DNA of 63,586 nt, counting the filler, from Psammoneis japonica (Eukaryota), in assembly GCA_008632985.1 (NCBI GenBank). It is 5 parts of 5 records of this genome, joined end to end, with 100 filler letters (N's around TTAATTAATTAA, not from the genome) between each part and the next. Parts side by side here need not be neighbours in the genome. Positions count along the whole stretch, not along the records: positions 1 to 15,855 come from QPGO01000168.1; positions 15,956 to 31,900 come from QPGO01000176.1; positions 32,001 to 40,907 come from QPGO01000185.1; positions 41,008 to 54,367 come from QPGO01000210.1; positions 54,468 to 63,586 come from QPGO01000356.1. The stretch is one strand, 5' to 3'. The notes beneath the pieces are model-generated. The model was given only the letters and a program-made list of their open reading frames with translations. It ran no database searches and was not told the origin of the DNA. Made by a program: the position numbers and the translations under genes. Below, in pieces: positions 1 through 63,586 of this stretch. Each line of letters opens with the position of its first letter. The first letter of the stretch is position 1.

Positions 1-339
1 CTCCCTGACAGAATCCGACTCAGAGGAGTTTGCTTGAAGCTTTGCAGGAAAGACGATGAAGACATTGATTGATGCCGAAAATGCAACCATTGCAATCAAG
101 ATGCTGTTCAATGAGAAACGAGAGAGTTTCATCCTACTTTGAAAAGGACAACGATTGGTTCGTGCCTGCACTGAAGAAACCGACTGTTGACTCGACAATA
201 CACCATCGAAGGGCACAGTAGAGGGAGAGGCCTATGATACTTCGGCTTTCGACCACCACGGTCGTCGCCATTTAGCAAAAACCGGCAATCGCAAACGCAC
301 CCGCGGTGAAGTGAAAACTAGAAGAAAATGTGAAATACC

Positions 340-450
340 CGCAGCCAAAAGTAAGTTCCGCCGACCAAAATGACGTTTTCGGGAAACAAAATCATTTTGC
401 ACCGACCAAAATGCTCATTTTGGGGGACCAAAATGCACATTCGGGAAACA
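340..450. repeat. Short subterminal-type repeats (CCGACCAAAATG and variants) at the edge of a degenerate element
   Basis: GACCAAAATG occurs at ~363, ~404 and ~426, and TTCGGGAAAC occurs twice; these lie directly before the TpA-depleted block. Confidence 0.5.
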
Positions 451-469
451 CTAATTGCAACATGCTGGC

Positions 470-3400
470 TTTGTCTTTGTTGCAACTCATGAGCAAACCA
501 GCTCAAATCCACCTTCACTGCTGGACGTTCTGGACTTTTTACAATGTGGGAAAGGTGCATGTTAACTGCATTTACCCAGCAATGCAGAGCCAAGTCACAT
601 GTGCTGGAAATGGTGTCCACTTCAATCTGCTGCTCTTGTTCCAAATGCCCAGCCATGCTGTTGTGGGCTGCATCTGTTGTCAAAAGAATGGAGAAACTGT
701 CTTCATTTGTCATGTCTGAACCTGCACTGCTGCCAGAATCTTGTTCTTCAGCAATGTCTCCACTGTTGTCACCTGCTTGAAATGGGGGCATTCCTTCTTC
801 AGAAGCATCCATTGCAGCCAGCGTGAACTCTTCAAGTTGCTCATCTGATGTGCCACGCAAAACAGCTGTGCACTGAGCATCTGCATCATCTTCTTCAAAA
901 ACAAGCTGGCCAAGTCATTTTGTTGCTGCTCCACTCAACAACAAGTCATTGCCAATTGCAAGTGATTGTCATTGGCCAAACCAATTTTTCATCATNNNNN
1001 NNNNNNNNNNNNNNNNNNNNNNNNNNNNNNNNNNNNNNNNNNNNNNNNNNNNNNNNNNNNNNNNNNNNNNNNNNNNNNNNNNNNNNNNGTGGTTCTTTCC
1101 CATTCTGTTGTCCTTTTCATGTTGTTGATGCAAATCTCATTCCTGCAATTGTGGGTTGGGCAAGCACATTTCACCACTTTGCTGCAACTGGAGTGTGCAA
1201 CCCCATTGTCTCATGCAGCCACTGCCAACGGGGGTGCTTGTGTGCGGTGCATTTTGCAAGGACTTGTCCACCAAAGTTGATCAAGCAGTCTTCTTTTGTC
1301 TTTCCACATTCTTGCCAATTTCTTCAACCACATGAACTGCAACATCATGTCTGCTCCACAAATCATCTGGCAAGGATCCACCAGCTCTTGTGCAGCCAAA
1401 ATTTCCATTGCTTTGCACCCACCAATTGGGGTGATCAACTTTTCCATGATGACTGCACAGGCTTTTTTCCAACTCCTCAATGCAGGAAATGTCTCAGCCA
1501 CAAATTGAAGCTCCATGATTCCATCATGCAACTGCGCCTTGACCGTCAAATTTAAAATGGAGTCATTTCCATCAGTCACATCTGTGTGCAAAAAGACACT
1601 TTGCAGCAGCATTTGCCTGCCCAATCTCAGCAGGTGTTCTGGCACATCTGATGATGCAGGGACAGTGACAAGGTCTTCAACATCTCCAAGTGACTCTGAC
1701 ACAAATGTCGGATCACAATGCAGCCCACTTCTCAAAGTCCAAAAGAAGTTCTCCATGATCTTTTTGTTTTCATTTCTTTTCTTGAACGGAGTGTGACTTG
1801 TTCCGGCAACACATTTTGATGGAAAGCACTTTTCCACAGCTTCAACCAACAGCCAGCCTTGCCATTTTTCTGCTGCATTTGCCAAATCTGCCACTGCTTT
1901 CCAGCTCTCTTTTGCCAAAGAAAGCCATGCAACAGTTGTCCACAATGCACGGGTGTCTGCCAGCATGGCTGTTTCCAACTTGACAAATGGTTGTCGCATG
2001 ACAGGAAAAGCAGCTCTGCATTTGTCAACAGTGGTGACCACAGAGCAACAGTCTTGTCCACAGATGTTTGCATTGAGTGGTCCCCAAACATCCTTCCTCA
2101 GCTCCAAAAGACAAAAGCGCTGAACCATCGTTCTTTGACAAAGATTTTGCTTTGACAGCATCTTCCATTGGAGCAAACATTGAACCTTTTCCATGCATTT
2201 GCCTTGACCTCTCAATCCTTTCCTTGTCACATTTCAAACTCCCCTGTTGCATCTTTTCTTTTACAAGCCACACAGGAATCTTCCTTCCTTCTTGTCCAAG
2301 CAACATGCATGATTTTTCACATCATCTCATCCTGCAATGCATGGTGCATCACAATTCTTTGAAATGATGTTGTGCCCACATTGCGGTCACCTTCATTGCA
2401 CATCATTGCAGAATCAACCCCTCTTCAATGACATGCCATTCAACTCAATTGGAAGGAATTGCTGTGTCAATGAAACCAAACTGTGCGAATGCTCTTCGGG
2501 CGCAAAACTGCAGGAGCAAATTGGTCTGATGAAGAACACATGAGTGGCCCTGTCAGATTTGTTGGCATGTGAATGTGCATGTGTCTGTTGTTTTTTGATC
2601 ATGACACCAGCAATTCAACACAACTGGTCCTTTGCCATCTTTGCATGCCAGAGATGGGGAACAATGCCAGCAATCGTTCGACAAGGTGTCATGGTCAGAA
2701 TCCAAGAAATTTCTGCAAATGCCAGCAAGGAAACCAGGCTCCTTTTGACCACTCACAAAACAAGTGCATTTGTCCACACAATTGAGAAACCATCCAAAGG
2801 TGATGTTGAAAGGAACATCTTGCACCTCGTCAAGAAATTCTGAACATCCCCGCAGATGTTTGACAATTGGTGTGCTGCTTTCATTTTTCATCTGTTGCTT
2901 GCACCAAAAGCAAACATTGCACTCCATTTGTTGCATCCATTCATGCACCCCTTTCCAATGATGCTCGTGCAAAATGAGATTTGGGGCTTGTCAAAGCAAT
3001 CCTTTGAAACTCTGTGAATTTGCAAGATTTTGCTGATCTGCCAAATTTTCCATTCTTGCAACAACAAGCACCAAAGTTTGCACCCATGCCAAACACATGC
3101 TGGCCAACAGTGCCGGCTCAACAAATGATCCTTTTTCATTTTGGGTGGTGCAATCAGCTGCTTGGCATCAATGACAAACAGCCGCCATTGCTTTGCCTTG
3201 AGCATCTCTTGCTTTTAAATTGCTGAACTTCCAGCGGGTTTTGACAACGGCTGAAGACACTTCATGCAATCCCGCATCCCTCACACACAATGTTTTTTCA
3301 GTCTGCACTCCATTTTGAGTCCCGTGGCAACTGCGGCACACTCAAATTTTTTTCACTTCCTTCATCGCAGCAGATTGCTCCGAGACCATGTGCTGTGCTG

Positions 3401-3780
3401 GCATCTGCTGCTTCTTCATCTTCACATTGAGCATCACTCAAATTTGTGCCACTTCTGTCATTCACATCACATCTTCCAATTGGTGCTCCTTTTCCCGACA
3501 AGCTCCGCTTGCAAAGCCATTTGTCGTTTCCTCATTGTGCCACCTGGTTGCTGGCAGTGCGAGCTTCTTTTGACGTTTCTGCACAAAGTTTTCATTTTGT
3601 TTGCAAAGAACTTCCAGCCTTGTCCATTCTCGTCTCCATTGATGCCATGTCCAAATTGCTTTCCATTGTTTGTTTCTCTTTCTTGTGCCATGTTGTAGCA
3701 CGATTGCTCATGCTTGACACAGTGACAAATCTCGTTTTTGTTTCACACATTTTACACAATCAACAACACTGCCTGAATGT
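470..3780 (-). mobile_element. Unclassified degenerate repeat/TE relic with broken minus-strand reading frames; TpA- and largely CpG-depleted
   Basis: Near absence of TA, excess of TG/CA, Cys/His-rich overlapping ORFs in all frames; no recognisable domain; N gap at 996-1088. Confidence 0.55.
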
Positions 3781-4051
3781 TTAGAATTGACACATTTTCC
3801 AATTTGTGACACATGCACGATTCGTTTCATTTAACGCACATAGAGTGCAATTACTTATTACTCCCCTTAAAAGATGACCTTCTACGTACATATGAACAGG
3901 GACATAAATGGACATTTCTGGTGCGGGTATCCCACACTTTTTGACGACTTACCAAATACCGACCCACAAACTGCGTCTCCATTTTGCCGAATTCAGTGGT
4001 CGCACACTTCTTCTTTTTCCCGTCCCCTCATCCCTCATCGCCAATCAAAAG

Positions 4052-5023
4052 ATGGACCTGACAGTAAAAGCACACCCAAAGCCGGCCTCTGCGTGTGTTT
4101 CTGTTGTCTGCGGGCTTTCTGTTTTCTGGCTTGCAAACACATGGCTCTGCATGACGGCCTTTTTGAAGAATGCTGACGACTTTGGCATCAATTTTGTCGC
4201 TCAAACCCCAGAAACGTTCGAGAACAAGACTCGTCATTTCGAAGTTGACGGTGCAGAGGAGGAAACTCATGTCAAATCACAATCCGACTTGCTGGATGCA
4301 AAGCTTTCAAAAAACGTCGAGAACGCCCAACAAGTAATGAAACTCGAGGGTTACCCTTGGTCAGACATGGATTGGAGCGCTGGCGTAAGCATCTGCGGCT
4401 ATCACAAGTGCCACTTTAATTCTGCCACAAACCCTGCACTGGGATATTTGGTGTCAGGCGGAAGATCCCATGAAGACATGATAAAGGCGTTTCACTTTGA
4501 AGAAGAGTTGAGTTCGAATTACGGCATTACAAAGTTGGGAATGGAATGCCCCTACAAGGTTGAGCTTACCGAAAAACAGCTGGCCGTGCTGAATTCCTAT
4601 GTCCGCCAACCCCAACGAGAAACTGTTGGCTTGCCCGTTCGTTCGCCTTTTGGAGAAAATCCGGTTGTTACGCTGCAAAAGACGAGACGCATCCCCGAGC
4701 CAAACCTGTTGGTGGGAACCGTAGGAGCCAACTTTGAACTTACCGTGAGACAGTTGGAAACTTTTCGTCCCCTGATTGCGAATCCAAAGTCGTTTCAGCT
4801 AAAATTCCAAGAGGAAGTGAAGCGAACAGCAGACATGATTGCGGAGCATGCTGATCTAGCGTTTGACTTTCAAGTCATGGTTGATGGGAATGGAACCTTT
4901 TACCACTTGGATTTGGACCGCGCAAGCGAAGAAAGGCGCAAACGTACGAATCACACGTGGCAGGACGCCTCGACAAAGCTGGAACTGATTCTCGATTCAT
5001 TGCAAGTCCGGTCCAAAAAATGA
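4052..5023 (+). CDS. Hypothetical type II membrane protein with a C-terminal DFQ...DLDR motif (ORF open from 3908)
   Basis: Single uninterrupted ORF of normal composition; hydrophobic segment CVSVVCGLSVFWLANTWLCMTAFL near the N-terminus; DFQVMVDGNGTFYHLDLDR near the C-terminus. Confidence 0.7.
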   Translation: MDLTVKAHPKPASACVSVVCGLSVFWLANTWLCMTAFLKNADDFGINFVAQTPETFENKTRHFEVDGAEEETHVKSQSDLLDAKLSKNVENAQQVMKLEGYPWSDMDWSAGVSICGYHKCHFNSATNPALGYLVSGGRSHEDMIKAFHFEEELSSNYGITKLGMECPYKVELTEKQLAVLNSYVRQPQRETVGLPVRSPFGENPVVTLQKTRRIPEPNLLVGTVGANFELTVRQLETFRPLIANPKSFQLKFQEEVKRTADMIAEHADLAFDFQVMVDGNGTFYHLDLDRASEERRKRTNHTWQDASTKLELILDSLQVRSKK

Positions 5024-5310
5024 CAAAAGCTTCACTGCCAGCGGCTGTGTGCTGTTACCGCTGTGCTGTTTCAGTTCCCAGCATGGCGATGCCGTTGTTA
5101 TAAATACCAAATCTGCAACTTTTTGAAGGATGTGCCTTTTTCGGAAGCTAGCCTATTTTCCAAATGCGAGATGCATTCCACCCTTTCTAGAGTACAATAC
5201 CAGCTGCGTTGACTGCTGCACAGTGTTGGCGCGAATTCACTGCACCCAGCACCGGTGAAAGAATGATGTGTTTCTATGAAGAGAGAAATTTTTAAGCTAA
5301 AAGGCAACCT

Positions 5311-7587
5311 CTAGAATGGAACGTCGTCGTAGTCCTGCGGTTTCGGTATCTCCGCTATTGGTCGTTTGTTGTAGGTACGAGATTTTCTTGGTGACATTGA
5401 CGTTGCAGCTTTTTGCTGTCGATTGCGCTGTGTTACCCGGTCCTGAAACCTCCGCTTCAAGTCCTTCAATCCCATTGTTTCGTACAACGCTGTAAGCCTT
5501 TCCGTGTCTATTGGTTCTATCCTTAGATCGGCAACTCTTGCATTCCGGGGAAATGTCATGTTGTGCACGGGGATCTGGCGTTCCAATTCCACTAGCTTTC
5601 TCGACAACAAGGCCTTATCGGTGTTGTTTACAATCTTTTCTCGTCGTGCCGTCTGCGGAATTGTTTCAGCTTGTTTCAAGAGATTTTCCAAAGACCCAAA
5701 CTCCTGCAAAAGCTGCGACGCAATCTTGGGTCCAATGCCAGGCACACCCGGAATATTATCGGATGAATCCCCCGCCAGAGCGAGTAAATCTCCCACCTTT
5801 TCGGGTGACACTCCCCACTTTTCCACGACGGCCTCATGGTCAATACGAGCCATTGTCATTGGATCAATCATGATGACGCGTGGCGAGGCGTTCCTATGGA
5901 ATGGGCGAGGAGATAGAGTTGAGAAAGAGCAGGTAGAGAACGAGATTAATGCACAAAATAAACAGCAATACTCACTTTGGTGTCACAAGCTGCATGAGAT
6001 CCTTGTCGCCCGACAAGATGTTGACATTGATACCATCGTTGATTGCCATGGTGGCAAGAGTCGCAATGACATCGTCTGCTTCGTATGAGTTGGCCTCGAG
6101 TTGTTGAATACCATAGGCAGTGGCAACGTCTCGAATCAAATCAAACTGTGGAATCAAGTCCATGGGACATTCCTTGCGGTTGGCCTTGTAATCTCGGTAC
6201 AAATCGTGCCGAAAAGTCTTGCCCTTGGCGTCAAAAACCAATACAATGCGTGGACATTCTCCGTCCAGCAGTCGTTGCATTACCAATCGATTGAGCATGT
6301 TACAAAAGCCAAGAACAGCTAAGAATGAAAGCATAGAAGCGAGTGAGTGAGCCAATTATGTAGTCCCATGAAGCAAGAGAAATGATCCTTCTCACCTCCT
6401 ACAGGCATTCCATCGGCTCGATGAAGAGGAGGCATGCTATAATAAGCACGAAAGATGTAGGCTGATGCATCAACCAAGAGCAAGGCATCCCCATTAGCCG
6501 AATCCTTGTCTTTTACTCCCGCCGATGACTCCATAACATTGACAACACGCTCTTTCGGTTTCTTTTGAATTCGCTTGATGGAACGAGAGCACGCACGCCA
6601 CTGCAAAATCAAGTCAGCCAAGACATTGCCTGCGGCCCCCATGGCTTCAAGAGTCTCCTTGTTTGTGCTTTGTTTGGAATCAGCACCAAAGAGTACTTGC
6701 GAAACCTGTTTCGGACTGTTGACATTGAATTCCTTGTTATTGTTCATGGCATAAATTTCTGACTTCAATTTCTCCAGACGAGATTGTAGAACATCTAGTT
6801 CCGTCGTGACACCGTTGCCCGACGACCCTCGCTTCATGACTTCTGCATTAGACAGCTTTCGTTGTTGTGGATCAGAACGCAGTGTTTCTGGAGTAATCGA
6901 TGAGGTGGGTATTGGTTTAGTCGGTTGAAATATATCGACTTCTGGTGAACGCGTTGGGCTGTTTCCATCGAGTATTTGCGGTGCAACAGAGGCAAGTGGC
7001 TTGTTTGCTTTTGATTTTTCTTGTTGGGACACATAATCACTTAGACTGTAAACCACCTTGGGAGTTGTCGAGCGTATGGAAGTTATTTGCGGATCTCGTG
7101 GTTGCAAATCCTCAACGTCAAAGGGCAAAACAACATCGTGCTCTTCTTGATTGGGTTGGGGATGATCGTCTGTAAAGCGGCTGACAGCAGAGTTACTCAC
7201 ATCCTCTTTTATTGGTGTCACTGTGTTCGATACAAGGTCAATGTCCTCCTCCAAGTCTCCAAAATCAAAAGGCGAATCCATAACGACGTCGTCTTCTGGT
7301 AAGAACGAAGAAGAAGCTTTCGGAACGTTGTTCTTGTTGCTCTCGCTATTCTTTTGTAATGAACTGGCGTCTTCAAAAATCAAAGCATCAAAGGCAGCAT
7401 GACGCAACTTGACATTGTCGACTGGATCGTCTTGCTCTTTTCTGGAGCTAAAAACTGACGTGCTGCTGCGACGATTTATAAAAGATCTTTTGCAACACGA
7501 TTGAATCACATACGATGCAGCAGCTCTCTGCTGACATTTGAGCAACAACAACAGCAACATTGTGGAGCTCCAGAGTTGTAGTTGCAT
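5311..7587 (-). CDS. DNA polymerase I-type 5'-3' exonuclease/flap endonuclease, probably organelle-targeted; exons 7587-6396, 6318-5976, 5893-5311
   Basis: Motifs LLVDASAYIFRAYY, VFDAKGKTFRHDLYRDYKANR, YEADDVIAT, SGDKDLMQL and H3TH GDSSDNIPGVPGIGPKIA; GT-AG introns 6319-6395 and 5894-5975 restore the frame; hydrophobic N-terminus; start codon uncertain. Confidence 0.92.
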
Positions 7588-7899
7588 CACGACAACGTCA
7601 AAGACAGCACTGTCGGCACCATGCAGGAGGTGTAGAATACCGGTAAAGCCAATCGCAATAGTATTTACAGGGTGTAGGGCCGGTTTTGTTTTTGTTGTGT
7701 CGCTCGCTGCACCTTCAGGGGACCCGGAGACGGAGCGCCGTTGACGAAGAGAGAAGAACAGTGAGCCAGCAGAGGCTCGTTCTGGTGACTTGTGGTGCAC
7801 TGCTTCCAAATCAGTCGTCCGACACGGGAACAGCTCATGAGCGAAGAACCCCTGCGTGAGCAGGGGAGGCACAAACCACTCTCTCTTGATGGCCTCCAA

Positions 7900-8850
7900 T
7901 TCTGCGCTGCACCATTGCCTGATGGCGGCTGCCCTCTTTCACTCCCTCCTCCCTTCTTCTCTGTTGTGGCTGCTGGTGCACTCCCTGCAAAGCTTGCTGG
8001 TTGGCTGTGGCACAAGCCATGAGGAGCCAGATCTTGAGCAGGAGAGCTTGTGCCTTCAGGACACCAGAGATGAACTCTTTTCAGAAACCACTGATGATGG
8101 CTCTCCTGAGCTGGGCGACAGTTCTGGGCTGATCTTTTTGCACGCGACGATCACTGAATGCACGCACTCCACCCGCCGTGCGGAACATGACAAAAACCGA
8201 AGTGCTCTTCTCTTCTCGGGTTTTCCGAAAGTGTGCGATGGGGCATTCCAGCATCTCTGCCTTGCAAAGGGTGCCGACAAAAAATGGCGCTGATGCTCCA
8301 ATGCCTGGAGAACCAAGCAGAGCACGGTTTGAATTCCTTTTGAGCGTGTCTTGACGGAAACACCCAAGTGTCCCCTTCATGCAATCACGGATGTAGATTT
8401 GACCCGGCAGGAATTCGTTGTCCGCCAATTTCAGGGGGCAGCATTTTTTCCAGGCTGACAATCTGACTCCCCGCCGACAGGTCAAAACAACCAAACAACG
8501 GTCTGAGGGCTGCCGAGCCAATGTGTGGGAACATGAGATGACAGAAAAAGAAGCGCACCCAAATGGACTCGAACCACGAGTCTCGGAATGCCCGGGGATC
8601 GCACCCGGAGATCAGCTCTAGCCCACCCCTTTCGGAGGGGGATTTTTCTTCAATTGTTTGAACCCCACAGAGGAGATGGTGAGTCTCGCTCCGCACTGAC
8701 TGCCCGTTGAGGCTGGTGGGGCCTCGAACAATCAGACACACTCACACAATGTCGCGGGATTGAAATTGAATCCCTTCCACAGAGGGAAGGTTGTCCGGAA
8801 TGTCGTCATGCTTTGGAGCATCTCTCGTGCCAGAACGAGTTGTCATTGCG
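7900..8850 (-). pseudogene. Degenerate Crinkler (CRN)-like P-loop NTPase
   Basis: IYIRDCM followed by LLGSPGIGAS (Walker A GxPGIGKS with K lost), then FFVGTLCKA and PIAHFRKT; frameshifts; family assigned from recalled motif similarity. Confidence 0.5.
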
Positions 8851-11407
8851 GCCGCTGCTTCTTCTTCCAGGTCCATTTCCGTGGCCGTTCCCCCCATCAA
8901 GCCCTCAGCATCGTCTGTCTTTGCTTTCTTGCTCGTTGTTGGCTGCTGTGCTTGTTGCAGGCGATGCAACTGGAGAAGTGAGACTGCCGAAGCAAGACGG
9001 CTTCGTGCCGCTGCGCTGTGCGCACGCATCACAGCGGTTTGCACGAGAAAACGGTGAGCGTGTTTGTCTGTGTAAAAAACAATCAGGTGCATCACAAATG
9101 TGAGGAATTGGGAATTTGTCAAACGGAAGATCTGTGAAAAATGCACGGGCGGTGTCACCGCACAAAAATGTTTTCTTTCACAGAATGGTCGTCAACATGA
9201 GGTGACGAACGTGAACTGCATTTCATGCAATCCCCCAGACCCAGGAAAAAATGAGATGTGTTGCACTTCATGGTGTCACTGAGGTGATGTGTCATTGTTT
9301 CCTGGGTCTGGGTTGTGCTGATGATGTTGTCATCATCGATGTGGCTGACAATGGCGGATGGAATCTTGCTTGCCGCGTTTCTCCCAGTTCATCTGTGTGG
9401 AATTCCATGCAAAGAATGTGCCAGTTGTTGGCATCAAATTTCTTGGCAGCATCAATGCCGCGGTTGCAACTCCGTCGATCTCAGTTGTTTGCTCGGTGTC
9501 ATGCTTGAAGTGCCTTGCATCCATCGGTTCCCCAACATGTTGAACTGCCGCATTGTGTGGTGTCATTTCCTGAGTGGAGTCGCGCAGACCAAAAATTTGG
9601 TTTTTCAAAACCACTCGGATCAACCATGCGATTTGTTGTCGAGAAATCCACTGTCGGCCGAACAGATCAAGGATCCAGGCGATTCAATCGCAGGACCTCA
9701 GTGATTTTGACTTCTTTGTGATGAAGGAGATGCTCACAGACTGTGACATTAGAATCTTGCTGCAAGAAGGTCACTTTCACAGCTGTTTGCAGGCGAATCC
9801 AAAGTCTTCCGACTCGCCCACAAACAGGACGACATTGAGCCATGGCAAACTCTGTCCAGCAAGCAGCTTGACTCTGATGATGAATTGATGAGAAATCTGC
9901 ACACTTGGTGAAGACATCTGATGCTTGCAAGGGCAGTCTTCAAAGATTGCAACTCTCAAATGCCACTGCAGGTGTGTGCAAGCAAGGTGCATTGTTTGAG
10001 TTGCTGCTTGCAACAGTGTGAGAAGGCCAGGCACCTGGCATTTGAGAATGACCTTTCTCGCCAACTTTGGACTGTGTGCGCCATGTGCAACATGGTGTTG
10101 AGGAACTCAATCAGGTGGTGGATTGTTGTCTTGGGCATTTTGTCACCCCGTCGGCACAGCTTCAGATAGACTGCGACAACATTGGTGCGTGCAATGCTTG
10201 TTGGAGTCTCTGGTGTGCTCAATGACCAACTGCGTCTGCAACACCTCATCCGGGAGTCTTTTGCACATCATGGAATGCGTCAAAGGTGAGCAAAGCGAGT
10301 GTCCTTGTCGGAAAGGTTGTCAACACGACCACAAGAGGCAAGCTCTGCGAAGCGCGGTAAAAAGTGGAACGCGCTTCCGACCCAAAGGTGGCCTCTGGTG
10401 CACAACTGAGAAACGGCGGCTGTGAGTGCAGAACCACTCTAATGACAGAGAAGACCAAGACCCGAGAAAACTTGGTTCCATGCACCTGCAGCCTGCAACA
10501 CTCAGCAGCTCGATCGCACCATGATTCTGGGTGGTGCTTGAACCCTTGCGAAAACTGCATTCTCCGATCCAACAAACACGTGACCAGTTTCGGCTTCCAA
10601 CAGAAACGGTGACACTTGAGACCATCACTGGCATCATGAACAGCAAAGAGAAAATGTGCACTCCAACTTGCATCACCGGAAGCCTCCCGCACCTCGAACG
10701 AGCTGCTGTCTGTCACAACAAACGGAAGATGCTGCTCCGATGCGTTGTGCATGGGCAAAACCTCACTTCTGAATCGAATTTTGAGGGGACAAGCCCAGTG
10801 TGCATCAACCACATGCAATGCGACTCACAAATGACAAAAGAATGTAAAAACAACACTCTCATTGTCTCGGTCCTTTGCCATTGTCATGGTGACATGACAG
10901 CAGGCGGAGATGATAAAAGAGGTGAGAGCTTGGGCAATGAGCACAATTCACTGTTCGCCCCGAAACCGCGCGGTGAAACCGCTGTGGCATGTGGGTGTGG
11001 GCTTGTGCAAGTGATGCATGTCCCTGCTCATGCACAGAAATGCGCAGCAAGGTCCTGTGCATTTTCGATGGCACAGAACCTTGCCACGGGTTTCTGTGCC
11101 ATCTGCGACAAAGCTGCGTAGATTTGTGCCGAAAAAATCTGAGTGCTGTGCGTCTGCGGCAAGATCCACGTGAAAAGATCTTGAAACGTGCCCACCGAGC
11201 CGGCAGTCATGTGCCGGCCATCGTGAAAATTGTGTTGCGTCTGAGAAAGAGTTCGTCAGGGCCGGCGAACAACACACCTCTACGATGTGATTGGTGCAAA
11301 ATCCACGTAAATGCACAGAAACCAACATGTGGCTTCTGTGCAAATTAGAGCTCGTGAAAAACAAGCAGGGACATGCACCCGACGTGTCCGCACAACTGTG
11401 TGCCCAA

Positions 11408-11897
11408 GGTGGTGCGGGTGCAAAAGTGGGCCAGATTCTACGCACGTAGAGCTTAGTGTGTTTTCTACACAAATCGCCAAAGTCGGCTCGCCAGCTTGAA
11501 CCCTCTCCAGGACGATGGAAACTTGGACATTTCACACAACAAAGTGCTTCGACTGCTCAATTGCACTCTCCTCGACTTGTTCAGGGAGAGAAGTTACAAG
11601 TTTTCACAGGTTTCTGAGGACACACAACGAGTCTAATCAGAAAGGTGCCGAAATCGCGACGTTCGAATTTTGGAGAGCCATGCAAAATGAGAAACCCATG
11701 GAAGCTTGCAACTTCTCTTCACAAACAAGTCGAGGGGAGTGCAGTTGAGCAGTCCAAACACTTTGTTGTGTGAAATGTCCAAGTTTCCATCGTCCTGGAG
11801 AGGGTTCAAGCTGGCGAGCCGACTTTGCCGATTTGTGTAGAAAACACACTAAGCTCTACGTGAGTAGAATCTGGCCCACTTTTGTACCCGTACCACC
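11408..11897. mobile_element. 490-bp non-autonomous foldback/MITE with ~210-bp inverted arms; Kolobok-like GG..CC termini with a TTAA flank
   Basis: 11408-~11615 is the reverse complement of ~11690-11897; right flank TTAA (11898-11901), left flank CCAA (11404-11407). Confidence 0.75.
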
Positions 11898-13269
11898 TTA
11901 AAATCGGAACAGCGGCAAGGTTCCCGGCGGCGTCCGTGACTGAAATTTCACCAGGTGAAGTACGACAGTCGAATAATTCGATTGGACTCAAACGTTCCCG
12001 ATTTGGCATGAAAAACGGCATGTTGCACTTTGAAGTGCCTCGACATGGCAAACATCGTTGGGTCGACGTATCTTTCATGGGGGATCTTTTTTTCTATCGT
12101 TGTTGTAAAGAGGCTGATACATTGGTTTGATTTCTGGGGGAGGCTTCGGTTGCGACACACGGCGGTAGAGACTGTGGAGTGACTCGACTCGTGACTCAAC
12201 TGTTGCACGCTCTACGGGTAACACCTGAATGGTCGACAACGTTGCGGCGGTAAGTTCTTTCTGTGTTTATCCCTTTTATATCGTTTTCCTACTCACTAAA
12301 GATCATTGTTGCATTTTGTTACAGTTTGAAAGGTGGATGGATCGTCCCGTACGGTCGATTATGGTGTCTGTTTTGTTGGCATGTTTTCCAAGTCGTCGGC
12401 GCCACCAAAGCGTATCCGTTAAGGAGCTTTATGCTTCATCCCACTCTACATCCTTTGGTGAACCTATTATACATATTAAGATACATATTAGGGTGGTGTT
12501 GTGACGTGTTTGATTTGCTTGGAGGGGTCTTGGTCGGCTCGTAATCACTTCATGTCGTTTTTTGGCCGTCACAATTTCTGAAAAGTGCGCACCGTGGGAA
12601 CAAAACGACGCGATGGAGCCTCGGGGATACTTATGACGTTGGTATTTGTCAGACAGACTTGAATTACTCTAAAGAAGGTAAAACTGTGAGTATATTGTGA
12701 TTGATTGAGTTTTAGAGTCGTTTTGACGAAAGTCGTATACCTCACGAGCCTTTTTTTGTGCGTCTCGTTCACGCGTGCAGGTATCTGGTCTATGATGAGC
12801 CTTTTTTCCTACTCTACAATCGATTCTCTTCATTTTCGAAGACACAATATTGTCCACATTATTTTGGGAGATCTTGGTAGTGTGCCGACTAGTCCAGGCT
12901 TTGCACCGGGTAAAATGGAGAGGTGGAGGCTTGCACTGCCGGGCTCCTCGCCTCCTCTTGGATGCTCGGATGCCACGAACCGCTGGTGGTACTTGGGGCC
13001 TTAAAACTATGTAGGGTGTCTCAGAACTACCTCTGGAAGCTATCATAGTGAGTAATACTGTGATATGTGGCCTCAGTGGATTGTTATTGTGTACGTGGTT
13101 CCCCTCACATTTTCATTTTGCCTGTCATTTTTTCAGTTTCCGAGATGGGTACCGACTTGCAGTGGGCTGCGGGTGTCATGAACATGATCTGAAAACAGTG
13201 GTTAAAATTCGCCGTGTTGTCAAGCAGGGTTTTGCTGAGAATGGGCAGAAAGTACAGGACATGGCTGGA

Positions 13270-13800
13270 GCGGAATGGAGGAGTCGGCAATAGCATCAGC
13301 TCGGGACTTGGCAAGGGCGTTGGTGGATGCAGAGAAGGTGTTGGTGGAAACGTGGGAGGGAGGAGGTGTTAGATAGGAGTTGGTGTCGGTTTTGGCACTG
13401 TTGGAGTTGCCGGGGTTGACGCTGGTTTTTATGGAGGTGCTGTTTGACAAGGCAGAGTTCGCTGCGGCGTTGGCGGTGGTGTCACAAAAGATTTGCCGGG
13501 CTTGAGTGGTCTAGGAGCTTAAGTTGGAGGTGGCAGGATATCTCCACCGAGGCAGCACCACAACAAGAATTGGCGGAGTCGGAACAACTGTTGCTGTGGG
13601 ATCTGCTGTAGGGGCTTGGGTTTCATTGACAGAGAAGGCGAGCTTGTAACTGGTTCGGTAGGACCTAGTGTAGGCCAACGAGTGGGGTTCCCGGTGGGAT
13701 TCACTGTATGTTCAGGCGTCGGTTCCAGGGTGGGTGCTAGTGTCGGAGGTCGTGTCGGTGCTAGTGTTGTGGGACTTGGGGTTGCCACGGTCGGAGCATT
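13270..13800 (-). pseudogene. Pro/Thr-repeat (PTxxPT) surface-protein stalk fragments
   Basis: ATPSPTTLAPTRPPTLAPTLEPTPEHTVNPTGNPTRWPT; broken frames downstream. Confidence 0.5.
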
Positions 13801-13819
13801 TGTCTATCGACATCTCCAT

Positions 13820-14270
13820 AGTCCTGAACCCAGTAATGTGCCGTCCTTGACGCCATCAAATGTGTCATCAGCAACACCTTCGGCAGTTCCGGCTGCTGTT
13901 CCTAGTGACGTACCGTCGAGTAGTCCATCTGATCAGCCGAGTACAGTTCCGAGTGCTGCTCCAAGTGACTTACCGTCGAGTATTGTATCAGGCGGACCAA
14001 GTTCGGCTCCCAGTGATGTACCATCGACAACCCCGTCGTCTGAACTAAGTGATGTCCCGTCCTTGACGCCTTCAACGATACCCTCAGTCACACCCTCGTC
14101 ACTGACGAGGGCGGCTCCCAGTGATGTACCATCAGCAACCCCGTCGTCTCAACCATTTGGTAAGGGATGTGCCATCCTTGACGCCTTCAACGGTACCCTC
14201 AACCACACCTTCATTAGTTCCGAGTGCGGGTCCCAATGATGTACCATCAACAACCCAGTTGTCTCAACCA
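13820..14270 (+). repeat. PSxx coding-type tandem repeat (PSDVPS.TPS) fragment
   Basis: PSNVPSLTPSNVSSATPSAVPAAVPSDVPSSSPS; nucleotide repeat CCCAGTGATGTACCATC; frameshift near 14160. Confidence 0.7.
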
Positions 14271-14447
14271 GATAGACTTTTCTTTCAAATCTTGAGGGGC
14301 GGTCGTGCTGGAGTATGTCAAGTTGAAAGTGTTGGTGACTAATCCCTCGGAAATCACAAAAAAAATCGTATACAAGTCCATGAAAAGACGGCTAGCATGT
14401 TGAAAGAAAAGGTAATCCATGCCAAAGCTGCAGTTAGCGCTTACCAG

Positions 14448-14850
14448 GGGCTCTACAAGGGTGCGGCAGCGTGTCTGTTTCGCGATTTTCCTTTTCTGCC
14501 ATTTACTTTTCCGCGTACGCGTGGTTCAAGGACTATCTCATGGAACTGAGAACAAGAAGGGTCCAGCAAGAACCGTCTACCGCAAACCTACTTGTCGCGG
14601 GAGCCTCTGCTGGTGTTCCTGGTATAAGTTTGTTCGCCAAACGAAGATTCAGCTTCTTCCAATGTCATGGCATTTGTCGACCCATCATCATTTGTTTCCA
14701 TACTACTTTCACTAGCTGCATTTTTGACAACTCCTGCGGATGTAGTAAATACGCGCCTTCAAGTTATAACACGAGAGGGCGAACTTGCCTATTCCGGAAT
14801 TCGTGGCTGCACCGTCAAGATTTTGAAGCATGAAGGCTATCAAAGGTGAG
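14448..14850 (+). pseudogene. Mitochondrial carrier (SLC25, aspartate/glutamate carrier-like) fragment
   Basis: GLYKGAAACLFRDFPF/SAIYF (1-nt frameshift ~14495), LLVAGASAGVP, intron ~14622-14715, AAFLTTPADVVNTRLQ (carrier signature with K->N), YSGIRGCTVKILKHEG. Confidence 0.8.
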
Positions 14851-15855
14851 AAGGATGTTTTCTTGCTGTGTATGCCTGCATTCGTTTGTAATTCTTTATC
14901 AAAGCCAAGCATTCAGCTGCATTATTTCCGCAATTTGGAATAACCCTCTCGGCCCATGAAAAGCCGGCACAATTGCGTCCCCACCCACCAATGCTCCCGT
15001 TGATCCCATTGAATATCGCTCTGCCTTTCTAACGCATTCTATTGGAGACAATGTCAATGCCATGGCTTTCACTATAAGCTGAAGCACTTTGGGAGAAACC
15101 GAAACGATGAGTAAAATGCATGAAACACAAGTACAAAGTCTAGCGTGCGTAGATTTCTGGTAAATTGTTATTTGGCGTCCGCTGGATATATGCACAAAAC
15201 TTGCAACAAGCCTTGTTTGCATTCAATTTACTTCGTGTGAAAAACCCCGCCCAACTCTTTCTGGCTTTGCTTTAAGGATAGACGTGTGTTTAGTCGAGAG
15301 TGGCTGAGCAAATGAGACTTATAATAGATGATGCTAGAAAGTAAATGTACGAACTGAAGACTATACCGGTATTCATTTGTCACAAATTACAACACGCAAT
15401 TACTATGAATACTTTTTCTAAATTTGTTTTACTCCCAGTAGGAGGGCCCGGCAGCCATAATTTCAATCTGGTTAGCCGTATGCGCGTTAACAATAACACA
15501 TGGACAATGTTCCTAAAAGTCGCCTGTTAGGGTATGGTGTGAGTTCAATGCGTGACCATTTGAATGACGTGTAATGTCTCAAATACTCACCTCTTAAACG
15601 GCTCTCCTAAACGACACCGGTCAGAGTGTACTTGACTCGAGGCAGAAATCAGCAGCTAAGAGATTGGCTCCTTCATCAAAGGTCTTGGTATCTCCTGCCT
15701 TGATTCGACATCCTCTACAATGCCCACCAACCAAAACTGGGGTGAGCATCCATTCCATCAGACTAGTGCATTCAATTCGTCGCAATCATCACATCTTCAT
15801 ATCCATAAGCATGCCTCAAAGTAGCGCTCGTTCATCGAAAAGGTAGAAGATATCC

Positions 15856-15955
15856 NNNNNNNNNNNNNNNNNNNNNNNNNNNNNNNNNNNNNNNNNNNNT
15901 TAATTAATTAANNNNNNNNNNNNNNNNNNNNNNNNNNNNNNNNNNNNNNNNNNNN
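15856..15955. other. Artificial contig linker N44-TTAATTAATTAA-N44
   Basis: Identical construct occurs four times and places stops in all six frames. Confidence 0.97.
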
Positions 15956-17681
15956 AGGCTTCTCCGACAACTCCGTGGGATGTGGTCAGTGGCCTTTTTG
16001 GAAGGGATATGACGATTGGATATTGATCAGTCTCCTTGGTTTCTTGGGGATGCTCTTTGTTTCTTTGGGATTGTTGGGGAGTGGCAAGCACAAGTACAAT
16101 GCGCAACTGTTTGCGTTGTACAACACACTCACACCACAACAACTTTTTCTTCTGCATTGAATCAAGTACAAATTGAAGCCTTGGAGTATGTTTTTCCATA
16201 TGCAAGGGAGAAATGAATGTCATGGATCATTACGTCAATGATGGACGTGATCTCGGGACGGAATAACGACCCAACAATAACGATGATTCCTTGTATGATT
16301 TGAATTTTACACAAGAACAAGATGATGACGAAGAACGAATTCATGTAGTGGTGCATCATCAAGATGACGACAACGAGAGTGACGAACTTAACAACAAGAA
16401 AAAGCAAGACGTAGAGTTGAGTACCATTCGAGAACAGACAAACCCAATAGCTCAAGACTGTGATGACAAGGAAGACGACAAGGACGCTGTCGTGGGCGTT
16501 CTTTCGAGGAGTCGACTCAACTACGTCGTCTCGCGTCATTACACGCAATGGCAATGATCCCCTGTCGGGACAAAGCCATACTGCTACCACCGAAACCCCC
16601 GTCGAAGGCAAAGGATTGGAACAAGTTTTTCACAGTGTGTCGGTGTCGGCCATGAGCTCCGGCTTGTTATTAGTATTGGGATTTCGGACGGGCTTTTTTG
16701 GAGCGCTTTCCATTTTTTCCGAGTGGGGGTAGCACAGGAAAGGCAAAGAAGAAGCTCTCCTCTCTTGCGGGTGACGAAAGTCCACCTCCTCATGATGCTG
16801 AGAAGGGTCCGGCTGCTAGACGCAACGTGGCAAAGGGGCTCTCGCTTCAGATCGTGAACCCCGAGTCTCTGGGTGTGCCGCATTCGGGAAACAAGAAAAG
16901 GAGGGGTATAGATGGAGAGGCTTCTCCGACAACTCCGTGGGATGTGGTCAGTGGCCTTTTTGGAAGGGATATGACGATTGGATATTGATCAGTCTCCTTG
17001 GTTTCTTGGGGATGCTCTTTGTTTCTTTGGGATTGTTGGGGAGTGGCAAGCACAAGTACAATGCGCAACTGTTGCGTTGTACAACACACTCACACCACAA
17101 CAACTTTTTCTTCTGCATTGAATCAAGTACAAATTGAAGCCTTGGAGTATGTTTTTCCATATGCAAGGGAGAAATGAATGTCATGGATCATTACGTCAAT
17201 GATGGACGTGATCTCGGGACGGAATAACGACCCAACAATAACGATGATTCCTTGTATGATTTGAATTTTACACAAGAACAAGATGATGACGAAGAACGAA
17301 TTCATGTAGTGGTGCATCATCAAGATGACGACAACGAGAGTGACGAACTTAACAACAAGAAAAAGCAAGACGTAGAGTTGAGTACCATTCGAGAAGCAGA
17401 CAAACCCAATAGCTCAAGACTGTGATGACAAGGAAGACGCAAGGACGCTGTCGTGGGCGTTCTTTCGAGGAGTCGACTCAACTACGTCGTCTCGCGTCAT
17501 TACACGCAATGGCAATGATCCCCTGTCGGGACAAAGCCATACTGCTACCACCGAAACCCCCGTCGAAGGCAAAGGATTGGAACAAGTTTTTCACAGTGTG
17601 TCGGTGTCGGCCATGAGCTCCGGCTTGTTATTAGTATTGGGATTTCGGACGGGCTTTTTTGGAGCGCTTTCCAGTTTTTCC
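15956..17681. repeat. Near-identical direct duplication, period 962 bp (15956-16720 vs 16918-17681), of broken coding-like sequence
   Basis: Copies differ only by a few 1-nt indels/substitutions; located at a contig start, so it may be an assembly artefact. Confidence 0.9.
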
Positions 17682-18671
17682 TCGTGGAATTCCAGCATGG
17701 TGATGCTGTTGCAAAATGGATGTATTGGACAAGCCGTGGTGGGATACGCGATTGAATTGCAACTACCCATTGTATCGTATCGGTTTAACCATCATGCGGC
17801 GTTGTATTTGTTTGTTTGAAGATGTCGGCGTGAAACCAGACGAGAGATGAGCGACGAGAATATGGATTGCGATGGATCTCTGTTGCGGGTAAATCAGAGT
17901 CTTTGAGTTCCAAACCTTAATAAGAACGACATTGACGGAAATAGATAGAGCAAGCCTCTNNNNNNNNNNNNNNNNNNNNNNNNNNNNNNNNNNNNNNNNN
18001 NNNNNNNNNNNNNNNNNNNNNNNNNNNNNNNNNNNNNNNNNNNNNNNNNNNNNNNNNNNNNNNNNNNNNNNNNNNNNNNNNNNNNNNNNNNNNNNNNNNN
18101 NNNNNNNNNNNNNNNNNNNNNNNNNNNNNNNNNNNNNNNNNNNNNNNNNNNNNNNNNNNNNNNNNNNNNNNNNNNNNNNNNNNNNNNNNNNNNNNNNNNN
18201 NNNNNNNNNNNNNNNNNNNNNNNNNNNNNNNNNNNNNNNNNNNNNNNNNNNNNNNNNNNNNNNNNNNNNNNNNNNNNNNNNNNNNNNNNNNNNNNNNNNN
18301 NNNNNNNNNNNNNNNNNNNNNNNNNNNNNNNNNNNNNNNNNNNNNNNNNNNNNNNNNNNNNNNNNNNNNNNNNNNNNNNNNNNNNNNNNNNNNNNNNNNN
18401 NNNNNNNNNNNNNNNNNNNNNNNNNNNNNNNNNNNNNNNNNNNNNNNNNNNNNNNNNNNNNNNNNNNNNNNNNNNNNNNNNNNNNNNNNNNNNNNNNNNN
18501 NNNNNNNNNNNNNNNNNNNNNNNNNNNNNNNNNNNNNNNNNNNNNNNNNNNNNNNNNNNNNNNNNNNNNNNNNNNNNNNNNNNNNNNNNNNNNNNNNNNN
18601 NNNNNNNNNNNNNNNNNNNNNNNNNNNNNNNNNNNNNNNNNNNNNNNNNNNNNNNNNNNNNNNNNNNNNNN

Positions 18672-20720
18672 GTGTTCTCATGTTCTCAACAAGTGCTCAT
18701 CAACTGTGTTCAAAAAAATGTGTTCAAAAAGCCTTCAACAACTGAGCCAATCAGCAAAAAGTGGGAAACAATGCTTGACAAAATTTTGTCTTGCAGTGCA
18801 TTTGATCTTGACAAGAGATCAACTTTGCAAACATTGACAACAATTCTTTTTATGACCCACATTGTTCCAACAATTGAGCCAGTTGGCAAAGCAAGAAATG
18901 ACAATGAATGAAATTTTCGACTTGCAAAGAGTTTTGTTTTTAACAACAGCACATTGTTTGCAGCAACATGCTGTTGTGACTCATGTCTGTCAATGCCCAC
19001 ATTGGTTCACCCCATTAATTTGCTGTTGCCCTCCTGGCTGTGTGTGGCTTGCAATTTGATTTGTGCACTCTGTGATTTAGATTTTCTGCACTGAATTATG
19101 TTGCAGTCTGTTTCTTGCTCTCTTTTCTCAAGCCCTTTGCTGTCTGCACATGATGCCACCCTCTTGCAGCTGCACTTGCATGACACTGTGGTGCTCTGCA
19201 ATTCTGGTGTCCATGAGGATCTTCTGTCATTTCACACTGTGACCTCACACACTCTTGCTTTTGTTGAAAAGTTTGCTGGGTCAACCAAAGCTTTGCTCAC
19301 AAAAAAAGAAGAGGGTGCAACAATTGTGAATTCTGCATGTGTTTCATTTTGAATCATCTTTGCTTTTTGGCACAGCTTCTGCTCACCTTTCTGCATCCCC
19401 TGCAGCACTGTCTTCCCATCTTGCTCAGCTTTCATGTCAACATGCCTGAGCACCAAGATTGGCAAAAGTGTCAGTTGTTTGCATTGTTCTCATGCATGCC
19501 TGCTTTCATGCCTCACATCCTTTCTCTTGCCTCAGCTTGCCTCTTGACTTCATTTGGCTGTGCCCAGCCCTTTGCTCTGCTGTTGCCTTCCTGCAAGGCC
19601 ATCATTGTCAGGATGTTTGGTGGGCTCTCCTGTGTTTTGCATTTTGTGTCTTGTGAGGCAGCGATGATTTGTTGTTGCACCCACACCAAGCCAGTCGGCC
19701 AAGGTGGTCAGCATCTGTGTCATTGTCTGGCCATTTTTTTTCCTCCATGTTTGCCTGCACTGTTGCAGGCTTCAATGATTTGAGCTGACTCAAATTTGCA
19801 GCTGTGTCAGCAGAAGATCAATGTCTCAGTTTTTGCCACACTGGTGTGGTGTCTTTGCAGGACAGCAGAGCAGATGCCCAATGCAGTCAGTGCACTTTGT
19901 TTTCATGCAGCACAAGGCAGCAGAGCAAGACAAAGACTTGCACTTGCAGCCACTCTCCTTTGCGCGTCTCCTGGCCCAAGAAAAAATGCTTGCACAAACC
20001 CTGGGAAAGAGAGTGCTTTTTCATTGTGACCACCAACTCTTCCTCCATTGGACAAAGCTTCTTGGCGGTTGCAAAAGCCAAGCTTCTTCCATTTCCTCCA
20101 AATCCAGTGCATCAAAGTGGCACGCCATGCTGTCGTTGTTGTCAAAGAAAGCTCTGCATCATTGTCCATGTCAATGTGGGAAGAGGACAAGTGAGAACAG
20201 TGATCCCTTGACAGTGAGGGGCAAGAGCATGTCAAACTTCTTCAAAAAAAAACAGCACATCATCATGGAGTGGTGTGCCAATGTTGGACATCTCTCAAGC
20301 AAGAGAGATGGCTTCAAGTTGTGCTCAGTCTCAGGCAAGCACTAAAATCACTGCTGCCATTGCAAAGTCACTCATCACCATGTTCATTGGCAGAGAAATT
20401 GCTGTCATTCACCCATTGAGATTCTTGGACAGTGGCAGGAGGAAAAAAAGAGGGGGACAAAAACAATGGATCACCGTCGAGAAGGACAGGGGCTGAATCC
20501 ATCAGCACCCAAGCCAAGGGAGTGGTTGACAGATCTGACTGACCCAACGAGCACGGTGCAGCAGCATTGCTTGAGGAGCCAATGGGAGAGGGAGGTGAAA
20601 GAGCACTGGGGACATGTGCTGGGTGTCCCTTTTCACTTGATGTTTTGCTTGCTCCTGAGCCTCAGGGCGGTGTGGTGGAGCAACAGCTGTCAAGAAGAAG
20701 GCTGGCGAAGAAAACTACTG
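18672..20720. mobile_element. Highly degenerate TpA/CpG-depleted repeat relic, unclassified
   Basis: Both TA and CG nearly absent; abrupt return to normal composition ~50 bp from the COG6 stop. Confidence 0.55.
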
Positions 20721-20770
20721 TAGCATGTCTTAGGCATTCTCTTCATCATCAGCATACGTTTGTATTTGCT

Positions 20771-22956
20771 TTATTTCTTCGATTGTTTTACTACATCAAC
20801 AGAGAATAAGGTCCGAACCTGAGTGGGACTGTGTCCAAGAAAATCCAAGTCATGGCGCCCACCCTTTTCGATATGCATGGCAACGTAAAGCTCCTCGTAT
20901 ACATTTGCTACTCGAGCAGCAATCTGGGACTGAGCACGTTTCCTCAGAATGGGATCCTTAATGACAGAGTCGAACGATGGAATGGGAGGCGAATAAAGAG
21001 ACGCATAGAATTCGCGAATACACGTTTGAACCTCTGGAGGTGAAAGACCAGGCTGTGATGCCATCGTCATGCCTTCAACATGAACTTGTTGCATACGAGT
21101 CCATGCGACCAATAGAGAGCCCAATCCTACAAGCTCCAATACTTCTTTCGTGTCATCTTCGACCAAGGCATCAATCAATGCTTGTTCCTTATCGGAGATC
21201 AAGCGATTGAATCTGTTCGTCACCTCTTCCTTGAGCTGCCTTCTGGACCACCAACATGGAAGACTTGATAGTCACGGCGTCACCCAAAGACTTGCAAGAT
21301 GACAAAGCAGCTTCAACGAGCGTCTCGCAGAGAAACTCCAGCGATAGGGATACTTCAATGCCAGTCGCTCCCCGAAGGACAGGGTAGGTCAGCTGAAAAT
21401 CCCGGAGATGCTTTGCGCCTCTGTGATTTCTGCCATCATATCGTGTGCCATACATGCTTCCGATTCTCCAGAGATCATGGTAAGTGACTCCAACTTTGCT
21501 CCGTGGACACGAATGGACGCAGCATACGCATGGGACCCTTCCTGCAAGCACTCAAGGACGGCTTTCACAAGAGGGCTCTCGTGTAGTTCGTCTCCGTCAT
21601 CGTTGGTTGAAGGCTTTTCATAGCCTTTGAAAATGCGGAATGATAGAAAAGCAAGAGACTGCATATCGAGTACAAGGATGATACACGAGACCGAGACGCC
21701 ATCTGCTCTAGCTCTTTCATTCGTCTTGGTCTCCGTCCTCGTGTTGAGGGCGCTTGGCCAGAGAAGCAATAACCTGAAGGATTCTTGACTTGAGTGGCCT
21801 GGATACCCACTCATGGCATACGCCAAAATCTCTGCAGCGGACATTGGCTTCTCGCCGTCAAGCATATCGGTATCCTTGTCGCTGCTGCTCGGTGTAGAAA
21901 CTTCATCTTCATCGTGCGGAGGCTTGTATTCAACGAGACCACGGGCTACATCCGCTTCGACGTTGTAGGAGCAAAAGACATGAACCAACATATCCCCAAC
22001 ATAATTGACGGGATCGTGCGCTTTGACTTCAAAAGGGGGCATTCCATTGTAGGCAGAAGTCAACGCCAAGAGGAATGGTCTCGTCTCTTCTGATCTTCTG
22101 TATGTAGCAATCACCTCGATCAAGTGAGATTAGAAAGCGGGCACATCCATTCCCAAAAACAACAAAGAAATTGCTTGACAAAGTCTAGGCACAGCGCTTC
22201 GTCCAAAGCATCATCATCCACTGGTTTCTGCGGCTGCTGCGACTTGTAGATTCAGATGAATTTGCAACCACTGATAGAGCCGCTCGTATGCTCGTTCCTG
22301 TTTTGAGGCCAACGACTCCATCATTCTAATAGTAGAAGTAGCACCGAGACTTTGCTTAATCGAATCAGTGCCTCCCTGTATTTCTATATCCGTTCCACAC
22401 GTTTTGCTCAACTCATGCCGAATGGTACGGACACTACCCAAAGCCTCGAGAAACTGCATACCTCTCGTGTCAAAGTCGTCAAAGGCGTACTGATCCAGCA
22501 AGAGCGACTCGTTCTCGGACAAGATTTCGTTCTTCAAACGCTCTTGCCAGTTCAGCCGCTAGTTCTTCTTCACCTCCTACTTCAGGCGACGACTCCTCAG
22601 ATTTTGCTTCTGACGAGGTAGCTCCACAGTCCACAGGTACCGGTCCTGAACACTCGCACTCGCTTCACGCCCAGTCGACGCTGTTTCTGTGACACTTCGC
22701 CTCAAGTCCTGAACTGTCTTGACAAGATTCTGAAGTTCCTCTTGCATTGAAAGAGCATGTGCCAGAGCGTCCGCTTCAATCGCAACTCGCACCGTCGCAC
22801 CGACCGTGAAGAATCAATCACGGGCATATGCGCCAGTGCTTCTAACGCTGCCTTCATTGCTGCCGTATCTGTACGAACCTCCAACGCACGAGATACCTTG
22901 TTGGCAAGGATATCGGCACCCGTAGATGCGGTGGCGTTCTCATCGTTGTCGGCCAT
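20771..22956 (-). pseudogene. COG6: Conserved oligomeric Golgi complex subunit 6, near full length but with several frameshifts and an in-frame stop (pseudogene or consensus errors)
   Basis: KVSRALEVRTDTAAMKAALEAL, QERAYERLYQW, FLLALT, EVKAHDPVNYVGDML and the C-terminal SPTQVRTLF are spread over successive frames. Confidence 0.8.
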
Positions 22957-24007
22957 GGTTCACAATTTAGTAGCATGCAGAAAACGGCTTGCGTGTGCGC
23001 GGCATAACACCACGAGATCGGGACGAACGAGTCGATCGATTCAAATTTCATCAGAACAACCTCCCGCAGAGTGTCCAAAGATTGTGATGGGCAAAAAGCA
23101 CCAAACGCCAAACACCACCGGAATTTGGTGAATCAACTTGCACTGCAGCTGCATTTTGAATTTGTTTGCGGTTGCACACTGCACCCCAGCGCAAGAGCTC
23201 AATCTTTCTCAGCCTCTCACTCGACCGCCGCCATGTGCACTGGAGATGCTCTGGCATCTTCAAGTCTTTCATGCACTGGCTGCAAACCACACAACACTCA
23301 AACAATGTGCTCAAGGACGTTGCAACAATTTGCACTTAACTTGAACTCTCATCAAAGATCAAAGGCACCTTGCAATCAAAAGAGCTGCTGTGTGAAGATC
23401 TGCCACTCCAGCCAACAAAACTGACACACGCTGGGGCTTGTGCCACCCCCCCCCCCCCCCCCNNNNNNNNNNNNNNNNNNNNNNNNNNNNNNNNNNNNNN
23501 NNNNNNNNNNNNNNNNNNNNNNNNNNNNNNNNNNNNNNNNNNNNNNNNNNNNNNNNNNNNNNNNNNNNNNNNNNNNNNNNNNNNNNNNNNNNNNNNNNNN
23601 NNNNNNNNNNNNNNNNNNNNNNNNNNNNNNNNNNNNNNNNNNNNNNNNNNNNNNNNNNNNNNNNNNNNNNNNNNNNNNNNNNNNNNNNNNNNNNNNNNNN
23701 NNNNNNNNNNNNNNNGGGGGGGGGGTGTCTGCCATTGGTTTGAGGAGATTGACACAGCGCACTGATTTGGTCTCCAGGGGTTCTCTGGTTGCCACACGTG
23801 GCACACAAATGATTGTGTGCCTCAACTGGATTCCAGCAGGGCAAGCTCTTTCTGCATTTTGTCATTTTCATCTGCTCACCTGCTCACCAAAGGCTGCTGT
23901 TGTGCTTGTTTGAGCTGTGAGGTGGTTGATCATCTTGTGTTGTTGGCTGTTTCCATCTTGCACTGTTGGCTGTTTCCAGATGTTTTGTTTGGCTGGGCAG
24001 CTTGCAA

Positions 24008-24906
24008 TCATTGTGGTGCATCATTTTTTGGCCATTGCACTTTTGGCTGAGTGCATGCTTTCTGAGCAAAACTGTGCAACAGAGCCTGCCTTGGGGACAA
24101 TTGTGACACACTTGCACTCATCAGACAGGCTTGACATGTGGGCCAAACAAGGTGTCCCTGTGAGTGCAGCATCTGGCTGTTGCCGTGCAAGTTGTTTTCA
24201 TGAAATTTGCAGTGCCTCCCATCATCATCAGGTTTGGCAGCACCTTTCTGATCAGCAAATCCTTTCTCGTTGGACATGTGCTGAATGACATCTTCCAAAG
24301 AATCAGTGCTGACATCCTTTCCAGCACGTGCATGATTCTGTTTCCACGTCATCGGCATGCCTGTAAACATGATGTTCTTGATCTGCTGCTCATTGAGCAA
24401 AGGTTCAGCTCCAGGTGGCTTGTCAGCACAACGTGACATTTGAGTCATCCTGTCAGCATGCTCGCGAGGAGAATCACCAAAAGGTTTAGAAGAATTTTTC
24501 AAAAATTCAAACATCGCATCACGTGCTTGATGATCGCAGCATCGCTGACAAAAGCGTGCGATTTCCACATCAAACCTGGCCATTGTCCGATCTGCTTCCG
24601 TGACACCCGAAACCAAGTTGCTCCATGCGTCTTGAGCATTGTCTTCTGACACTTCTTCAAAATGGGTGAATTTTTCAGGTCCTTCATCACAATCCAAACA
24701 CTCGGCACAGTTTTCAAAACGCTCTGCAGCGCAGAGCAAACACTTGATGCCGCACTTGCCGGTGAGCTGAGGGCACATTTTCTGTTTCTCAGTGCCATCA
24801 TCGCAGCTCTGTGCGAGTTTCACTTTGTCCAAATCTCCGTGTTTGAAGGTTGGTTTGTGTGCAAAGCACGGTGCTCTCAGCGAAGCTCTCACCAAGTGCG
24901 ACATTG
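24008..24906 (-). pseudogene. gag: Gypsy gag, hypermutated
   Basis: GPEKFTHFEEV, ARDAMFEFL..KP, PREHADRM, LNEQQIKNIMF..MP.TW and IQHMSNEKGFAD resemble diatom Gypsy Gag (recalled similarity); no Tyr remains. Confidence 0.7.
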
Positions 24907-25014
24907 CGCTTGAGTTAAAGGATGCACAGCAAAGAAAAGAGAAGGAAAGAACAAGACACAGTGTGATCACAGTGAACGGTCTTGACAAGTTGTCCACGAA
25001 TGCTTTCTAAAAAT

Positions 25015-25206
25015 TGTGGGAAAAGCTGCAATTGACTGCAGCCACAGTGTTCGGGTTTCTGTCACAGAATTTCTTCGAGGTGTCAACAATCCGGGTCACT
25101 CGAATCTCCCGAATCTTGCAGCTGCTGACGCAATTGTGACGCAGAAGTTTGCTTCACAGGTGTCCTCAATTCCGGGTGACCAGGGAGACCCGCGTAGAGT
25201 CCCACA
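25015..25206 (-). repeat. 192-bp LTR with TGTGGGA...TCCCACA termini
   Basis: Perfect 7-bp terminal inverted repeat with TG..CA ends, ~110 bp upstream of the gag start. Confidence 0.7.
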
Positions 25207-25704
25207 CAATTTTTGTTCCACATGTCTTTCACAACACACCGCAAAGACCAACCATGAGCACCGGCCGCACTGTCACCATCACCCGCCATGCGGTGCCGGC
25301 AAATGCCAAGCGATGCGCAAGCGAACCACCTGGGGCCCTAAAGAGGCTGGTCGCAGGCCCGCTGCAAGCACTTGATGTCACAATGGTGAGCTCAGCATGT
25401 CTGATTGGGGGGGAAAGACAAAGAACAATCATCCTTCGACGGATCGAAAAGGTCGTGCAAACATTGATGTCGGTTCGCTGCAGCATGTGCTGGTTTTGTG
25501 CAGATTGGTCGGAGACATTTCTGCACGGACTCTCCTGCGGAAGTGCATGACCTTGCATGCGGTGCATGGGTGTTTTGATGATCCTCGTGTTTGAAGAGTC
25601 TAAAGAAACGAAACCAGCTGTTGTCAGTGCACGCGTGCTGGCCTGTTCGTTCGCACCAGCAGCAGCCGCACTCGCCCCTGCAGGGATGGTGAGGGAGTCC
25701 AGTG

Positions 25705-26135
25705 ACAAAGTTTGCACCACCCCAGGAACGCAAGGGAAACAAGTGCGGCAGTTTGAACAGTCAGCAGAACCACAGCGACAAAGTTTGCAGCCCCCCGTGA
25801 ACCTCGCGAAAAGTTTGCAGCCCCCCAGGAAAGCAATGGCGCGGCGCGGAGGAACCACCGCGAAAAAGTTTGTAGCCCCCAAGGAACCCCCACGAGAAAG
25901 TTTGTAGCCCCCCAGGAATGCAATCGCGAGAAGTTTCTAAAGCGTCAGGAATCATGATGGAAAACTTTGTAACCCCCCAGGAACCCCCGCGCAAAAATTT
26001 GTATCCCCCGAGGAACCCCGGCGAGAAAGTTTGTATCCCCCAGGAACGCAATCGCGAGAAGTATGTCAGCCAGGAATCACAATGGAGAACTTTGTATCCC
26101 CCAGGAACCCCGCGAGAAAACTGGTATCCCGCGGA
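25705..26135. repeat. ~30-bp subterminal tandem repeat array (GCGARAAAGTTTGYAKCCCCCAGGAA), ~12 diverged copies
   Basis: Units seen directly at 25710, 25781, 25811, 25868, 25899, 25964, 25997, 26028, 26090 and 26120. Confidence 0.85.
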
Positions 26136-26878
26136 TGGCAATCTTGCTAGACTACAGAGCTTATATTGCATATGGGATTCAACGGATGTGAAGTACGTAT
26201 ATATTTATGCTTTAGGATTTGTATAAAAACTATTAAAATAATTAAGATATACACATCTTATATAAAAGCGAGAATGACCCTCACCGAAATTTTAACGCGA
26301 AAAACGACACGGCCATGGCGATGAAAGCCGCTCGCGTTGCTCCCACAGTTTGATATGCTACAAAACCAAGGAATGAATCAACGCGTATTATTACGTAGAT
26401 ATTAAATTACAACAATGTATACGATCGGTGGTAACCTTGGTACTCAACTCGAAGGCGTACTCTTGACACCAAAAATGACGCCCTGTAGAAACCATACAAA
26501 TTCTACACAGAAATGAAATCACCAATCAACGACCCTGTTACAAACGGCGACCGGCAACGCTACACAAACAACCTCAGCAATCAACCAACATGTCACGAGG
26601 TTTGTTAGACAATGAATGAGACGACCCTATCAATAAAAGTGCCATACCACACAAACGGCGACGACAGTGAGCGGGTCATTGTCGATGATGGCGTATTTAT
26701 GCGACTCGATGGCCACGGATTGAGATTTCACGCTGTGGGGGTAAAAGCGAAGACACACGGGCAGACGAAAAATGCATGACCTTCGGTCATGCATAGAGGA
26801 GGGAAGACATTTCTACACTTAAAAGGGGGGAAGAAGGGTCATTGCTCTTTGTTACGTTTGCTGTCAGTTGACACTTTC

Positions 26879-27213
26879 CTCATGGATTCTCATGGATCCT
26901 CTTCCTACAAATCTACGAGCGGAACTGAGTAGGGCGGAGCAAGGTCACTATTACAAAAAGTCATTTTCATATACTGCGTTTGCTTCGTATAAAGTACGAG
27001 AGAAAGTCATTCAATTGAAAAAACGGTCATTTTCTCAGTCATCCACACGAATCCACATGGTATAAATCTACGTACGAGAAATCAACGGTCAATGCGAAGA
27101 GTCATTCTCTAAACTCCGATTCCTTCGTACAATGTACGTGAAAAGTCATTGAAAATTTCAAAATTTCCATGAGGATGACTGAGGATTCGTGAGGATCCGT
27201 GAGGATCCGTGAG
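26879..27213. repeat. Small element bounded by inverted tandem decamers (CTCAYGGATY / GAGGATCCGT), possible MITE
   Basis: 26879-26901 is an imperfect reverse complement of 27191-27213; internal repeats such as TACGAGA and AAAGTCATT. Confidence 0.5.
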
Positions 27214-27594
27214 AAAAAAAACACACGACACAAACCCGACCCCCAGGTCGCTGTTATGAGCTTAGCATCCAACGCCGTCGCGATCGCTGCTTTCTGTGGT
27301 TGTACTAGTACGTAGGTGTCGTGTGACTGAACCGTCACTTCAGCTGGGATCGAAGACATGTCGAGACCGCGACGCTGTCCCAGCCGACGGACAGTGGTCC
27401 TTGCTACGACAAGAACAAGAAACCCTGCCAAATCACCGATTTCTTTGGATTGTTGGATGCCCCCCAATAGGAAGCGGTGACAGGAGTAGCTGTGGCCAGT
27501 AAGGAGGACAAGATTGATGACTACCAGCTCCATACCTGCCTCAGCAACCTGAGTTCGATACCTTCCCGATGGCAGCCCAGAGCCCCGCGGGGTG

Positions 27595-28650
27595 GCGATG
27601 TCACGCCGGGACAACATATTCCACTCAACATGGAGAAGATCGAGGCCAATCGTAATTTTGCAAACAAGCTTTGGAATTGTTGCAAGTTTGTAAAGGGCAG
27701 CGCTCTGAGAGACTTGAGCGAATCGAACTTATCTGAGCGGAGTGTAGATGGACCGATGACAGAAGAAGAATTCAATGCTCTTTCTCTACCGGAACGCTAT
27801 ATCATCACGACATGCCATCGTCTTGTGGTTTGGTGACGGATGAAATCGAGAGGTACCAGATAGTGGCTGCTGGAAGCAAGGTGAGCTTCTAAAGACAGAC
27901 AACGAATCTGGAAATGGCTGTTATCTAACTGAGACACCGCTCATTGTTTTTACAATTCTATGGGTTTTTTGTGGAATCAATATGCAGACTGGTAAGTTGA
28001 AATTTCGAAGACTCACCTTTACGAAGGAGCAGGAGCAGGCGAAAAAAAGAGGACGCTAAAGCGCCGCTCGACGTGTTCTTGTCTGTGTTTTGGACACGAG
28101 TTTGCGTCTGCTACACCCCTAAATGCCTTACGTGACTGAGACTTGCGGATTGACCTCGGATGGAAGCTGTAAGAACTTTCGAATGTTTTCAGGCTCTTAT
28201 TCGAAGTATCCGTAACGCGAGGGCTGAGTACAACGTTAAGTCGGGGAGCGAATCAGGGCAACTGTAGTCGCGAGCGAAGATCTGCTTGAGGATATTGAAA
28301 CAGAGCTCAAATCTCTTTTTGCTCTTGCTAAGCTCGACCCGGATAAGGTAGCTGTGCATGCAGCTGGAAGTAAAGATGCCAAAGAAACGATGGAGATTGG
28401 CGAGTCTGTTAAGATTGTAGTCCAAGATGGCGTTAAAGCGAATTTGCCGCTCTCGGGATTGATTGACGCTGAGAAGGAACGCCAGTGGTTGCAAAAACAA
28501 AGCGAAAAGCTGACAATGGAGATCCAGAAGCTTACATGGAGATTGAAGTCCAGTGGATTTGTTGATAAGGCACCTGCTGCTGTAGTACAGCAAGCCAGGA
28601 TTAGCTTGCAACACTGGAAGATCAATTTTCCTAAATCAAAAGCAGCCTTT
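27595..28650 (+). pseudogene. valS: Valyl-tRNA synthetase (organellar/bacterial type) C-terminal fragment
   Basis: TPGQHIPLNMEKIEANRNFANKLWNCCKFV, YADW*VEISK, LRLLHP*MPYVTE, IRSIRNARAEY, LPLSGLIDAEKE, FVDKAPAAVV; stops, frameshifts, an internal deletion and an intron remnant ~27880-27950. Confidence 0.88.
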
Positions 28651-28803
28651 TGGCACTTCCCAAGTAGAACTCTCAGATTTCGTCTTATCTATATATCTCT
28701 CTCTCTAGCTAGTTCAAAACTAACTTCACGTCTTCTTCCCCAGATTTAATGATTGAGGAAGGGGTAATGGCAACTGAATACTGAACAAGACACATTGTCA
28801 AGA

Positions 28804-29140
28804 ACAGAATAAGGCGAGCGAAGCTTACAATTGAACAGCCGACTATTACAAACTACTCTCCTTGGTAGAGGGAGTTTTAGCATTACTTTCGAACATACAA
28901 ACTTAGTCGATTGCAATTGTACGACGTCGATGGACGTTCCTATGCCAGAATTGCAAAATATGCTTTGTAATGATGTTCAATATTCAGTATATCTCAACTT
29001 GACTACGGTAGCATAGTACTCTACAGAATAAGGCAATCAAAGGGAACCGCCGACTATTACAAATTACTCTCCCTCGTGCTCATCGAGGGAGCATTAGTAT
29101 TAGTTTCAAACATACATACATGTGCTAGATGGACGTTGCT
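28804..29140. repeat. Diverged direct repeat, period ~215 bp
   Basis: ACAGAATAAGGC...GCCGACTATTACAAAYTACTCTCC...GATGGACGTT occurs twice. Confidence 0.65.
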
Positions 29141-29169
29141 AGAGGGCCCAGTAGCAACAACATCGCGAC

Positions 29170-30285
29170 TTAGGCAAGACGGGTCTTGCCTTGTTCCTCG
29201 CGACCGCGAAGCTTCAGCTCCAGCTCCAGCTCTGCAATGCGCTTAACGAGGAAAGCACGATCCGCATCCTCACAAGAAGCTGCTTCCTCGATGCGAGGCA
29301 TGGTGCGAGCACGCTTGGAAGGGGACTCAAAAGAGCTGGCATCCTCTGCCTCAGCAATGCTTGGAGATTCCACAGTGGGTGGCTTCCTACTAGACTTGAC
29401 AGGGGTGGGAGGCACACGCGCGCCCCATTCGAGGAGGCCAATGTAGGTTGCAAAACGTTTGGCGAGTTCCCAGTGCTTTTCGTTCGGGCGGCGGAAGGCG
29501 AGGATTTGAGCGGGACCGTAGGTTTGAACAAACTCCGGGTCATCAAACGGAAGCGAGCGGAAACGTCGGTCTCTTCCCCACCCCAGTTCTTCACAGCATA
29601 CATGAGATCCTCGATTGCGTCGACACTGTACTTGAGGTAAATGTCCATCGCAGACCTAACCTTGAGCGCAGCCGGGACATCTGACGCATGAAACTGTAGC
29701 AGCAACGGCTCAATATCTGCGCCGACTGGAACTGTCCCCAAAAAGAAGGTGTGAGCGTTCCACTCGCGGGTCAAGTCGTTGTGTTCCGCCCTCCACTCGT
29801 TCTCAGATTCTTCGGCCAGATTAATCGCGTCGTCCTCGCGCTGCAGCTCCGCCTCCATCATCGTCACAGCAGCCGTCGAGCGCGCCAACCGCTCGCGATC
29901 TTCGGCCTCGGTAGCCCTTGCTTCAGCCAACGAAGCTGCCCGCTTTCCCCTCGCCTCGACAGCTGCCGCCTTCCGCTGGCTCAAACGTAATCCTTCGGCC
30001 TTGCTTGCCCTGCGGTAATACGACAAACAGCAATACCAAGAGGTGAGTATCCTCGGAACCTCAGAACAAAAGTCGGTGCGAATTAGCAATCATCAGCACA
30101 AAAACTCACTCGAATTTCGCGTCGTACTCTCGCCGCACGGTCACAGGGTTCCTCGTCGAGTTTTCCAGCACGACGTTCTTCGCCCTCTCCTCCGCAGGAA
30201 GCAATACATGGGTGCCGAGCGTCAGGAGAAGAGCCTTCTTCCACTCCTCTTGCGCGTAAAACGTTGGGCTGAACCTCATGGACAT
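29170..30285 (-). CDS. Hypothetical coiled-coil protein with intron 30010-30109 and a probable frameshift near 29415
   Basis: GTGAGT...CGCAG intron joins ORFs 30106-30315 and 29214-30089 in frame; Ala/Glu/Arg-rich helix; normal composition. Confidence 0.45.
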
Positions 30286-30949
30286 GGCGGATGATGGTAC
30301 GGATATGATGTGCAATGGACTCGTCGCAAAGAGAAAATTATGAGAGCAAGGAATGAGCAGACTGAATGAGCAGTCACGGGAAATTTACGGACATGAGTTG
30401 CTGGCGGCATTTATGAACCACCAGGACGCGTCTCCTTTTTTCCCTCCGACGTTTGTTGCAGACAGAATCGGGAGTGTGTTTGATGTATTTGATTTTTGTC
30501 CAACGAGTTTGTGCGTCAATTGATGAGTGAAGGAGCCACGGTCATAACATCCCGTTCGTCGACTCGCGAAAAGCCTTGTGCTGGACTCTGTCATTAACAG
30601 CCGACAAAAGTATGGGGTACAATTACTATGTCACTTCTCGGATCTGGAAACGAATGTTACCCTCACTTGTTGTAATCTGACTGTGCGCTGCTGCTTTGTA
30701 GAACGTCGAACCTGCTCATCGTCTCATCGTCAAGTTTCTTGGAGCAAATTTCCAAATTCTCGAATTTCAAAATCACATGTGGACGAGAGACATGCCACGT
30801 GGAAGCAAAAACGTTCATCTGTATTTTGATTTCGCACCCAAACAAACCGCCAAGCGAACTCACAAGGATACAGTGCCCTCGGTAAACACACACCCACCGT
30901 TCTCCTCTCTCCTCTCGCCTTGACTTACCTCAGTAGTCTATTTTAGGGC

Positions 30950-31900
30950 TACCGGTACAAGCTTTATTGCTAAAGGCTTACCTGGTATCCTCAAGCACGA
31001 TACGAATGCCATTCTACCACTAGGGCCCTAAGACACGTGGCAGAATGATGCCTGATGTTCGCCACGAGAACGCTGTGGGCTGGACTCTGGCGCATCAATC
31101 CGCGCAGACGCACAGAGTGTTGAAAATCCTCAAGTAAGTGTTGGAACTCATTCTCCAGAATCATCCGGCCTCGGCTTGAATTATGATAAGGACGACAAGG
31201 GTGATCTTCCTATATCGTTTGATCCCAATTTTGGTGGTGGTCTACATGCAAACGAAGAAGAACAGCAACGGAGGAGCTCTCTTTCCAAAGCTGTTTTGTT
31301 TAATCAAGGCCATGCGGTTTGGAAAGCTCCATGCATTCGATTTATTTGCACGTATGGAATTGATTCAATGTGCAGTAATGCAATACCCGGATGAACTGCA
31401 ACACATCGATCATACAAAAGGCAACACGCCTCTTCACGTGGCATGCATGGCTCCTCCAGTGCTACAAGTCGGATGCTGTTGTAGTGGGTTGACGAGGATG
31501 CGACCGGCTGTCTTTTTTGAAACAGCATCCCGAGGCGGCCAAGGTGCGAAACCGTGAGGGACAATTTCCGCTGATGGTTGCACTGGAGCACAGCAAGGAC
31601 GATGCGGAGCACGCGGCTGCATCGTTGGCTGGGGTTATCTTTACGCCAGTGGTGAGCTCACCCTAGCTTTTGTTCTGTGCGTGTTCCGTTGTCAATGCTT
31701 GCCAATACCCACACTTTCCTGTCAGGTGCAAAAATCAATGATGAAGTTCGATAACGTAAAACAGGCGGCTCATTCGGACTCTTCGTTTACCGCTGGGCCT
31801 CTCCGTGCAGCAAGAAGAGCAACCAGTACAATACAGCACGCAGTGGATAGGTGGGTCTTAGTGTTGCGAATTGTGGACGTTGACGCACACCACGGAAATG
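30950..31900 (+). pseudogene. Ankyrin-repeat-like protein fragment
   Basis: ELIQCAVMQYPDELQHIDHTKGNTPLHVAC (G-x-TPLH-x-A); surrounding frames broken. Confidence 0.55.
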
Positions 31901-32000
31901 NNNNNNNNNNNNNNNNNNNNNNNNNNNNNNNNNNNNNNNNNNNNTTAATTAATTAANNNNNNNNNNNNNNNNNNNNNNNNNNNNNNNNNNNNNNNNNNNN
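31901..32000. other. Artificial contig linker
   Basis: N44-TTAATTAATTAA-N44. Confidence 0.97.
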
Positions 32001-34578
32001 CCAATTCGACAACTCCACCTGCACCCATCCATCTTATCAAAGAAGATCAAACAGATTTCTGCAAGGCATCAAACTAAGACAAGACACACGCTCAGTTAAG
32101 ATGCGCCAGTGTGATTTCCCAGATGCAGCAAAATTCGGCAGTTCTCTCATGGACAGCAATGCACCATCCTCGCCTGAAAAAGAGTTGTGTTGCAAGCTGG
32201 CTCTTGCTTTGTTCACATCATGTCGGACTGCCTCAGACACACGACCATTCGATCAAACCTGCTTGCAGTCATTCCGTCAAGCGGTGGAGAGAGAAATCGT
32301 CACTGAAGAAAATCTGAAATTCTTGCAAAATCTGCAAGATGCAAAATCTAATTGTCTGCGATTAAAAAGCACATCAGATTTTCTTAAACGCACCACCCGT
32401 GAGCATGCATCGGACGACAATGAATTTAGCACAAGGTGCGAAAGCGACACCGAAGACGACATTGGAACGGCTTTGCAAGGACAAATGCTTGATGCTCTTC
32501 TAGATGAATTGGTGAACCATGAACACGAAGACGGGACAGAAGCGAATGATGAAGCAGCCGCACCCACAAATTTAAGTGGCAAACAAACCAGACAGAAGGG
32601 AAGTCACCTTGCAGGATGTCAGCACTTGGCATGCATGTGCATGACTTCTTCAGATCAAAACACTGTTGTCAATTCGGTCCCTGTCGTAGAAACAATGGAG
32701 CCACCAGAAATTGAGGTCAATGAAGAAGACAATGAAAACAGCATGCAAGCAGATGAAGAACCTGCACCTCAAATTAGGAAACGAGATGTAGTTCGAGCAT
32801 TGCTGACCAAGACTGGACACATTCAACGATCTTTCCAAGACACAACTAATTCGGAAGAAGCCGTTGATGTCCTTGAAGCTAACGGCTCAGCTAAAAGCTT
32901 GGTTGATTGGTCAAAAAAAGCCAAGCTAGACCCACATCAAAGTCGTGCTTTTGAAGTCATGGCAGGAACTTTCATTTTGACGCACTGCAAAGACGCTCTG
33001 GGAGAACAAGCAAGTGGCAATGTAAGAGGAGGAATTGGACACGAATTTAACAAAGAATGCAGGAGATTGGCTGGGTCAGTTGAAGTGCGAGAATGAAGAG
33101 GCACACAGTCAATTTGTTTCTTGCATGGAGCAGGAGGAAGTGGCAAATCCACTGTTGTCGATCTTGTTGTTTTGCACGCAAGAGAATGTTGCTCTTTAAT
33201 TGAATGACCATTCACTGCACAAACAATTGCCGTCACTGCCATGACCGGAGTTGCAGCGACAATTCTGAAAGGAGACACCATTCACAGAGTTGCCCATCCA
33301 AACAGGAAAAAAGAAATGACAGAAACACAAATGGAAAGCTGGAGTGACACTCGTCTGCTGATTGTTGACGAAATGTCATTTGCTTGCAGAAGAGATTTAG
33401 AAAAATTACATGCTAATCTATCTGTCGTGAAATCCAATTTAGACAGGCCTCATGGGGGTGCAAACACAGTGTTTGCAGGGGACCTGAGACAACTCGAGCC
33501 AGTTGGACACGGAATGCACCCTCCACACAAGGAGACCTGTGCCGAATTCCAGGAATGGGTGAACTGCTGCATCCAGTTGCATGGGATGCACAGATTCAGT
33601 GAGGATCCAGAATGGGGCAGTTTGCTAAAACGATTTAGAGATGGTGAAGCGACTCTCGAAGACATCGACAAAATCAATGAAAGAGCAGTGAGAAAGGGTC
33701 AACAACTGCCAGAGAACATTGAATGTGCATCACACAGAAACAAAGAAAGAGACTCCATCAACACAGCCTTGTTTGAGGAAAGGACCAAGAGACTGCACCA
33801 AAGAGATGGAGAAGTCTTGGACTCTCTAGCCATTTTCAGTGACGATTTACAAGTGCGTGACGGAGCAAGACAGCACATGCCTTTCCCGGTGTGCAAAACA
33901 TTCTGGAAAAACTGTGGAGAGAGCGATGTGGAAATGCAATCTGGCAGGCTTGATCCAGCATTACGAACGTGCAAGGGATGTAGAGTTATGATCCCGTACA
34001 ATGAAAATGTGGCAAATGGCATTGCGAATGGAACACAAGCAACTGCAGCAAAAGTCGTGCTGAAACCAGGAGAACATTCATCGCAAGTGGTCTTGGACTG
34101 TGGAACATCCATTCGAGGTGTCACAGCATCCCAGGTGGATCATGTAGAACTCAAGCACAGCAACAAAAGCATCGATCCACCCACCTTTTCGCTCAAGCCT
34201 AAGTCTTCCAGTTTCAAAGCCTGTTCAAAGGACCCAACCCAACAGATGACAGCTGAGGAAAAAGAGAAACATGTGCTCGGACTGAAAGTAACCCAATTGC
34301 CATTCACAACAAACAATGCGACTACAGGACACAAGCTTCAAGGAAGCGGTGTCGACAATGTGTTTGCACATAGCTGGAGCTGTGCACAAAACTGGGCACA
34401 TGTCATGCTCTCCAGGGTTAAGACCAGAAATGGTCTGCATCTTCGGCAACCGCTGAAGAGAGATTTAAGTCTATACAGACTGCTGGACGGGTGTAACGCC
34501 CTGCTCCGGTTGATGGAAGGAAAAAGTGTCACATACTTCACCAACGAACAGTATGATGACATTTTGCAGTCCAATTAA
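32001..34578 (+). mobile_element. Helitron-type PIF1 helicase (C-terminal part of RepHel), inactivated; 5' part beyond the contig edge
   Basis: Walker A GAGGSGKS, TAMTGVAATILKGDTIH, Walker B LLIVDEMSF, FAGDLRQLEPV, HRFSEDPEW, IANGT, TGHKLQG, HVMLSRVKT; in-frame TGA at 33094 and 33205. Confidence 0.88.
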
Positions 34579-34649
34579 CACATGGAACATTTTGATGCTG
34601 CACATGGGAATTATTTCTACATTTTGGAAAATGTTCCAAGCTTTATACG

Positions 34650-34683
34650 CGGGCTTGCAGGCGTGCCCGGCAACAACCGATAG
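34650..34683 (+). other. Candidate Helitron 3' end: GC-rich hairpin followed by a CTAG-like terminus (GATAG)
   Basis: CGGGCttgcaggcgtGCCCG imperfect hairpin ~70 bp after the helicase stop, with TAG 12 nt later. Confidence 0.4.
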
Positions 34684-35419
34684 AAAACAAAGGGTCTAAT
34701 CTAATAAATCGATGTTAGTACATTATTACAATGATGGACACACTCAGCAACCAGTGATACACAACGTTAGGACAGTTCTCTTATCATCTACCATAGAACG
34801 ATCACACCAGAATTATCAAAAAGGGGAAACCCACGTCTCTTCTTATAATATATTCATACACAAATACAAGAATTAAATCGCCATTTTTTGATATAATGTT
34901 AAAACATAAATATAGAATTACGTCGCACATTAATTAATTGCGAACCCATCATTTAAGCGTGCGAATTTTTTAAAAAATGATTGGTGGCAAGTAAAGATCA
35001 AAGCTCTAAAATTTGATGCTCGCGCGCATGGCAATCCAAACCAGCCCGGGTTCCACACCTCCTCACTTCGTGTCCAGAGTTCCTACCATAAAGGAGGAAC
35101 CAATTACTTAGCTTGCGGAACCTCTATTTCGTGGATATTAACGGATTACTTAGATTTTAAACTTATTCATGTATAAAGTTCTATTACGTAAATGTCATCT
35201 TAGAATTGATTATTCGTATAATCATGCGATGCCCCTACAGTGTGTTTGGTTGATCTTTTCTCACACATGTGTTAGATCTAGATTATTTTACTGTACGTGA
35301 ATTTGACGGCTTGCTTTGAGTGATGGATTTCTTCAGACCGATCTTAGGGTTACGAGATCAAGGCAAGATGCTCTCTGCTCTAGAGCTGCTCTCTGCTGTA
35401 GAGCTGGCTAGAGCCAGAG

Positions 35420-38400
35420 TTAGCAGCAGAGAGTGGCACTGTCTTTCAGAAGGTCGTGACAAAGCACCGTGGGCCTCAGTTGTTTGTTCAACCCCACAGG
35501 GCCGTTGTCAGCAAAGGGTGGAAACTGCGCACATGTTGATGCACTGGCATTGCTGGCCACCACCTCCAGAGTTGTTGGATCACTTGGCAGCACGTGCTGC
35601 TCTGGCACAAGCCATTTTTCTTTGTTTGGCACAAGCTGCACCTGGGTTCTCCAAAAAAGCATTGGGAGTCTTTGGTCGCTGGGTGCTGACTGGACATTTG
35701 TGTGATCTCCATCAACCTTCAAAGCTGCCTTGTTGGCAATGTGGGCTTTCACATTTGCTTCATCAGCACTGCTGTGGGAGCATTTTTCATGTGTGAGCTG
35801 AAAAGTTGAGATTGGTGTTTCCAATGACTGACATTGCAGCTGACCTTGCTGGCCCATCAAAAAAACAATGGACCATTGGAGAGTGCTTGGTGCACATGTG
35901 TGCACATGGTCTTGTCAGCTCAAAGCTGAAGTGGAGAAAGAATGCTGGGTGCCATGCTCTCAGACAATTGGCACCAGCCTGAGCTTGCAAGTCAAAGATC
36001 AAAGAGCATGAGCTGCCATGGTGGGTTAGCTGGGGTCAGGTGTGGCCCTGATTTAAAAAGCTCACATGGCAGACAAGTCTTTAAAAATGAGGTGGTGTTT
36101 GCCATTGGTGCCTCCACAGGAAAAGCAACCCCCAGCAGAGGCAAATTCTTTGTGTGGCTCAGGCGGCTTCTTCTCTTTTGAGTGCTCTTTCAAGGCAGCA
36201 GGGGCTGCACAGCACATGTGTGGCCAGCCATGACAAGAAAAAACTCTGCCAACCAACTGCGCAACACATTTCATCTAGCTGCCAATGCATGTTTTCCAAC
36301 AACCACATCAGAGATTGTGGTGCTCCTCAGAGAAAGCTTTCCTGTCATCTGCAACCCACCACTTCCAAAGCAAGCTTCTCATGCCAGGTTGTGTGCTTCC
36401 AAAGCCAATGATGGCTGACTTTTTGTCTAAATTTGGGGACATGACACTCACACTGCCAAAATCACTGCCAAAAGACAAAAGAACTTTGCAAGCATTTTCA
36501 AAGTTTGCATCAATGTTGCTTTCAGCTGCCAAGAATTCGGCTGTGATTTGCTTTCACATCTGGCCATGCTCTGTGTGCAGTGCAGCACAAACCAAGCAAG
36601 CAAAGCAGCACTGACACAGTGGCCTGCTCACAATGTTTTCAATGGATGCTGTTGGTGTTGGATTGTGCTGTCTTGTGCTTCCACAAATGTGATCATTGGT
36701 CTTCTGCTGCAGACAAGATGGCGGCACTTGTGCTCAACAAGTTTGCCAACCTCAACAAGGGAGGTCTAGATCCAGGCAAATGCCTTCAGTGCAGATTTGT
36801 GAAGGACATTTGCTGGTGTGCACTTAACCTCTGAACCTGACAGAGTGGTTGTGTTGGCACTAATTTCTTCAACAACATTGGCTCAATCTCTGTCATGCCA
36901 TCATTTCAAGCTCTCAGATGTGGTGTTCAGCCTCATGCATGAGAACAATTTTTTGCTGCATGGCACACTTTTGGCAAACAGAGGCGCTCAGCCATGCATG
37001 TGCTTGTGGCTCCTGGGGTCTTCCAAGCTGCTGCTGCTCAGTTGTGTGGGACCGGATGCCAACCTTCTGGGTGCACTGCAACCCCAGATGGTCAGGCTTT
37101 CACTTTGTGAGCTGTGAAGTGCACATGCTTTTTGGCAACTTGTTGGCTGATTTTCCCTGTGCTGTCTCCGCCTGTTTTGATGCTGCTTTTCTTGAGAGAG
37201 CTGGGCTCATCATTGAGAGTTGTGATGAGCTGGACAATGCTCAACAAATGCTTCACTCAGAAGAGCCCAAACACAAGCTTGCAAGCCCAGAGTGATTGAG
37301 ACAGGGCCATTGCAATTTGCTTTGTTGGTGGTCAAAAAGTGAAAATCACACCATGAGCCAGTTTGGTCGCCTCTGTTGCTCAACTTGCCTCCATGCAGCA
37401 CATGTAGTTTGTGCTCCATTCCACCTTTTTGAACCAGCTGATTTCTGTTTGCCAAACCCAGCCAGCACAAGAAAAACTCTCCAGCTGATTCATGATGTTC
37501 TTGATGCTGTTGGCCCAAGATTTGGCAAAGTCTTTTGGACAAAGTGCACACTCACTCTGCCAAAAATTCAGCTCAATGCACTTGACAGGGTGCACTGGGA
37601 GTTCTTTGCTGCATTCTTGGAGTGGCCTCTGCAGCTCTGCAGCTGTTTGCTTGATGTGCCCAACTGCAGCATCTGTGACACACATGCTTTGAGACTCCTG
37701 GCTCTGTCAAGCCCAGCTTCAACAAACAGTGGTGTTCAGCAGAGAATGTGTTCATTTGAGTGACATGTCAAATCAGGCCAGCAGCTTCCAAGCATGCCTC
37801 AACCACCCTCTCTTGTTGGCCTTGTCTTCTCAGCACAACACAACAACCAGCTGTGGTGCCAGAATCTTTTCTCTTGATGCAGCAGGCCATGAACTTGAGT
37901 GGGCTTTTGCAGATCGTCATGGAAGACAGCAATGCCAAAAACAGTGTCACAAATGTTGTGATTTGTTCCACTGAATGGCCAACTCTTGCTGCAAGAGCAA
38001 ACAATTGTCTTTGCACTGTGCTCTGCTCTGCACAAAACTTTTGGTCATTGTGTTTCCCCAGCAAGTGTTCCCAGAAGAAGAGAAGAGTGGCAGAACAGCT
38101 CAGCTTTTTGATCCTGCCCTGCCTCTTGACTGAAAAAAGAAGGTGCATGGGTGCATCATGTCACGCTTGTCATTTGCCAGCTCTGGCACAATGCACACTT
38201 CCCAGTGCACCCATTTCAAACAACAGATCTTTTGAAAAATGCAGTTTGTCCAGTGCTTGAGAGGCTCTCTGGACAACCCCTTGTGCATTTTTTGGCAAAG
38301 CTTTGACATTGCAGCTTGCTGTGAGATGTGTGTGTGCTCCCTTGCTGTGCTGACAGAATCTTGTTGGCACTTGCAGCACCCTTGTGTTTGTTCTTCAAAT

Positions 38401-40907
38401 GCATAACTGGCCAGTTGAGCAAGATCACTCTGAAGCTCTTCCTCTGCAACAGGATGGTGTCTCACTGTGAACTGCTTTCAAACACAGAAGTCAGATCCAT
38501 CAAGTGTGTCACAAGCTCTTTCTTGGATGCATTGCAGCAGTGAGCAAGCAACTTGAGATGGGTGTGCCAAAAGTGAGTGGTGCCCATGCCCACCACTGGC
38601 AGAACACACTCAGCAAGCACAGCTGAGCAGCAGCAACCTCTGGCAGAATGCACTCTACAAGCCCAGCTGAGCAGCAGCAGCAGCAGCTGTTCTCACAAGC
38701 ACAGAAAATGAGAAGCAACAAAAGCATGCTTGCTTGTGTGAAGCTTTTTGTCACCCAAGTGCTCTCAGGCCAAGCAGACTCTGCATCCCCCACCTTTGAA
38801 ACAAGAATGCAGGCACCAGCTTGCTTGGACCCTGGTGAGCAATTTTGACAATCTGGGTGATTTTGAATTTTTTGCTTCCACAACCCAACAGAGTTTTGTC
38901 AGAGAGTTGGGAGCCATTCCTCCACTCCTCTGGGTGGCAGGTGGATGACTCACTCTCACCAGGTTGCACTTGACACTCCAGTGTCTGCCCCAATCTCTGC
39001 TGTCTTTGAACACAGACTTCAATCTCTCTGCCTTTGTGCAGGGAAGGCATTGTTTGATGACCTGATTCTGTGTGCACCCAGAGAGATCCAGGGCACCACA
39101 AGAGTTTTGTCATGGCACTGGTGGCAGTGTGATGGATTTGTGACATCTTCCCAAAGAAACCTTTGGCTGAACCCTTGTGATGTGTGGAGCTGTTCAGGAA
39201 CTTTGACAGACCCAGACATGTTGAAGAAAAGATGTCATTGCTCCTGATGTGGAGGATGCGGCAACTCATTGAGTGCAAAGATGTGCCATCGCTGATCCCA
39301 CCCATTTTGTTGTTCTCACTCTTTGGAGTGAATCATTTGGTTTGCATGATTGTTGAGTGGTGTCAAGAGGCACCTGATGTTGGCAGTTGTTGATTTTCCA
39401 TTAATTCCCAGGCAAACCACAGCCACAGCAGACTGCAAGACAAGTGCAACCAGTTGCTCAGGAGAGGACCTCAAGGAAGGGATTCCCTTTACAAGGCATT
39501 GCCTTGCTGATTCAACATTCACACCAGAGAGTCATGGGTGCCAAGTTTGGTGCTCATCTGCTGGAAGACTGCTGACAACACCAAGATGTCAGAATGCCTG
39601 CACAATGAGTGGCAGAGGAGTGTGCAGATCAAGCTGTTGAGGCCAAGGATGTGGTCCAGCAGAGGAGATGGAAGTCACAGGTTGCAACCACAAGGGTGAC
39701 ATGTCTTGTGCCAAGTGGTTCAAGAAGACCAGCAAGAAACTGGAGATTGAGAGGCAGAGCCATGCATGGATGTGAGAGGCAGAAAAGACAATGGCCCATC
39801 AGTGGACAGCAACAACACATGAGTGTTGACACCAAAAAATCTGACAGATCAACCTGTTCCAGCCAAAGCAGAAGAAGCACTGCATGACCACCAAGAGAAC
39901 AGAGGGGAGCATGAATGACCAAGCCAACACAGACATTGATTCCAAGGAGATTGTCCTTGACAATGGCTCTGGTGCCCTTGGCATGGCAGCAAGCTGGAAA
40001 CTGGTGCACAATGTGTGACCAGCGAGGATCAAGATTGACCCATCAACCAATGCCCACACCCCAGATGAAGCCTGGGCAATGCCAGGATGGAGAGACATGA
40101 AGCTTGGGTCAGATGATGTGATGGCCAGTGACCTCAATTTAAAGGATGTGAAGAGCAAGCACTGCATGACTTGAGATGACGGAATTGCAGATGAGTTCCA
40201 ACTGTTGGGCAAGAAAACTGGGGACAAAAGCTGCAGTGTTCAAAGTTGACAACATTGGGCTGCACATGTTTGCACCAAGTTGAAAATTCTTCAACTGTGC
40301 CAAAGAGCTGCAAGAGCAAGAAGAGCATGTGAGCATGCTGTTGAAGGACAAGAGGAGAGCCACCACCAAAAAGGAGCACAAGGACACATCCAGAGTGATC
40401 ATTCCCACTGCAGAACAAAACACCAAGGGCTGCTCTAAGAGAGAGCAAGCCAAGAAAGCTTTCAGGCTGCAGTGTGAGGGATTTTAAACTGTCATTTTTA
40501 TCAAACCAGGTGAAGAATCTGACCATTGCACCTGAAGACATTGACAGAATGGCGGCCATGTGGGGACCACAGACAGCACACTAAAAGAAAGACCAAGCCT
40601 GCACACCCTGCCCATGAGAGAAATGCTCTGCATTGATGTCATGGAAGCATGTGGAGTCAAGACATTGTGCACAACAGACAAGACAAGCAAGCACCAATCA
40701 AACATGAAGCCAAACACCAAGAACTGCACCAATGCACACAAGGCATTGACGTGGTGATCCTGCAACAGCGCATGACACCAACACATTTAAGATCAACTCA
40801 TCAAGAACAACCTTGAGTTCAAGGATGTGGTGTTGGCGGCCATGCTGATGGCATGGACCCAGAACCAATGGTCCATGAATGCCAAACCACCATGTTCCTG
40901 AAGTGGA
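35420..40907. mobile_element. Highly degenerate TpA/CpG-depleted repeat relic, unclassified
   Basis: About 19 TA and about 20-25 CG in ~5.5 kb by manual count; short tandem CTCTCTGCTSTAGAGCTG at the left edge (~35370-35415). Confidence 0.6.
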
Positions 40908-41007
40908 NNNNNNNNNNNNNNNNNNNNNNNNNNNNNNNNNNNNNNNNNNNNTTAATTAATTAANNNNNNNNNNNNNNNNNNNNNNNNNNNNNNNNNNNNN
41001 NNNNNNN
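40908..41007. other. Artificial contig linker
   Basis: N44-TTAATTAATTAA-N44. Confidence 0.97.
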
Positions 41008-44000
41008 GAGCTTCTTCCTGATCGGAAGGCTTTCCCAACCACCGTTCTCGTTGTTCTTGGGTTGTAAGGTTGCTTGCAAAGAATGTGCTCGCAGCTCTTT
41101 GCAGCATCCTTGTCCATTGTGCATGTCGAACACAGCCAACAATTTCTTCCATTGTTTGACAACCTGGAAGAAGGTTGCAAGAGTGAAGGGAATCACTGTG
41201 TCCCCCCTTCTTCGTTTTTGGAGAGCAAGGCCCGAAGATCAACCAGATTTTGGAAAAATTGAGTCGTCCCAAAACGACTGTCATGCCACTCTCCATCTGG
41301 CATCCAGCAGCAGTCCAACATGATTTGGTCGAACCCATGATTGTCGAAATCAACAAGTTTCTCAAACTGCTGCTTGACTCTCTTGACGAAATCTCTTGCT
41401 TTCACATTGCAATTTAAGTGCAGATCAGGATGTCCGTCTTGGAGAGAAACTGTTGGAACGACGTTTGTGACTGTTTTGTTAGATTCCTCAAATGCCATTG
41501 CNNNNNNNNNNNNNNNNNNNNNNNNNNNNNNNNNNNNNNNNNNNNNNNNNNNNNNNNNNNNNNNNNNNNNNNNNNNNNNNNNNNNNNNNNNNNNNNNNNN
41601 NNNNNNNNNNNNNNNNNNNNNNNNNNNNNNNNNNNNNNNNNNNNNNNNNNNNNNNNNNNNNNNNNNNNNNNNNNNNNNNNNNNNNNNNNNNNNNNNNNNN
41701 NNNNNNNNNNNNNNNNNNNNNNNNNNNNNNNNNNNNNNNNNNNNNNNNNNNNNNNNNNNNNNNNNNNNNNNNNNNNNNNNNNNNNNNNNNNNNNNNNNNN
41801 NNNNNNNNNNNNNNNNNNNNNNNNNNNNNNNNNNNNNNNNNNNNNNNNNNNNNNNNNNNNNNNNNNNNNNNNNNNNNNNNNNNNNNNNNNNNNNNNNNNN
41901 NNNNNNNNNNNNNNNNNNNNNNNNNNNNNNNNNNNNNNNNNNNNNNNNNNNNNNNNNNNNNNNNNNNNNNNNNNNNNNNNNNNNNNNNNNNNNNNNNNNN
42001 NNNNNNNNNNNNNNNNNNNNNNNNNNNNNNNNNNNNNNNNNNNNNNNNNNNNNNNNNNNNNNNNNNNNNNNNNNNNNNNNNNNNNNNNNNNNNNNNNNNN
42101 NNNNNNNNNNNNNNNNNNNNNNNNNNNNNNNNNNNNNNNNNNNNNNNNNNNNNNNNNNNNNNNNNNNNNNNNNNNNNNNNNNNNNNNGGACCTTCATTTC
42201 CTCCATTTGCTTTGCCACTCCCAACTTGGCCACCGGATGGACAAGATTATGAAGGTCAGGGTGAGGATGGATCCCTGTGCCACACAGCATCAATGTCTGC
42301 ATGGAGTTCATGCATCTGAACTCTCCACAATCAGCACCTGTGTGATCCCATGTTTGGACCACGGTTTCAAACATGTCCTCGATCGCCTTGTGGTCAAACG
42401 CCAGCTTGCCAACATTGTCGTTGATCCAGTCAATGACAACAACCAGTCCGCCAACAAGCAAATCCATCAAACTGTTAAGTTTCGTCCCGCACTCTGCCAC
42501 ATGAACCTCCTTGAAATCGAGTCCCGGGCTCTGCATGCGTCGGTTGTTGCGATCCCCCGCAATGCTGCCGAACAGCCTGTGGCTTCTCTGAAGCAATGAA
42601 GGACACAATCGCCAGCCACGAAAGGACGCTTCACAGCATCTGTGTTGCACAACAAGCAGTGAAAACGGGAGAATCCGGTTTGACACCCAGCCACAATGGC
42701 GCAATGAAAGCAATCACACACACCAACCTCGTCGAGGTTGTCAATGATTGCCGAACAACCGCACGAGAAATTAAAGTCCTTCACGATGGCAAACGGAAGA
42801 CATTTCCTTGGCATGACAACAACGGGATGCTCAACTGTGTCGGACGGAAGATTTGGCTTGCCAATTTCCTCTTCCACCCACACAGAGTGAGGGTCAAGGA
42901 AAAAATCTTTGATGTTTCTGTGGGTTGGCTTGCCCGACGGAGGACGACAAGGGCCACGGCATCTCATCATTTCTGCAGCACATGACAGATCAAGTTTTGC
43001 GAAATGACCATGCACACGCGATCGGAACTCGGCACCCATGCCGAACTGACACAGTTTCCAGCATTGCCTTTGGATGCAGTGACAACCTTCAACGACCAAG
43101 AGCGACCAACAGCGTCTCGCAGTGATGAGCAAAGAGCACCAGTCTTGGTGCACCCATCCATGTCACAATCCTCTTTGTCAATGTGCAGCTCGGTTTTCGA
43201 ATTGACGGATTTTTTGCCGGACGACGAGATGCACTTCACTTGAATTTCCACGCCTTCCCTTCTAATGTGCTTGGCTCCAACCATCTTACGGAGCTCAGCC
43301 GCGAAAAGACTGTCACGGCACGGGTCATGGAAGGAATGCATTTCTTTCAAAGCAACAAGATTGATTTTGTCCTCGCAGAGTTGCACGGCGTCCAAGATTG
43401 AGGCTGTCATCACCTGCACATCCTTTGGAAGCTTCTCCCACTTGTCCCTGCCAAAGACAGCACCAGGCTTGTGAGCAGGTCCCACTTCATCTAACTCGCC
43501 ATCTGCGACTTCGTAATTCTGGCCACAACAACCAAAACAGATCCGACAGCGCAACTTGCACTCTGGTCCATCCCTTTTTTTGTTCGGCTCGCCATGTTCC
43601 AACACTGCACGGAGTGTCGACGACACACTGAATCGCAATCCAAAAAAGCATTTCTGACACATCTTGTCCGTGTGTCGCAAACAAGTGACCACGTCAGAAA
43701 AATGAGAGGTTGACTGGGTCGGGCAAGTGATCGCAACCATCGATTCTTGCGTTGGATCATTGGGAGCTGCGCCGTTTTCAAATCCATGCACAAACTTGCG
43801 GAGGTGACTCGCCAAGCAGAAATTGGAGATGCTGTGGAATGACTGGTGCTTGACACAGTTCCCCTTGAAGGAACCGGAAATGGGGGTTTCCTCAAAAGAC
43901 GACAAGGTGAGAATGTTGTGACTTCACCTCACCCGGAATCGCAAACGGAGATGGTTCAGGAAACACTTTCACAAGCTCTTCTTTTGTGAAATTGTCTGGC

Positions 44001-46240
44001 AGAGGAGGAGGTGACTGACAAGTTGCACCAAGGGTCAGCCACTTTGTTCGGGAACATTCAAATTGTTCCTCGAGAGTCGGCACATCTTGAAGAATCAGCG
44101 ATTTGTTCTGAGAAACATCAGAAGGTTCGCCATCTTTGGCGTTTTTGAGACTGGGGCTTGAGGAGCAAAGGGAGGCGGCTGAAGAGGTGGCAAGAAGAAC
44201 AGAAGAATTGGAGACAAGAAGAGGAGGACAAACAATCAATCAAACAATGTGGTGGATTCACACCATTTGGATTTTTTTGTTTCCGAGATTTTTTCATGAC
44301 GGATGGGGTTGCATTGCCGATTTCTTTCTTCTTGTGCTGAGTGGCAAAGTCACGAAGCCTGGCTTTCCACATGGCCTCAAAACGATCCCTTGTGGCCTTG
44401 CTTTTGCCGGAATCATCAGCGGCAGAAACCACACGATCAATTTTCACACATCTTAAAAGAGTCTCATCGACATGTGTTGCGTGCATTTGTTCTCGCTCGA
44501 CATCGAGCATCGCTGGTCGCGCGGGCTTTTCCCAAGAATTTTTGTGTTGGCGGAACAACGACTTTACGAATTCAGGGAAGGACACAGGGCATTCGTCTTT
44601 GGTCGTCTCACAGTGACCAAGAGCCAGGAAATTCTCCAAAAAGTTGATGCAAGTCAATGTCTTGTCACATTCGCCGAACAGGGAGTGCAGCCAACAACCG
44701 CAATCACCATTCCTTTCAGGTGCGCACGGCAAAATCTTGTCACGAAGAATCAAAAAACCAATGTGAAGGTGTTGCGCGCAACGCAAAACCTTCCCTTCAA
44801 AACTTCTCAGCTCAGTGTGCTTGACAAGTGGCTCTCCCTTTGGGTCGCACAATCTGGGATCATGGAGAAGCTTGCACAACATGGTGATCTTTGCCATCAT
44901 GTTGGTTGCAATGTCTGTTGATTTTGCCTTGTTGCCGATGACTTTCATGTCCTCCACTTTGGGAGCACGGCGATGCTCCATCGCATGAGGATGTTTGGTG
45001 CCTTGACTGGAACAACTCCATCTTTTTGCAGAAAGAAAGTGCAGCAAGCTCTTGTGCCCAAGTTCCTTTGCAACAACACGGTTCACAGCCATTGGCTCTG
45101 CAAAAAAATGAGGTCGGCCCTTCGACTTTTGCCACACATGGGCAAGCGCGATCCAATTCGGAGAGGGATCACAAGTGGAATCGCAGTGAAACTGAACCTT
45201 GGATTTCGCCGTCTCGATTGTCGCTTTGACACGGCTCCGCTCGTTGCCATCGATCACTCCAAAACCGTTGGCAAAGAGAGATTCAAACACGGCCTCCTCG
45301 AGGTGGGAATCATTGTTGTCTTGCGACAGAGAGGTGACCGACAGGTCACGCGGCGCCATGGTTGCTGTTCCAACACCAAAAAATCTGGTTTCTGTGGAAA
45401 TGCACCAGAGTGGTGTGTGGGAGAAGTTGCACATGCGCCTGGCACGATTTGGAGTTTCAAACACAAAAACCCACCAGACGCATGTGCAACTTCTCCCAGG
45501 GAAATCCTGCATGAGATTGCACCGGGAAAGGGCAACACAGAGTGCAGAGCTGATGGAAACAAACATTGTGCGGAACCGCATCAGGAGAAAGGGTGCATGC
45601 ACTGGAAAACAACATGGATTTCTGCATGTGCGTTAAGGTGCGTAAAAAACACGTGGGGGTCTTCAAGCGACGCACGCGAACAATCACATAGAAACATTCA
45701 GAAACGGAGACAGCACAGAGAGAAGTCAGAAACATGGATCCAAAACAAAGTGACACACAACAGAAAAAAAAACAACAACAACAAGAGATGAAGGCAACGG
45801 CGATGGGATCGATGAAAAAGAAGGATTCGGATGGAAAGACGCCGGAGACGGTGAAAACAGGCGGCGCCAAGATGAGGAAGGAAGAGAAAAATGGGGCAGG
45901 CAAAATGAAGAAAGAGAAAAAGAAGCCGACAACACGACGTCAAGAGGGGAGCAGCGATGCGATTCAGCGTTTTGAGGGACCTCTTCCTCTCAATGATGTT
46001 CGCCCAAAATCGCAAGAAATGCAGTGTGGCTTTTTTGGAATGGCGACGAGGAAACATCCAACGCGGCAGCGGCACATTTGAAATTCTTGCAAGAGAGCGG
46101 ACAAGACACATGGAATGAAGAGGATGATGCGGACGACTGGGCAAATTGGAGCGCAGTTGTTGATCAAACAATCAGCGCACACTTTGCATGATGAAAATTT
46201 CATTGCATGCAATTGCAGTGTTTGGCTTGTCGTCAAAGAT
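41008..46240 (-). pseudogene. Long degenerate minus-strand coding region of unknown family within repeat DNA
   Basis: Successive protein-like ORFs 44118-45602, 42967-43905 and 42467-43153, almost Tyr-free; TA lost but CG retained. Confidence 0.45.
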
Positions 46241-46249
46241 CACCAGTTG

Positions 46250-49200
46250 TTGTGAAAAAGGCAGAGCACAAAAATTAAAAAACATCGGTGTTCAAACATG
46301 AAGAACAGCAGGAGATTGACAATTGGCCAAATGACAAAAACCGTCATGTGCAGACAAGTGGGTTTTAAAACACAGCAACACATTTTTGTCATGTGTGCAG
46401 ACATTGCGATGTCGTGCACTCTGATGCACTGGTTGAGCCAGCATGCAACTTTTGCACTTGCTTGCTGCAGGCAGCCTGGCTGCTGTCTTCCCCAGAGGAT
46501 CAGCTGGAGAGCAGCTTGCCAGCACAGATGGCAACTGGTTGACACCCCAGCAATGGCGACAACAAGCAAGTCCTCAAGCTTTGGCCTTGGAGAAGAAACT
46601 CTTCCCGAGCAGCACATTTGTGGCTTGTCAGCAGGAGGACAACAGCTTTGAGCAGAAGAGCAAGCAGCAAACTTGTGTCACCACACAGCAAACAAGATTT
46701 CATCATGGAAATGCACAGAATGAGTGCACCACTCTGTGGCCAGAAGAGGGAGGTCTGGAATGTGATGATCACAGGACAAGAAGAAAAATGTGGCTCATGT
46801 TCCAAGCTCATGTTGCAGTGCATGTTCTCATTCCCTGTCACACTTCATGGAACAACCACACTCTGATGCCTCAGTCCATGCTCTGAAAAAGGCCTTTTCA
46901 ACTGCAAAGGAAAAACTGGAATGTGTGCACTGAGTTTGCCAAACAAATGGAATGCCCCATGCTCTTGGAGCACATGGCATCTGTCTGCCTGTTCTCTGGC
47001 ATCTGTCTGTCAGCTCAAGAGAGCAGAGTTGCTCTGCCCCCTGGCACTGAGCCATTTTTTCTTCTGCTGAACACATCTTTTTTTTCTGGCAGCCCTGCCA
47101 CTTGACAATGGCAGGCACATGATGCACACCAAAGTGGCAGCCACACTCACTCAACAAGCACGACTCAGTTGCAAGTTTGACAATGGCGCTGCTTGCGCTG
47201 CTGGCATCAAAAAGTGCAGTTTGGTTTGATGCAGTGCCTCACTCTGCTGCAGCATCATGGCCATGCTTGGAGCTTGTGAAGTGAAAAGGATGTGTCACAA
47301 AATGACAATGAAAAGAAAATGTGAGAGACTCAGAAGTTTTGAGAGAACAACAAATCCCTCAGCAGCCAGTGTCCTCCAACTTGCCACAAAGCACAGGTGG
47401 ATGAGCACCCCCTCCACCTCCTCTTGACACTGACTTTCCTCATTGTTGCTGTTTGTTTGATGTGCTTGAAATTGTGCACAATTTTTGCAGGAGCAACAAG
47501 CGCCAAGTGCAGCAGATGACAAGAGAAAAAAGATGCCAATGCAAAGACTCTGCTGCTCCACCATCAATTTGTGCACATGCCACCAACTCAACAAAAATTC
47601 ATGGAATTTTGCAGTGCTTTTCTTCATGCTTTCAAGCAAAAAGTCTTTGTTTCCTCTCAATGTCAACACATCTGAATGGCGCAAAAGAGGCTCAGCACAT
47701 GCGTGCTGATGACCTGGCTCTGTCTCCAATCTTGTGTGATGGGTTCAGCCAAAGCGCACCCACTGTCTTTGTTGTTGAGCCAAACATCAAATGCACGCAT
47801 GCAGACATGAGATCACAGATTGACTTTCCATGGCAAAAACAAAAACACAAAAGTGGTGCACAAAGAAGAAGACAAGAACCAAGAGAAGCAGAGACAAGGC
47901 ACGTGAGACTTGGTCGTGTGCCTCTTTGCTGTTGCCATCACTTCCGGCCTGTTGCAGCCATGGGTGATGAGCAATCCATCATGGGAGAGGCTAATTTTCT
48001 GGACAGTTTGGCACACTCAACTCCTTCAAATTTGAACATTTCAAAAATTGAAAGGTGAGTGCAGACAAAAAACCAAAAGTTTTGTGTGTGATTTGGGAGA
48101 AAACCAATTGTGAACAAGTTCATTGTGCTGAATTGCAAAAACAGGCCAGTGATGGGAATCAAGCCTGTGCATGTCACCTGGAGCTGGGGCAGCATCAAAG
48201 TGCTGGAAGGGCCAGTTGGTTGCAACAACCAGCAGCTTCATTAAAAATGCAGACAATTTTCTTTCCCTTGGCATGGCTCTGCTGTGCAGCAGCAGCTTCC
48301 ACAATTCCATTGCTGATGCACATGTGGTGGAATGCCAGAAGCATCCAAGTGCAGTCTGGCAAACTCATCCATTGTTCATCATGGAGCACAAACAGAATGG
48401 TGGTTGCATGGAGTGTGCTTTTCATGTTCCTTGAGAATCTCCTCACAATCATGGAGTGTGGATGTGCACTCCATGAAAAGTGGCCTCCACGAAATGTGCA
48501 AAAATGGCCTTGTTTCTTGCAGAATGGCTCAGAGGAATGTGAGAAAAAAGGCTTGTTCTGCACACTTCCATGAAGTCTCATTTGCTGCACACACCTTTGC
48601 ACTTGTTTGTTGTGGCATGGCCAGCATGACCACTTGGGTGCTGAGGCCACCAAGGCCTGCATTGAAGTCTGCCAAGAAAATTTCCAGAGTGGGCAAGCCA
48701 TGAGGCCAGCACTTTCTTGCATCTCTGCTTTTGCAAGATGGCAGCCTGGAGCTCCTGAACAAAGGATGAGCAGCAGCAGCAAATTTGAGGTGCACAAGAA
48801 AGCCTTCATTCTGGACAGACAGTGCACATTCATCCAGCCCCCAGATGACTGGGCAGCACTGGCACTCTGGCTTCTGACAGCTTTCAGCATGATGAGGCAG
48901 CTCTGTTGTCTGGAGAGCAGCTTGAACAAATTTGGCAAATGTGCAGCACCAAACCCACAGAGATGACACTCAGACAGAGACGCACACTCAGCAATTGCAA
49001 AATGCAGAGTGAAGCACCAATTTCTTGAGGCTCAAACATTTCTGGCGCACGCTGCTGCACCCAAGCTTTCTCCCATGGCAAGCTCCACATGTGTGGCTGT
49101 TGTGCATGGCTGTTGTGCAAATGCACAGCAACACACTGCCTCAGATGTGTGTGGTGCCATCCTTTTGGCTTTTGTGGCAGACGCCCTTCATGCCGCAACT

Positions 49201-49900
49201 GCGCATGCTTTCAAATGCCAGGCACGTGCCTTCTTGGCCAAGCAGAGAGCTGCGTGCTTGAAACTTTCCTTCTCTTTGGCATTGAGCCATCTCTTTTTGA
49301 TGTTTGGTTGAGTCCCACCCACTGAAATTTTTGCCCAAGGAGTGTGCTGCATGTGGTGCGGGTGCCGAGTGTCGTGGCGTGCCTTGCTTTGGAGCAACTG
49401 CGCTGGAGCTCTTGCTTGGCTGCCATTGTTGTTGACAGCATGGGCACAGAGAGGCCAGTGGCTGCCATCCCTCCCTTGAAAGATGAGGATGCTTCACTCA
49501 AAGATCTGAGAAGCAAAGGCAGGCACCTTTGACATGGCTGGTTGCCACATCCCAACCAGCAGTTAAAACTTGCTTTTCTTTGACCATGTGCTGCGGCATG
49601 CAGGGCGGTTGCATCACCACAGCGCGCCATGCGCAGCGACACGCATGGGCACAGGTTTTCACGCGCCGCAGTTGGTGTGAACACCACAACACTTTTTTTT
49701 GTGAGCGACAATGACAGGCTTGCGTCGCTTGCGCCGTCGCCGTCAATTCTTCATGCAAGGTTAGACACTCATGAGATCATCTCCATTCATTCACATGATG
49801 CACATGCCTTGGCTCTGTCTCGACAAGTGCCGCTGTTTTGATTTTTTGTTTTGCATGTGCTCCTGTCAGTCACGAGTCAACAACCGAGTCTGATTCACGG
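46250..49900. mobile_element. Degenerate TpA-depleted (mostly also CpG-depleted) repeat relic
   Basis: Composition only; no recognisable domain. Confidence 0.5.
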
Positions 49901-49939
49901 ATGACGCTTCCGGTCATGGATCTCTTCTTCTGGAAGAAA

Positions 49940-50167
49940 TGTCCATTGAGTCTTCTAGCGACAGCAATCGGAGTGACACACACGACCGTCAGGTCATGAT
50001 GTCATCTCCAATCCCTCGTGAGATCTTCTCACAATTCGCATCTTCAGCGCATCTCATTGTCCCAAAACTGCTTCTTGTCATCCTCTGTTGTGTTGTGCAA
50101 CCTCAAGAGAGTCCTGAACTCTCCATCCCACACAGTGCATTGTTGCATCCCAAGTGGTTACGACCCC
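49940..50167 (+). repeat. Candidate Copia 5' LTR (49940-50152) and primer-binding-site-like GGTTACGACCCC (50156-50167)
   Basis: TG...CA segment followed by a motif resembling the GGTTATGRGCCC half-tRNAiMet PBS, ~160 bp before the gag ATG; second LTR not in the window. Confidence 0.35.
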
Positions 50168-50328
50168 AATCCACGCACCGGTGTCAACTCCCAATGGAGT
50201 TGCTGCCACTCGTTCGTCTCGTTACAGACGACATCCCATCCAACGGCGATCTTCTGTGTCGCAATCCAACGGCGATCATCTACATCGCAATCCCCACCTG
50301 CTAATCGATCCTCTACATCGAATCATCC

Positions 50329-53300
50329 ATGACCATGTCCATGGATCCTGATGCTGTCAAGATGTTTGCTGAGGCCTTCGCCAAGATGCAAACCTCGACC
50401 AACCCTCCTACGATCCCCACGCCGCTTCGCGGCGGCATCCACCACTCTCATGGAGTGCATCTGGGTGGTTCGGCTCTGAACAACAAGTGCGAGCAGACCG
50501 ACACCCGCACCTGCCGTTTTGCCTCGCAACGTCGCCATCCGAAAGCTGTCGACTCTATCGAGCGATCTCTCAGAGATCAACTCGCTTCGGCAACCACATC
50601 CAAGTTCAACGGCCAGATTGAGTCATCCAACGGTTCCAGTGCTGAACTGGACAAAGACCACTTCGTCAAGACCATTCAGGACTTAATCGAGTCGCACGGA
50701 CAAGAAACTTTCTACCATCTCAAGAAAGTTGACGGCAAGGTCGTGTGCCTTTTTGATCATCTTCACGCCTTCACTGTCAAAGACCTTGAGAAGGAATGTG
50801 AGACCCGTGTGGCGGCCACAGGTGACGAAGGCTACGATCAGTGTGAAATCGATGACATCGGCTCATCACAACTCATCGTCAAGTCGCGTGTCGCCGAAAC
50901 CTTCCGTGAAAAGATTGAAACCAAGTTTGATCACTTGAAGAACTGCAAGGATCTTCCGGGGTCTGTCTCATTTATGATGGCTCTGGATGCCTGCAACGCC
51001 AGTGCTCTGGTTGACGTCAAGGCCGCCAAGGAAAAGTTGAACGACTTAACTCTGGATGCCTGCCCTGGCGAGGACTGCACCGAGCTTGCAACCGAAGCTC
51101 TGCGCCTGCTCAAGATCATGCAGACGGACCATGTGTCACCAGTTGAAACTGGGTCTGCTGTTTTATCTGAGGTGTCAAAGACATCCTCCGAGTTTTTCAA
51201 TTGTCAAGTTTTTGCCAAGCTCGACTCTGTCAAGCGCTTGGAGCGCAAATGTCGCTTGCGTGACCCGGCAGAAGTCCCCAAGGATGCCGACCATGCGGAT
51301 CTTGGACCTGTTGGCCTCATTGGCTGGATCACCAAGACCCACGGCGAACTCATCAGCGATGAAGATTGGCCTGCCTTAGCAGCCAAGCTCCCGGAATCCA
51401 ACCTCGCCAAGGACAACTCGGAAAAGCATTGCTGCGGCTGTGGCAAGGTTGGGTGCACCAAACGCACGTGTCCCACCTGCAAGGAGCAATGCAAGAAGGA
51501 CAAAAAGGGCATGGCGGACAAGTCCAAGGATGACCCTCCGGATGTCCGGAAGACCAACCCTTCCAAGAAACCACCCAAGCCGGCCTGGCGTTTCGTTCAC
51601 AAAGGTGCCACTGTCACCGACGAGAAAGGCACGACCTGGCACTGGTGCGACAAGTGTGTGAACAAGGAAACGGGCAAGAAGGGCATGTGTCAAGGCCACT
51701 CCTCCGCTCAACACACCGGGAAACCGTCTGTCAAAACCGAAACCACCGCTGCGGCAAATTTGTCTGCTGTGTCGGACCCCTCTTTGGGCATTCCTTTTGG
51801 TCCTCCCGAGCAGACGACGTCTCCGCCTACAGACGAACCCTCTGACCCTAACGAGCTGGTTTATTGCGGCATGTGGTGTGCACCTGTGGACGACTCTTTG
51901 AGTTCGACTCCAGTGACCACGACCGTCACGTTCACTCCTGCTCCATCGGCCGAGAGGGAGACTGCCGTGGCCAAACCCGCTCCCATCTTGGTTGAAACGG
52001 TTGACCCCGAAGACGCTGACGATTGCTCCAAGTGCTCTGACGCTCACTCCTCTTTTGACTCCCTGCCGTCAGCTGTCGAGCTATTTCCGGCCTGTGCCAT
52101 GCATGAGATTCAAAATCCGGACGTGTTTTATGACACGATTGCAACTCACGTGGAAGGTCTGTCCGACGACGTGTCAGACGATCTCGTTTCCGGGGCAAGC
52201 ATCCTGCCTTTCGAAGACAGCCACGCGCACTTACCTCCAAGCACCCAGTGTCGCGGTTTCGAATTTTACGATCCCGAACCCCAAGATGTTGATTGTGGCG
52301 TCAAGGAGGCAACGCCGAGCTCTCGTCTTGAGCTTTTCTGGAACTTCTTGAAGCTCCGAGTTTTCTGGCTGTTTGCCATGTTCTGGGAAACGGCACTGCA
52401 CATTTGCTGTGCGCCGATTCCTGTCTTACCTCGTCGTGTGCGCCGCAAGGCATTCATCCCAACCATTCACGGTTTCCCCTCTACCTGGATGGTGCTGACT
52501 GGAGCCATCATGGTCTGGGTGTCTGTTTTCAACAGTCAGCTTCCCACGCATCCATTCTCCAATGTCCCCTCTCGCTTCTCCAAAGCTGGCTCTCAGGTCC
52601 ACTCGATCATTGAAGAACTGGACGACAAGACAGTGTTGGATCCGGGCAGTTTGGTGGAATGCAACAAGATCAAGGCGCGACAAGTGCTCACCGAATTTGT
52701 GGAGCACGATCCGGACCATTGTCTGAGCAAGAAATTCACGCAGCTCTGGGAGAATGACGCATGCTCTTCCCCAGGCCGCTGCATCCCTCCAGCTCTAGAA
52801 GACCCCGAGTCCCACTTCGACACCTGTGATTCAGAGGAAGCCCTCGGCCCGCTCCCGACCGAGCCGAGCCACTGCTTTGATGCGGTTGAGGAGCTCTCTC
52901 CGGACTATTTTCGTTTCGACGAGCTGTCCACCAAGTTTGGTTTCGTGGACACCACTCCATGGCAAGACCCTGTGAAGCTTCTCCAGGCAGCTACTGACGG
53001 AACCGAAGCCCATCCTGCTCATACCTCTGTGCAGGTGTTGACAGGCCAACGTTCTTTAGCACAACTCGCCGCCGACCCGCAAGCTTTGCTGAGCCCAGCA
53101 CATGAGCGCCACACCATCACATGCGACACTGGCGCATCCTTGGCCATTGCTTACGATGAAAACGACTTTGTCGGACCTCTGACGATCCCTGATGGCCCAT
53201 TGAAGCTTGGGGGTCTAGCAAATGGCTTAACCATCGCCAGCATCGGACCCGTCTCCTGGGTTTTCCACAACGAGGACGGCTCTGAGCTCATCGTCAAGAC

Positions 53301-54367
53301 GATGGCGCACCATGTGCCTCAGGCCGGACAACGTCTTCTATCCCCACAACGCCTCTACAGTGAGGAACATGGCGTGACAGGAAAATGTGAGGGAGACGAG
53401 GACTCATTTCGAGTGCATGTTGATGGCGCCGGTTCGCTCAAGGTCGCGCACGCGTCAAATCACTTGCCGGTTGCGTCTGTGACCAACGGGGTGGCACCCG
53501 CTCCTCAAGTCAATCTGTCTGTGTTGCACGAGGACAACCAGAACCTCACCACCGGTCAGAAGCTCCTTCAAGAATGGCACTTCAGGTTTGGTCACCTGAA
53601 TGTGCCACGTGTCCAAGGCCTGCTTCGGGCCGAACCTTTTCTCCGACCCAAATTCAAGCATGCTTCGCGTTGCGACATTCCGCGGTGCGAGGCATGCGAA
53701 CATGCCAAAGGACATCGCCGAACCCTCAAGTCCGCCAAACATGCGGCTACTCCAGAGCGTGAGGGTGCTCTTCGAGCCGAGCATCTACGTCCAGGCCAAG
53801 CCGTCAGCGTGGATCACTTCGAATCCCGTCTCCTCGGCCGAACCTACGACTCCTGCGGGAAGGCCTCGTCCCAGCAATACAAAGGAGGCTGCATTTTTGT
53901 GGATCATGCCTCCGGTTACCCACATGTTGAACACCAACTTGGTTTCTCTGCTGTGGAAACGGTGCGAGCGAAGCAAGCGTTTGAAAAGCACGCGATGGAC
54001 CACGGCGTCATCATCCAAGAATTTCTTGCCGATTCTGGCGCTTTCAAGGCCAATGCTTTTGTGCAACACATGCGACAGCACGAACAACGTCTACGTTTTT
54101 GCGGAACCAACGCCCACCATCAGAACGGCGTCGCAGAACGCGGCATTCGCTCCGTCTCCAACATGGCGAGAGCGATGCTTCTCCACGCATCCATCCGTCG
54201 GAAGGGGGGCATGGACAGCTCTTTGTGGCCTGTGGCCGTGTCTCATGCCACGCACATTTACAACGTGACTCCCAACGCTCAAGGCCACTGCCCCGCGGAC
54301 ATTTTTACCGGCACTGCTGCACCCCGACATCGTCTTCGCGATGTCCACGTCTGGGGCTGTCCGGTTT
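50329..54367 (+). mobile_element. Ty1/Copia (CoDi-like) gag-pol polyprotein: Gag, Zn knuckles, protease, GAG-pre-integrase, integrase; truncated by contig end
   Basis: CCGCGKVGCTKRTC, WHWCDKC, protease DTGAS, LLSPQ, WHFRFGH..CEAC, integrase VSVDH / LADSG / HHQNGVAERGIR, VWGCPV; protease-integrase order indicates Copia. Confidence 0.95.
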
Positions 54368-54467
54368 NNNNNNNNNNNNNNNNNNNNNNNNNNNNNNNNN
54401 NNNNNNNNNNNTTAATTAATTAANNNNNNNNNNNNNNNNNNNNNNNNNNNNNNNNNNNNNNNNNNNN
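54368..54467. other. Artificial contig linker
   Basis: N44-TTAATTAATTAA-N44. Confidence 0.97.
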
Positions 54468-54569
54468 CTACAAGGCCAATGTGGCCAATATCCCGGCAAT
54501 TCGAATCATCCTTTGCTTCCTTCTTGATGTCAACCTTGTTGACATTGCCCACCATGTTGATATTCTCAG

Positions 54570-55348
54570 GTGACTTGGGTGTGGAGATTCCCCTGGAACG
54601 CGTCTGTTCAGTGCAAAAACGTCTCGTGGCATCCTGTAATGCCGCGGGCAAACCTGTCATTGTAGCAACAGAACTACTGGATTCCATGATTAATCACCCA
54701 CGGCCAACGCGTGCCGAAGCGTCCGATGTTGCCAATGCCGTGTTTGATGGGGCGGATTGCTGCATGCTTTCCGGAGAAACCGCTGTTGGAAAGTATCCAA
54801 TCGAAGCCATCCAAGTCATGACGCGGATTTGTAAAGAGGCGGAACTGGACGTGGCGAGTTCGCTTCGTGCCAGGGGGGCATCGAATAATGGAGCATCTAC
54901 CAAGAGCAACGAGGGAGTCTCGTCAGAACGTGGAATGCTTCGCGATGCATTTGCAAAGAGCACCATTATGGCTGCGAGGGAGACTGGAGCCGAGCTCATT
55001 ATTGCAATAACTCGAAGTGGTTTGACCGTACATGCGCTTGCCAAATACTTCTCGCCTGTCCCCATCATGGTGCTATCCGCGTCTAGCAAAGTGTGCTCGC
55101 AAGTCTTGTTGCACCGCGGCGTTACCCCCTACTTGGTGGGTTCACTTTTGCGAGAAAGCTGTGTGCCCAGGGCCATTGCCAAGGCGACCGAGTTGAGATT
55201 GGTTGGGCCGGGAAGCCGAGTGCTGCTACTGACGGGCGATGATGGATTGGCGGCAAACAAGCTAGAAACCTTTGTCGTTGGCGAAGGAATGAGCACAGAG
55301 TCGCGACACAATTTCACTGCGGGTTTTGTGCTGGACGATCAATTGTGA
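54570..55348 (+). CDS. PK: Pyruvate kinase, terminal exon (5' exons not in this contig)
   Basis: Acceptor TTCTCAG then [51 protein letters not shown]-domain TRSGLT and LHRGV. Confidence 0.93.
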
Positions 55349-55609
55349 CCAGAGTATTGCGGTGCCAGGAGAAGTATCCTATAGAAATTCTAGAGAATGA
55401 AATGCAAGCATGAGTTGTCTCCTCTTTCTCATCGCCCAGAACCTGACCAACACCACTTTTTTCTCAACACATACGGATATACAATGCGTCTTACGGTTTC
55501 ACTGTAAATTCTTCATCTCTTGGTTACTTGTCGGCGCACGGGTGCACCAAAAATTGTTACCGTCATTGCTGCTGCTTCGTACATACTTGTACGACGATGG
55601 TTTGATGCT

Positions 55610-58150
55610 TGATGGTCATGCACCACTGCACAGCTTGCATGAGGAAGGCATCAAGAACACACCAACATTGGTAAATTCAACAAAGCTGTGTTGCTGGACC
55701 TGGCGGTTTGTGCAGGTGCCGCTCCCTCTTGCCTGGCAGTGCACATGGCCTCTGTGCTTGAGTCCATGCTTGGTTGAGAAAACCAAAGACTGGGGTTTCT
55801 GGACAGAAGCTGAGAAAAGAAAGACAGCAATCTAAGGAAAGAAAGAAAAAGGCTTCCAAGGACACCAAGAAGTTGGAGGCAGCAAAGGCTCCTGCAGCCA
55901 ATTGAATGGAAGTGACCAAGGTTGCAACAGATGAACCGACCAACAAAGAACAAAAAGAAAAGTTCTGGCAGAAGCCACAAGTTGGCAACAACAACTGCAG
56001 CCAAGAGGCACTGCCCTTGGCCAAGGGTCTTGCCATTGAATGCTGTCACACCAAAATTGGCACCATTGTTGAAGTGAAATCTGGTGGTTGTGGTGTCCTT
56101 GCCTTGACAATGTGAGAAGTTGCCAAATGCCACCTGTGGAGCAAGCTTGCGCTGCCAACATTTGAAGCAAAAAATGACTGCACAGCTGCCAAAACATTTG
56201 TTGTGCTGGGTGGCTGTGCTGCAAAAGCGTTGCCCAAAGCCACACTTGACATCAGTTCTTGTTTTGTTTCACACCTCTTCCAGGGAGTGCTCACAATGGG
56301 CAGATGGAAATGCACTGAAAAGAGCAGATTGGATTTTCAATGCACTTGAGCAAGCTTGGAACGCTGCTGTGGTTCAACAAATTTTAAAATTTGTGAGTTC
56401 TGAATGGCTGATGGTGGGTGCAAGGACAGGCAGTGACCAACCTTGTCTTGTTTGGTGATTCTAGATGAGAGCAAGAGGACCATGGCTTGCTGCTCCCCAA
56501 TCTGCTGGCAGCACTGTGGGACAGAGTTGCAGTGGCACCTGGCCAAACCAAGAACAGCAAACTCATTTTTCTCATTTGACAGCGCTGCATCAGAAGCTTG
56601 GTCAGAAGTTGCTGCCAGCAGCTTGTGTGTTCTGACTGCTCCTGGCTTGCTGGGCATGCTCCAGCAGAGCCAGGTGCAAACCCTGCAGACACTTCTCCTG
56701 GATTTGAGAAATGCACATGCACAGCTCATCATTTGTGCTTTGGGTGCAGCATTTTCTGTTGCAAAGAAGCAGCAGCATGTTGTCCAATTGTTTTTTTAAC
56801 AAAGACACAGGGCAGGCACAACACTCATTCTTGGTGCAGCTTTTTCTGCATGGCAATGGTGTGTTTTATTGTTCTGAAGTGACTTCAACAACAGCAGCAG
56901 CAGAGGTGCAATTTTTGACATTCTTTTTCAACTCTGTCATGATGCCAAGAGAGTGACATGCACAGATGCCAATCCAAGAAGTGCAGCAAATCCAGTTGTG
57001 CCACAATCTCAACCACTTTGTGTCAGCAATGTGATGTGAAGAAATCAATTGTCAACATTTCAAAACAGATTTTTCTGTCACAACCCCTTGTCCTGGCATG
57101 AATGACAAAGTTGTTTCCAGGGGCCCCGGAGTTTCTTCAGTGTGCAACCTTGCAGAATCAACAAGCTGCCATTGTTGTCATGGCATTTTCTTCATTCTCA
57201 CAGAGCATGCAACAATTGACATTCAAACTTCAAACTCATTGCTCTGAATCATCATTGGTTGAAAAACAACCCTTCTCCTCATCACTCCTTGCTGCAGTTT
57301 TGCATGTTGTGTGCTGTGCACTCATGTCAAAGAACACATCAAATCAAACACATCATTTTTTCATTGCAGCAGCAACCAGCTGTTTGCAGTGCACTTTCAC
57401 AAACATCCAAATTTTGAAGATGGCAGCAACAATGCAGTGCCTCGATGCACACATGTGGGGGTCTTCTTTGTGCATCAGAGGGTGCTCACATTTGGGCAAC
57501 AATGTTGCGTTTTTGCACTTGTGAGCATGCTGTGAGTTGGGGGCTGTGAAAAATGCACGCATGTTTGTCCACTGTGTGCGTGTGCTTTGACGTGCTGTGC
57601 TGCTGCTGGAGTGCCTTTCTGTGCCCACTGTGGCTCACAAGAAAAGACAGAACATGTGCCAGTTCTCTGTTGGAGGGAGTTTTTGCTTCATTTGGGACAA
57701 GAACACAAGAAACTCTGAGAAGAGAGATTGGGATGGTCGTCTGCTGCATGACCTGGTTGCATGGCATGTGCTGATCTGGCCAAATGCAGAGCAGCAGCCA
57801 CACAAGGGATGACAAATGATGACAAGAAAGCTTGTTCTGCATCACCGAGAGAGAGAGAGCTGTCATTTGTGCAACAATGTGGTGTGCTGGTTGAAAAGTG
57901 CACCACATGACAGAGCTGGGGCTTCCCATTGACACACATGCACTGGTGCCAAAAAGTGGAGTTGTTCATGTGCCCTTGAATGGCTTCAAGGTTGATCCAG
58001 AAGTGCACATTTTGTCAGATGATTTGTGATTCTTTGGAGTGGAGATCAAGATGTCCAGAGCCACACGGAGAATGTTGCTCGAGAACACTTGTTGACTGCA
58101 AGATGCTCTCCCAGAACTTTACTTCTGCCACCTGTTTGAACTCCAGAGAA
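55610..58150. mobile_element. Highly degenerate TpA/CpG-depleted repeat relic between pyruvate kinase and the sulfatase
   Basis: Sharp compositional island; GC-rich CCGCC repeats at the right edge (58160-58235). Confidence 0.6.
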
Positions 58151-58562
58151 GAAGCACGGCTGCGCGGCGGAAATCTCCCGCTTCCGCGCACGCGCGCATA
58201 AGCCGCCCGCCCACCCGCCGCCCGCCAGCCGCCCTCACTTTTTCAGATTTTCCGTCTGTCATCTTCCGTGCATCCTGCCAACTTTCAACTTTCACGCAAA
58301 GAACAGAACATCCAACGAAGAACAACAGCGGAGAGACAGCGACAGAGATAATAAATACCTTCTGAGCATGATGGATGCCACCATGGCGAGGACAAAGCCG
58401 TCTTCCTCTGACCTGAAACCTTACCAGGACGGTGGTGTCATCCCGAGTGAAACGCTGAAGGCAGATTCTTGTTCGCAGAAAAAACAATCGACGTTCGTAA
58501 TTGGCACGACTCCTGGTGCGATAGGGTTCTCAATTGTTGGCTCGTTGTTGCCCTACAAAGTC

Positions 58563-61500
58563 ATGAGTCTTTTCCTTTTCTTCAATTTCTGTCTCTTTCC
58601 GATTCATGCTCAGAATGTTGCGAGCCCCCCAAACTTTATTTTCATGTTTGCGGATGACTTGGGTTTCGGAGACCTAAAGTCTTATGGTCACCCTTACGCA
58701 ATTACCGACAACCTGGACCGTCTCGCTCGTGAAGGCACAGCATTCAAATTCTTTCATAACACGGGGAACATCTGCCCGACCAGCAGAGCAGGATTCATGA
58801 CGAGTCGCAATCCTTCGTGGTTTCCAAATTATACCCCCGATTTTGGTTTCAGGGGTGCAAAGACAGTCACTCAGTATCTTCAGGAAGCTGGATATGTGAC
58901 GGGTCATATCGGAAAGTGGAACATCGGAGACCCAACCCCAGCGAAAAACAATACCGGCTTTCCCTTTCCAGAGTATGGAATGACTGACGTCAGGATTACC
59001 GAAGATGGGACTCTTGATCCCCGAGGCAAGGAGGCACACCGGTACGATTTAGCAATGGACTTTGTCGAGAAGAATCGAGATAAGCCATTTTATCTCAATA
59101 TCTGGCAATACGTAACACATGATCCAATTATTGCGCCAGGAAACCTGAGTATGTATAACTTGCCAGTGAAATACTCGTGTTTTGTAACGCATCGATCTTA
59201 CAACCGTTTATTGTTGTCTCACAGCTGCACCATTTGACGGCCTAGTTGTCAATCGAAGCTTGTTTGGTCCTTATATGCAAGAAAATTTCGACAAAATCGA
59301 AAGCTTGGGGGGCGACATTAACGTTGCTATGCAGAAATATCTCGGTGAAGTCTACGGGATGGATCTTGCAATTGGAAAGCTGTTGAACAAGCTAGATGAA
59401 CTTAACCTGACAAATAATACCGTGGTTGTCTTTTCCAGTGACAACGGTCCTGCTGTGAATAGAGTGGTGGATGAATACCTTGCAGGATGGGCGGGAGGTC
59501 TTCGTGGAGGCAAACACAGATGGTGGGAGGGTGGGCCTTCGGTGCCATTTCTGGTGAGGTGGCCTGCTGGGAACGTACCAGCTGGAAAGATCAACAACGA
59601 GTCTTTCTTTTCTTCACTCGACTGGCTTCCCACGATATGCTCGCTTGCAGGAGTACAAGTACCAGAGAATCTGGTGGAGGGCGAAGATGTGAGTGATATC
59701 TGGAAGGGATCTGACCGGTCAAGAAAGAACCCTACCTTCTACCAAGACCCTTTTGGTTCCTTCGTTGCTGCCGTATATGGACGATGGAAGATTCTTCCTT
59801 GGGTGAATCAGCTCTATGATATCAGAGCAGACCGCGAGGAGACTTCGAACCAATACCGCAATTCTCCCGAAGTCGTGGCAGCCATGATGGATCTCATCAA
59901 TCAGTACAAAATGACGATACCACCTAATCATGCTTTCAAAGGCGATGCTCCCCTTCCGTTCAACCCCGCAGAACCAGTAAAGGTGTACGAAATCCCAGCT
60001 GTTCTCCGAGATTCAACGCTTTCTCCCACGCCAACCACAGCGCCACCAAGTCTGGCTCCTTTTTCGGCACCGCCATCAAAACCAATTAGCACCGAAAGAC
60101 GCCCAAACTTCATTTTCATGTTTGCGGATGACTTGGGATTTGGAGACTTGAGGTCTTATGGTCACCCTTACGCAATAACCGACAACCTGGACCGTCTCGC
60201 TCGTGAAGGCACGGCTTTCAGGTTCTTCCACAACACAGGCAATATCTGCCCGACCAGCAGAGCAGGATTTATGACAAGTCGCAATCCTTCGTGGTTTCCA
60301 AATTATACCCCAGATTTTGGTTTCGGCGGTGCAAAGACCGTGACTCAGTATCTGCAGGAAGCTGGATATGTGACGGGTCATATCGGAAAGTGGAACATCG
60401 GAGACCCAACCCCAGCAATGAGCAATGCCGGCTTTCCCTTTCCCGAATATGGAATATCAGACGTGAGAATAACGGGAGATGGGACTCTTGATCCGCGAGG
60501 CAAGGAGGCACACCGTTACGATTTAGCAATGGACTTTGTCGAGAAGAATCGAGATGTACCGTTTTATCTCAATATCTGGCAATACGTGACACATGCTCCA
60601 ATTATCGCGCCAGGAAACTTGAGTATGTATTAATTGCCATTGACATACTCGTGTTTATAACGCGTCGACCTTACAATCGTTAATTGTCGTCTCGCAGCTG
60701 CACCATTTGATGGCCTTGTTGTCAATCGAAGCTTGTTTGGTCCTTATATGCAGGAAATTTTCGACAAAATCGAAAGCTTGGGTGGCGACATTAACGTTGC
60801 AATGCAGAAATATCTCGGTGAAGTCTACGGAATGGATCTTGCAATTGGAAAGCTGTTGAATAAGCTGGATGAACTTAACCTGACAGATAATACCGTGGTT
60901 GTCTTTTCCAGTGACAATGGCCCTGCTGTGAATGAAGTGGTAAATGAATACCTTGCAGGATGGGCGGGAGGCCTTCGTGGAGGCAAACACAGATGGTGGG
61001 AGGGTGGGCCTTCCGTGCCATTTCTGGTGAGGTGGCCTGCTGGGAACGTACCAACCGGAAAAGTGAATACTGAGTCCTTCTTTTCTTCACTCGACTGGCT
61101 TCCCACGATATGCTCGCTTGCGGGAATACAAGTACCAGAGAATCTGGTGGAGGGCGAAGATGTTAGTGACATCTGGAAAGGATCTGACCGTTCAAGAAAG
61201 AACCCTACCTTCTACCAAGATCCTTTTGGTACCAACGTTGCTGCCGTATACGGAAGATGGAAGATACTTCCTTGGGTAAACCAGCTCTATGATATAAGAG
61301 CAGACCGCGAGGAGACTTTGAACCGATATCGCAGTTCTCCTGAGGTCGTGGCTGGGATGATGGATCTCATCAATCAGTACAAAATGACTATACCACCTAA
61401 TCATGCTTTCAAAGGCGATGCTCCCCTTCCGTTCAACCCCACGGAACCAGTAAAGGTGTACGAAATCCCAGCTGTTCTCCGAGAGTCAACGCTTTCTCCA

Positions 61501-61866
61501 ACGCTGACCACAGCACCACCGAGTCCGGCCCCTTCCACGGCACCGCCATCTCAATCCCCTCTCACGGCACAGCCATCTCCTTCAAGTCTTACCTCTCCAC
61601 CAACCCCTACACCAAGTGCAACTCCTTCTCTGTACGTATTTCCAAGCGGCGCTCCTTCAGCAAGCGTTGTTCTTTCTCCTTCGCCGACAATCTCACAGAG
61701 TGTTGCTCCTTCCCCTCATCTTTCTTCGCTGATACCTTCAAACGCACCAAGCAGTGATATTCAACCAACGGAGTCACCATCAGGTGGTGGGAGCTTTGCT
61801 CCCGTTGTCAAAGCGTGTTGGCTAAATGTGCTGCTGTGGGGACTCTATGCTTTGGCACACTTTTGA
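58563..61866 (+). CDS. Secreted/GPI-anchored S1 sulfatase with two tandem catalytic domains; exons 58563(or 58368)-59148, 59225-60622, 60698-61866
   Basis: PNFIFMFADDLGFGD, CPTSRAGFMTSR, GYVTGHIGKW, FSSDNGP and LRGGKHRWWEGG each present twice; GTATGT..CAG introns 59149-59224 and 60623-60697 keep the frame; signal peptide MSLFLFFNFCLFPIHA; P/S/T stalk and hydrophobic tail. Confidence 0.93.
58628..61545 (+). repeat. Intragenic tandem duplication, period ~1473 bp, including the intron
   Basis: Two highly similar units starting ~58629 and ~60102. Confidence 0.95.
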
Positions 61867-62393
61867 TTGCGATGCTGACGCGTTAGCGAGGAACATGGCT
61901 TCCTCTGTTGACCGACTAGCGATTCGCTCTACTATCAACTCGAGACACGACTGTAGTAAGGAACTTGATCGTTTTGTTCGCCTCTCTGCAAACTATCTCT
62001 TTTGTTGGATCTTTCCAAGAGAAGAGTTTAGTTGAAAATCTATACCCCAGACCTGTTGCTGTCTCTGGGTGCTCCTCTGTGGCTCGCTCGCTCGTTCAAG
62101 GAATCGATCAATGCTGAGGTCAATAGGCGGCGCTGGTACGCATCAATCGAGTCGGAAGGAAAAACAAAACGTTCCAATTCGACGCTCCTTTGCCTTGATC
62201 TTGCCAGAACAACTGCCGTTCCAGCTGGATTTAGTCTTTTTCAAATTCTTATTACTCTTAGAGGGATTGAACTGATCTTAGTTAGGTCAAGGCTGGGGAA
62301 AGCTTTCTTTCAGGGGAGACGTCACCGATAGAAACCAGCAACTTGTCGATTTATCGTCTTTCCTTGTTACTGGTGAAACCATTCATTGATAAA

Positions 62394-63212
62394 TCACACC
62401 ATGAGTTCGGAAAGACTCCTGTGCAAATGCTTGCTTCCCCACTGGGTCCACCAGCTGCTTAGTTCATCGTAGGTTATTCTCTCATCGTCATTCTTATCAA
62501 TCGCGTTAAAGCACGCCACAAGCTCTTGATATGTAACGTCCACTCCTAGATCTGCACAGAACGAGGCAAACTCATTTACTTTTAGAGCACCGTCCTCATT
62601 AACGTCGTGTTGTTGAAACTGTCGTTTCAAATCTCTCTTACTGTCAAGTTCAAGTCTCAGTTGCGTCAATTTCATTCCAGCCATTGCACTGCTAATCAGA
62701 GCGACAATGCCAACCCCAATCAAAAAGAATCCAACGATGATGTTGAGACGCGAGGGTTGTGTCAACAATAGAGAACCCGCAAAGGCATAAATAAGACCCC
62801 GTCCCCAAATATAATCCACTACACGAAAGTAAAATTTAGTTGTCCTTCTCATTTCTTCTGGAACCTCAAAGATTTTGCCTTCTATCACCACGATTAATAC
62901 ACCAAACAAAAAGGCATAAACCGCAATCAGCATTCCCGGTAGCGACACTGGAACCAAGCTCTTGATAAACGTAACGACAGAAGCGACAATCATCATGATT
63001 CCTCCCAAAAAGGCCAAGATGCGAAAAGAAAGAGGCCCCTCTTGCGCAAGTCGAACGAGCGTCGTTCCCTGACGTTTCAGATAATCTTTTCCCTCCTCGA
63101 TGCCTTGTCTGGTCCGCTCCGCCAGAGGAGTCTCTTCGGTCAAGACAGATTCTTCTACATCATTCCTCTTCTTTGAAGAGAAGGGACTCAGTAGCGCATC
63201 AGTAAATCCCAT
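62394..63212 (-). CDS. Four-TM COPI-associated (TVP15-like) membrane protein with two C-terminal EF-hands
   Basis: EGPLSFRILAFLGG, YAFLFGVLIVVIE, YIWGRGLIYAFAGS; EF loops DVNEDGALKVNE and DKNDDERITYDE. Confidence 0.85.
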   Translation of the reverse strand: MGFTDALLSPFSSKKRNDVEESVLTEETPLAERTRQGIEEGKDYLKRQGTTLVRLAQEGPLSFRILAFLGGIMMIVASVVTFIKSLVPVSLPGMLIAVYAFLFGVLIVVIEGKIFEVPEEMRRTTKFYFRVVDYIWGRGLIYAFAGSLLLTQPSRLNIIVGFFLIGVGIVALISSAMAGMKLTQLRLELDSKRDLKRQFQQHDVNEDGALKVNEFASFCADLGVDVTYQELVACFNAIDKNDDERITYDELSSWWTQWGSKHLHRSLSELMV

Positions 63213-63586
63213 GGTTAGTTGTTACAAGAAGGCGTTTTTTATGTTCGTGTGTTGGTGGCTGACCGTTGAAATTCTTGTCTTTTAATAATAGGTCATGAAA
63301 ATGAACATACAATTTTGAAACATCCATTTAAAATTATAGAGACTCAAAAGAACATATCATACCCGGTAGAAAAAGCCGGAAATCTGGAATCGGGAAAAAC
63401 AAAAAAGGTGTCGATTTCGAGCGAGCGAGAGAGCAAAACGACGACGAGCCATGACGATGAAGCCGTCGTTTTCCAGCTTGACAACTTACCAGGGACTCGA
63501 TGCAAAAGGGGATGTGATTTTTGTTGATAGCGATGAGAGTGCTTCTTGTTTGGAAATTGAAAGCCACCAGCAACCGACTGCGCCGC

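Follow-up and report, generated by a model that had tools for sequence, protein, structure and literature searches.

A TpA-erasing pattern in delimited blocks of Psammoneis japonica DNA points to an adenine- or thymine-directed process

INTRODUCTION

RIP of Neurospora and other ascomycetes depends on RID and DIM-2 and converts C:G to T:A, mainly at CpA, with TpA rising and many stop codons arising. Decay of CpG by deamination of 5mC, found preferentially in silenced transposons, removes CpG and cannot remove TpA. Hyperediting of the APOBEC3 or ADAR type, a deaminase-driven process in retroelements and viruses, is limited among mobile elements to retroelements and leaves strand-specific clusters on single-stranded cDNA or RNA; the A favoured by ADAR and TadA/ADAT enzymes has U or T on its 5' side, and ADARs are not known outside animals. 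Mutagenesis by DNA polymerase eta at WA motifs, which include AA, falls on A:T pairs during somatic hypermutation.

How does the pattern described here, found in a 63,586-nucleotide stretch of DNA from Psammoneis japonica (hereafter the window), compare with these systems? It resembles RIP in being transition-heavy mutation within delimited blocks that include transposons, in affecting both strands, in its sharp edges, and in leaving dinucleotides strongly skewed and coding sequence dead. Its direction, however, is opposite, as the earlier note on this DNA had claimed: TpA, which RIP raises, here vanishes by A:T to G:C change and stop codons cannot arise, G+C remains near 47-50%, and the pattern occurs in a diatom instead of a fungus. 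Diatom DNMT4 is described as related to fungal RID and its function as unknown (PMC9998398). With CpG decay the pattern shares the loss of a palindromic YpR dinucleotide to TG and CA, strand-symmetrically and site by site, and CpG decay itself has occurred in part of the present blocks (CG observed/expected ratio, O/E, 0.13); here, by contrast, TA loss is separable from CG loss and faster. The hypermutation of mobile elements recalls APOBEC3- and ADAR-type hyperediting, but here the strands are equal, runs are absent, and a DNA transposon as well as non-coding DNA is included. The earlier note knew of no description of such a pattern in diatoms, and a literature search for a TpA-erasing pattern likewise found none.

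TA-FREE BLOCKS AND THEIR CONTENT

The window consists of five contigs with N44-TTAATTAATTAA-N44 spacers between them and has four internal N gaps. TpA and CG O/E were calculated per 500-bp window, with the expectation taken from base composition. The features are as follows.

575..3780, no strand given: TA-free, CpG-poor block with an N gap inside (996-1088); TpA 0.00-0.08, CG 0.09-0.41 (501-3500)
7676..11118, no strand given: TA-free, CpG-keeping block; TpA 0.03-0.11, CG 0.54-0.87 (8001-11000)
18672..20715, no strand given: TA-free, CpG-poor block that begins at an assembly gap; TpA 0.00-0.09, CG 0.00-0.18
23006..25872, no strand given: TA-free block, CpG-poor in the middle and CpG-retaining in its right part, with its right edge within a 32-bp tandem array
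25700..26134, no strand given: tandem array of ~32-bp units straddling the edge of the preceding block
32001..34566, plus strand: Helitron Rep/helicase remnant truncated by the contig start; partly TA-depleted, TpA 0.19-0.31
35422..40907, no strand given: TA-free, CpG-poor block reaching the contig end; TpA 0.00-0.19, CG 0.00-0.17
41008..46500, minus strand: TA-free, CpG-keeping block with a broken frame; TpA 0.00-0.12, CG 0.48-0.97
46501..49500, no strand given: TA-free, CpG-poor block; TpA 0.00-0.03, CG 0.03-0.34
49501..54367, plus strand: Copia-type (diatom CoDi-like) retrotransposon truncated by the contig end; partly TA-depleted, TpA 0.10-0.31
55673..58119, no strand given: TA-free, CpG-poor block between pyruvate kinase and sulfatase genes; TpA 0.00-0.06, CG 0.04-0.21 (56001-58000)

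Blocks amounting to ~24 kb hold just 66 TA against 1618 expected from base composition (O/E 0.04-0.05) and TG and CA are raised to O/E 1.5-1.9, whereas 24.6 kb of genic DNA on the same contigs holds 939 TA against 1664 expected (O/E 0.56). The loss of TA, the flooding with TG and CA and the retention of TA in adjacent genes, all asserted in the earlier note, are thus borne out, and its eight intervals hold to within about 100 bp. When pooled, the TA-free CpG-poor class (15.9 kb) has 39 TA against 1102 expected (O/E for CG 0.13, TG 1.86, CA 1.89), the TA-free CpG-retaining class (8.3 kb) 27 against 516 (CG 0.75, TG 1.55, CA 1.50), and an intermediate class (7.3 kb) 82 against 421. By 500-bp window, TpA O/E is 0.00-0.11 in 501-3500, 8001-11000, 18672-20500, 23001-25500, 41008-49500 and 56001-58000, and also in 35501-41000 but for three windows at 0.13-0.19 (36001-36500 and the last kilobase, 40001-41000); the value is 0.21 in 25501-26000, while genic DNA ranges over 0.24-1.11 and the two stretches 32001-34500 and 49501-54000 over 0.10-0.31.

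The edges are sharp, the change occurring within <50 bp (about tens of bases). TA recurs roughly every 10 bp up to 35421, the next one lying only at 36027; none occurs between 7675 and 8394 or between 20343 and 20716, the latter marking the right edge of block 18672..20715. Around and within block 575..3780, TA is found at 573, 1553, 2262, 3216 and 3696; at the left of 23006..25872 it is found at 23005 and then 23337; and for 55673..58119 it occurs at 55672 and 55833, then from 56385 to 56867, then at 58120, the flanking genes there giving Pfam matches to PK and Sulfatase. Tyr makes up 0-0.95% of translated ORFs in the blocks but 1.0-4.4% of the eight genic ORFs that were looked at, in line with the claim that genes keep their Tyr codons.

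What are these blocks? Two of the 10 are recognisable transposable elements, one contains a large ORF whose family is unnamed, and seven are without detectable homology, so that the proposed restriction to transposons is supported only in part; the Gypsy element that the earlier note listed beside these two was not found. No protein homology was detectable in 575..3780, in which an ORF on the minus strand (1214-2233) has 0% Tyr and relatives of similar length were not found, nor was any homology detectable in 35422..40907 or in 46501..49500, which also lacks a Pfam match. The ORFs of 7676..11118 gave no Pfam match except DUF5375 (9959-10267), which at only 16.7 bits was taken as chance.

DIRECTION OF CHANGE IN CODING REMNANTS

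The Copia element has an open frame of 1354 codons (50305-54366), with homology beginning at 50575 (50575-54366 by blastx against P0001 residues 2-1277, 41.8% identity) and 228 relatives, the named ones from Fragilaria crotonensis. Of 28 conserved Tyr in this polyprotein, 5 are kept, whereas other residues are kept at 488 of 830 positions (p 1.9e-5), and among the lost Tyr nine have become His and five Cys; over residues 700-1354, for which there are 23 relatives, the figures are 3/14 against 282/377 (p 6.5e-5). The Helitron remnant contains a PIF1 domain (E 4e-13) and aligns over 32002-34566 with P0164 residues 158-1011 (blastx, 44.5% identity); its relatives carry Helitron_like_N and PIF1. 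Only 2 of 12 conserved Tyr are kept, against 198 of 281 other residues (p 2.6e-4), and the other 10 have all become His (six) or Cys (four). The unnamed family is represented on the minus strand by ORFs at 44121-45632, 42970-43923 and 42470-43162, a broken frame of a protein of ~1100 residues, with blastx matches to P0158 residues 522-1064 and P0121 residues 1-365. Compared with P0121 (58% identical), none of 19 Tyr is kept (now 8 His, 7 Cys, 3 Phe and 1 Ile), whereas 6/6 Trp and 14/16 Phe are. A Pfam scan of the relatives of this ORF found no family in 10 of the 11 scanned, nor in P0158; P0123 alone has three Pfam families (SdrD_B and two others).

Because conserved Tyr has become His or Cys in three unrelated coding remnants, as expected of TAY turning into CAY or TGY, comparison with relatives shows that the TA-poor state is derived and that the direction is TA to TG/CA, which upholds the polarity the earlier note had put forward. 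By the genetic code such change eliminates every Tyr codon, removes TAA and TAG and creates no stop, so that its further claim of missense rather than nonsense damage holds too.

Could the elements instead have been TA-poor from the start, or have come in from a donor that avoids TA, for example a virus? Sharp edges would also suit an insertion of foreign DNA; this reading is nonetheless highly improbable, given the Tyr replacements in three unrelated protein families and a pattern common to unrelated element classes. Furthermore, the related Copia loci found in metagenomes (80/80) have normal TA, at TpA O/E 0.36-0.88, and only 2 of the 1477 500-bp windows across them lie under 0.2, although this search would miss hypermutated copies elsewhere because its motifs contain Tyr and His. 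The tandem array at 25700..26134 also speaks against it: from 25873 rightwards there is one TA per unit and leftwards there is none, three clear units inside the block reading GTTTGCA and six outside TTTGTA. The contrast of GCA inside with GTA outside a single array speaks for a process that acts in place. The three inside units may stem from a single change rather than three. Finally, positions 2746-2747 are CA in another read-derived contig and TG in the window, as expected if the same ancestral TA had mutated separately in each of two copies or alleles.

STRANDS, SITES AND READS

Both strands are affected equally, site by site and without strand-coordinated runs: TG and CA number 1857 and 1866 overall, runs tests give z of -1.6 to +2.3, and block 35422..40907 alone has 636 TG and 629 CA (z -0.70). 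The both-strand action claimed in the earlier note is thus supported, His and Cys both being frequent. These features bear on the idea that transposon transcripts were edited from A to I by an ADAR- or ADAT-like enzyme with a 5' U preference, then reverse transcribed and reinserted. The preference for A after T or U matches that of ADAR and TadA/ADAT, but editing of sense RNA would yield Tyr to Cys only, whereas in Copia His (9) exceeds Cys (5) and TG:CA is ~1:1; the Helitron, which transposes as DNA, is equally affected, as is non-coding and unidentifiable DNA, and one block edge lies within a tandem array. Because the strands are equal, runs are absent and a DNA transposon is affected, this route does not fit, and we regard it as barely credible.

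RTAY, the preferred site, has been wholly erased, and TTAA withstands the process best: the residual 66 TA include 22 TTAA, 15 CTAA/TTAG and no ATAC, ATAT or GTAC, three contexts that make up 33% of genic TA. DNA polymerase eta also makes A to G changes with TA as its hottest context, yet here AA/TT is not depleted (O/E 1.23 in blocks against 1.17 in genes) and loss is near saturation.

Is the pattern perhaps an artefact of sequencing or assembly, or a misreading of modified A or T in DNA that really carries TA? Misreading of base modifications specific to heterochromatin has precedents in other protists, and the reads, from which contigs were built, are public and all from one sample of one study. 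Against this, top- and bottom-strand reads would conflict at every site, breaking assemblies or giving strand-coordinated runs, whereas TG and CA are finely interspersed and the second read assembly is identical to the window, with no difference at all, along stretches of 1130, 1290 and 598 bases, one of them (1230-2359) lying inside a TA-free block. This match is not independent support because the assembly may itself derive from that sample. In 2385-3658, a TG/CA swap accounts for only one pair among the 27 differences listed, and the N gaps, by our own reading, suggest short-read scaffolding rather than a nanopore-only assembly. We therefore hold an artefact to be very unlikely.

TA LOSS, CpG LOSS AND THE TRIGGER

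TA loss is separable from CpG loss because some blocks have a TA O/E of 0.05 while CG is still at 0.75, which agrees with the distinction from CpG decay drawn in the earlier note. In a simulation, turning TA (and CG) into TG/CA in the genic DNA of the window reproduces the observed TG and CA values: CA 1.54, TG 1.57 and GC 50.6% in the CpG-retaining class (observed 1.50, 1.55 and 50.0%), and CA 1.86 and TG 1.89 in the CpG-poor class (observed 1.89 and 1.86). The simple model fails for GpC, whose excess in the CpG-poor class is 1.40 observed against 1.04 simulated. If the blocks began with a composition like that of genes, ~9% of TA and ~79% of CG survive in the CpG-retaining class and ~35% and ~87% in the intermediate class, and on the same assumption TA disappeared at some 7-10 times the rate of CpG.

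In the window, a duplicated gene segment of 1.45 kb (91%) and another of 0.77 kb (99%) both retain their TA, so that, unlike RIP, the process is not set off by duplication alone. At 80% likeness, block 1089-3553 is not visibly multi-copy because its summed contig depth (113-221) equals that of neighbouring genes (151-186); the summed depth of 10949-13413 is 10-20x higher, yet its TpA O/E is 0.28-0.82.

These observations also allow a passive by-product, in which a base modification or repair mode confined to heterochromatin (a symmetric mark on A or T of TpA, for instance, or error-prone gap filling) would make TpA hypermutable, as 5mC does CpG, and TA would decay slowly in any long-silenced DNA, transposon or not. 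Such decay would be consistent with interspersed TG and CA without strand runs, with depletion that is graded from intermediate in Copia and Helitron to complete in unrecognisable relics, with one affected block whose ORF family is not recognisably transposon-related, and with the sparing of gene duplicates. Arguing the other way are the ~7-10 fold lead of TA over CpG loss, and a completion of ~95% with tetranucleotide preference, which would need a very large site-specific rate; a Pol-eta type WA signature, moreover, is excluded because AA is not depleted. The Copia frame, open over 1354 codons with ~80% of its conserved Tyr gone, suggests fast action, but this is weak evidence because TA to TG/CA creates no stop codons. 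Altogether, we think a passive by-product possible but rather unlikely. Set beside the explanation below, it would differ chiefly in its purpose, and both could rest on one chemistry.

A CANDIDATE TpA-DIRECTED PROCESS

The explanation we favour, with moderate confidence, is an in-place, DNA-level process that converts A:T to G:C at TpA in delimited blocks until almost no TpA is left, the affected blocks including the Copia retrotransposon, the Helitron and several unidentifiable relics. Of the interpretation in the earlier note, which is partly supported, this retains the both-strand A:T to G:C change, while genome defence and silencing of the blocks stand as proposals. Change of the A on one strand would give TpG and of that on the other CpA. 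The rate excess and the tetranucleotide specificity suggest that an enzyme is at work, either directly or by placing a base modification; candidates may be a TadA/ADAT-like adenine deaminase working on DNA, thymine oxidised or hypermodified so that it mispairs with G, or adenine that is marked symmetrically at TpA and then deaminates. Targeting would presumably follow a silencing mark, be it DNA methylation, a histone modification or small RNA, and not the duplication of a sequence. The pattern thus points to an adenine- or thymine-directed process aimed at transposon-derived and unidentified DNA, by which mobile elements would be permanently inactivated as catalytic tyrosines, TATA-type promoter elements and AATAAA signals are lost.

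Depletion of TpA in delimited blocks

The depletion of TpA from the blocks is real and striking. In 500-bp windows, the observed/expected ratio (O/E) of TpA lies at 0.00-0.11 in most of the stretches singled out by the earlier note, with three windows of 35501-41000 reaching 0.13-0.19, and at 0.10-0.31 in two further stretches; genes give 0.24-1.11. When the windows were pooled into four classes for dinucleotide counts, TpA O/E in the two TA-free classes was 0.04-0.05 against 1.5-1.9 for TpG and CpA, so that the proposal of blocks poor in TA and rich in TG and CA is borne out by sliding windows and pooled counts alike. The G+C content is 47-52% in all four classes.

Dinucleotide composition of the four pooled classes (CG, TG and CA as O/E)
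TA-free, CpG-poor: 15.9 kb; TA 39 against 1102 expected; CG 0.13, TG 1.86, CA 1.89
TA-free, CpG-retaining: 8.3 kb; TA 27 against 516 expected; CG 0.75, TG 1.55, CA 1.50
Intermediate: 7.3 kb; TA 82 against 421 expected; CG 0.81, TG 1.46, CA 1.33
Genic: 24.6 kb; TA 939 against 1664 expected; CG 0.94, TG 1.18, CA 1.14

The edges of the blocks are less than 50 bp wide. At the edge at 35421, TA is spaced at roughly ten bases as far as the boundary and next appears only at 36027, and it is absent altogether between 7675 and 8394 and between 20343 and 20716. The segment 34466-35421, very rich in TA and low in G+C (36-44%, TpA O/E 0.80-0.85), directly adjoins the partly depleted Helitron on one side and a fully TA-free block on the other and forms the sharpest contrast in the window. 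The 63,586 bases are made up of five contigs, with N44-TTAATTAATTAA-N44 spacers between them and four internal N gaps; all four gaps lie inside or border TA-poor blocks, and four of the ten contig ends fall within such blocks, as repeats bring about in short-read assemblies. The genic stretches code for ordinary eukaryotic proteins, among them:

family-A DNA polymerase with 5'-3' exonuclease
COG6
valyl-tRNA synthetase arm
pyruvate kinase
three sulfatase segments
EF-hand protein

Identity of the blocks

What kind of DNA has lost its TpA? Homology searches recovered the following features:

49501-54367: Copia-type element; open frame aligned to residues 2-1277 of the 2100 of P0001, a Copia polyprotein relative (blastx)
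32001-34566: Helitron Rep/helicase remnant; PIF1 domain, E 4e-13
41008-46500, minus strand: protein of an unnamed family, about 1100 residues, broken by frameshifts; 58% identical to its relative P0121

Judged by the homology of its polyprotein to Copia gag, protease and integrase, the first of these is a Copia-type LTR retrotransposon. Relatives at E<=1e-3 number 228 (those listed are the top 120, extending down to 3e-83); they carry gag-pre-integrase and RVT_2 domains, with precomputed Pfam families including PF13976 and PF07727, and every relative bearing an organism name comes from the diatom Fragilaria crotonensis; the reverse transcriptase part falls past the contig end. The second is identified as a Helitron by its PIF1-type helicase and by relatives with Helitron_like_N, many of the 120 listed combining PF14214 with PF05970; its Rep part and termini were not recognised or fall beyond the contig. 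The C-terminal part of the unnamed-family ORF matches P0158, a further relative. No Pfam family was found in 10 of the 11 scanned relatives of this ORF or in P0158, the lone relative with Pfam families being P0123, which has three, one of them SdrD_B-like. A resemblance of P0158 to phage amino-acid:DNA transferase clusters (best atlas score 0.75) was set aside as lying below the level where chance matches are common.

Neither Pfam nor blastx nor tblastx detected any homology in the remaining seven blocks, and a protein search among proteins of similar length returned no relative of the ORF at 1214-2233 (minus strand) at E<=0.01. The Pfam scan covered the 184 stop-to-stop ORFs that lie within blocks and are 90 aa or longer, out of 262 window-wide, and matched only the Helitron PIF1/AAA domains, a weak gag_pre-integrase and the flanking pyruvate kinase; matches to DUF5375 and SPC12 (16-18 bits) were taken as chance. 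No Gypsy, reverse transcriptase or integrase domain occurred among the 184 block ORFs, and the Gypsy element named in the earlier note was accordingly not reproduced. No pair of LTRs or terminal inverted repeats was found in five block regions and no Rfam match in the window, whose self-comparison yielded five off-diagonal pairs by blastn, none of them between TA-poor blocks, and no credible match between blocks by tblastx. The same note had also held the depletion to be confined to transposons. A transposon origin is plain for the Copia and Helitron blocks, whereas seven blocks have no detected homology and one carries the unnamed family; with only two certain transposon blocks, the restriction is therefore only partly shown.

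Direction of the change

Since every tyrosine codon (TAY) holds a TA, conserved tyrosines polarise the change.

Fate of conserved tyrosines in the blocks
Copia, columns with the same residue in at least half of 8 full-length relatives: Tyr retained in 5/28, other residues in 488/830 (Fisher p 1.9e-5); lost Tyr replaced by 9 His, 5 Cys, 5 Phe, 2 Leu, 1 Glu, 1 Ser
Copia, residues 700-1354, 23 relatives: Tyr 3/14, others 282/377 (p 6.5e-5); lost Tyr replaced by 6 His, 2 Cys
Copia, 109 relatives, 80% threshold: Tyr 2/6, all columns 149/162
Helitron helicase, 60 relatives: Tyr 2/12 against 198/281 (p 2.6e-4); the 10 lost Tyr replaced by 6 His and 4 Cys, nothing else
Unnamed-family ORF against P0121: Tyr 0/19 (8 His, 7 Cys, 3 Phe, 1 Ile); Trp 6/6, Phe 14/16
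Unnamed-family ORF against the more distant relatives P0158 and P0122: no Tyr retained

The replacement of TAY by CAY or TGY at conserved tyrosines supports the direction TA to TG/CA put forward in the earlier note, and other changes in the Copia frame, at codon borders or in NTA codons, match it too, for example t|ACN to t|GCN (Thr to Ala), ATA to ATG or ACA, and GTA to GCA. Could the blocks simply have been TA-poor from the outset? An ancestral TA-poor composition was rejected, as tyrosines conserved in relatives have been lost here, and these alignments show that the TA-poor state is derived, and derived within this lineage. TpA O/E is 0.36-0.88 in every one of 80 related Copia loci drawn from environmental metagenomes, and among the 1477 500-bp windows of these loci just two are lower than 0.2, although mutated copies elsewhere would escape such a search, the motifs of which hold Tyr and His. 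An alignment of relatives was needed to find these loci; the single mutated Copia sequence gave 48 pattern matches and no relative. Four of the loci (L012, L029, L055 and L004) combine a CpG O/E of 0.22-0.32 and raised TG/CA with a TpA O/E of 0.40-0.56, the usual range for these loci, which means that CpG decay without TA erasure is the common state of the relatives.

What does such a change do to a coding sequence? By the genetic code, conversion of TA to TG or CA removes every Tyr codon, leaves TGA or CAA/CAG in place of TAA and TAG, and cannot generate a stop. Block ORFs contain 0-0.95% Tyr and 6.3-13.3% Cys plus His, the eight genic ORFs 1.0-4.4% and 1.7-7.3%, respectively, and the Copia frame is open over 1354 codons. 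The genetic code and the loss of Tyr thus support the suggestion that the damage is by missense and not by nonsense change. Profile searches fail in the fully depleted blocks: Pfam is blank in seven of the ten, and in the other three it gives PIF1-type helicase domains, one weak gag and two likely chance matches.

Properties of the process

Both strands are equally affected (TG:CA = 1857:1866). For the order of TG and CA in the blocks, runs tests give z between -1.6 and +2.3, much as in genes, with no strand-coordinated clusters. This bears on RNA hyperediting of the ADAR/ADAT type followed by reverse transcription and retrotransposition, which would also turn A into G; however, editing of this kind acts on the transcribed strand only, in clusters and solely in retroelements, and the change of Tyr to His in the Copia frame is an opposite-strand change. 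This route was rejected given 9 His against 5 Cys in Copia and no strand runs, and it is contradicted also by the Helitron (6 His, 4 Cys). In the blocks, AA/TT reaches an O/E of 1.23-1.27, compared with 1.17 for genes; mutagenesis by Pol-eta at WA motifs, which would hit A after A as well as after T, is excluded because AA/TT is not depleted, and GC-biased gene conversion was rejected because it is not dinucleotide-specific.

The 66 TA that remain in the 24 kb of TA-free blocks include 22 TTAA, 15 CTAA/TTAG and 12 GTAA/TTAC, and no ATAC/GTAT, ATAT or GTAC, contexts that make up 33% of genic TA. It follows that RTAY is the first context to go and YTAR the last. If the blocks started out with a gene-like composition, about 35% of TA and 87% of CG are left in the intermediate class, about 9% and 79% in the CpG-retaining class, and about 6% and 14% in the CpG-poor class. 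From these shares, TA is lost roughly 7-10 times faster than CpG, and the order of loss is TA, then CpG, then recognisable coding sequence.

A simulation in which TA, with or without CG, was randomly changed to TG or CA in the genic DNA of the window comes close to both TA-free classes. For the CpG-retaining class it gives CA 1.54, TG 1.57 and G+C 50.6% against 1.50, 1.55 and 50.0% observed, and for the CpG-poor class CA 1.86 and TG 1.89 against 1.89 and 1.86. GpC behaves differently in the CpG-poor class, its O/E being 1.40 observed, 1.04 simulated and 0.99 in genes. CpG-poor blocks such as 35501-40907 show an excess of AGC/GCT, GCA/TGC and GCC/GGC and a deficit of GGA/TCC and ATC/GAT, and the trinucleotide comparison with the simulation revealed no clear second motif behind the GpC excess.

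Sequence comparison shows that the process acts in place. A 32-bp tandem array spans the right edge of the block 23006-25872, with three clear units inside the block reading GTTTGCA and six outside reading TTTGTA, though the inside units may share one event. At 2746-2747, the window has TG where another contig has CA, as expected if one ancestral TA had mutated independently in two copies or alleles.

Sequencing reads and the question of artefact

Might the depletion have arisen during sequencing or assembly? Run X1, from one public sample, contains 0.87 of the sampled words of the window, and independently built X1 contigs show no differences to the window over 1230-2359, which lies in a TA-free block, 6371-7660 and 9883-10480. 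Since this sample may be the source of the assembly itself, the match rules out an assembler quirk only; a library-level effect could still contribute. The notion of a modified base misread by the sequencer was rejected, the two assemblies being identical over these stretches and TG and CA finely interspersed: a modified TpA read as TG on each strand would make reads from opposite strands clash at each site, giving either broken contigs or long strand-coordinated runs, neither of which was observed.

Of about 960 differences between the window and read-derived contigs, 40 are listed and 39 tabulated. Among the 27 listed for the block 2385-3658, 14 are exchanges between CpG and TpG/CpA, and only one adjacent pair is a TG/CA swap. 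In the flank 4061-4445, five of the 12 listed differences have TA in the window and CA or TG elsewhere, with none in reverse (921 further differences are unlisted), a bias that hints at continuing activity. This flank lies in a 371-codon ORF at 3908-5020 beside a TA-free block, with low TpA (0.24-0.37), a normal Tyr content (2.2%) and no Pfam match, and a read-derived contig over 4173-6369 differs from the window at 48 sites; the pattern over 3908-5020 may reflect spilling of the process into the flank or a more mutated allele.

Two further runs, X2 and X3, were not counted as evidence; X2 has no cover over 1089-5032 and 9963-10948, and X3 contributed no contig. One X2 contig joins across 82 and 77 bases of the window (5892-5975 and 6318-6396) in the DNA polymerase / 5'-3' exonuclease gene, with ends CT..AC on the plus strand, i.e. 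GT..AG on the minus strand, and X2 therefore resembles spliced cDNA, though it is not recorded as RNA.

Duplicates and copy number

Duplication alone is not the trigger. The tandem sulfatase duplicates (58628-60077 and 60102-61550; 1450 bases, 91% identical) differ at 126 sites with an ordinary spectrum of 79 transitions and 47 transversions, including 25 CpG-type changes, and exchanges between TA and TG/CA in either direction account for 17 of the 79 transitions (22%), about the chance share by estimate. The direct repeat 15956-16726/16918-17687 (about 770 bases, 99.2% identical) has three differences, all transversions, and may stem either from a very recent duplication or from faulty assembly.

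Summed depth, which is not the same as copy number, is 113-221 over the block 1089-3553 and 151-186 over neighbouring genes, i.e. single-copy-like. Over 10949-13413 it reaches 1600-3050 in X1, whereas most of the remaining contig has about 110-240, with a maximum of 400 at 8977-10948; in X2 it is likewise very high over 11935-13413 (778-1481). Despite a depth 10-20 times higher, this region keeps a TpA O/E of 0.28-0.82 and is not erased. It has many listed indels and joints and an inverted protein-level repeat (11345-11614/11691-11960). As far as summed depth can tell, 10949-13413 may hold an expressed family present in many copies and spared from TA erasure. Both depth results weigh against the reading of the blocks put forward below.

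Comparison with known systems

RIP changes C:G to T:A mainly at CpA, raising TpA and lowering CpA and TpG. The blocks are its opposite, with TpA at 0.04-0.05 and TpG/CpA gained, just as the earlier note had it. RIP acts before meiosis and depends on cytosine methyltransferases of the RID or DIM-2 type. It is triggered by linked or unlinked repeats longer than a few hundred bases, whereas here gene duplicates are spared and the TA-poor blocks are mutually dissimilar. What the two have in common is mutation of both strands, confinement to blocks and sharp edges. According to PMC9998398, diatom DNMT4 is related to fungal RID and has no known function; that enzyme concerns cytosine and not the change seen in the blocks.

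Decay of methylated CpG to TpG/CpA would fit the CpG-poor class, with 114 CG against 892 expected, but not the signature as a whole: blocks with a CG O/E of 0.75 already have TA at 0.05, and CpG decay fails to explain the loss of TpA, which C-to-T changes cannot remove. To our knowledge, all heritable, targeted hypermutation of mobile DNA is cytosine-based (RIP, 5mC decay, APOBEC editing), and we know of no natural, block-limited and near-saturating chromosomal conversion of A:T to G:C at a defined dinucleotide, nor of a family under which a process that erases TpA could be filed. A search of the main texts of openly available articles met with no account of transposons losing TpA, whether in diatoms or in other organisms, and a look-up of terms in two papers on diatom transposable elements (PMC2806351, 10.1101/2025.10.24.684338) met no mention of it under those terms.

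Mechanism and significance

The process operates on DNA, in place and within block limits, and converts A:T to G:C specifically at TpA with a preference for RTAY. Its rate and specificity would require an enzyme, acting either directly or by placing a base modification. The pattern could come from any of three chemistries: A could be deaminated to hypoxanthine; T could be oxidised or hypermodified and then pair with G; or a symmetric adenine mark at TpA could deaminate, by analogy with 5mC at CpG. As TA is self-complementary, the three are indistinguishable here. Deaminases of the TadA/ADAT type have A after U as their natural target. Targeting is probably directed by a silencing mark, as argued by the sharp edges, the co-occurring CpG decay and the sparing of gene duplicates.

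The evidence base is one window, one sample and two certain transposon blocks. In such genomes, transposon relics escape profile searches, and long spurious open frames arise in the relics because TAA and TAG vanish; bias is to be expected in repeat annotation, gene prediction and the dating of transposable elements by CpG or Kimura distance. The loss of TA relative to that of CpG provides a second molecular clock for ordering insertions. If driven by an enzyme, the process would imply a natural DNA adenine deaminase, or a new symmetric TpA modification with its writer and possibly its maintenance, either of which would be of interest to epigenetics and genome-editing research.

A genome-defence function would be a plausible reading of TpA erasure. 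We put forward tentatively, as a possibility with the balance somewhat against it, that this diatom lineage possesses a dedicated adenine (or thymine) defence mutator that rewrites every RTAY/TpA on silenced mobile DNA to TpG/CpA. The candidate would be a DNA adenine deaminase derived from TadA/ADAT or, alternatively, an enzyme that places a symmetric base mark at TpA, later read as G:C. Working on the chromosomal copy and on both its strands, the mutator would erase all Tyr codons along with TATA elements and AATAAA signals, yet introduce no stops. If true, this would be a natural counterpart of the laboratory adenine base editors and the chemical mirror of RIP.

Follow-up and report, generated by a model that had tools for sequence, protein, structure and literature searches.

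Hypermutation of TpA to TpG or CpA has been described in the rhizarian alga Bigelowiella natans, in which a ~1000-fold rate, measured per generation and active in some lines only, affects single-copy viral insertions (Mettrop et al., bioRxiv 10.64898/2026.01.13.699255). There, the transitions are limited to regions of foreign DNA (NCLDV and virophage DNA), where they lie far above background, transposon genes are also noted as TpA-poor, and ADAT2 is proposed as the candidate agent (bioRxiv 10.64898/2026.01.13.699255). As far as the main text of that report is accessible, it deals with Bigelowiella and mentions neither a diatom nor trinucleotide context, boundaries or flanking DNA (bioRxiv 10.64898/2026.01.13.699255). 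RIP of ascomycetes likewise brings dinucleotide-specific transitions to both strands of repeats after insertion, and leaks into single-copy neighbours (PMC9453070), yet its direction is C>T, which creates TA (bioRxiv 10.64898/2026.01.13.699255). Among engineered enzymes, the TadA-derived editors ABE8e and ABEmax act in the same sense as the Bigelowiella process: according to the accessible parts of the reports, 94% of their off-targets are A>G or T>C with a genome-wide preference for TA (PMC13225742), and UACG is favoured in RNA (PMC8052359).

Here we describe a Helitron-like element of the diatom Psammoneis japonica, found in a window (the whole stretch of DNA that was analysed) of 63,586 nucleotides, in which positions 32,001 to 40,907 come from QPGO01000185.1. 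As in Bigelowiella, the changes in this element are almost exclusively A:T>G:C at TpA on both strands, and they are confined to regions of foreign or mobile DNA, as seen here from the patchy observed/expected ratio (o/e) of TA and from sharp edges against empty sites. The two cases differ in that the host is a stramenopile rather than a rhizarian, in that a DNA transposon family is 65-75% converted here, and in that the rate was measured there and is deduced from copies here; a preference for TAY over TAR, edges particular to each copy and spill into host genes belong to the diatom only, as far as the main text on Bigelowiella goes, although its supplements may hold context data. RIP creates stop codons, whereas the diatom process removes TA and Tyr, makes no new stops and has edges that do not seem to be bounded by homology; the C:G>T:A direction of RIP was not seen in comparison with either relatives or empty sites. 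The base editors are engineered, their natural DNA-acting counterpart here being only putative, and the diatom data show no clear preference for CA over AA. A literature search, with most subscription journals outside its scope, found no report of TA hypermutation in a diatom.

Results

The element and its surroundings

The features of the locus are listed in Table 1. The P. japonica assembly (GCA_008632985.1; 597 contigs, 91.4 Mb) contains many silicon-transporter genes (24 matches, best E=2e-208), consistent with a diatom. In this assembly, the element has at least 14 other copies of 92-96% identity that end at the same 3′ terminal base as the window copy, and 13 of the 14 share a common 5′ end with it. 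Seven are long copies; of the eight shorter ones, most are internally deleted derivatives in which ~125 bp remain at the 5′ end and ~0.9 kb at the 3′ end. The DNA to the left of the N gap (~31900-32000) had no match to the element's upstream sequence in the assembly. A second Helitron family in the same assembly has ~66% identity to the first.

Table 1. Features of the locus, in positions of the window
Feature	Position	Strand	Remarks
Helitron-like element, HLE2 type by its protein; 3′ 3.1 kb of 12.3 kb	32001..35104	+	Left side cut by N gap
RepHel frame, C-terminal half with PIF1 helicase	32002..34578	+	tblastn with P0008/P0012/P0015, 43% identity
Hypermutated zone	33100..34447		43/63 inferred TA sites converted; 12/12 conserved Tyr are His or Cys
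Spared end of window copy	34466..35104		Fitted change point 34466, ~640 bp inside terminus; 8/54 TA converted
3′ subterminal hairpin, 6+2 bp stem, 5-nt loop	35079..35100	+	3-4 nt from element end
AT-rich flank, normal TA	35105..35400		27 TA in 35106-35400, o/e 0.99
Older block depleted of TA and CG	35401..40907		o/e 0.10 and 0.13 in first kb

A sequence-only reading of this DNA had recognised a Helitron helicase whose conserved motifs record a TA>CA/TG mutation codon by codon. The identity of the helicase was borne out by a PIF1 domain in the window (Pfam, E=4e-13) and by co-linearity of the element with RepHel proteins of 1,866-1,911 aa that carry DUF6570, Helitron_like_N and PIF1 domains, the latter two being found in the relatives. 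Sibling copies align to both RepHel halves, and the EEQGR..HxH motif is visible in a sibling; the Rep catalytic tyrosine motif is present in intact relatives and was not found in the readable sequence of any copy. DUF6570, a marker of HLE2 elements (PMC11417382), lies at 129-257 of P0008 (E=7e-17), in a region that aligns to sibling copies at 44-48%. The window frame contains two CGA>TGA stops (33094 and 33205) and ends in a TAA at 34576-34578, which is TGA in 12 of 13 siblings.

The ends of the element are (A)TACAATGG and GGAACCAA(T). The last 62 nt fold as DNA at -6.6 kcal/mol (whole stretch), and the hairpin is kept across copies except for TA conversions. Two clean empty sites place the insertion at an AT step with no duplication of more than 2 bp, where insertion between A and T without duplication and a 2-bp AT duplication give the same letters. 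The element resembles HLE2 (Helitron2/Helentron; PMC11417382, PMC5148889), as described in the accessible parts of these sources, in its RepHel with DUF6570, HUH motif and PIF1 helicase, in its 3′ hairpin and in non-autonomous derivatives that share both ends. It differs in its AT target, that of HLE2 being T|T. HLE2 elements also have terminal inverted repeats of 11-18 bp, whereas inspection of the two termini by eye showed only a 7-bp inverted match here. The A|T target and the 3′ hairpin are shared with HLE1, but the HLE1 termini (5′ TC, 3′ CTRR) are absent, the ends being (A)TAC... and ...CCAA(T) in all copies. Its predicted protein assigns the element to the HLE2-type Helitrons, although its ends are atypical.

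Along the window, 1-kb blocks with a TA o/e of 0.00-0.2 and an excess of CA and TG alternate with gene-like blocks at 0.5-0.9. Positions 33100-34447 hold 20 TA against 92 expected (o/e 0.22), with a CA+TG o/e of 1.61. The spared end and the AT-rich flank together form a TA-rich island of ~950 bp between two mutated domains; the flank is base-for-base identical with that of the copy on contig C91, and the older block beyond it is ~99% identical to the DNA beside C91.

Mutation spectrum and independence of copies

Across 32300-35105, 15 copies differ at 379 of 2,806 columns; 357 of these show pure transitions, and 315 lie in TA/CA/TG/CG steps. Sites were called over the readable element in columns covered by at least five copies, yielding 391 CG sites and 427 TA sites; TA is still present in a copy at 247 of the latter, and the other 180 were inferred from CA and TG only, so that a few of these may derive from CG. 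The outcomes at the 427 sites were TG 1441, CA 1383, TA kept 1357 and other 7. Leaving out the near-identical copy C44, A>G per strand occurred at TA in 2581 of 7683 cases, G>A outside CpG amounted to 43/23,956 and all transversions to 100/69,467. In the other A contexts, A>G was weakly raised, to 0.011 for AA, 0.008 for CA (with majority polarisation) and 0.003 for GA. A>G at TA thus exceeds G>A outside CpG by ~190-fold, as a ratio among copies before saturation correction. This spectrum is far from the random one that the sequence-only reading had named as the contrary case. Both strands are hit alike, with no transcription-strand bias at symmetric sites (TG 603, CA 619). Per site, CpG loss was ~0.09-0.12 in the interior of the element, along which it ranged from 0.05 to 0.22, against 0.01-0.04 at the two ends.

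Error-prone polymerases of the eta type have a WA hotspot and a mixed mutation spectrum, and one of these could resynthesise DNA in the repair of methylated repeats. AA does rank second in mutability (0.011), and adjacent hits fell on the same strand slightly more often than in shuffled data (0.528 versus 0.504 ± 0.008, with a maximum of 0.524 in 300 shuffles); yet TA exceeds AA ~30-fold, and transversions at TA do not rise above background (of 7683, 3 were A>C and 10 were A>T), making such a polymerase a poor fit and an improbable source of these changes.

Among jointly converted sites, pairs of copies agreed on CA versus TG at only 0.43-0.73, with 1.00 reached by one near-identical pair alone, indicating that the hits are independent and that the copies were mutated separately after insertion. 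That near-identical pair (C35a and C44) differs over 10,267 aligned bases by 10 TA differences, one CA/TG site, 16 CpG and 3 others, suggesting that the process went on after the two split. Two comparisons fix the direction of mutation, one with intact relatives (best 120 of 167) and one with empty sites, which retain TA.

Preference for TAY

The strand that reads TAY was hit more than the one that reads TAR, with estimated rates of 0.8-1.7 versus 0.2-0.7. At sites with TAY on one strand only, the majority outcome was as predicted in 130 of 145, and in the second Helitron family in 95 of 131. Conversion reached 0.92 where TAY stands on both strands, 0.76 where it stands on one and 0.44 where it stands on neither. 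In the window's other erased blocks, the double-TAY class made up 0 of 100 residual TA, compared to 266 of 809 in gene-like blocks (p=2e-16). TAY is therefore the preferred target over TAR, a preference for which the literature search found no prior report. Since TAY is also the tyrosine codon, the transposase loses nearly all of its Tyr, to His or Cys, with almost no new stops.

The codon record

The window helicase contains 4 Tyr among 492 residues (0.8%), against a median of 3.4% in its relatives (intact proteins, the best 120 of 167), with His and Cys in excess. Upstream of 34450, all 12 columns in which Tyr is the top residue of these 120 (at least 40%) carry His or Cys in the window, and all 12 vary among siblings, with His in some and Cys in others. 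At the affected sites, the best 120 of 167 relatives have Tyr, Leu, Ile or Val rather than the His, Cys, Pro or Ala that the sequence-only reading had singled out, and the codons listed there are, all but one, polymorphic for TA, CA and TG among siblings.

For example, His 33451 (Tyr in 86 of the best 120 of 167 relatives) is CAT in three and TGT in three of six siblings, and His 34399 (Tyr in 117 of the same 120) is TGT in seven and CAT in six of 13, while His 34438 has TA in two and TG in two of 13. Ala 33460 appears as GTA and GTG among siblings, Thr 33466 as ATG in 5/6, Pro-His 33523-33528 as CTG and TGC, Pro 33298 as CTA in 4/6, Ala 33958 as GTG in 4/6 and Cys 33970 as CAC in 2/6. The one exception is Met 33373 of the DEMSF motif, for which the relatives (best 120 of 167) have Ile 91, Val 26, Cys 3 and Met 0: this fits the ATA>ATG step that had been claimed, but all seven copies covering the site have ATG, so that sibling polymorphism cannot show the step there, and the Met may predate the spread of the family.

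The broader claim that most deviations from the consensus are single TA steps held for about half of them. Among columns conserved at 70% or more, the window differs at 26 of 171, and reverting to TA (CA>TA or TG>TA) accounts for 13 of the 26; at 80% or more, it accounts for 8 of 14. In the remaining 13 of 26 the window residue is the family majority, which points to lineage divergence. Every one-step T>C or A>G difference in the columns conserved at 70% or more falls at a TA. CpG decay, as a cause of the codon changes, was rejected, accounting for 1 of the 26 differences and none of the 14.

With the polymorphic sites restored, 33100-34575 has a TA o/e of 0.63 and 18 Tyr, implying a source element that had undergone little of this mutation. 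Tyr codons survive in 13 of 237 observations across the N-terminal part of RepHel, and all stops found in the helicase frame derive from CGA>TGA.

Empty sites and spill into host DNA

Seven 3′ flanks were searched for an uninserted counterpart, and three (C219, C79 and C113) were informative. The C219 flanks are otherwise ~99% identical to an empty site on C25, and 26 of 35 TA were converted in +1..750 (13 to CA and 13 to TG, none in reverse), with the last hit at ~+710, followed by 1 of 98 in +751..3000; on the 5′ side, 0 of 19 were converted. Within this zone lies a C2-domain gene; Tyr>His, Tyr>Cys and Leu>Pro changes are present in its filled allele. In parts of the zone, short-read contigs (from one sample, possibly the one assembled) contain both the TA and the converted alleles, at depths of ~30 and 35-42. 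Compared to a tandem paralogue, C79 showed 33 changes against 3 in +1..1250 and 4 against 5 in the 5′ kilobase. C113, compared to a paralogue, showed 11 against 0 within 500 bp 5′ and 67 against 3 over 3 kb 3′, with heavy CpG loss. TA steps that span the junction of host and element were converted as well. The C10 comparison was uninformative, its paralogues being TA-poor already; the C8c 3′ flank had a single match in the assembly and no second copy, and for the C34 and C35a 3′ flanks only repeats were found, with no uninserted counterpart. The flanks of the second Helitron family were left unscored, as its 3′ end was not pinned down.

Readings without any TA hypermutation (reversed RIP, CpG decay, RNA editing via reverse transcription, or an artefact of assembly) are scarcely credible given these comparisons. 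CpG decay does give TG and CA and does occur here, at the rate noted above for the element interior, but intact relatives have Tyr where the copies have a mix of His and Cys, the empty alleles keep TA, the element is a DNA transposon with both strands equally hit, and host flanks are hit too. The short-read contigs of the one sample, moreover, contain the alleles in pairs. We consider this group of readings refuted by the Tyr of the relatives, the TA-retaining empty alleles and these allele pairs.

Boundaries at the element ends

The sequence-only reading had held that the last ~40 codons retain TA and that the intensity of mutation drops toward the end of the element. The first part is true of the window copy, in which 43 of 63 sites were converted in 33100-34447, 1 of 8 in 34448-34578 (Fisher p=0.004 against the upstream interval), 7 of 35 in 34579-34907 and 0 of 11 in 34908-35105, and whose spared end keeps Tyr 34474, 34534 and 34552 along with the TAA stop. 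In twelve siblings (C44 and C91 left out), the corresponding counts were 296/389, 77/96, 253/419 and 46/132, so that the last 44 codons are largely converted there (77/96 versus 1/8, p=0.0002); at Tyr 34474 all but one of 13 siblings, and at Tyr 34552 all 13, have His or Cys. An element-wide gradient in the last 40 codons was rejected on these counts, and the drop is instead a copy-specific step, the 3′ mutated zone entering host DNA in all three informative empty-site comparisons. The gradient is better described as a copy-specific edge of a domain, whose position ranges from ~640 bp inside the 3′ end, in the window copy, to at least 0.7-1.1 kb beyond that end in other copies.

The change points fitted to the copies fall 134-639 bp from the terminus, the window copy being the extreme; for heavily converted copies these estimates are weak, as they are based on 5-10 sites. 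Across copies, 2/43 to 34/43 of the sites in the last 500 bp were converted, and this conversion falls as the TA of the 3′ flank rises (rho -0.69, p=0.01, 13 copies), a correlation that is partly circular, since some flanks were erased by the same process. Terminal conversion bears no relation to interior conversion (rho -0.17), and copy age was rejected as the cause of terminal sparing on that account. A milder dip over the last 200 bp is family-wide (46/132, or 0.35, versus 0.76), owing in part to resistant TAR contexts and to copies with spared ends; the copies with spill had O/E values of 0.62 and then 1.17 in the last two bins. At the 5′ end, 0-4 of 11 sites were converted in 11 of 14 copies and 10-11 of 11 in the two with the most TA-poor flanks; here the correlation with flank TA was not significant (rho -0.48, p=0.09), and the window copy had 0 of 11 terminal sites converted despite a TA-poor 5′ flank (0.30). 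In 9 of 12 copies, TA was scarcer on the 3′ flank than on the 5′ one (p=0.03).

We weighed two other accounts of these boundaries. Targeting by homology, as in RIP, would mutate paired repeats, leak into neighbours and weaken at repeat edges; repeats are indeed hit here and gene-like blocks are not, both element ends are less converted on average, and RIP does leak into single-copy DNA (PMC9453070). The same terminal 500 bp, however, is 5-9% converted in some of the 14 copies and 70-79% in others, flanks duplicated between contigs at 99% or more remain TA-rich, and the Bigelowiella target is single-copy (bioRxiv 10.64898/2026.01.13.699255), all of which speaks, if indirectly, against homology targeting and makes it rather unlikely. 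Alternatively, spill could be the default, with selection having removed those insertions whose spill destroyed a needed gene. Four loci have a 3′ end that is spared at least in part, and at three of them an intact host frame (MYND, cyclin and SNARE) starts within 230 bp, in keeping with this; but selection on a neighbour does not account for 400-640 bp spared inside the element, the spared island of the window adjoins no gene (300 bp of AT-rich DNA and then the older erased block follow), and the C2-domain gene and a Cys-rich gene were hit and yet retained. We therefore regard selection as an unlikely source of the boundaries, and targeting by region, rather than by homology, as the likely one.

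Discussion

These data demonstrate, with little room for doubt, a post-insertion A:T>G:C mutation at TA steps of either strand, independent in each copy, with a preference for TAY and within a sharp-edged block of the chromosome. How the block is set and what acts within it are proposed more cautiously. The host would mark the inserted element as silent chromatin, a mark that we infer from the CpG loss running alongside the TA loss, and the mark would spread or stop short according to the neighbouring DNA. Within the marked block, a host deaminase of the TadA/ADAT fold would turn A into hypoxanthine, which is copied as G, and the fade at the 3′ end of the window copy would be the edge of one such block.

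The chances that the agent is indeed a TadA/ADAT-type adenosine deaminase acting on DNA seem to us about even. The UACG preference of the TadA-derived editors in RNA (PMC8052359), as far as that report is accessible, fits the TAY target, and the assembly holds candidate deaminase genes: an ADAT2-like one with the usual motifs, a TadA-like one and two with an ADAT1/ADAR-type domain. All look like housekeeping genes, and exon-by-exon searches, which give lower bounds, showed neither an expansion of deaminases nor a fusion to a chromatin reader.

A modified base of silent chromatin, T or A (for example an oxidised or alkylated T in RTA), could instead mispair and give T>C. A>G in TAY and T>C in RTA concern the same base pair, so every count above fits this equally well, and CpG loss and TA loss vary together along the element, linking the process to domains of modified DNA. 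We know of no enzyme in diatoms that would lay down such a base. A target of TA followed by a pyrimidine matches the known preference of a deaminase (PMC8052359), and a modified base accordingly appears unlikely. We put the probability of the whole reading, in which A-to-G hypermutation follows insertion, is bounded by region and is probably due to a DNA deaminase of the TadA/ADAT type, at roughly 0.6.

Repeat-directed mutagenesis was long known only in its C-to-T form, RIP, and the TpA type had been measured in one rhizarian alga. That the same signature occurs in another lineage, and there on a DNA transposon, suggests a defence more widespread among eukaryotes. It is conceivable, although we advance it tentatively, that diatoms and chlorarachniophytes share a defence in which a DNA adenine deaminase is recruited by silenced chromatin, reads TAY, needs no homology pairing and recodes host alleles for ~1 kb beyond an insertion. 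If true, this defence would disable tyrosine-dependent transposases and recombinases and would be the A-to-G counterpart of RIP and an adenine base editor of natural origin; such a deaminase acting on DNA, if real, would be relevant to base editing. The preference for TAY over TAR, the boundaries particular to each copy and the heterozygous filled and empty alleles make the idea testable. For the diatoms themselves, any transposon age, consensus sequence or RIP-type index that takes no account of TA loss will be misread, and an insertion is able to recode the host alleles beside it.

Helitron copies with common 3' flanks

Three pairs of Helitron copies, one of them including the copy whose 3' portion lies in the window, were found to share 3' flanks at an identity of ~99% or more across 3-6 kb, and in these same pairs the interiors were mutated independently, right up to the end. 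A common 5' flank was looked for and not found for the window/C91 and C194/C31 pairs (C-numbers denote contigs of the P. japonica genome). Recombination at the spared terminus, the 3' end that keeps TA, could account for the near-identical flanks, as could replacement of that end, 3' transduction or misassembly. On its left, the window copy is bounded by an N gap with TTAATTAATTAA at its middle, which resembles a scaffolding spacer, and the DNA left of this gap did not match the sequence upstream of the Helitron in the genome.

Two copies carry a 390-bp element, inserted twice in the C99 copy and once in the C345 copy. One of the C99 insertions lies in a bin with a TA observed/expected ratio (o/e) of 0.70, surrounded by erased DNA, and so the element probably arrived in this copy later than the mutation wave.

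Genes and erased blocks

A family A DNA polymerase exon with a 5'-3' exonuclease piece immediately adjoins a TA-erased block, and sulfatase gene copies stand in tandem beside another. In the sulfatase region, TA o/e falls to 0.36 in the kilobase closest to the erased block, against 0.59-0.65, possibly owing to spill from that block. Elsewhere in the genome, a zinc deaminase domain and a 2OG-Fe(II) dioxygenase are fused in a single reading frame, and a 1,511-codon frame holds three tandem silicon-transporter repeats.

A 1,372-codon open frame in the window, whose match to GAG-pre-integrase is weak (E=3e-4), showed a TA o/e of 0.13-0.26 and intact CpG; this copia-like element has lost TA and not CpG. 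Both TA and CG were lost in four window blocks, which stand beside two that lost TA alone, a pattern suggestive of two stages or ages.

Locations of the features described
Feature	Location
Flank pair 1	window 35105-40907; C91
Flank pair 2	C194; C31
Flank pair 3	C114; C345
N gap	window 31902-32000
390-bp element, C99 copy	L005:1110-1501 and L040 (analysed stretches); one at the equivalent of window 34874-34877
390-bp element, C345 copy	L045
Polymerase exon	window 6319-7938; erased block begins near 8000
Sulfatase copies	window 58140-61866
Kilobase closest to erased block	window 58001-59000
Deaminase-dioxygenase fusion	L075:313-1785 (C79)
Silicon-transporter frame	C38:226311-230342
Copia-like frame	window 50305-54423
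TA and CG lost	window 35401-40000, 46000-49000, 56000-58000, 19001-20000
TA alone lost	window 8001-11000, 43001-46000

Follow-up and report, generated by a model that had tools for sequence, protein, structure and literature searches.

Surviving TA sites in TA-erased repeat DNA of the diatom Psammoneis japonica depend on their flanking bases

In dead transposon DNA of Psammoneis japonica nearly every TA dinucleotide has gone to TG or CA, and the survival of the few that remain depends on the bases on either side, also in two younger elements. Such a flank fingerprint could help to identify the mutator. All results rest on one 63.6-kb window (63,586 nucleotides, filler included, five records of GCA_008632985.1 joined end to end). 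With moderate confidence, we favour a repeat-aimed mutator that would convert TpA to TG or CA on both strands at a flank-dependent rate. TA sites are classified here by the base before the T and the base after the A (R, purine; Y, pyrimidine).

The observed/expected ratio (o/e) of TA was 0.04–0.06 in 28 kb of depleted blocks, compared to 0.57 in the normal DNA of the window, and TG/CA reached o/e values of 1.5–1.9 in the erased blocks. The CpG-keeping blocks had lost 34.8 TA and 5.6 CG per 1000 and gained 42.8 TG plus CA; in the fully erased blocks, losses of 35.9 TA and 46.6 CG stood against a gain of 88. Because the TA and CG lost balance the TG and CA gained, little room is left for transversions; the changes were almost only A>G and T>C. 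In 13.4 kb of blocks the TA o/e was 0.06 yet the CG o/e was 0.73, hence TA can be lost before CpG is, independently of CpG decay. CpG-erased blocks were always TA-erased, and no block with CG lost but TA kept was found in the window. Only an A preceded by T was attacked. AA was spared, with AA/TT at 76.9 and 86.6 per 1000 in erased blocks versus 79.8 in normal DNA. In the CpG-keeping blocks AA/TT, AG/CT, GA/TC and AC/GT shifted by at most 2.9 per 1000, and AG/CT was not raised.

The erased blocks carry copia and PIF1-like open reading frames (ORFs) and multi-copy DNA. TA was erased and CpG mostly erased in 401..3500, TA was erased and CpG kept in 7701..11100, and both were erased in 18672..20400, 46201..48900 and 55601..57800 (these five blocks have no assigned strand). 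A further block, 42188-46200, is TA-erased and CpG-retaining. Contigs of sequencing run X1, the only run with this DNA and available as contigs, stack on the blocks to word depths in the thousands, compared to ~60 in low-copy parts; the block 46201..48900 is low-copy in this run (word depth ~60-135). Differences from the other copies in these contigs were transitions at 276 of 311 places and included several CA-versus-TG double differences. An ORF at 10951-11556 (minus strand) had no relative among 1.84 billion representative proteins. Erasure was confined to mobile DNA, and the host genes of the window were spared: the DNA surrounding the Pol I-like, COG6, pyruvate kinase, sulfatase and EF-hand genes had a TA o/e of 0.4-0.8. 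The tandem sulfatase genes at 58140..61863 (plus strand), normal host DNA that served as internal control, had a TA o/e of 0.5-0.7 and a tyrosine content of 3-4%.

The segment 35420..40907 (5,488 bases, no assigned strand) is an old repeat relic in which TA and CpG are nearly erased, with 20 TA and 24 CG remaining and a TG/CA o/e of ~1.9. Its left edge is sharp at ~35421 and its right end is a scaffold gap; no Pfam family was matched in its six frames, read through stops. The initial annotation had counted ~19 TA here, divided 14/3/2/0 over YTAR, YTAY, RTAR and RTAY. Our recount gave 15/3/2/0, the extra site being an edge TA at 35421, and thus the reported context bias is real. The contexts were TTAA (7), CTAA (4), TTAG (2), CTAG (2), and GTAG, ATAA, CTAC, TTAC and TTAT (1 each). 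Compared to the normal DNA of the window (999 TA, including 178 YTAR and 314 RTAY), the probability of at least 15 YTAR among 20 was 3.6e-8 and that of no RTAY among 20 was 5e-4. Against the segment's own dinucleotide make-up, the most conservative null, the YTAR excess had a probability of 2.3e-4 and the RTAY absence one of 0.023.

Over all TA-depleted blocks (28.3 kb), the 94 remaining TA comprised 53 YTAR, 26 YTAY, 15 RTAR and no RTAY. When hand-drawn blocks were dispensed with, the 52 windows of 500 bases with a TA o/e <0.15 held 77 TA, distributed 47/15/15/0 in the same order. RTAY makes up 31.4% of TA in normal DNA and 31.5% of the 16,788 TA in 80 related copia elements, and the probability of finding none among 94 was 4e-16 against either, or 4e-9 against the blocks' own dinucleotides. 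The share of YTAR was higher where erasure was deeper (71% versus 44% in less erased blocks). Survivors elsewhere had been described as mostly YTAR or A-tract edges, and indeed YTAR or a TTTA/TAAA edge accounted for 73 of the 94 block TA, compared to 267 of 1001 in normal DNA. Survival was highest for TTAA (0.47), followed by CTAA/TTAG (0.22), CTAG (0.13), GTAA/TTAC (0.11), ATAA/TTAT (0.07), CTAC/GTAG (0.06) and ATAG/CTAT (0.04), and was 0 for ATAT, GTAC and ATAC/GTAT. An additive flank model with terms of A 2.5, G 2.0, C 1.0 and T 0.4 fits these values (p 0.12; 0.08 with the copia null), which gives a decreasing sensitivity in the order A, G, C, T for the base 5′ of the T; the model still predicts 3.9 RTAY where none was observed. 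The core inference of the initial annotation, an enzyme-like sequence preference, is supported by this graded, roughly additive dependence and by its presence in two younger, partly erased elements; its proposal of DNA polymerase eta is disfavoured, as discussed below, whereas its other proposal, a DNA adenine deaminase, would supply the most plausible chemistry.

One of these younger elements is a Ty1/copia-type polyprotein ORF of 1,354 codons at 50305..54366 (plus strand), which is cut by a scaffold gap and whose named homologues are diatom proteins. Its CpG is kept and its TA partly erased, with 37 TA left. Tyrosine amounts to 1.0% of its residues, versus 2.5-4.8% in 38 homologues; at 27 columns with conserved tyrosine, 17 now hold Cys or His and 5 hold other residues. 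The 557 conserved columns showed 139 changes, of which 26 were TA>TG/CA, compared to 7 that were A>G or T>C in other contexts; on the sense strand the 26 divided equally into 13 TA>TG and 13 TA>CA. The 80 related copia loci have TA o/e values of 0.33-0.88, so low TA is not a trait of the family. The residual TA on the sense strand consisted of 27 YTAY, 8 YTAR, 2 RTAY and 0 RTAR; the probability of at most 2 RTAY among 37 TA was 1.3e-4. Here the ORF departs from a symmetric rule, since the base before the T matters (35 of 37 pyrimidines) and the one following the A has no influence (8 purines, 29 pyrimidines), and YTAY:RTAR is 27:0 versus 2:1 in related elements. This one-sided pattern counts against a symmetric flank rule, and we have no explanation to offer for it. 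The other younger element, at 32001..34575 (plus strand), carries a PIF1 helicase and is possibly Helitron-like. It is partly erased (TA o/e ~0.2), retains 44 TA (24 YTAR, 8 YTAY, 8 RTAR and 4 RTAY), and has 0.3-0.9% tyrosine with raised Cys and His.

Two ORFs of unclassified repeats have lost tyrosine completely. The ORF at 44118..45629 (minus strand), inside the TA-erased, CpG-retaining block 42188-46200, has a single homologue with 59% identity and 5.2% tyrosine, and the 19 aligned tyrosines of this homologue correspond to His (8), Cys (7), Phe (3) and Ile (1). The ORF at 24011..25006 (minus strand), from a third repeat and likewise in a TA-erased block, has a single homologue with 64% identity and 4.5% tyrosine, whose 11 aligned tyrosines correspond to Cys (5), His (3), Met (1), Phe (1) and Gly (1). 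Pooled over the copia ORF and these two, Cys or His now occupies 40 of the 57 positions at which the homologues indicate tyrosine. These alignments indicate that the erasure postdates working proteins. A change from TA to TG or CA can never create an in-frame stop, and therefore erased ORFs stay open.

According to the reading we favour, a mutator probably aimed at repeats would turn the T:A pairs of TpA into C:G, yielding TG or CA, on both strands and at a rate set by the bases adjoining the TA step. Loss would be fastest at RTAY, that is, within an alternating purine-pyrimidine run, intermediate at sites with only one flank of the RTAY kind, and slowest at YTAR, above all at TTAA, where a T-run meets an A-run. 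Long exposure would leave almost only YTAR, which is the state of 35420-40907. The most plausible chemistry, and our first choice, would be adenine deamination by a nucleic-acid deaminase needing a 5′ T, with the resulting hypoxanthine read as G; this putative enzyme would presumably be directed to silent or repeated DNA. That the window encodes no candidate enzyme, as had been claimed, holds as far as tested: the scanned ORFs and frames gave no Pfam match to a deaminase, TET/JBP or Y-family polymerase domain. These scans covered 114 of 157 ORFs of at least 110 aa, 12 long ORFs and the six frames of 35420-40907; of the 43 ORFs not scanned singly, most lie within that six-frame-scanned segment or overlap scanned ORFs.

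Alternatively, in a reading that the initial annotation had overlooked, a flank-blind eraser may have taken all TA, and the TA of the old blocks may be new, having arisen later when UV-like C>T changes at dipyrimidines turned YCA into YTA on one strand or the other. Such a route can never yield RTAY. Given the contexts in which CA and TG occur in the blocks, it predicts 53/25/22/0% for YTAR/YTAY/RTAR/RTAY, against 56/28/16/0% seen (chi-square p 0.33), and for 35420-40907 alone 58/19/23/0%, against 75/15/10/0% (p 0.26). The 94 TA equal ~1.6% of some 6,000 TG/CA sites, which seems a reasonable yield of later mutation for relics of this age, and with transcription bias this route would also produce the one-sided copia pattern. 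In the old blocks, surviving and newly arisen TA look alike and this explanation fits equally well. However, C>T following a purine would have to be at least 17-fold rarer than C>T following a pyrimidine (r_R/r_Y < 0.057), and the fit is poorer in the most erased blocks (71/21/7% seen versus 54/24/22% predicted, p 0.035). The young copia element also argues against it. None of its 24 conserved YCA-type sites (His 12, Gln 6, Pro 5, Ser 1) is converted (P = 0.02 at the needed rate, 35 of 229), its 26 pyrimidine-preceded CAA/CAG codons have given no in-frame stop, and its surviving Tyr and Leu codons sit at columns with Tyr/Phe or Leu in the homologues. Moreover, the PIF1-like element has ~17 TA per kb, six times the old-block density, yet 55% of them are YTAR, and TA-versus-TG/CA differences in ordinary DNA do include RTAY (5 of 16 between sulfatase paralogues, 28 of 100 in environmental copia pairs). 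We consider this explanation unlikely. A mutator with the same flank rule and a different chemistry would modify thymine at TpA, for instance by a TET/JBP-type hydroxylase giving 5-hydroxymethyluracil, in whose place copying or repair would then put C. By sequence alone, T>C on one strand cannot be distinguished from A>G on the other, "purine before T" reads naturally as the R-T-A motif of a T-acting enzyme, and thymine is replaced at TpA in dinoflagellate DNA. On the other hand, to our knowledge no thymine-modifying TET/JBP-type enzyme or modified base is known in diatoms, and the window itself offers no evidence on the matter. The main text of a preprint on Bigelowiella favours adenine deamination, though only by homology of an ADAT2 candidate (bioRxiv 10.64898/2026.01.13.699255), and we regard thymine modification as improbable.

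The remaining explanations are less compatible with the data. If transposon RNA or cDNA were edited in an ADAR/ADAT-like or APOBEC-like manner and the changes were fixed by reverse transcription and inherited by the copies, this would suit the strong sense asymmetry of the residual copia TA. RNA editing alone would yield only TG, whereas TG and CA products are equal on the sense strand; erasure also extends, in symmetric form, to the PIF1-bearing element, which is probably of DNA type, and copies differ from each other at the same sites, some showing CA versus TG. ADAR favours a 3′ G and accepts a 5′ U or A in double-stranded RNA, a preference that does not fit here as TAG is among the better survivors. 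ADAR-type hyperediting was rejected for this survival, for the untouched AA and for the presence of both products, and RNA editing in general appears very unlikely. The initial annotation had also proposed that deamination of methylated CpG triggers mismatch-repair patches in which polymerase eta writes G for A at WA. The WA hotspots of this enzyme are well established, and, as in somatic hypermutation, A>G here falls on an A after T; some of the blocks have lost CpG as well, always together with TA. Yet TA has gone completely from blocks in which CpG decay is only starting, AA, the other half of the WA motif, is left alone, and the balance of TA loss and TG/CA gain hardly accommodates the A>T and A>C changes of the polymerase eta spectrum. 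At the tyrosine columns of the copia ORF, Cys and His predominate. When tested on the blocks, the signature showed neither an effect on AA nor coupling to CpG decay or cytosine deamination, and this source is highly improbable. Finally, low TA and the YTAR bias might reflect native composition or codon usage of transposon families, or selection, without any mutator. TA is under-represented in most genomes, including the normal DNA here. This reading is already contradicted by the normal tyrosine content and higher TA o/e of the copia relatives and by the conversion of conserved tyrosines to Cys or His in three ORFs. It is also contradicted by the copia ORF, where TA is even over codon phases (13/14/10) and the silently removable TTA and CTA are kept, but ATA, whose removal is never silent, is absent; selection would do the reverse. 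We give this reading next to no credence.

Repeat-induced point mutation (RIP) of Neurospora and other ascomycetes is a repeat-aimed process with a dinucleotide target, in which transitions riddle transposons and leave sharp-edged, skewed blocks. The favoured mutator would resemble it in aim, target and block edges and work in the opposite direction: RIP turns CpA into TpA and creates stop codons, whereas here TA is destroyed and CA/TG made. The RIP signature (TpA up, CpA/TpG down) was rejected, as the window shows the reverse, and RIP also differs in lineage; no premeiotic stage is known here. The natural tRNA target A34 of TadA/ADAT2-type deaminases follows U33. TadA-derived editors are described as preferring YA, including CA, and disfavouring RA (bioRxiv 10.1101/2024.11.19.623682). 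The parallel drawn to TadA initially is partial. It holds for A>G with a pyrimidine, preferably T, directly before the target A; here, though, the need for T is near absolute and CA is an accumulating product, enriched instead of depleted, which may point to a stricter enzyme or to a different one. The rule of a purine two bases before the A and a pyrimidine after it is not among the TadA preferences that we found described there. The only published parallel found is a 2026 preprint on the chlorarachniophyte Bigelowiella natans, whose main text reports TpA-restricted hypermutation of integrated giant-virus and virophage DNA and proposes an ADAT2-type deaminase (Mettrop et al., bioRxiv 10.64898/2026.01.13.699255). 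As in our diatom window, the changes there are almost only A>G/T>C at TpA, giving TG and CA, and are local to foreign or mobile DNA, with long-term TA depletion and CA+TG enrichment. Depletion is milder in Bigelowiella (Rho TpA 0.45 in a viral region versus 0.04-0.06 here), and the process was seen live in mutation-accumulation lines, whereas here the footprint alone is seen. A flank rule was not found in the main text of that preprint, and its Figure 2B and Table S2 may bear on it.

Over the three ORFs, Tyr codons preceded by a pyrimidine became Cys in 12 and His in 9 cases, and those preceded by a purine became Cys in 7 and His in 12. The products thus follow no clear strand rule and tie neither flank to a particular strand. 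A rough tetranucleotide balance favoured TGY products by ~2:1, in mild conflict with these tyrosine counts.

The window is eukaryotic (63.6 kb), with transposon-derived blocks interspersed among host genes for a Pol I-like 5'-3' exonuclease/polymerase, COG6, the end of valyl-tRNA synthetase, pyruvate kinase, tandem sulfatases and an EF-hand protein. Composition states were told apart by sliding windows. Normal DNA had an observed-to-expected ratio (o/e) of ~0.57 for TA and ~0.92 for CG. Blocks totaling 13.4 kb had lost TA and kept CpG (TA o/e 0.06, CG o/e 0.73), a further 15.0 kb had lost both (0.04 and 0.11), and CpG loss with TA retained occurred in none of the window's blocks. In the erased blocks, TG and CA o/e were raised to 1.5 and 1.9, and no TG-versus-CA skew was seen along them. 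Per 1000 dinucleotides, the CpG-keeping blocks showed −34.8 TA and −5.6 CG versus +42.8 TG+CA, and the doubly erased blocks −35.9 TA and −46.6 CG versus +88 TG+CA. The dinucleotides AA/TT, AG/CT, GA/TC and AC/GT shifted by at most 2.9 per 1000 between the CpG-keeping blocks and normal DNA. Each scaffold gap is a linker of 100 bases (44 N, TTAATTAATTAA, 44 N), with the insert TTAATTAATTAA at 15900-15911, 31945-31956, 40952-40963 and 54412-54423. These linkers are assembly artefacts; the insert has stops in all six frames, and its TA are to be excluded from counts.

The region 35420-40907, an old repeat relic of the doubly erased type, had been credited in the initial annotation with ~19 TA, distributed as 14 YTAR, 3 YTAY, 2 RTAR and no RTAY (Y, pyrimidine; R, purine). 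The count was borne out: its 5,488 bases hold 24 CG and 20 TA (15 YTAR, 3 YTAY, 2 RTAR, 0 RTAY), the extra TA lying at the very edge of the region. None of its six frames contains a Pfam family. Over all erased blocks 94 TA are left, of which 53 are YTAR, 26 YTAY, 15 RTAR and none RTAY. In the window's normal DNA (999 TA), 17.8% are YTAR and 31.4% RTAY, so that the residual sites deviate with a chi-square p of 2e-20 and a probability of 4e-16 for 0 RTAY among 94. The sense strands of 80 related copia loci from metagenomes (16,788 TA; 17.8% YTAR, 31.5% RTAY) gave the same P values. Under the harshest null, the blocks' own first-order composition, 32% YTAR and 19% RTAY are expected, and the probabilities are 4e-9 for 0 RTAY among 94 and 1.3e-6 for at least 53 YTAR; for region 35420-40907 alone they are 0.023 (RTAY) and 2.3e-4 (YTAR). 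Blocks drawn by hand are not needed for this result, as the 500-base windows with TA o/e < 0.15, 52 in number, contain 77 TA divided 47/15/15/0. The YTAR skew of residual TA, far beyond chance, is thus confirmed. Survivors elsewhere had also been described as mostly YTAR or A-tract edges, and indeed 73 of the 94 are YTAR or lie at a TTTA/TAAA edge versus 267 of 1001 in normal DNA. A T stands two bases before the T of TA in 48% of residual sites versus 29%, and TTTAAA accounts for 8 of the 94.

When the context frequencies of normal DNA, scaled to the length of the erased blocks, were taken as the ancestral state (~1,095 TA expected), survival was graded by flank. It was 0.47 for TTAA, 0.22 for CTAA/TTAG, 0.13 for CTAG, 0.11 for GTAA/TTAC, 0.07 for ATAA/TTAT, 0.06 for CTAC/GTAG, 0.04 for ATAG/CTAT and 0 for ATAT, GTAC and ATAC/GTAT. 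Independent flank terms, additive in minus log survival, fit these values (deviance 10.1, 6 df, p 0.12; under the copia null, p 0.08). The base preceding T contributes 2.47 if it is A, 2.04 if G, 1.03 if C and 0.36 if T. The additive model predicts 3.9 RTAY and 0 were observed, which hints at additional cooperativity. The YTAR share of residual TA is 71% in the more erased blocks versus 44% in the less erased, as expected if the most resistant class remains last; if the flank reading is true, this share might be usable as an exposure clock. On the basis of this graded, flank-dependent survival, the enzyme-like sequence preference proposed initially is the best supported reading, with one serious rival in the old blocks.

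According to this rival, the TA of the old blocks are not survivors but new sites, created by C>T changes at dipyrimidines (YCA to YTA on either strand). Such changes yield YTAR, YTAY and RTAR, never RTAY, and from the present CA/TG contexts they predict 53/25/22/0% for all blocks versus 56/28/16/0% observed (p 0.33). For region 35420-40907 the prediction is 58/19/23/0% versus 75/15/10/0% (p 0.26), hence creation and survival are not separable from this region alone. However, creation requires a C>T rate after pyrimidines that exceeds the rate after purines at least 17-fold, and its fit is poorer in the most erased blocks (p 0.035). Further evidence against it comes from the young, partly erased copia ORF (50305-54366, + strand). 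There, 0 of 24 conserved YCA-type sites (His, Gln, Pro, Ser) have turned into YTA (P = 0.02 at the needed rate), no stop has arisen at 26 pyrimidine-preceded CAA/CAG codons, TA-bearing Tyr and Leu codons sit at homologue Tyr/Phe or Leu columns, and a purine precedes TA in just 2 of 37 residual sites. Moreover, the less erased PIF1-like element at 32001-34575 (+ strand; possibly Helitron-like; ~17 TA per kb, TA o/e ~0.2) already has 24 YTAR and 4 RTAY among 44 TA. Ordinary divergence does not avoid RTAY: this class makes up 5 of the 16 TA-versus-TG/CA differences between the sulfatase paralogues and 28 of 100 in environmental copia pairs (summed by hand over pairs). Taking these lines together, we regard flank-dependent erasure as the main cause, while new TA may add to the counts in old blocks.

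The tandem sulfatases (58140-61866) lie in normal DNA; two copies share 91% identity over 1,450 bases and have diverged by an ordinary spectrum of substitutions, with TA against TG/CA at 16 of the 126 differences and all four contexts represented. Among the 80 metagenome copia loci, TA o/e was unrelated to the RTAY share (Spearman rho 0.07) and close pairs had ordinary spectra, and the same eraser in these environmental relatives was therefore rejected. Three loci of one copia family (L043, L044 and L048) have a TA o/e of 0.33-0.39 and an RTAY share of 11-20%; their copies differ by an ordinary spectrum, hence there is no sign of the same eraser among them.

TA erasure is a mutation process and not a native composition, as can be read from the encoded proteins. 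The copia polyprotein, whose only named relatives are from diatoms (Fragilaria crotonensis and Cyclotella cf. meneghiniana; 40-60% identity), contains over its 1,354 codons 1.0% Tyr, 3.4% Cys and 4.9% His, compared to 2.5-4.8%, 1.3-2.8% and 2.4-4.5%, respectively, in its 38 homologues. At 27 columns with Tyr in at least half of the homologues it has His 10 times, Cys 7, Tyr 5, Phe 3, and Leu and Ser once each. Its 139 differences at 557 conserved columns include 13 TA>TG and 13 TA>CA (single changes), 10 of the CpG type and 7 other A>G or T>C. Two further ORFs lack tyrosine completely: 44118-45629 (− strand), with His 8, Cys 7, Phe 3 and Ile 1 at 19 Tyr of its one homologue, and 24011-25006 (− strand), with Cys 5 and His 3 at 11 Tyr, likewise from one homologue. 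The related copia loci have a TA o/e of 0.33-0.88. In the contigs of one public run containing window DNA, word depth reached thousands on erased blocks versus ~60 on low-copy parts. These contigs differ from the window at 311 places, 276 of which are transitions, and at some of the 40 places listed CA in one faces TG in the other.

In the low-copy erased block 46600-49500, the same contigs have CG where the window has TG/CA at 47661, 48309 and 48452, among the places listed, which looks like allelic or strain-level CpG decay that is still segregating. Residual CpG in doubly erased blocks (counted over 401-2900, 18672-20400, 23716-24100, 35420-40907, 46201-48900 and 55601-57800) is skewed oppositely to residual TA, as 34 of 91 are RCGY, mostly GCGC, versus 22% in normal DNA (p 9e-4). 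Two causes are conceivable for this excess: methylation or deamination may prefer certain flanks, or the mutator that erases TA may also, weakly, create CpG from RCAY.

In the copia ORF, residual TA are constrained on one side only. Of its 37 sites, 35 follow a pyrimidine, the base after A is free (8 purine, 29 pyrimidine), and YTAY:RTAR is 27:0 versus 2:1 in related elements. Survival through selection for tyrosine codons was rejected because of the even spread over codon phases (13/14/10) and the kinds of codons left. Elsewhere YTAY:RTAR is 8:8 in the PIF1-like element and, with few sites, 3:3 and 2:0 in two other oriented blocks; a general sense-strand asymmetry was rejected, as the copia element alone shows it. 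The one-sided pattern may mean that the proposed mutator reads one strand at a time. Over the three ORFs, Tyr codons following a pyrimidine are now Cys in 12 cases and His in 9, and those following a purine are Cys in 7 and His in 12 (Fisher p ~0.3, a hand estimate). At the nucleotide level, copia YTAY sites gave 8 CA and 6 TG, and RTAY sites 5 and 5; a rough tetranucleotide balance favours TGY products, in the opposite direction to the Tyr-product counts. One idea that would reconcile the one-sided copia element with the product counts is an asymmetric R-T-A site, which the mutator would bind in a single orientation when the element is young and transcribed. Transcription or replication might set this orientation, and either adenine of the TA step could be attacked.

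For the chemistry and the enzyme of the TA eraser, which we infer, two candidates had been put forward initially. Pol eta patch repair at deaminated CpG fits poorly, since TA loss has run to completion in DNA that keeps most of its CpG, AA is left alone and the balance gives little room for transversions. A DNA adenine deaminase agrees with the A>G outcome and with a required 5' T. Base editors derived from TadA prefer YA (bioRxiv 10.1101/2024.11.19.623682) and accept CA, yet CA accumulates here, and the match to the TadA profile is therefore partial. As noted initially, no candidate enzyme gene was seen in the window, among its Pfam-scanned ORFs and the six frames of region 35420-40907. A modification aimed at thymine would give an identical footprint. 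ADAR-type editing favours a 3' G; an ADAR-like activity is disfavoured here because TAG is among the better survivors, both products occur on the sense strand and a probable DNA-type element is affected. Put together as a diatom-borne DNA mutator, most likely an adenine deaminase, that acts in a 'reverse RIP' defence with a graded R-T-A-Y fingerprint and one-strand reading, this remains a tentative picture, possible but short of probable.

RIP is a functional analogue of the TA eraser that works in the opposite direction. Flank rules tied mutational footprints to enzymes for AID/APOBEC and RIP. Likewise, the flank rule found here is a handle on the enzyme and predicts, for a candidate deaminase or thymine-modifying enzyme, far stronger attack on RTAY than on YTAR and near immunity of TTAA. 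Nothing on TpA-directed erasure in diatoms was found in the literature searched. The nearest parallel comes from an unrelated alga, Bigelowiella natans, whose integrated viral DNA undergoes TpA-only hypermutation (Mettrop et al. 2026, bioRxiv 10.64898/2026.01.13.699255; 231 de novo mutations), and this one preprint is, as far as we found, the only account of a natural repeat-directed A:T-to-G:C mutator in eukaryotic DNA. An ADAT2-type deaminase is proposed there as the enzyme; flanking context is absent from the main text, though its figure or supplements may address it. If true, the fingerprint would allow the enzyme to be matched biochemically to candidates and a common origin of the Bigelowiella and diatom processes to be tested.

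Under the genetic code, TA>TG/CA never makes an in-frame stop: the only change leading to one is TAA>TGA, which is already a stop, and TAA and TAG are removed. Erased ORFs therefore remain open, and an open frame here is no mark of an intact gene. The window has 73 ORFs of at least 150 aa, with long open frames on both strands of erased DNA, e.g. at 35420-40907 and 42188-49000. Gene finders may annotate such dead transposon ORFs, open, tyrosine-free and rich in Cys and His, as genes. The ORF 10951-11556 (− strand) of block 7701-11100 had no relative among 1.84 billion representative proteins.

Self-BLAST of the window revealed no transposon copy pairs; besides the sulfatase paralogues, only a direct repeat of 772 bases and three short tandem matches came up. 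The direct repeat (15956-16726 and 16918-17687, 99.2-99.5% identity) begins immediately behind a scaffold gap, in normal DNA that is not erased; it may represent an LTR-like pair or a duplication made in assembly. Another gap cuts the copia ORF, and the frame that follows at 54368-55345 codes for part of a pyruvate kinase, with barrel and C-terminal domains, so that a host gene is joined directly behind a truncated transposon.

Follow-up and report, generated by a model that had tools for sequence, protein, structure and literature searches.

Fungal RIP is a dinucleotide-specific transition hypermutation of repeated or selfish DNA, in which C is changed to T, mostly CpA to TpA, leaving sharply bounded skewed blocks, creating TpA and stop codons and giving an AT-rich outcome. 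Deaminase-type transitions and the restriction of retroelements by hypermutation are also the mark of the ADAR/ADAT and APOBEC3 enzymes, which act on RNA or minus-strand cDNA with a one-strand signature, the ADARs being a metazoan family. TpA-specific hypermutation was described for integrated viral DNA in the chlorarachniophyte Bigelowiella natans, a rhizarian alga (Mettrop et al., bioRxiv 10.64898/2026.01.13.699255); according to the main text of this preprint, mutation-accumulation lines yielded de novo mutations of the signature, all on TpA, the TpA-poor coding sequences are enriched in reverse-transcriptase and DDE domains, and a 5′ U/T preference of A-to-I editing is noted in the Discussion. 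This single 2026 preprint was the only account of a genome defence by A:T>G:C change at TpA in the literature searched. In diatoms, the Ty1/copia-like retrotransposons are known as CoDi, with the groups CoDi1-7 defined on the reverse transcriptase (RT), and a term search of the text of that paper returned no mention of TpA, dinucleotides or tyrosine (Maumus et al. 2009, PMC2806351).

Here, a stretch of 63,586 nucleotides from the pennate diatom Psammoneis japonica, a stramenopile, was analysed (the window hereafter), which is made of five short contigs chained by artificial linkers. It is likely, at roughly four chances in five, that a copia copy in the window and the repeat DNA surrounding it have been exposed to a targeted TpA to TpG/CpA mutation process. 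As in B. natans, going by the preprint's main text (10.64898/2026.01.13.699255), the changes at TpA are only A>G and T>C, yielding TpG or CpA, the TpA-poor and CpA+TpG-rich DNA is clustered, and foreign or selfish DNA is hit while host genes are spared. The two cases differ in the target, a multi-copy LTR retrotransposon and repeats here versus a single-copy giant-virus insert there, and in the degree of depletion, as kb-scale near-TA-free blocks in the window approach saturation (obs/exp 0-0.1) compared with a Rho of 0.45 in the B. natans NCLDV region. They differ also in that the B. natans events were seen de novo, whereas in the diatom the direction of change was deduced from relatives and sister copies. 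The flanking-base order reported below for the diatom was not found in the preprint's main text or by a term search.

A truncated copia copy at a contig end

The sequence-only reading had described an open copia frame of about 1346 codons at 50329..54367 (+), and the recount bears this out with 0 stops over 1346 codons, except that the right end is an assembly gap with no natural terminus. The frame enters a contig linker (54368..54467; 44 N, TTAATTAATTAA, 44 N) that interrupts the element, so that the count of 1346 codons is a minimum, and this copy has no RT/RNase H part. At the off-frame stop rate of 2.8% per codon, the probability of 1346 codons staying open is ∼1e-17, and thus the openness far exceeds chance. 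The contig beyond the linker begins within a pyruvate kinase gene, of which the best named matches are from Amphora coffeaeformis (76%) and Seminavis robusta (74%), in support of a diatom host; a sulfatase ORF in the window has best matches that are 49-62% identical.

Judged by its relatives and motifs, the sequence here belongs to a multi-copy Ty1/copia retrotransposon, of which it is a single copy reduced to the 5′ two thirds, with leader, gag, protease and integrase. A total of 429 relatives were retrieved at E ≤ 0.001 (best 1.7e-183), many carrying the copia-type RT PF07727 downstream of the integrase, which is also the order in the full-length relatives, and the nearest named ones come from diatoms, with 62% identity for Fragilaria crotonensis. 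The gag zinc knuckle lies at 51430..51471 (+) as C-x2-C-x4-C-x4-C, where relatives have C-x2-C-x4-H-x4-C (consensus KCFRCxGxHLxKDC), codon 376 being changed from H to C, so the knuckle is CCCC and not CCHC. By alignment of relatives, the aspartic protease active-site motif D-T-G-A-S (CDTGAS) was placed at 53122..53139 (+), the integrase zinc-binding HH..CC region (WHFRFGHLN ... RCEACEHAK) at 53575..53709 (+) and the integrase catalytic core at 53803..54144 (+). The core keeps D (VSVDHFES), D (LADSGAFKA) and E (NGVAERG), which we take to be the integrase DDE triad, and these three columns, like the D, T, G, A and S of the protease and those of the HH..CC region, are invariant in the alignment of 11 relatives. 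The integrase assignment is based on relatives and motifs, since Pfam gave a weak gag_pre-integrase match (21.1 bits against a 28.4 cut-off, aa 1080-1127) and, at E ≤ 0.01, no match of the ORF to the integrase core family rve. The diatom host and the gag-PR-IN(-RT) organization are those of CoDi; the CoDi groups require the RT that this copy is without (PMC2806351).

Summed depth of contigs from the public run X1 rose from 57-93 at 48800-49729, a single-copy-like level, to 2797-7401 at 49730-50287 and stayed at ∼2500 thereafter. The step at ∼49730 and the double-height depth at 49916-50287 suggest a candidate 5′ LTR, and 49730..50328 (+; TpA obs/exp 0.19, CpG 0.94) probably holds the 5′ end of the repeated element with LTR and leader, the boundaries being approximate because the 3′ part is missing. 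Neither a second LTR nor sister copies were found within the window by blastn and tblastn, nor other copia pieces by tblastn with nine full-length relatives as queries.

Tyrosine loss and the flanking-base context

An A:T to G:C transition on either strand would turn TpA into TpG or CpA; in Tyr codons (TAY), the in-frame TpA would thereby give Cys (TGY) or His (CAY), and ATA and GTA codons as well as codon-junction T|A steps would be changed likewise. Such a process creates no stops and spares CpG, so a heavily hit copy may resemble an intact, CpG-rich open frame. The copia ORF contains 12 Tyr in 1346 codons (0.89%), 11 of them preceded by a pyrimidine, just as the sequence-only reading had counted, together with 4.98% His and 3.42% Cys. 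Equally Tyr-poor active relatives had been named as what would speak against that reading, and none was found: Tyr in the 120 relatives listed amounts to 1.71-4.85% (median 3.09%), and even against the lowest of these rates 12 Tyr are few (binomial p = 0.02). Purine-preceded Tyr codons are 1 of 12, as opposed to a share of 46% (p = 0.008) among 15 GC-matched relatives.

At the 23 columns where Tyr is present in at least half of 30-60 relatives, the window copy has H at 9, C at 5, Y at 5, F at 3 and S at 1, i.e. CAY or TGY now stands at 14 of 23, including columns with Tyr in 60/60, 58/60 and 33/33 relatives. The seven replacements that had been proposed beforehand all agree with the relatives: the 11-relative consensus reads SYPGE, HKYKL, AYYVP, CEYAK (CEHAK here), DSYGK and TYATHIYN, and column counts concur, while for codon 1198, CCA (Pro) in the window, the sister contigs have CTG (Leu), which is compatible with an ancestral CTA. 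These comparisons support that the missing Tyr were probably converted by TpA loss; part of the Tyr loss may be family-wide rather than recent. Codon-junction T|A steps are depleted as well, with 1/64 and 9/109 compared with 19-20% in relatives; since T>C at these junctions is always synonymous, this depletion speaks against a selected or compositional trait.

The bases on either side set the order in which TpA disappears: RTAY is the first to go, YTAY and RTAR follow and YTAR is the last, and owing to this order the surviving Tyr codons are nearly all pyrimidine-preceded. Among surviving TA, RTAY makes up 0/72 in the TA-null blocks and 2/43 in the element versus 312/948 in host regions. In the copia ORF, TA preceded by a purine is 2/36 compared with 43% in the GC-matched relatives (p = 7e-7). 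The rule is not fully consistent between the blocks and the copia ORF. The survivors in the ORF display an effect at −2 and none at +1 (28/36 versus 75.5%, p = 0.85), RTAR being gone (0/26, p = 0.005) and YTAY kept; in the CpG-rich TA-null blocks and in a flanking ORF at 44121-45632, the changed A is the one before a pyrimidine. Pyrimidine-preceded Tyr columns became His in 5 and Cys in 2 cases. A strand bias is suggested by the survivors but not by the Tyr products or the differences between sister copies. Against the 15 GC-matched relatives, a baseline judged too noisy for the direction of change, the product trinucleotide TGY was in excess (41.9 versus 29.2 ± 3.5 per kb) and RCA was not.

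Sister copies and the pace of TpA loss

Sister copies were represented by 920 Logan-built contigs of run X1 aligned to the element, and 184 variant places were obtained, 154 of them transitions. Runs X2 and X3 yielded no aligned contigs and no RNA run is listed with the sequence, results that bear on neither absence nor expression. The spectrum was drawn from the 40 best-supported of the 184 places, so that its fractions are lower bounds; 37 of the 40 lie inside the element and make up 28 events. Among these 28, drawn from the best 40 of 184 places, nine are adjacent TG/CA pairs between window and sisters, eight have TG/CA in the window and TA in the sisters, eight have TG/CA in the window and CG in the sisters, two have CG in the window and TG in the sisters, and one is of another kind. 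Accordingly, the differences from the abundant sister variants fall at an inferred ancestral TpA in 17, at CpG in 10 and elsewhere in 1. An adjacent TG/CA pair implies one ancestral TA that was hit on opposite strands, which was exemplified by codon 140, Cys in the window and His in the sisters, and codon 322, His in the window and Cys in the sisters, i.e. an ancestral TAY split between Cys and His. By sense-strand A>G versus T>C, the window-specific single events are 4 to 4 and the pairs 6 to 3, and the inter-copy differences comprise 16 nonsynonymous and 8 synonymous changes. Differences of the same type were found in three metagenome sister loci from other assemblies (L042, L045 and L046).

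TpA obs/exp in the copia ORF is 0.18 (36 TA versus 199 expected by base composition, or ∼112 if the median obs/exp of the relatives, 0.565, is applied), while CpG obs/exp is 0.91, in line with the abundance of CpG noted at the outset. Per site, at least 17 of ∼60 TpA were lost versus at least 8 of ∼322 CpG, so that TpA disappears at least some ten times as fast as CpG. The earlier proposal that TpA loss precedes CpG decay holds as regards speed, whereas CpG decay has already begun, with TG/CA in the window facing CG in the sisters at 8 or more sites, one of which changes a conserved Gly to Ser at codon 971. The same ranking is seen along the window, in which none of 51 TA-normal 500-bp bins has low CpG, whereas CpG stays at ≥0.6 in 19 of the 52 TA-null bins.

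The sequence-only reading had also called the copy young but heavily hit. The heavy TpA loss stands, but youth does not follow from the absence of stops: TpA transitions abolish TAA and TAG and can make no stop out of a sense codon, and the open frame is therefore uninformative on TpA hits; it shows the absence of frameshifts and of non-TpA nonsense mutations, nothing more. As to divergence outside TpA, which had been named as contrary evidence, the window copy mismatches 22 of 215 highly conserved columns (10.2%; relatives' median 2.4%) and ∼10 of the 22 fit neither TpA nor CpG transitions. Ordinary divergence or decay thus also contributes, and by this alignment the copy is not otherwise pristine.

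TA-null DNA around the element and the explanations weighed

The depletion extends well outside the copia ORF. TpA obs/exp is below 0.15 in 52 of 122 500-bp bins, where TG and CA are at 1.5-2.0, and these TA-null blocks hold 0-3 TA per 500 bp versus ∼30 expected, with abrupt borders. CpG is below 0.35 in 29 of the 52 TA-null bins, and this overlap suggests methylated heterochromatin. Host genes with a Pfam match occupy bins at TpA obs/exp 0.35-0.8, and 11 of 12 Pfam-matching ORFs are at ≥0.43, the exception being a PIF1-like ORF at 0.27; no Pfam match was obtained among the ORFs tested in TA-null blocks. The element itself is inserted in TA-null DNA (42188..49729, TpA obs/exp 0.05), where CpG is retained at 42.5-46 kb and lost at 46.5-49 kb. 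A 504-aa ORF in this flank (44121-45632, − strand) has 0 Tyr, and the 21 aligned Tyr of a homologue 58% identical to it are here H at 9, C at 8, F at 3 and I at 1, i.e. 17 of 21 are His or Cys; at purine-preceded Tyr positions, His to Cys is 7:1. Pfam gave no informative family for six homologues of this ORF, and a protein atlas search gave no usable match for the ORF at 42970-43923 (−). The blocks resemble those of RIP in their sharp borders, and yet fungal RIP, with C>T at CpA, TpA excess and premature stops, was rejected as a candidate: TpA is destroyed, GC, TG and CA go up and stops cannot arise, and the flanking TA-null DNA is single-copy-like by depth. As both strands are hit and the non-copia flank is also TA-free, the process probably acts on DNA, and by analogy with the proposal for B. 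natans its cause would be an adenine deaminase.

The changes could instead have been made during retrotransposition, by an adenine deaminase on the element RNA (U-A) or the minus-strand cDNA (T-A) in an APOBEC3- or ADAR-like logic, every new copy being born mutated. This would suit the strand asymmetry of the survivors (sense RTA 2/36, sense YTAY kept, RTAR 0/26) and the mutated states that abundant sister variants (depth 600-3400 versus ∼57 in the flank) have in common, which are compatible with mutation before amplification. However, the common states may be convergent, as the abundant variant carries the context-favoured TG in 4/4 YTAY-type pairs; sense-strand A>G and T>C both occur (Tyr to Cys 5, to His 9), and the 16 nonsynonymous to 8 synonymous changes are as for unselected post-insertion change. 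Also, in contrast to ADAR and APOBEC3 action, flanking DNA free of copia similarity and single-copy-like in depth is affected and is even more TA-free (obs/exp 0.02), and in B. natans the signature arose de novo in a chromosomal region that is silent and single-copy, according to the preprint's main text (10.64898/2026.01.13.699255), making an origin in retrotransposition unlikely. A little less probable still is a by-product of chromatin state with no dedicated enzyme, through repair or replication bias, TpA base modification or biased gene conversion. The TA-null blocks are indeed non-genic and often CpG-depleted, and no deaminase gene was found among the Pfam matches of the window, but TA removal is near-complete with abrupt borders, the context is tight (RTAY 0/72) and the 19 TA-null bins rich in CpG make CpG-decaying chromatin unnecessary; to our knowledge, biased gene conversion is not dinucleotide-specific.

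It is very improbable, and already largely refuted, that this copia family is poor in Tyr through a fixed trait, compositional or selected, and not through mutational damage. As such a trait would have it, every relative is short of TpA (obs/exp 0.32-0.94), the catalytic residues D-T-G and D, D, E have been kept and the frame is open well above chance; against it, none of the 120 relatives listed is equally Tyr-poor, invariant Tyr were replaced, codon junctions are depleted, one and the same TA has given different products in different sisters in nine pairs (best 40 of 184 places), and non-coding and antisense contexts are TA-free to the same degree. Least probable of all is an assembly or sequencing artefact, which the five short linked contigs and the collapsed-repeat territory of the element could invite. 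Of the words sampled, 54% recur in the independently built Logan contigs, and among the 920 aligned contigs 265 are ≥99% alike, although X1, the one run found to contain the sequence, may be the assembly's own sample, its base calls then being without independent proof; the sister loci from other assemblies differ in the same way, and we know of no platform error that gives a context-dependent TA to TG/CA change.

Going beyond exposure to a targeted TpA mutation process, we tentatively put forward that diatoms possess an enzymatic genome defence that deaminates adenine in 5′-TA-3′ of transposons and silenced DNA and is maybe ancient in SAR. A preference for TAY would then lead to RTAY being hit on both strands, and the TA-free state would be reached before 5mC decay. 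Mutational defence by A:T>G:C at TpA would be fungal RIP and APOBEC restriction in mirror image, the saturated signature on an LTR retrotransposon family in a diatom would add an independent second lineage, and the flanking-base rule would constrain the enzyme. If this defence is real, the occurrence of its signature in a rhizarian alga as well would allow an ancient origin within the SAR supergroup. The ranking of decay, TpA, then CpG, then indels, can be used to date repeats in such genomes. As hit elements stay open and CpG-rich even when heavily mutated, an open frame or a high CpG content is no mark of youth or function there. Such a defence would moreover remove two of the three stop codons and create none, turning dead repeats into long ‘ghost’ open frames that would lead gene prediction astray and might supply material for de novo gene birth. 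TA-free junk DNA is rich in long ORFs: of the 118 stop-to-stop ORFs in the window that reach 120 aa, 70 lie within DNA of TpA obs/exp below 0.15.

Reading frame and tyrosine content of the copia element

The copia ORF occupies 50329-54367 on the plus strand, starting with an ATG at 50329 and running for 1346 codons without a stop. It has no natural end and meets a linker at 54368, composed of 44 N, TTAATTAATTAA and 44 N, where TTAATTAATTAA is a six-frame stop spacer present inside each linker. Four such linkers occur in the window (15856-15955, 31901-32000, 40908-41007 and 54368-54467), which therefore consists of five short contigs in a row, and neighbourhood across the linker points is artificial; the contig following the last one opens inside a pyruvate kinase gene. 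The ORF encodes gag, aspartic protease and integrase, which make up the first two thirds, counted from the 5′ end, of a Ty1/copia polyprotein, with all parts on the plus strand: a gag zinc knuckle (C-x2-C-x4-C-x4-C, 51430-51471), the aspartic protease D-T-G-A-S (53125-53139; the six-residue CDTGAS begins at 53122), and, by motif and alignment to relatives, the integrase HH..CC region (53575-53709) and core D, D, E (53803-54144). The knuckle is CCHC in relatives, and its His to Cys replacement takes two changes, possibly via a Tyr intermediate. Pfam returned a sub-threshold gag_pre-integrase match alone. By using ORF residues 880-1346 as the query, 429 proteins with E ≤0.001 were found among 8000 scored candidates, with Fragilaria crotonensis among the named sources; the best 120 of the 429 were 41-69% identical, and many carry a copia-type RT (PF07727) downstream. 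Going by the window's pyruvate kinase, whose best named matches are Amphora coffeaeformis (76%) and Seminavis robusta (74%), the host is a pennate diatom; its genes here are long intron-less ORFs. The element itself is an ordinary copia, and the interest lies in the mutation process recorded on it.

Only 12 of the 1346 residues are Tyr (0.89%), 11 of them pyrimidine-preceded, with His at 4.98% and Cys at 3.42%; the best 120 of the 429 relatives contain 1.71-4.85% Tyr (median: 3.09%) and none is as poor, confirming the Tyr-stripping noticed from the sequence alone and disposing of the alternative that relatives are equally Tyr-poor. The observed/expected ratio in the ORF is 0.18 for TpA and 0.91 for CpG, and 48 metagenome relatives have TpA ratios of 0.32-0.94 (median: 0.565) in their long ORFs, these 48 being retained from 80 loci by excluding those with a longest ORF <700 aa. 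The single-transition products of a TAY codon are His (CAY) and Cys (TGY). When the copy was aligned with its 60 best relatives and columns with at least half Tyr were kept (n = 23, including ones with Tyr in 60/60, 58/60 and 33/33 relatives), the copia ORF displayed His at 9, Cys at 5, Tyr at 5, Phe at 3 and Ser at 1. All seven Tyr or CTA replacements proposed earlier agree with the relatives or the sister copies.

The open frame had been taken as a sign of youth, an argument that is invalid for TpA hits. Enumeration of every codon in every context revealed that T>C or A>G within TA never makes a stop out of a sense codon and destroys TAA and TAG stops, so a stop-free frame is uninformative on TpA damage. 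The sole stop-making CpG transition is CGA>TGA, and all 11 CGA codons of the ORF are intact. Stops occur at 2.8% per codon in the other five frames, mostly as TGA (P of 1346 open codons ∼1e-17), thus a frameshift would close the frame quickly, and the open frame is informative on kinds of damage other than TpA hits. Because TpA transitions spare frames and remove TAA and TAG, TA-null DNA (TpA observed/expected <0.15 per 500-bp bin) is dense in long ORFs on both strands: by manual count, 70 of the 118 stop-to-stop ORFs ≥120 aa in the window lie in DNA below that ratio, and such spurious ORFs are a trap for gene prediction. TGA is kept as the sole stop in TA-null blocks.

Sister copies and the order of decay

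No second copy of the element lies within the window. The public run X1, possibly the assembly's source sample, contains 54% of the element's sampled words. Placing X1 contigs on 48800-54367 at ≥80% likeness yielded 920 contigs (265 at ≥99%, 313 at 95-99%, 247 at 90-95% and 95 at <90%), with a summed depth of 57-93 over 48800-49729 and 765-7401 from 49730 onward; the depth step and contig number together indicate a multi-copy family with its 5′ edge at ∼49730. A double-height depth at 49916-50287 fits an LTR.

Among 184 variant places, 154 were transitions, and the 37 in-element places of the best-supported 40 resolved into 28 events: nine adjacent TG/CA pairs (copy CA versus others TG in six, the reverse in three), eight with copy TG/CA versus others TA, eight with copy TG/CA versus others CG, two with copy CG versus others TG, and one transversion. 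Each TG/CA pair is the expected outcome of one ancestral TA being struck on one strand in some copies and on the other strand in others. Tyr codons underlie two of the pairs: codon 140 reads Cys in the copy but His in sisters, and codon 322, Tyr in 33/33 relatives, reads His in the copy but Cys in sisters; codon 1198 is CCA (Pro) in the copy and CTG (Leu) in sisters. Sixteen of the 24 in-ORF events were nonsynonymous and eight synonymous, matching the expectation for unselected change.

Over 49730-54367, at least 17 ancestral TpA have been lost with 43 remaining (≥28%), versus at least 8 CpG lost with ∼314 remaining (≥2.5%), both being lower bounds from the best 40 of 184 places. Indels against the sister contigs were few in the ORF, with at least three (counted in 12 of 18 rows) on two low-depth contigs. 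Across the window, none of the 51 TA-normal bins is CpG-poor, and of the 52 TA-null bins 19 keep CpG at ≥0.6 and 29 have lost it, which indicates that TpA loss precedes CpG decay or needs none of it. The proposal that TpA loss runs ahead of both CpG and indel decay is supported. Youth of the copy does not follow, however: the window offers no LTR pair for dating, CpG decay in the copy has already started, among other places at the conserved Gly971, kept in sisters but Ser here, and at 215 columns conserved in ≥90% of relatives it mismatches 22 (10.2%) versus a median of 2.4% (maximum 11.4%) for relatives. TpA transitions would account for about 6-9 of the 22, CpG transitions for 3 and neither for ∼10. 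The sequence-only reading stands in its core, TpA-driven Tyr loss and the order of decay; its stop-codon argument fails, and its claim of youth is unproven.

Sequence context and TpA loss beyond the element

TpA ratios <0.15 were found in 52 of 122 informative 500-bp bins, many of them down at 0.00-0.05; TG and CA stand at 1.5-2.0, and borders are sharp against host genes. Kb-scale blocks at 0.00-0.1 span 501-3500, 8001-11000, 18672-20500, 23001-25500, 35501-41000, 42188-49500 and 55801-58000; CpG is kept in some (e.g. 8001-10500 and 42501-46000) and lost in others (e.g. 36001-40500 and 46501-49000). Pfam found no family in ORFs of these blocks, and of the 12 ORFs that do match a Pfam family, 11 lie at TpA ≥0.43, including DNA polymerase A/5′-3′ exonuclease, COG6, valyl-tRNA synthetase, sulfatases and an EF-hand protein; bins of the pyruvate kinase gene are at 0.35-0.59. 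The exception, a 456-aa PIF1-like helicase ORF (33208-34575, plus strand; TpA 0.27, lowered CpG), may be a partly hit Helitron-type or other mobile-element gene. The process extends beyond the element, the 7.5 kb upstream having a ratio of 0.05 and the last 930 bases, seemingly single-copy by depth, 0.02. There, a 504-aa ORF in TA-null, CpG-rich DNA (44121-45632, minus strand) is devoid of Tyr. Its 37 homologues at E ≤0.001 belong to no known family, the best (P0361) being at 1.1e-136 and 58% identity. Where P0361 has its 21 aligned Tyr, this ORF carries nine His, eight Cys, three Phe and one Ile, so Tyr stripping is replicated independently here and has reached saturation.

Host regions hold 948 TA, i.e. 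312 RTAY (33%), 157 YTAR (17%) and 479 YTAY plus RTAR (51%; R, purine; Y, pyrimidine); the 72 TA of TA-null blocks comprise 0, 45 and 27, respectively, and the element's 43 comprise 2 RTAY, 11 YTAR, 30 YTAY and 0 RTAR. Purine-preceded TA account for 2/36 in the copia ORF versus 43% expected from 15 GC-matched relatives (p = 7e-7), and purine-preceded Tyr codons for 1/12 versus 46% (p = 0.008), so the pyrimidine before surviving Tyr was a real signal, and these depletions mark RTAY as the hot sites.

A rule in which an A with a pyrimidine 3′ of it is changed (5′-TAY to TGY) would leave RTAY open to change on both strands and YTAR on neither, fitting RTAY > YTAY/RTAR > YTAR. It is favoured by CpG-rich TA-null blocks, which lose 8.9 YTAY/RTAR per kb versus host regions and gain 7.3 YTGY/RCAR versus 2.5 YCAY/RTGR, by the pyrimidine-preceded Tyr of the neighbouring ORF going to Cys over His (7:2), by TG as the abundant sister variant in 4/4 YTAY-type pairs, and by the copy-only hits where sisters keep TA, which lie mostly in slow contexts (YTAR 4, YTAY 3, RTAY 1). 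Against it, +1 pyrimidines are undepleted among copia ORF survivors (28/36 versus 75.5%, p = 0.85), RTAR is absent (0/26, p = 0.005) though YTAY persists, pyrimidine-preceded Tyr columns of the copia ORF became His rather than Cys (5:2), and purine-preceded Tyr of the neighbouring ORF did likewise (7:1). These misfits could stem from orientation-linked strand bias, from purifying selection in the past while the family was still active, or from small counts.

Nature of the process and its occurrence elsewhere

The transitions are TpA-specific and context-dependent, strike both strands, hit sister copies independently and also affect flanking DNA without copia similarity. The process is inferred to act on chromosomal DNA, not just during reverse transcription, probably through an enzyme that deaminates adenine to hypoxanthine, which is then read as G. 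Fungal RIP runs in the opposite direction, and ADAR or APOBEC models predict a one-strand signature, unlike the both-strand hits here. The same signature is described as arising de novo in mutation-accumulation lines of Bigelowiella natans, at ∼6e-7 per site per generation, where two integrated viral regions gained 231 single-nucleotide mutations, 230 of them A>G or T>C and all of these 230 on TpA according to the authors, who report RT and DDE domains enriched in TpA-poor CDS and propose an ADAT2-like candidate (bioRxiv 10.64898/2026.01.13.699255). By term search, diatoms, retrotransposons, tyrosine and flanking bases are all absent from the main text of that preprint. Full-text literature search found TpA-targeted hypermutation in no other report, and by term search neither the paper on CoDi elements (PMC2806351) nor a diatom TE preprint of 2025 (10.1101/2025.10.24.684338) contains the relevant terms. 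The diatom adds a second, distant lineage to a phenomenon otherwise described in one preprint, and shows it at saturation and with readable sequence context.

Judging by sequence comparison, other organisms seem to be subject to this process too. Three metagenome loci (L042, L045 and L046) carry 95-99% identical sister copies of a more distant copia family in different marine metagenome assemblies, with Tyr at 1.5-1.8% and 4-5 RTAY versus 18-26 YTAY; the 24 sites that distinguish L045 from L046 include nine of TA/TG/CA type, with two TG/CA pairs among them.
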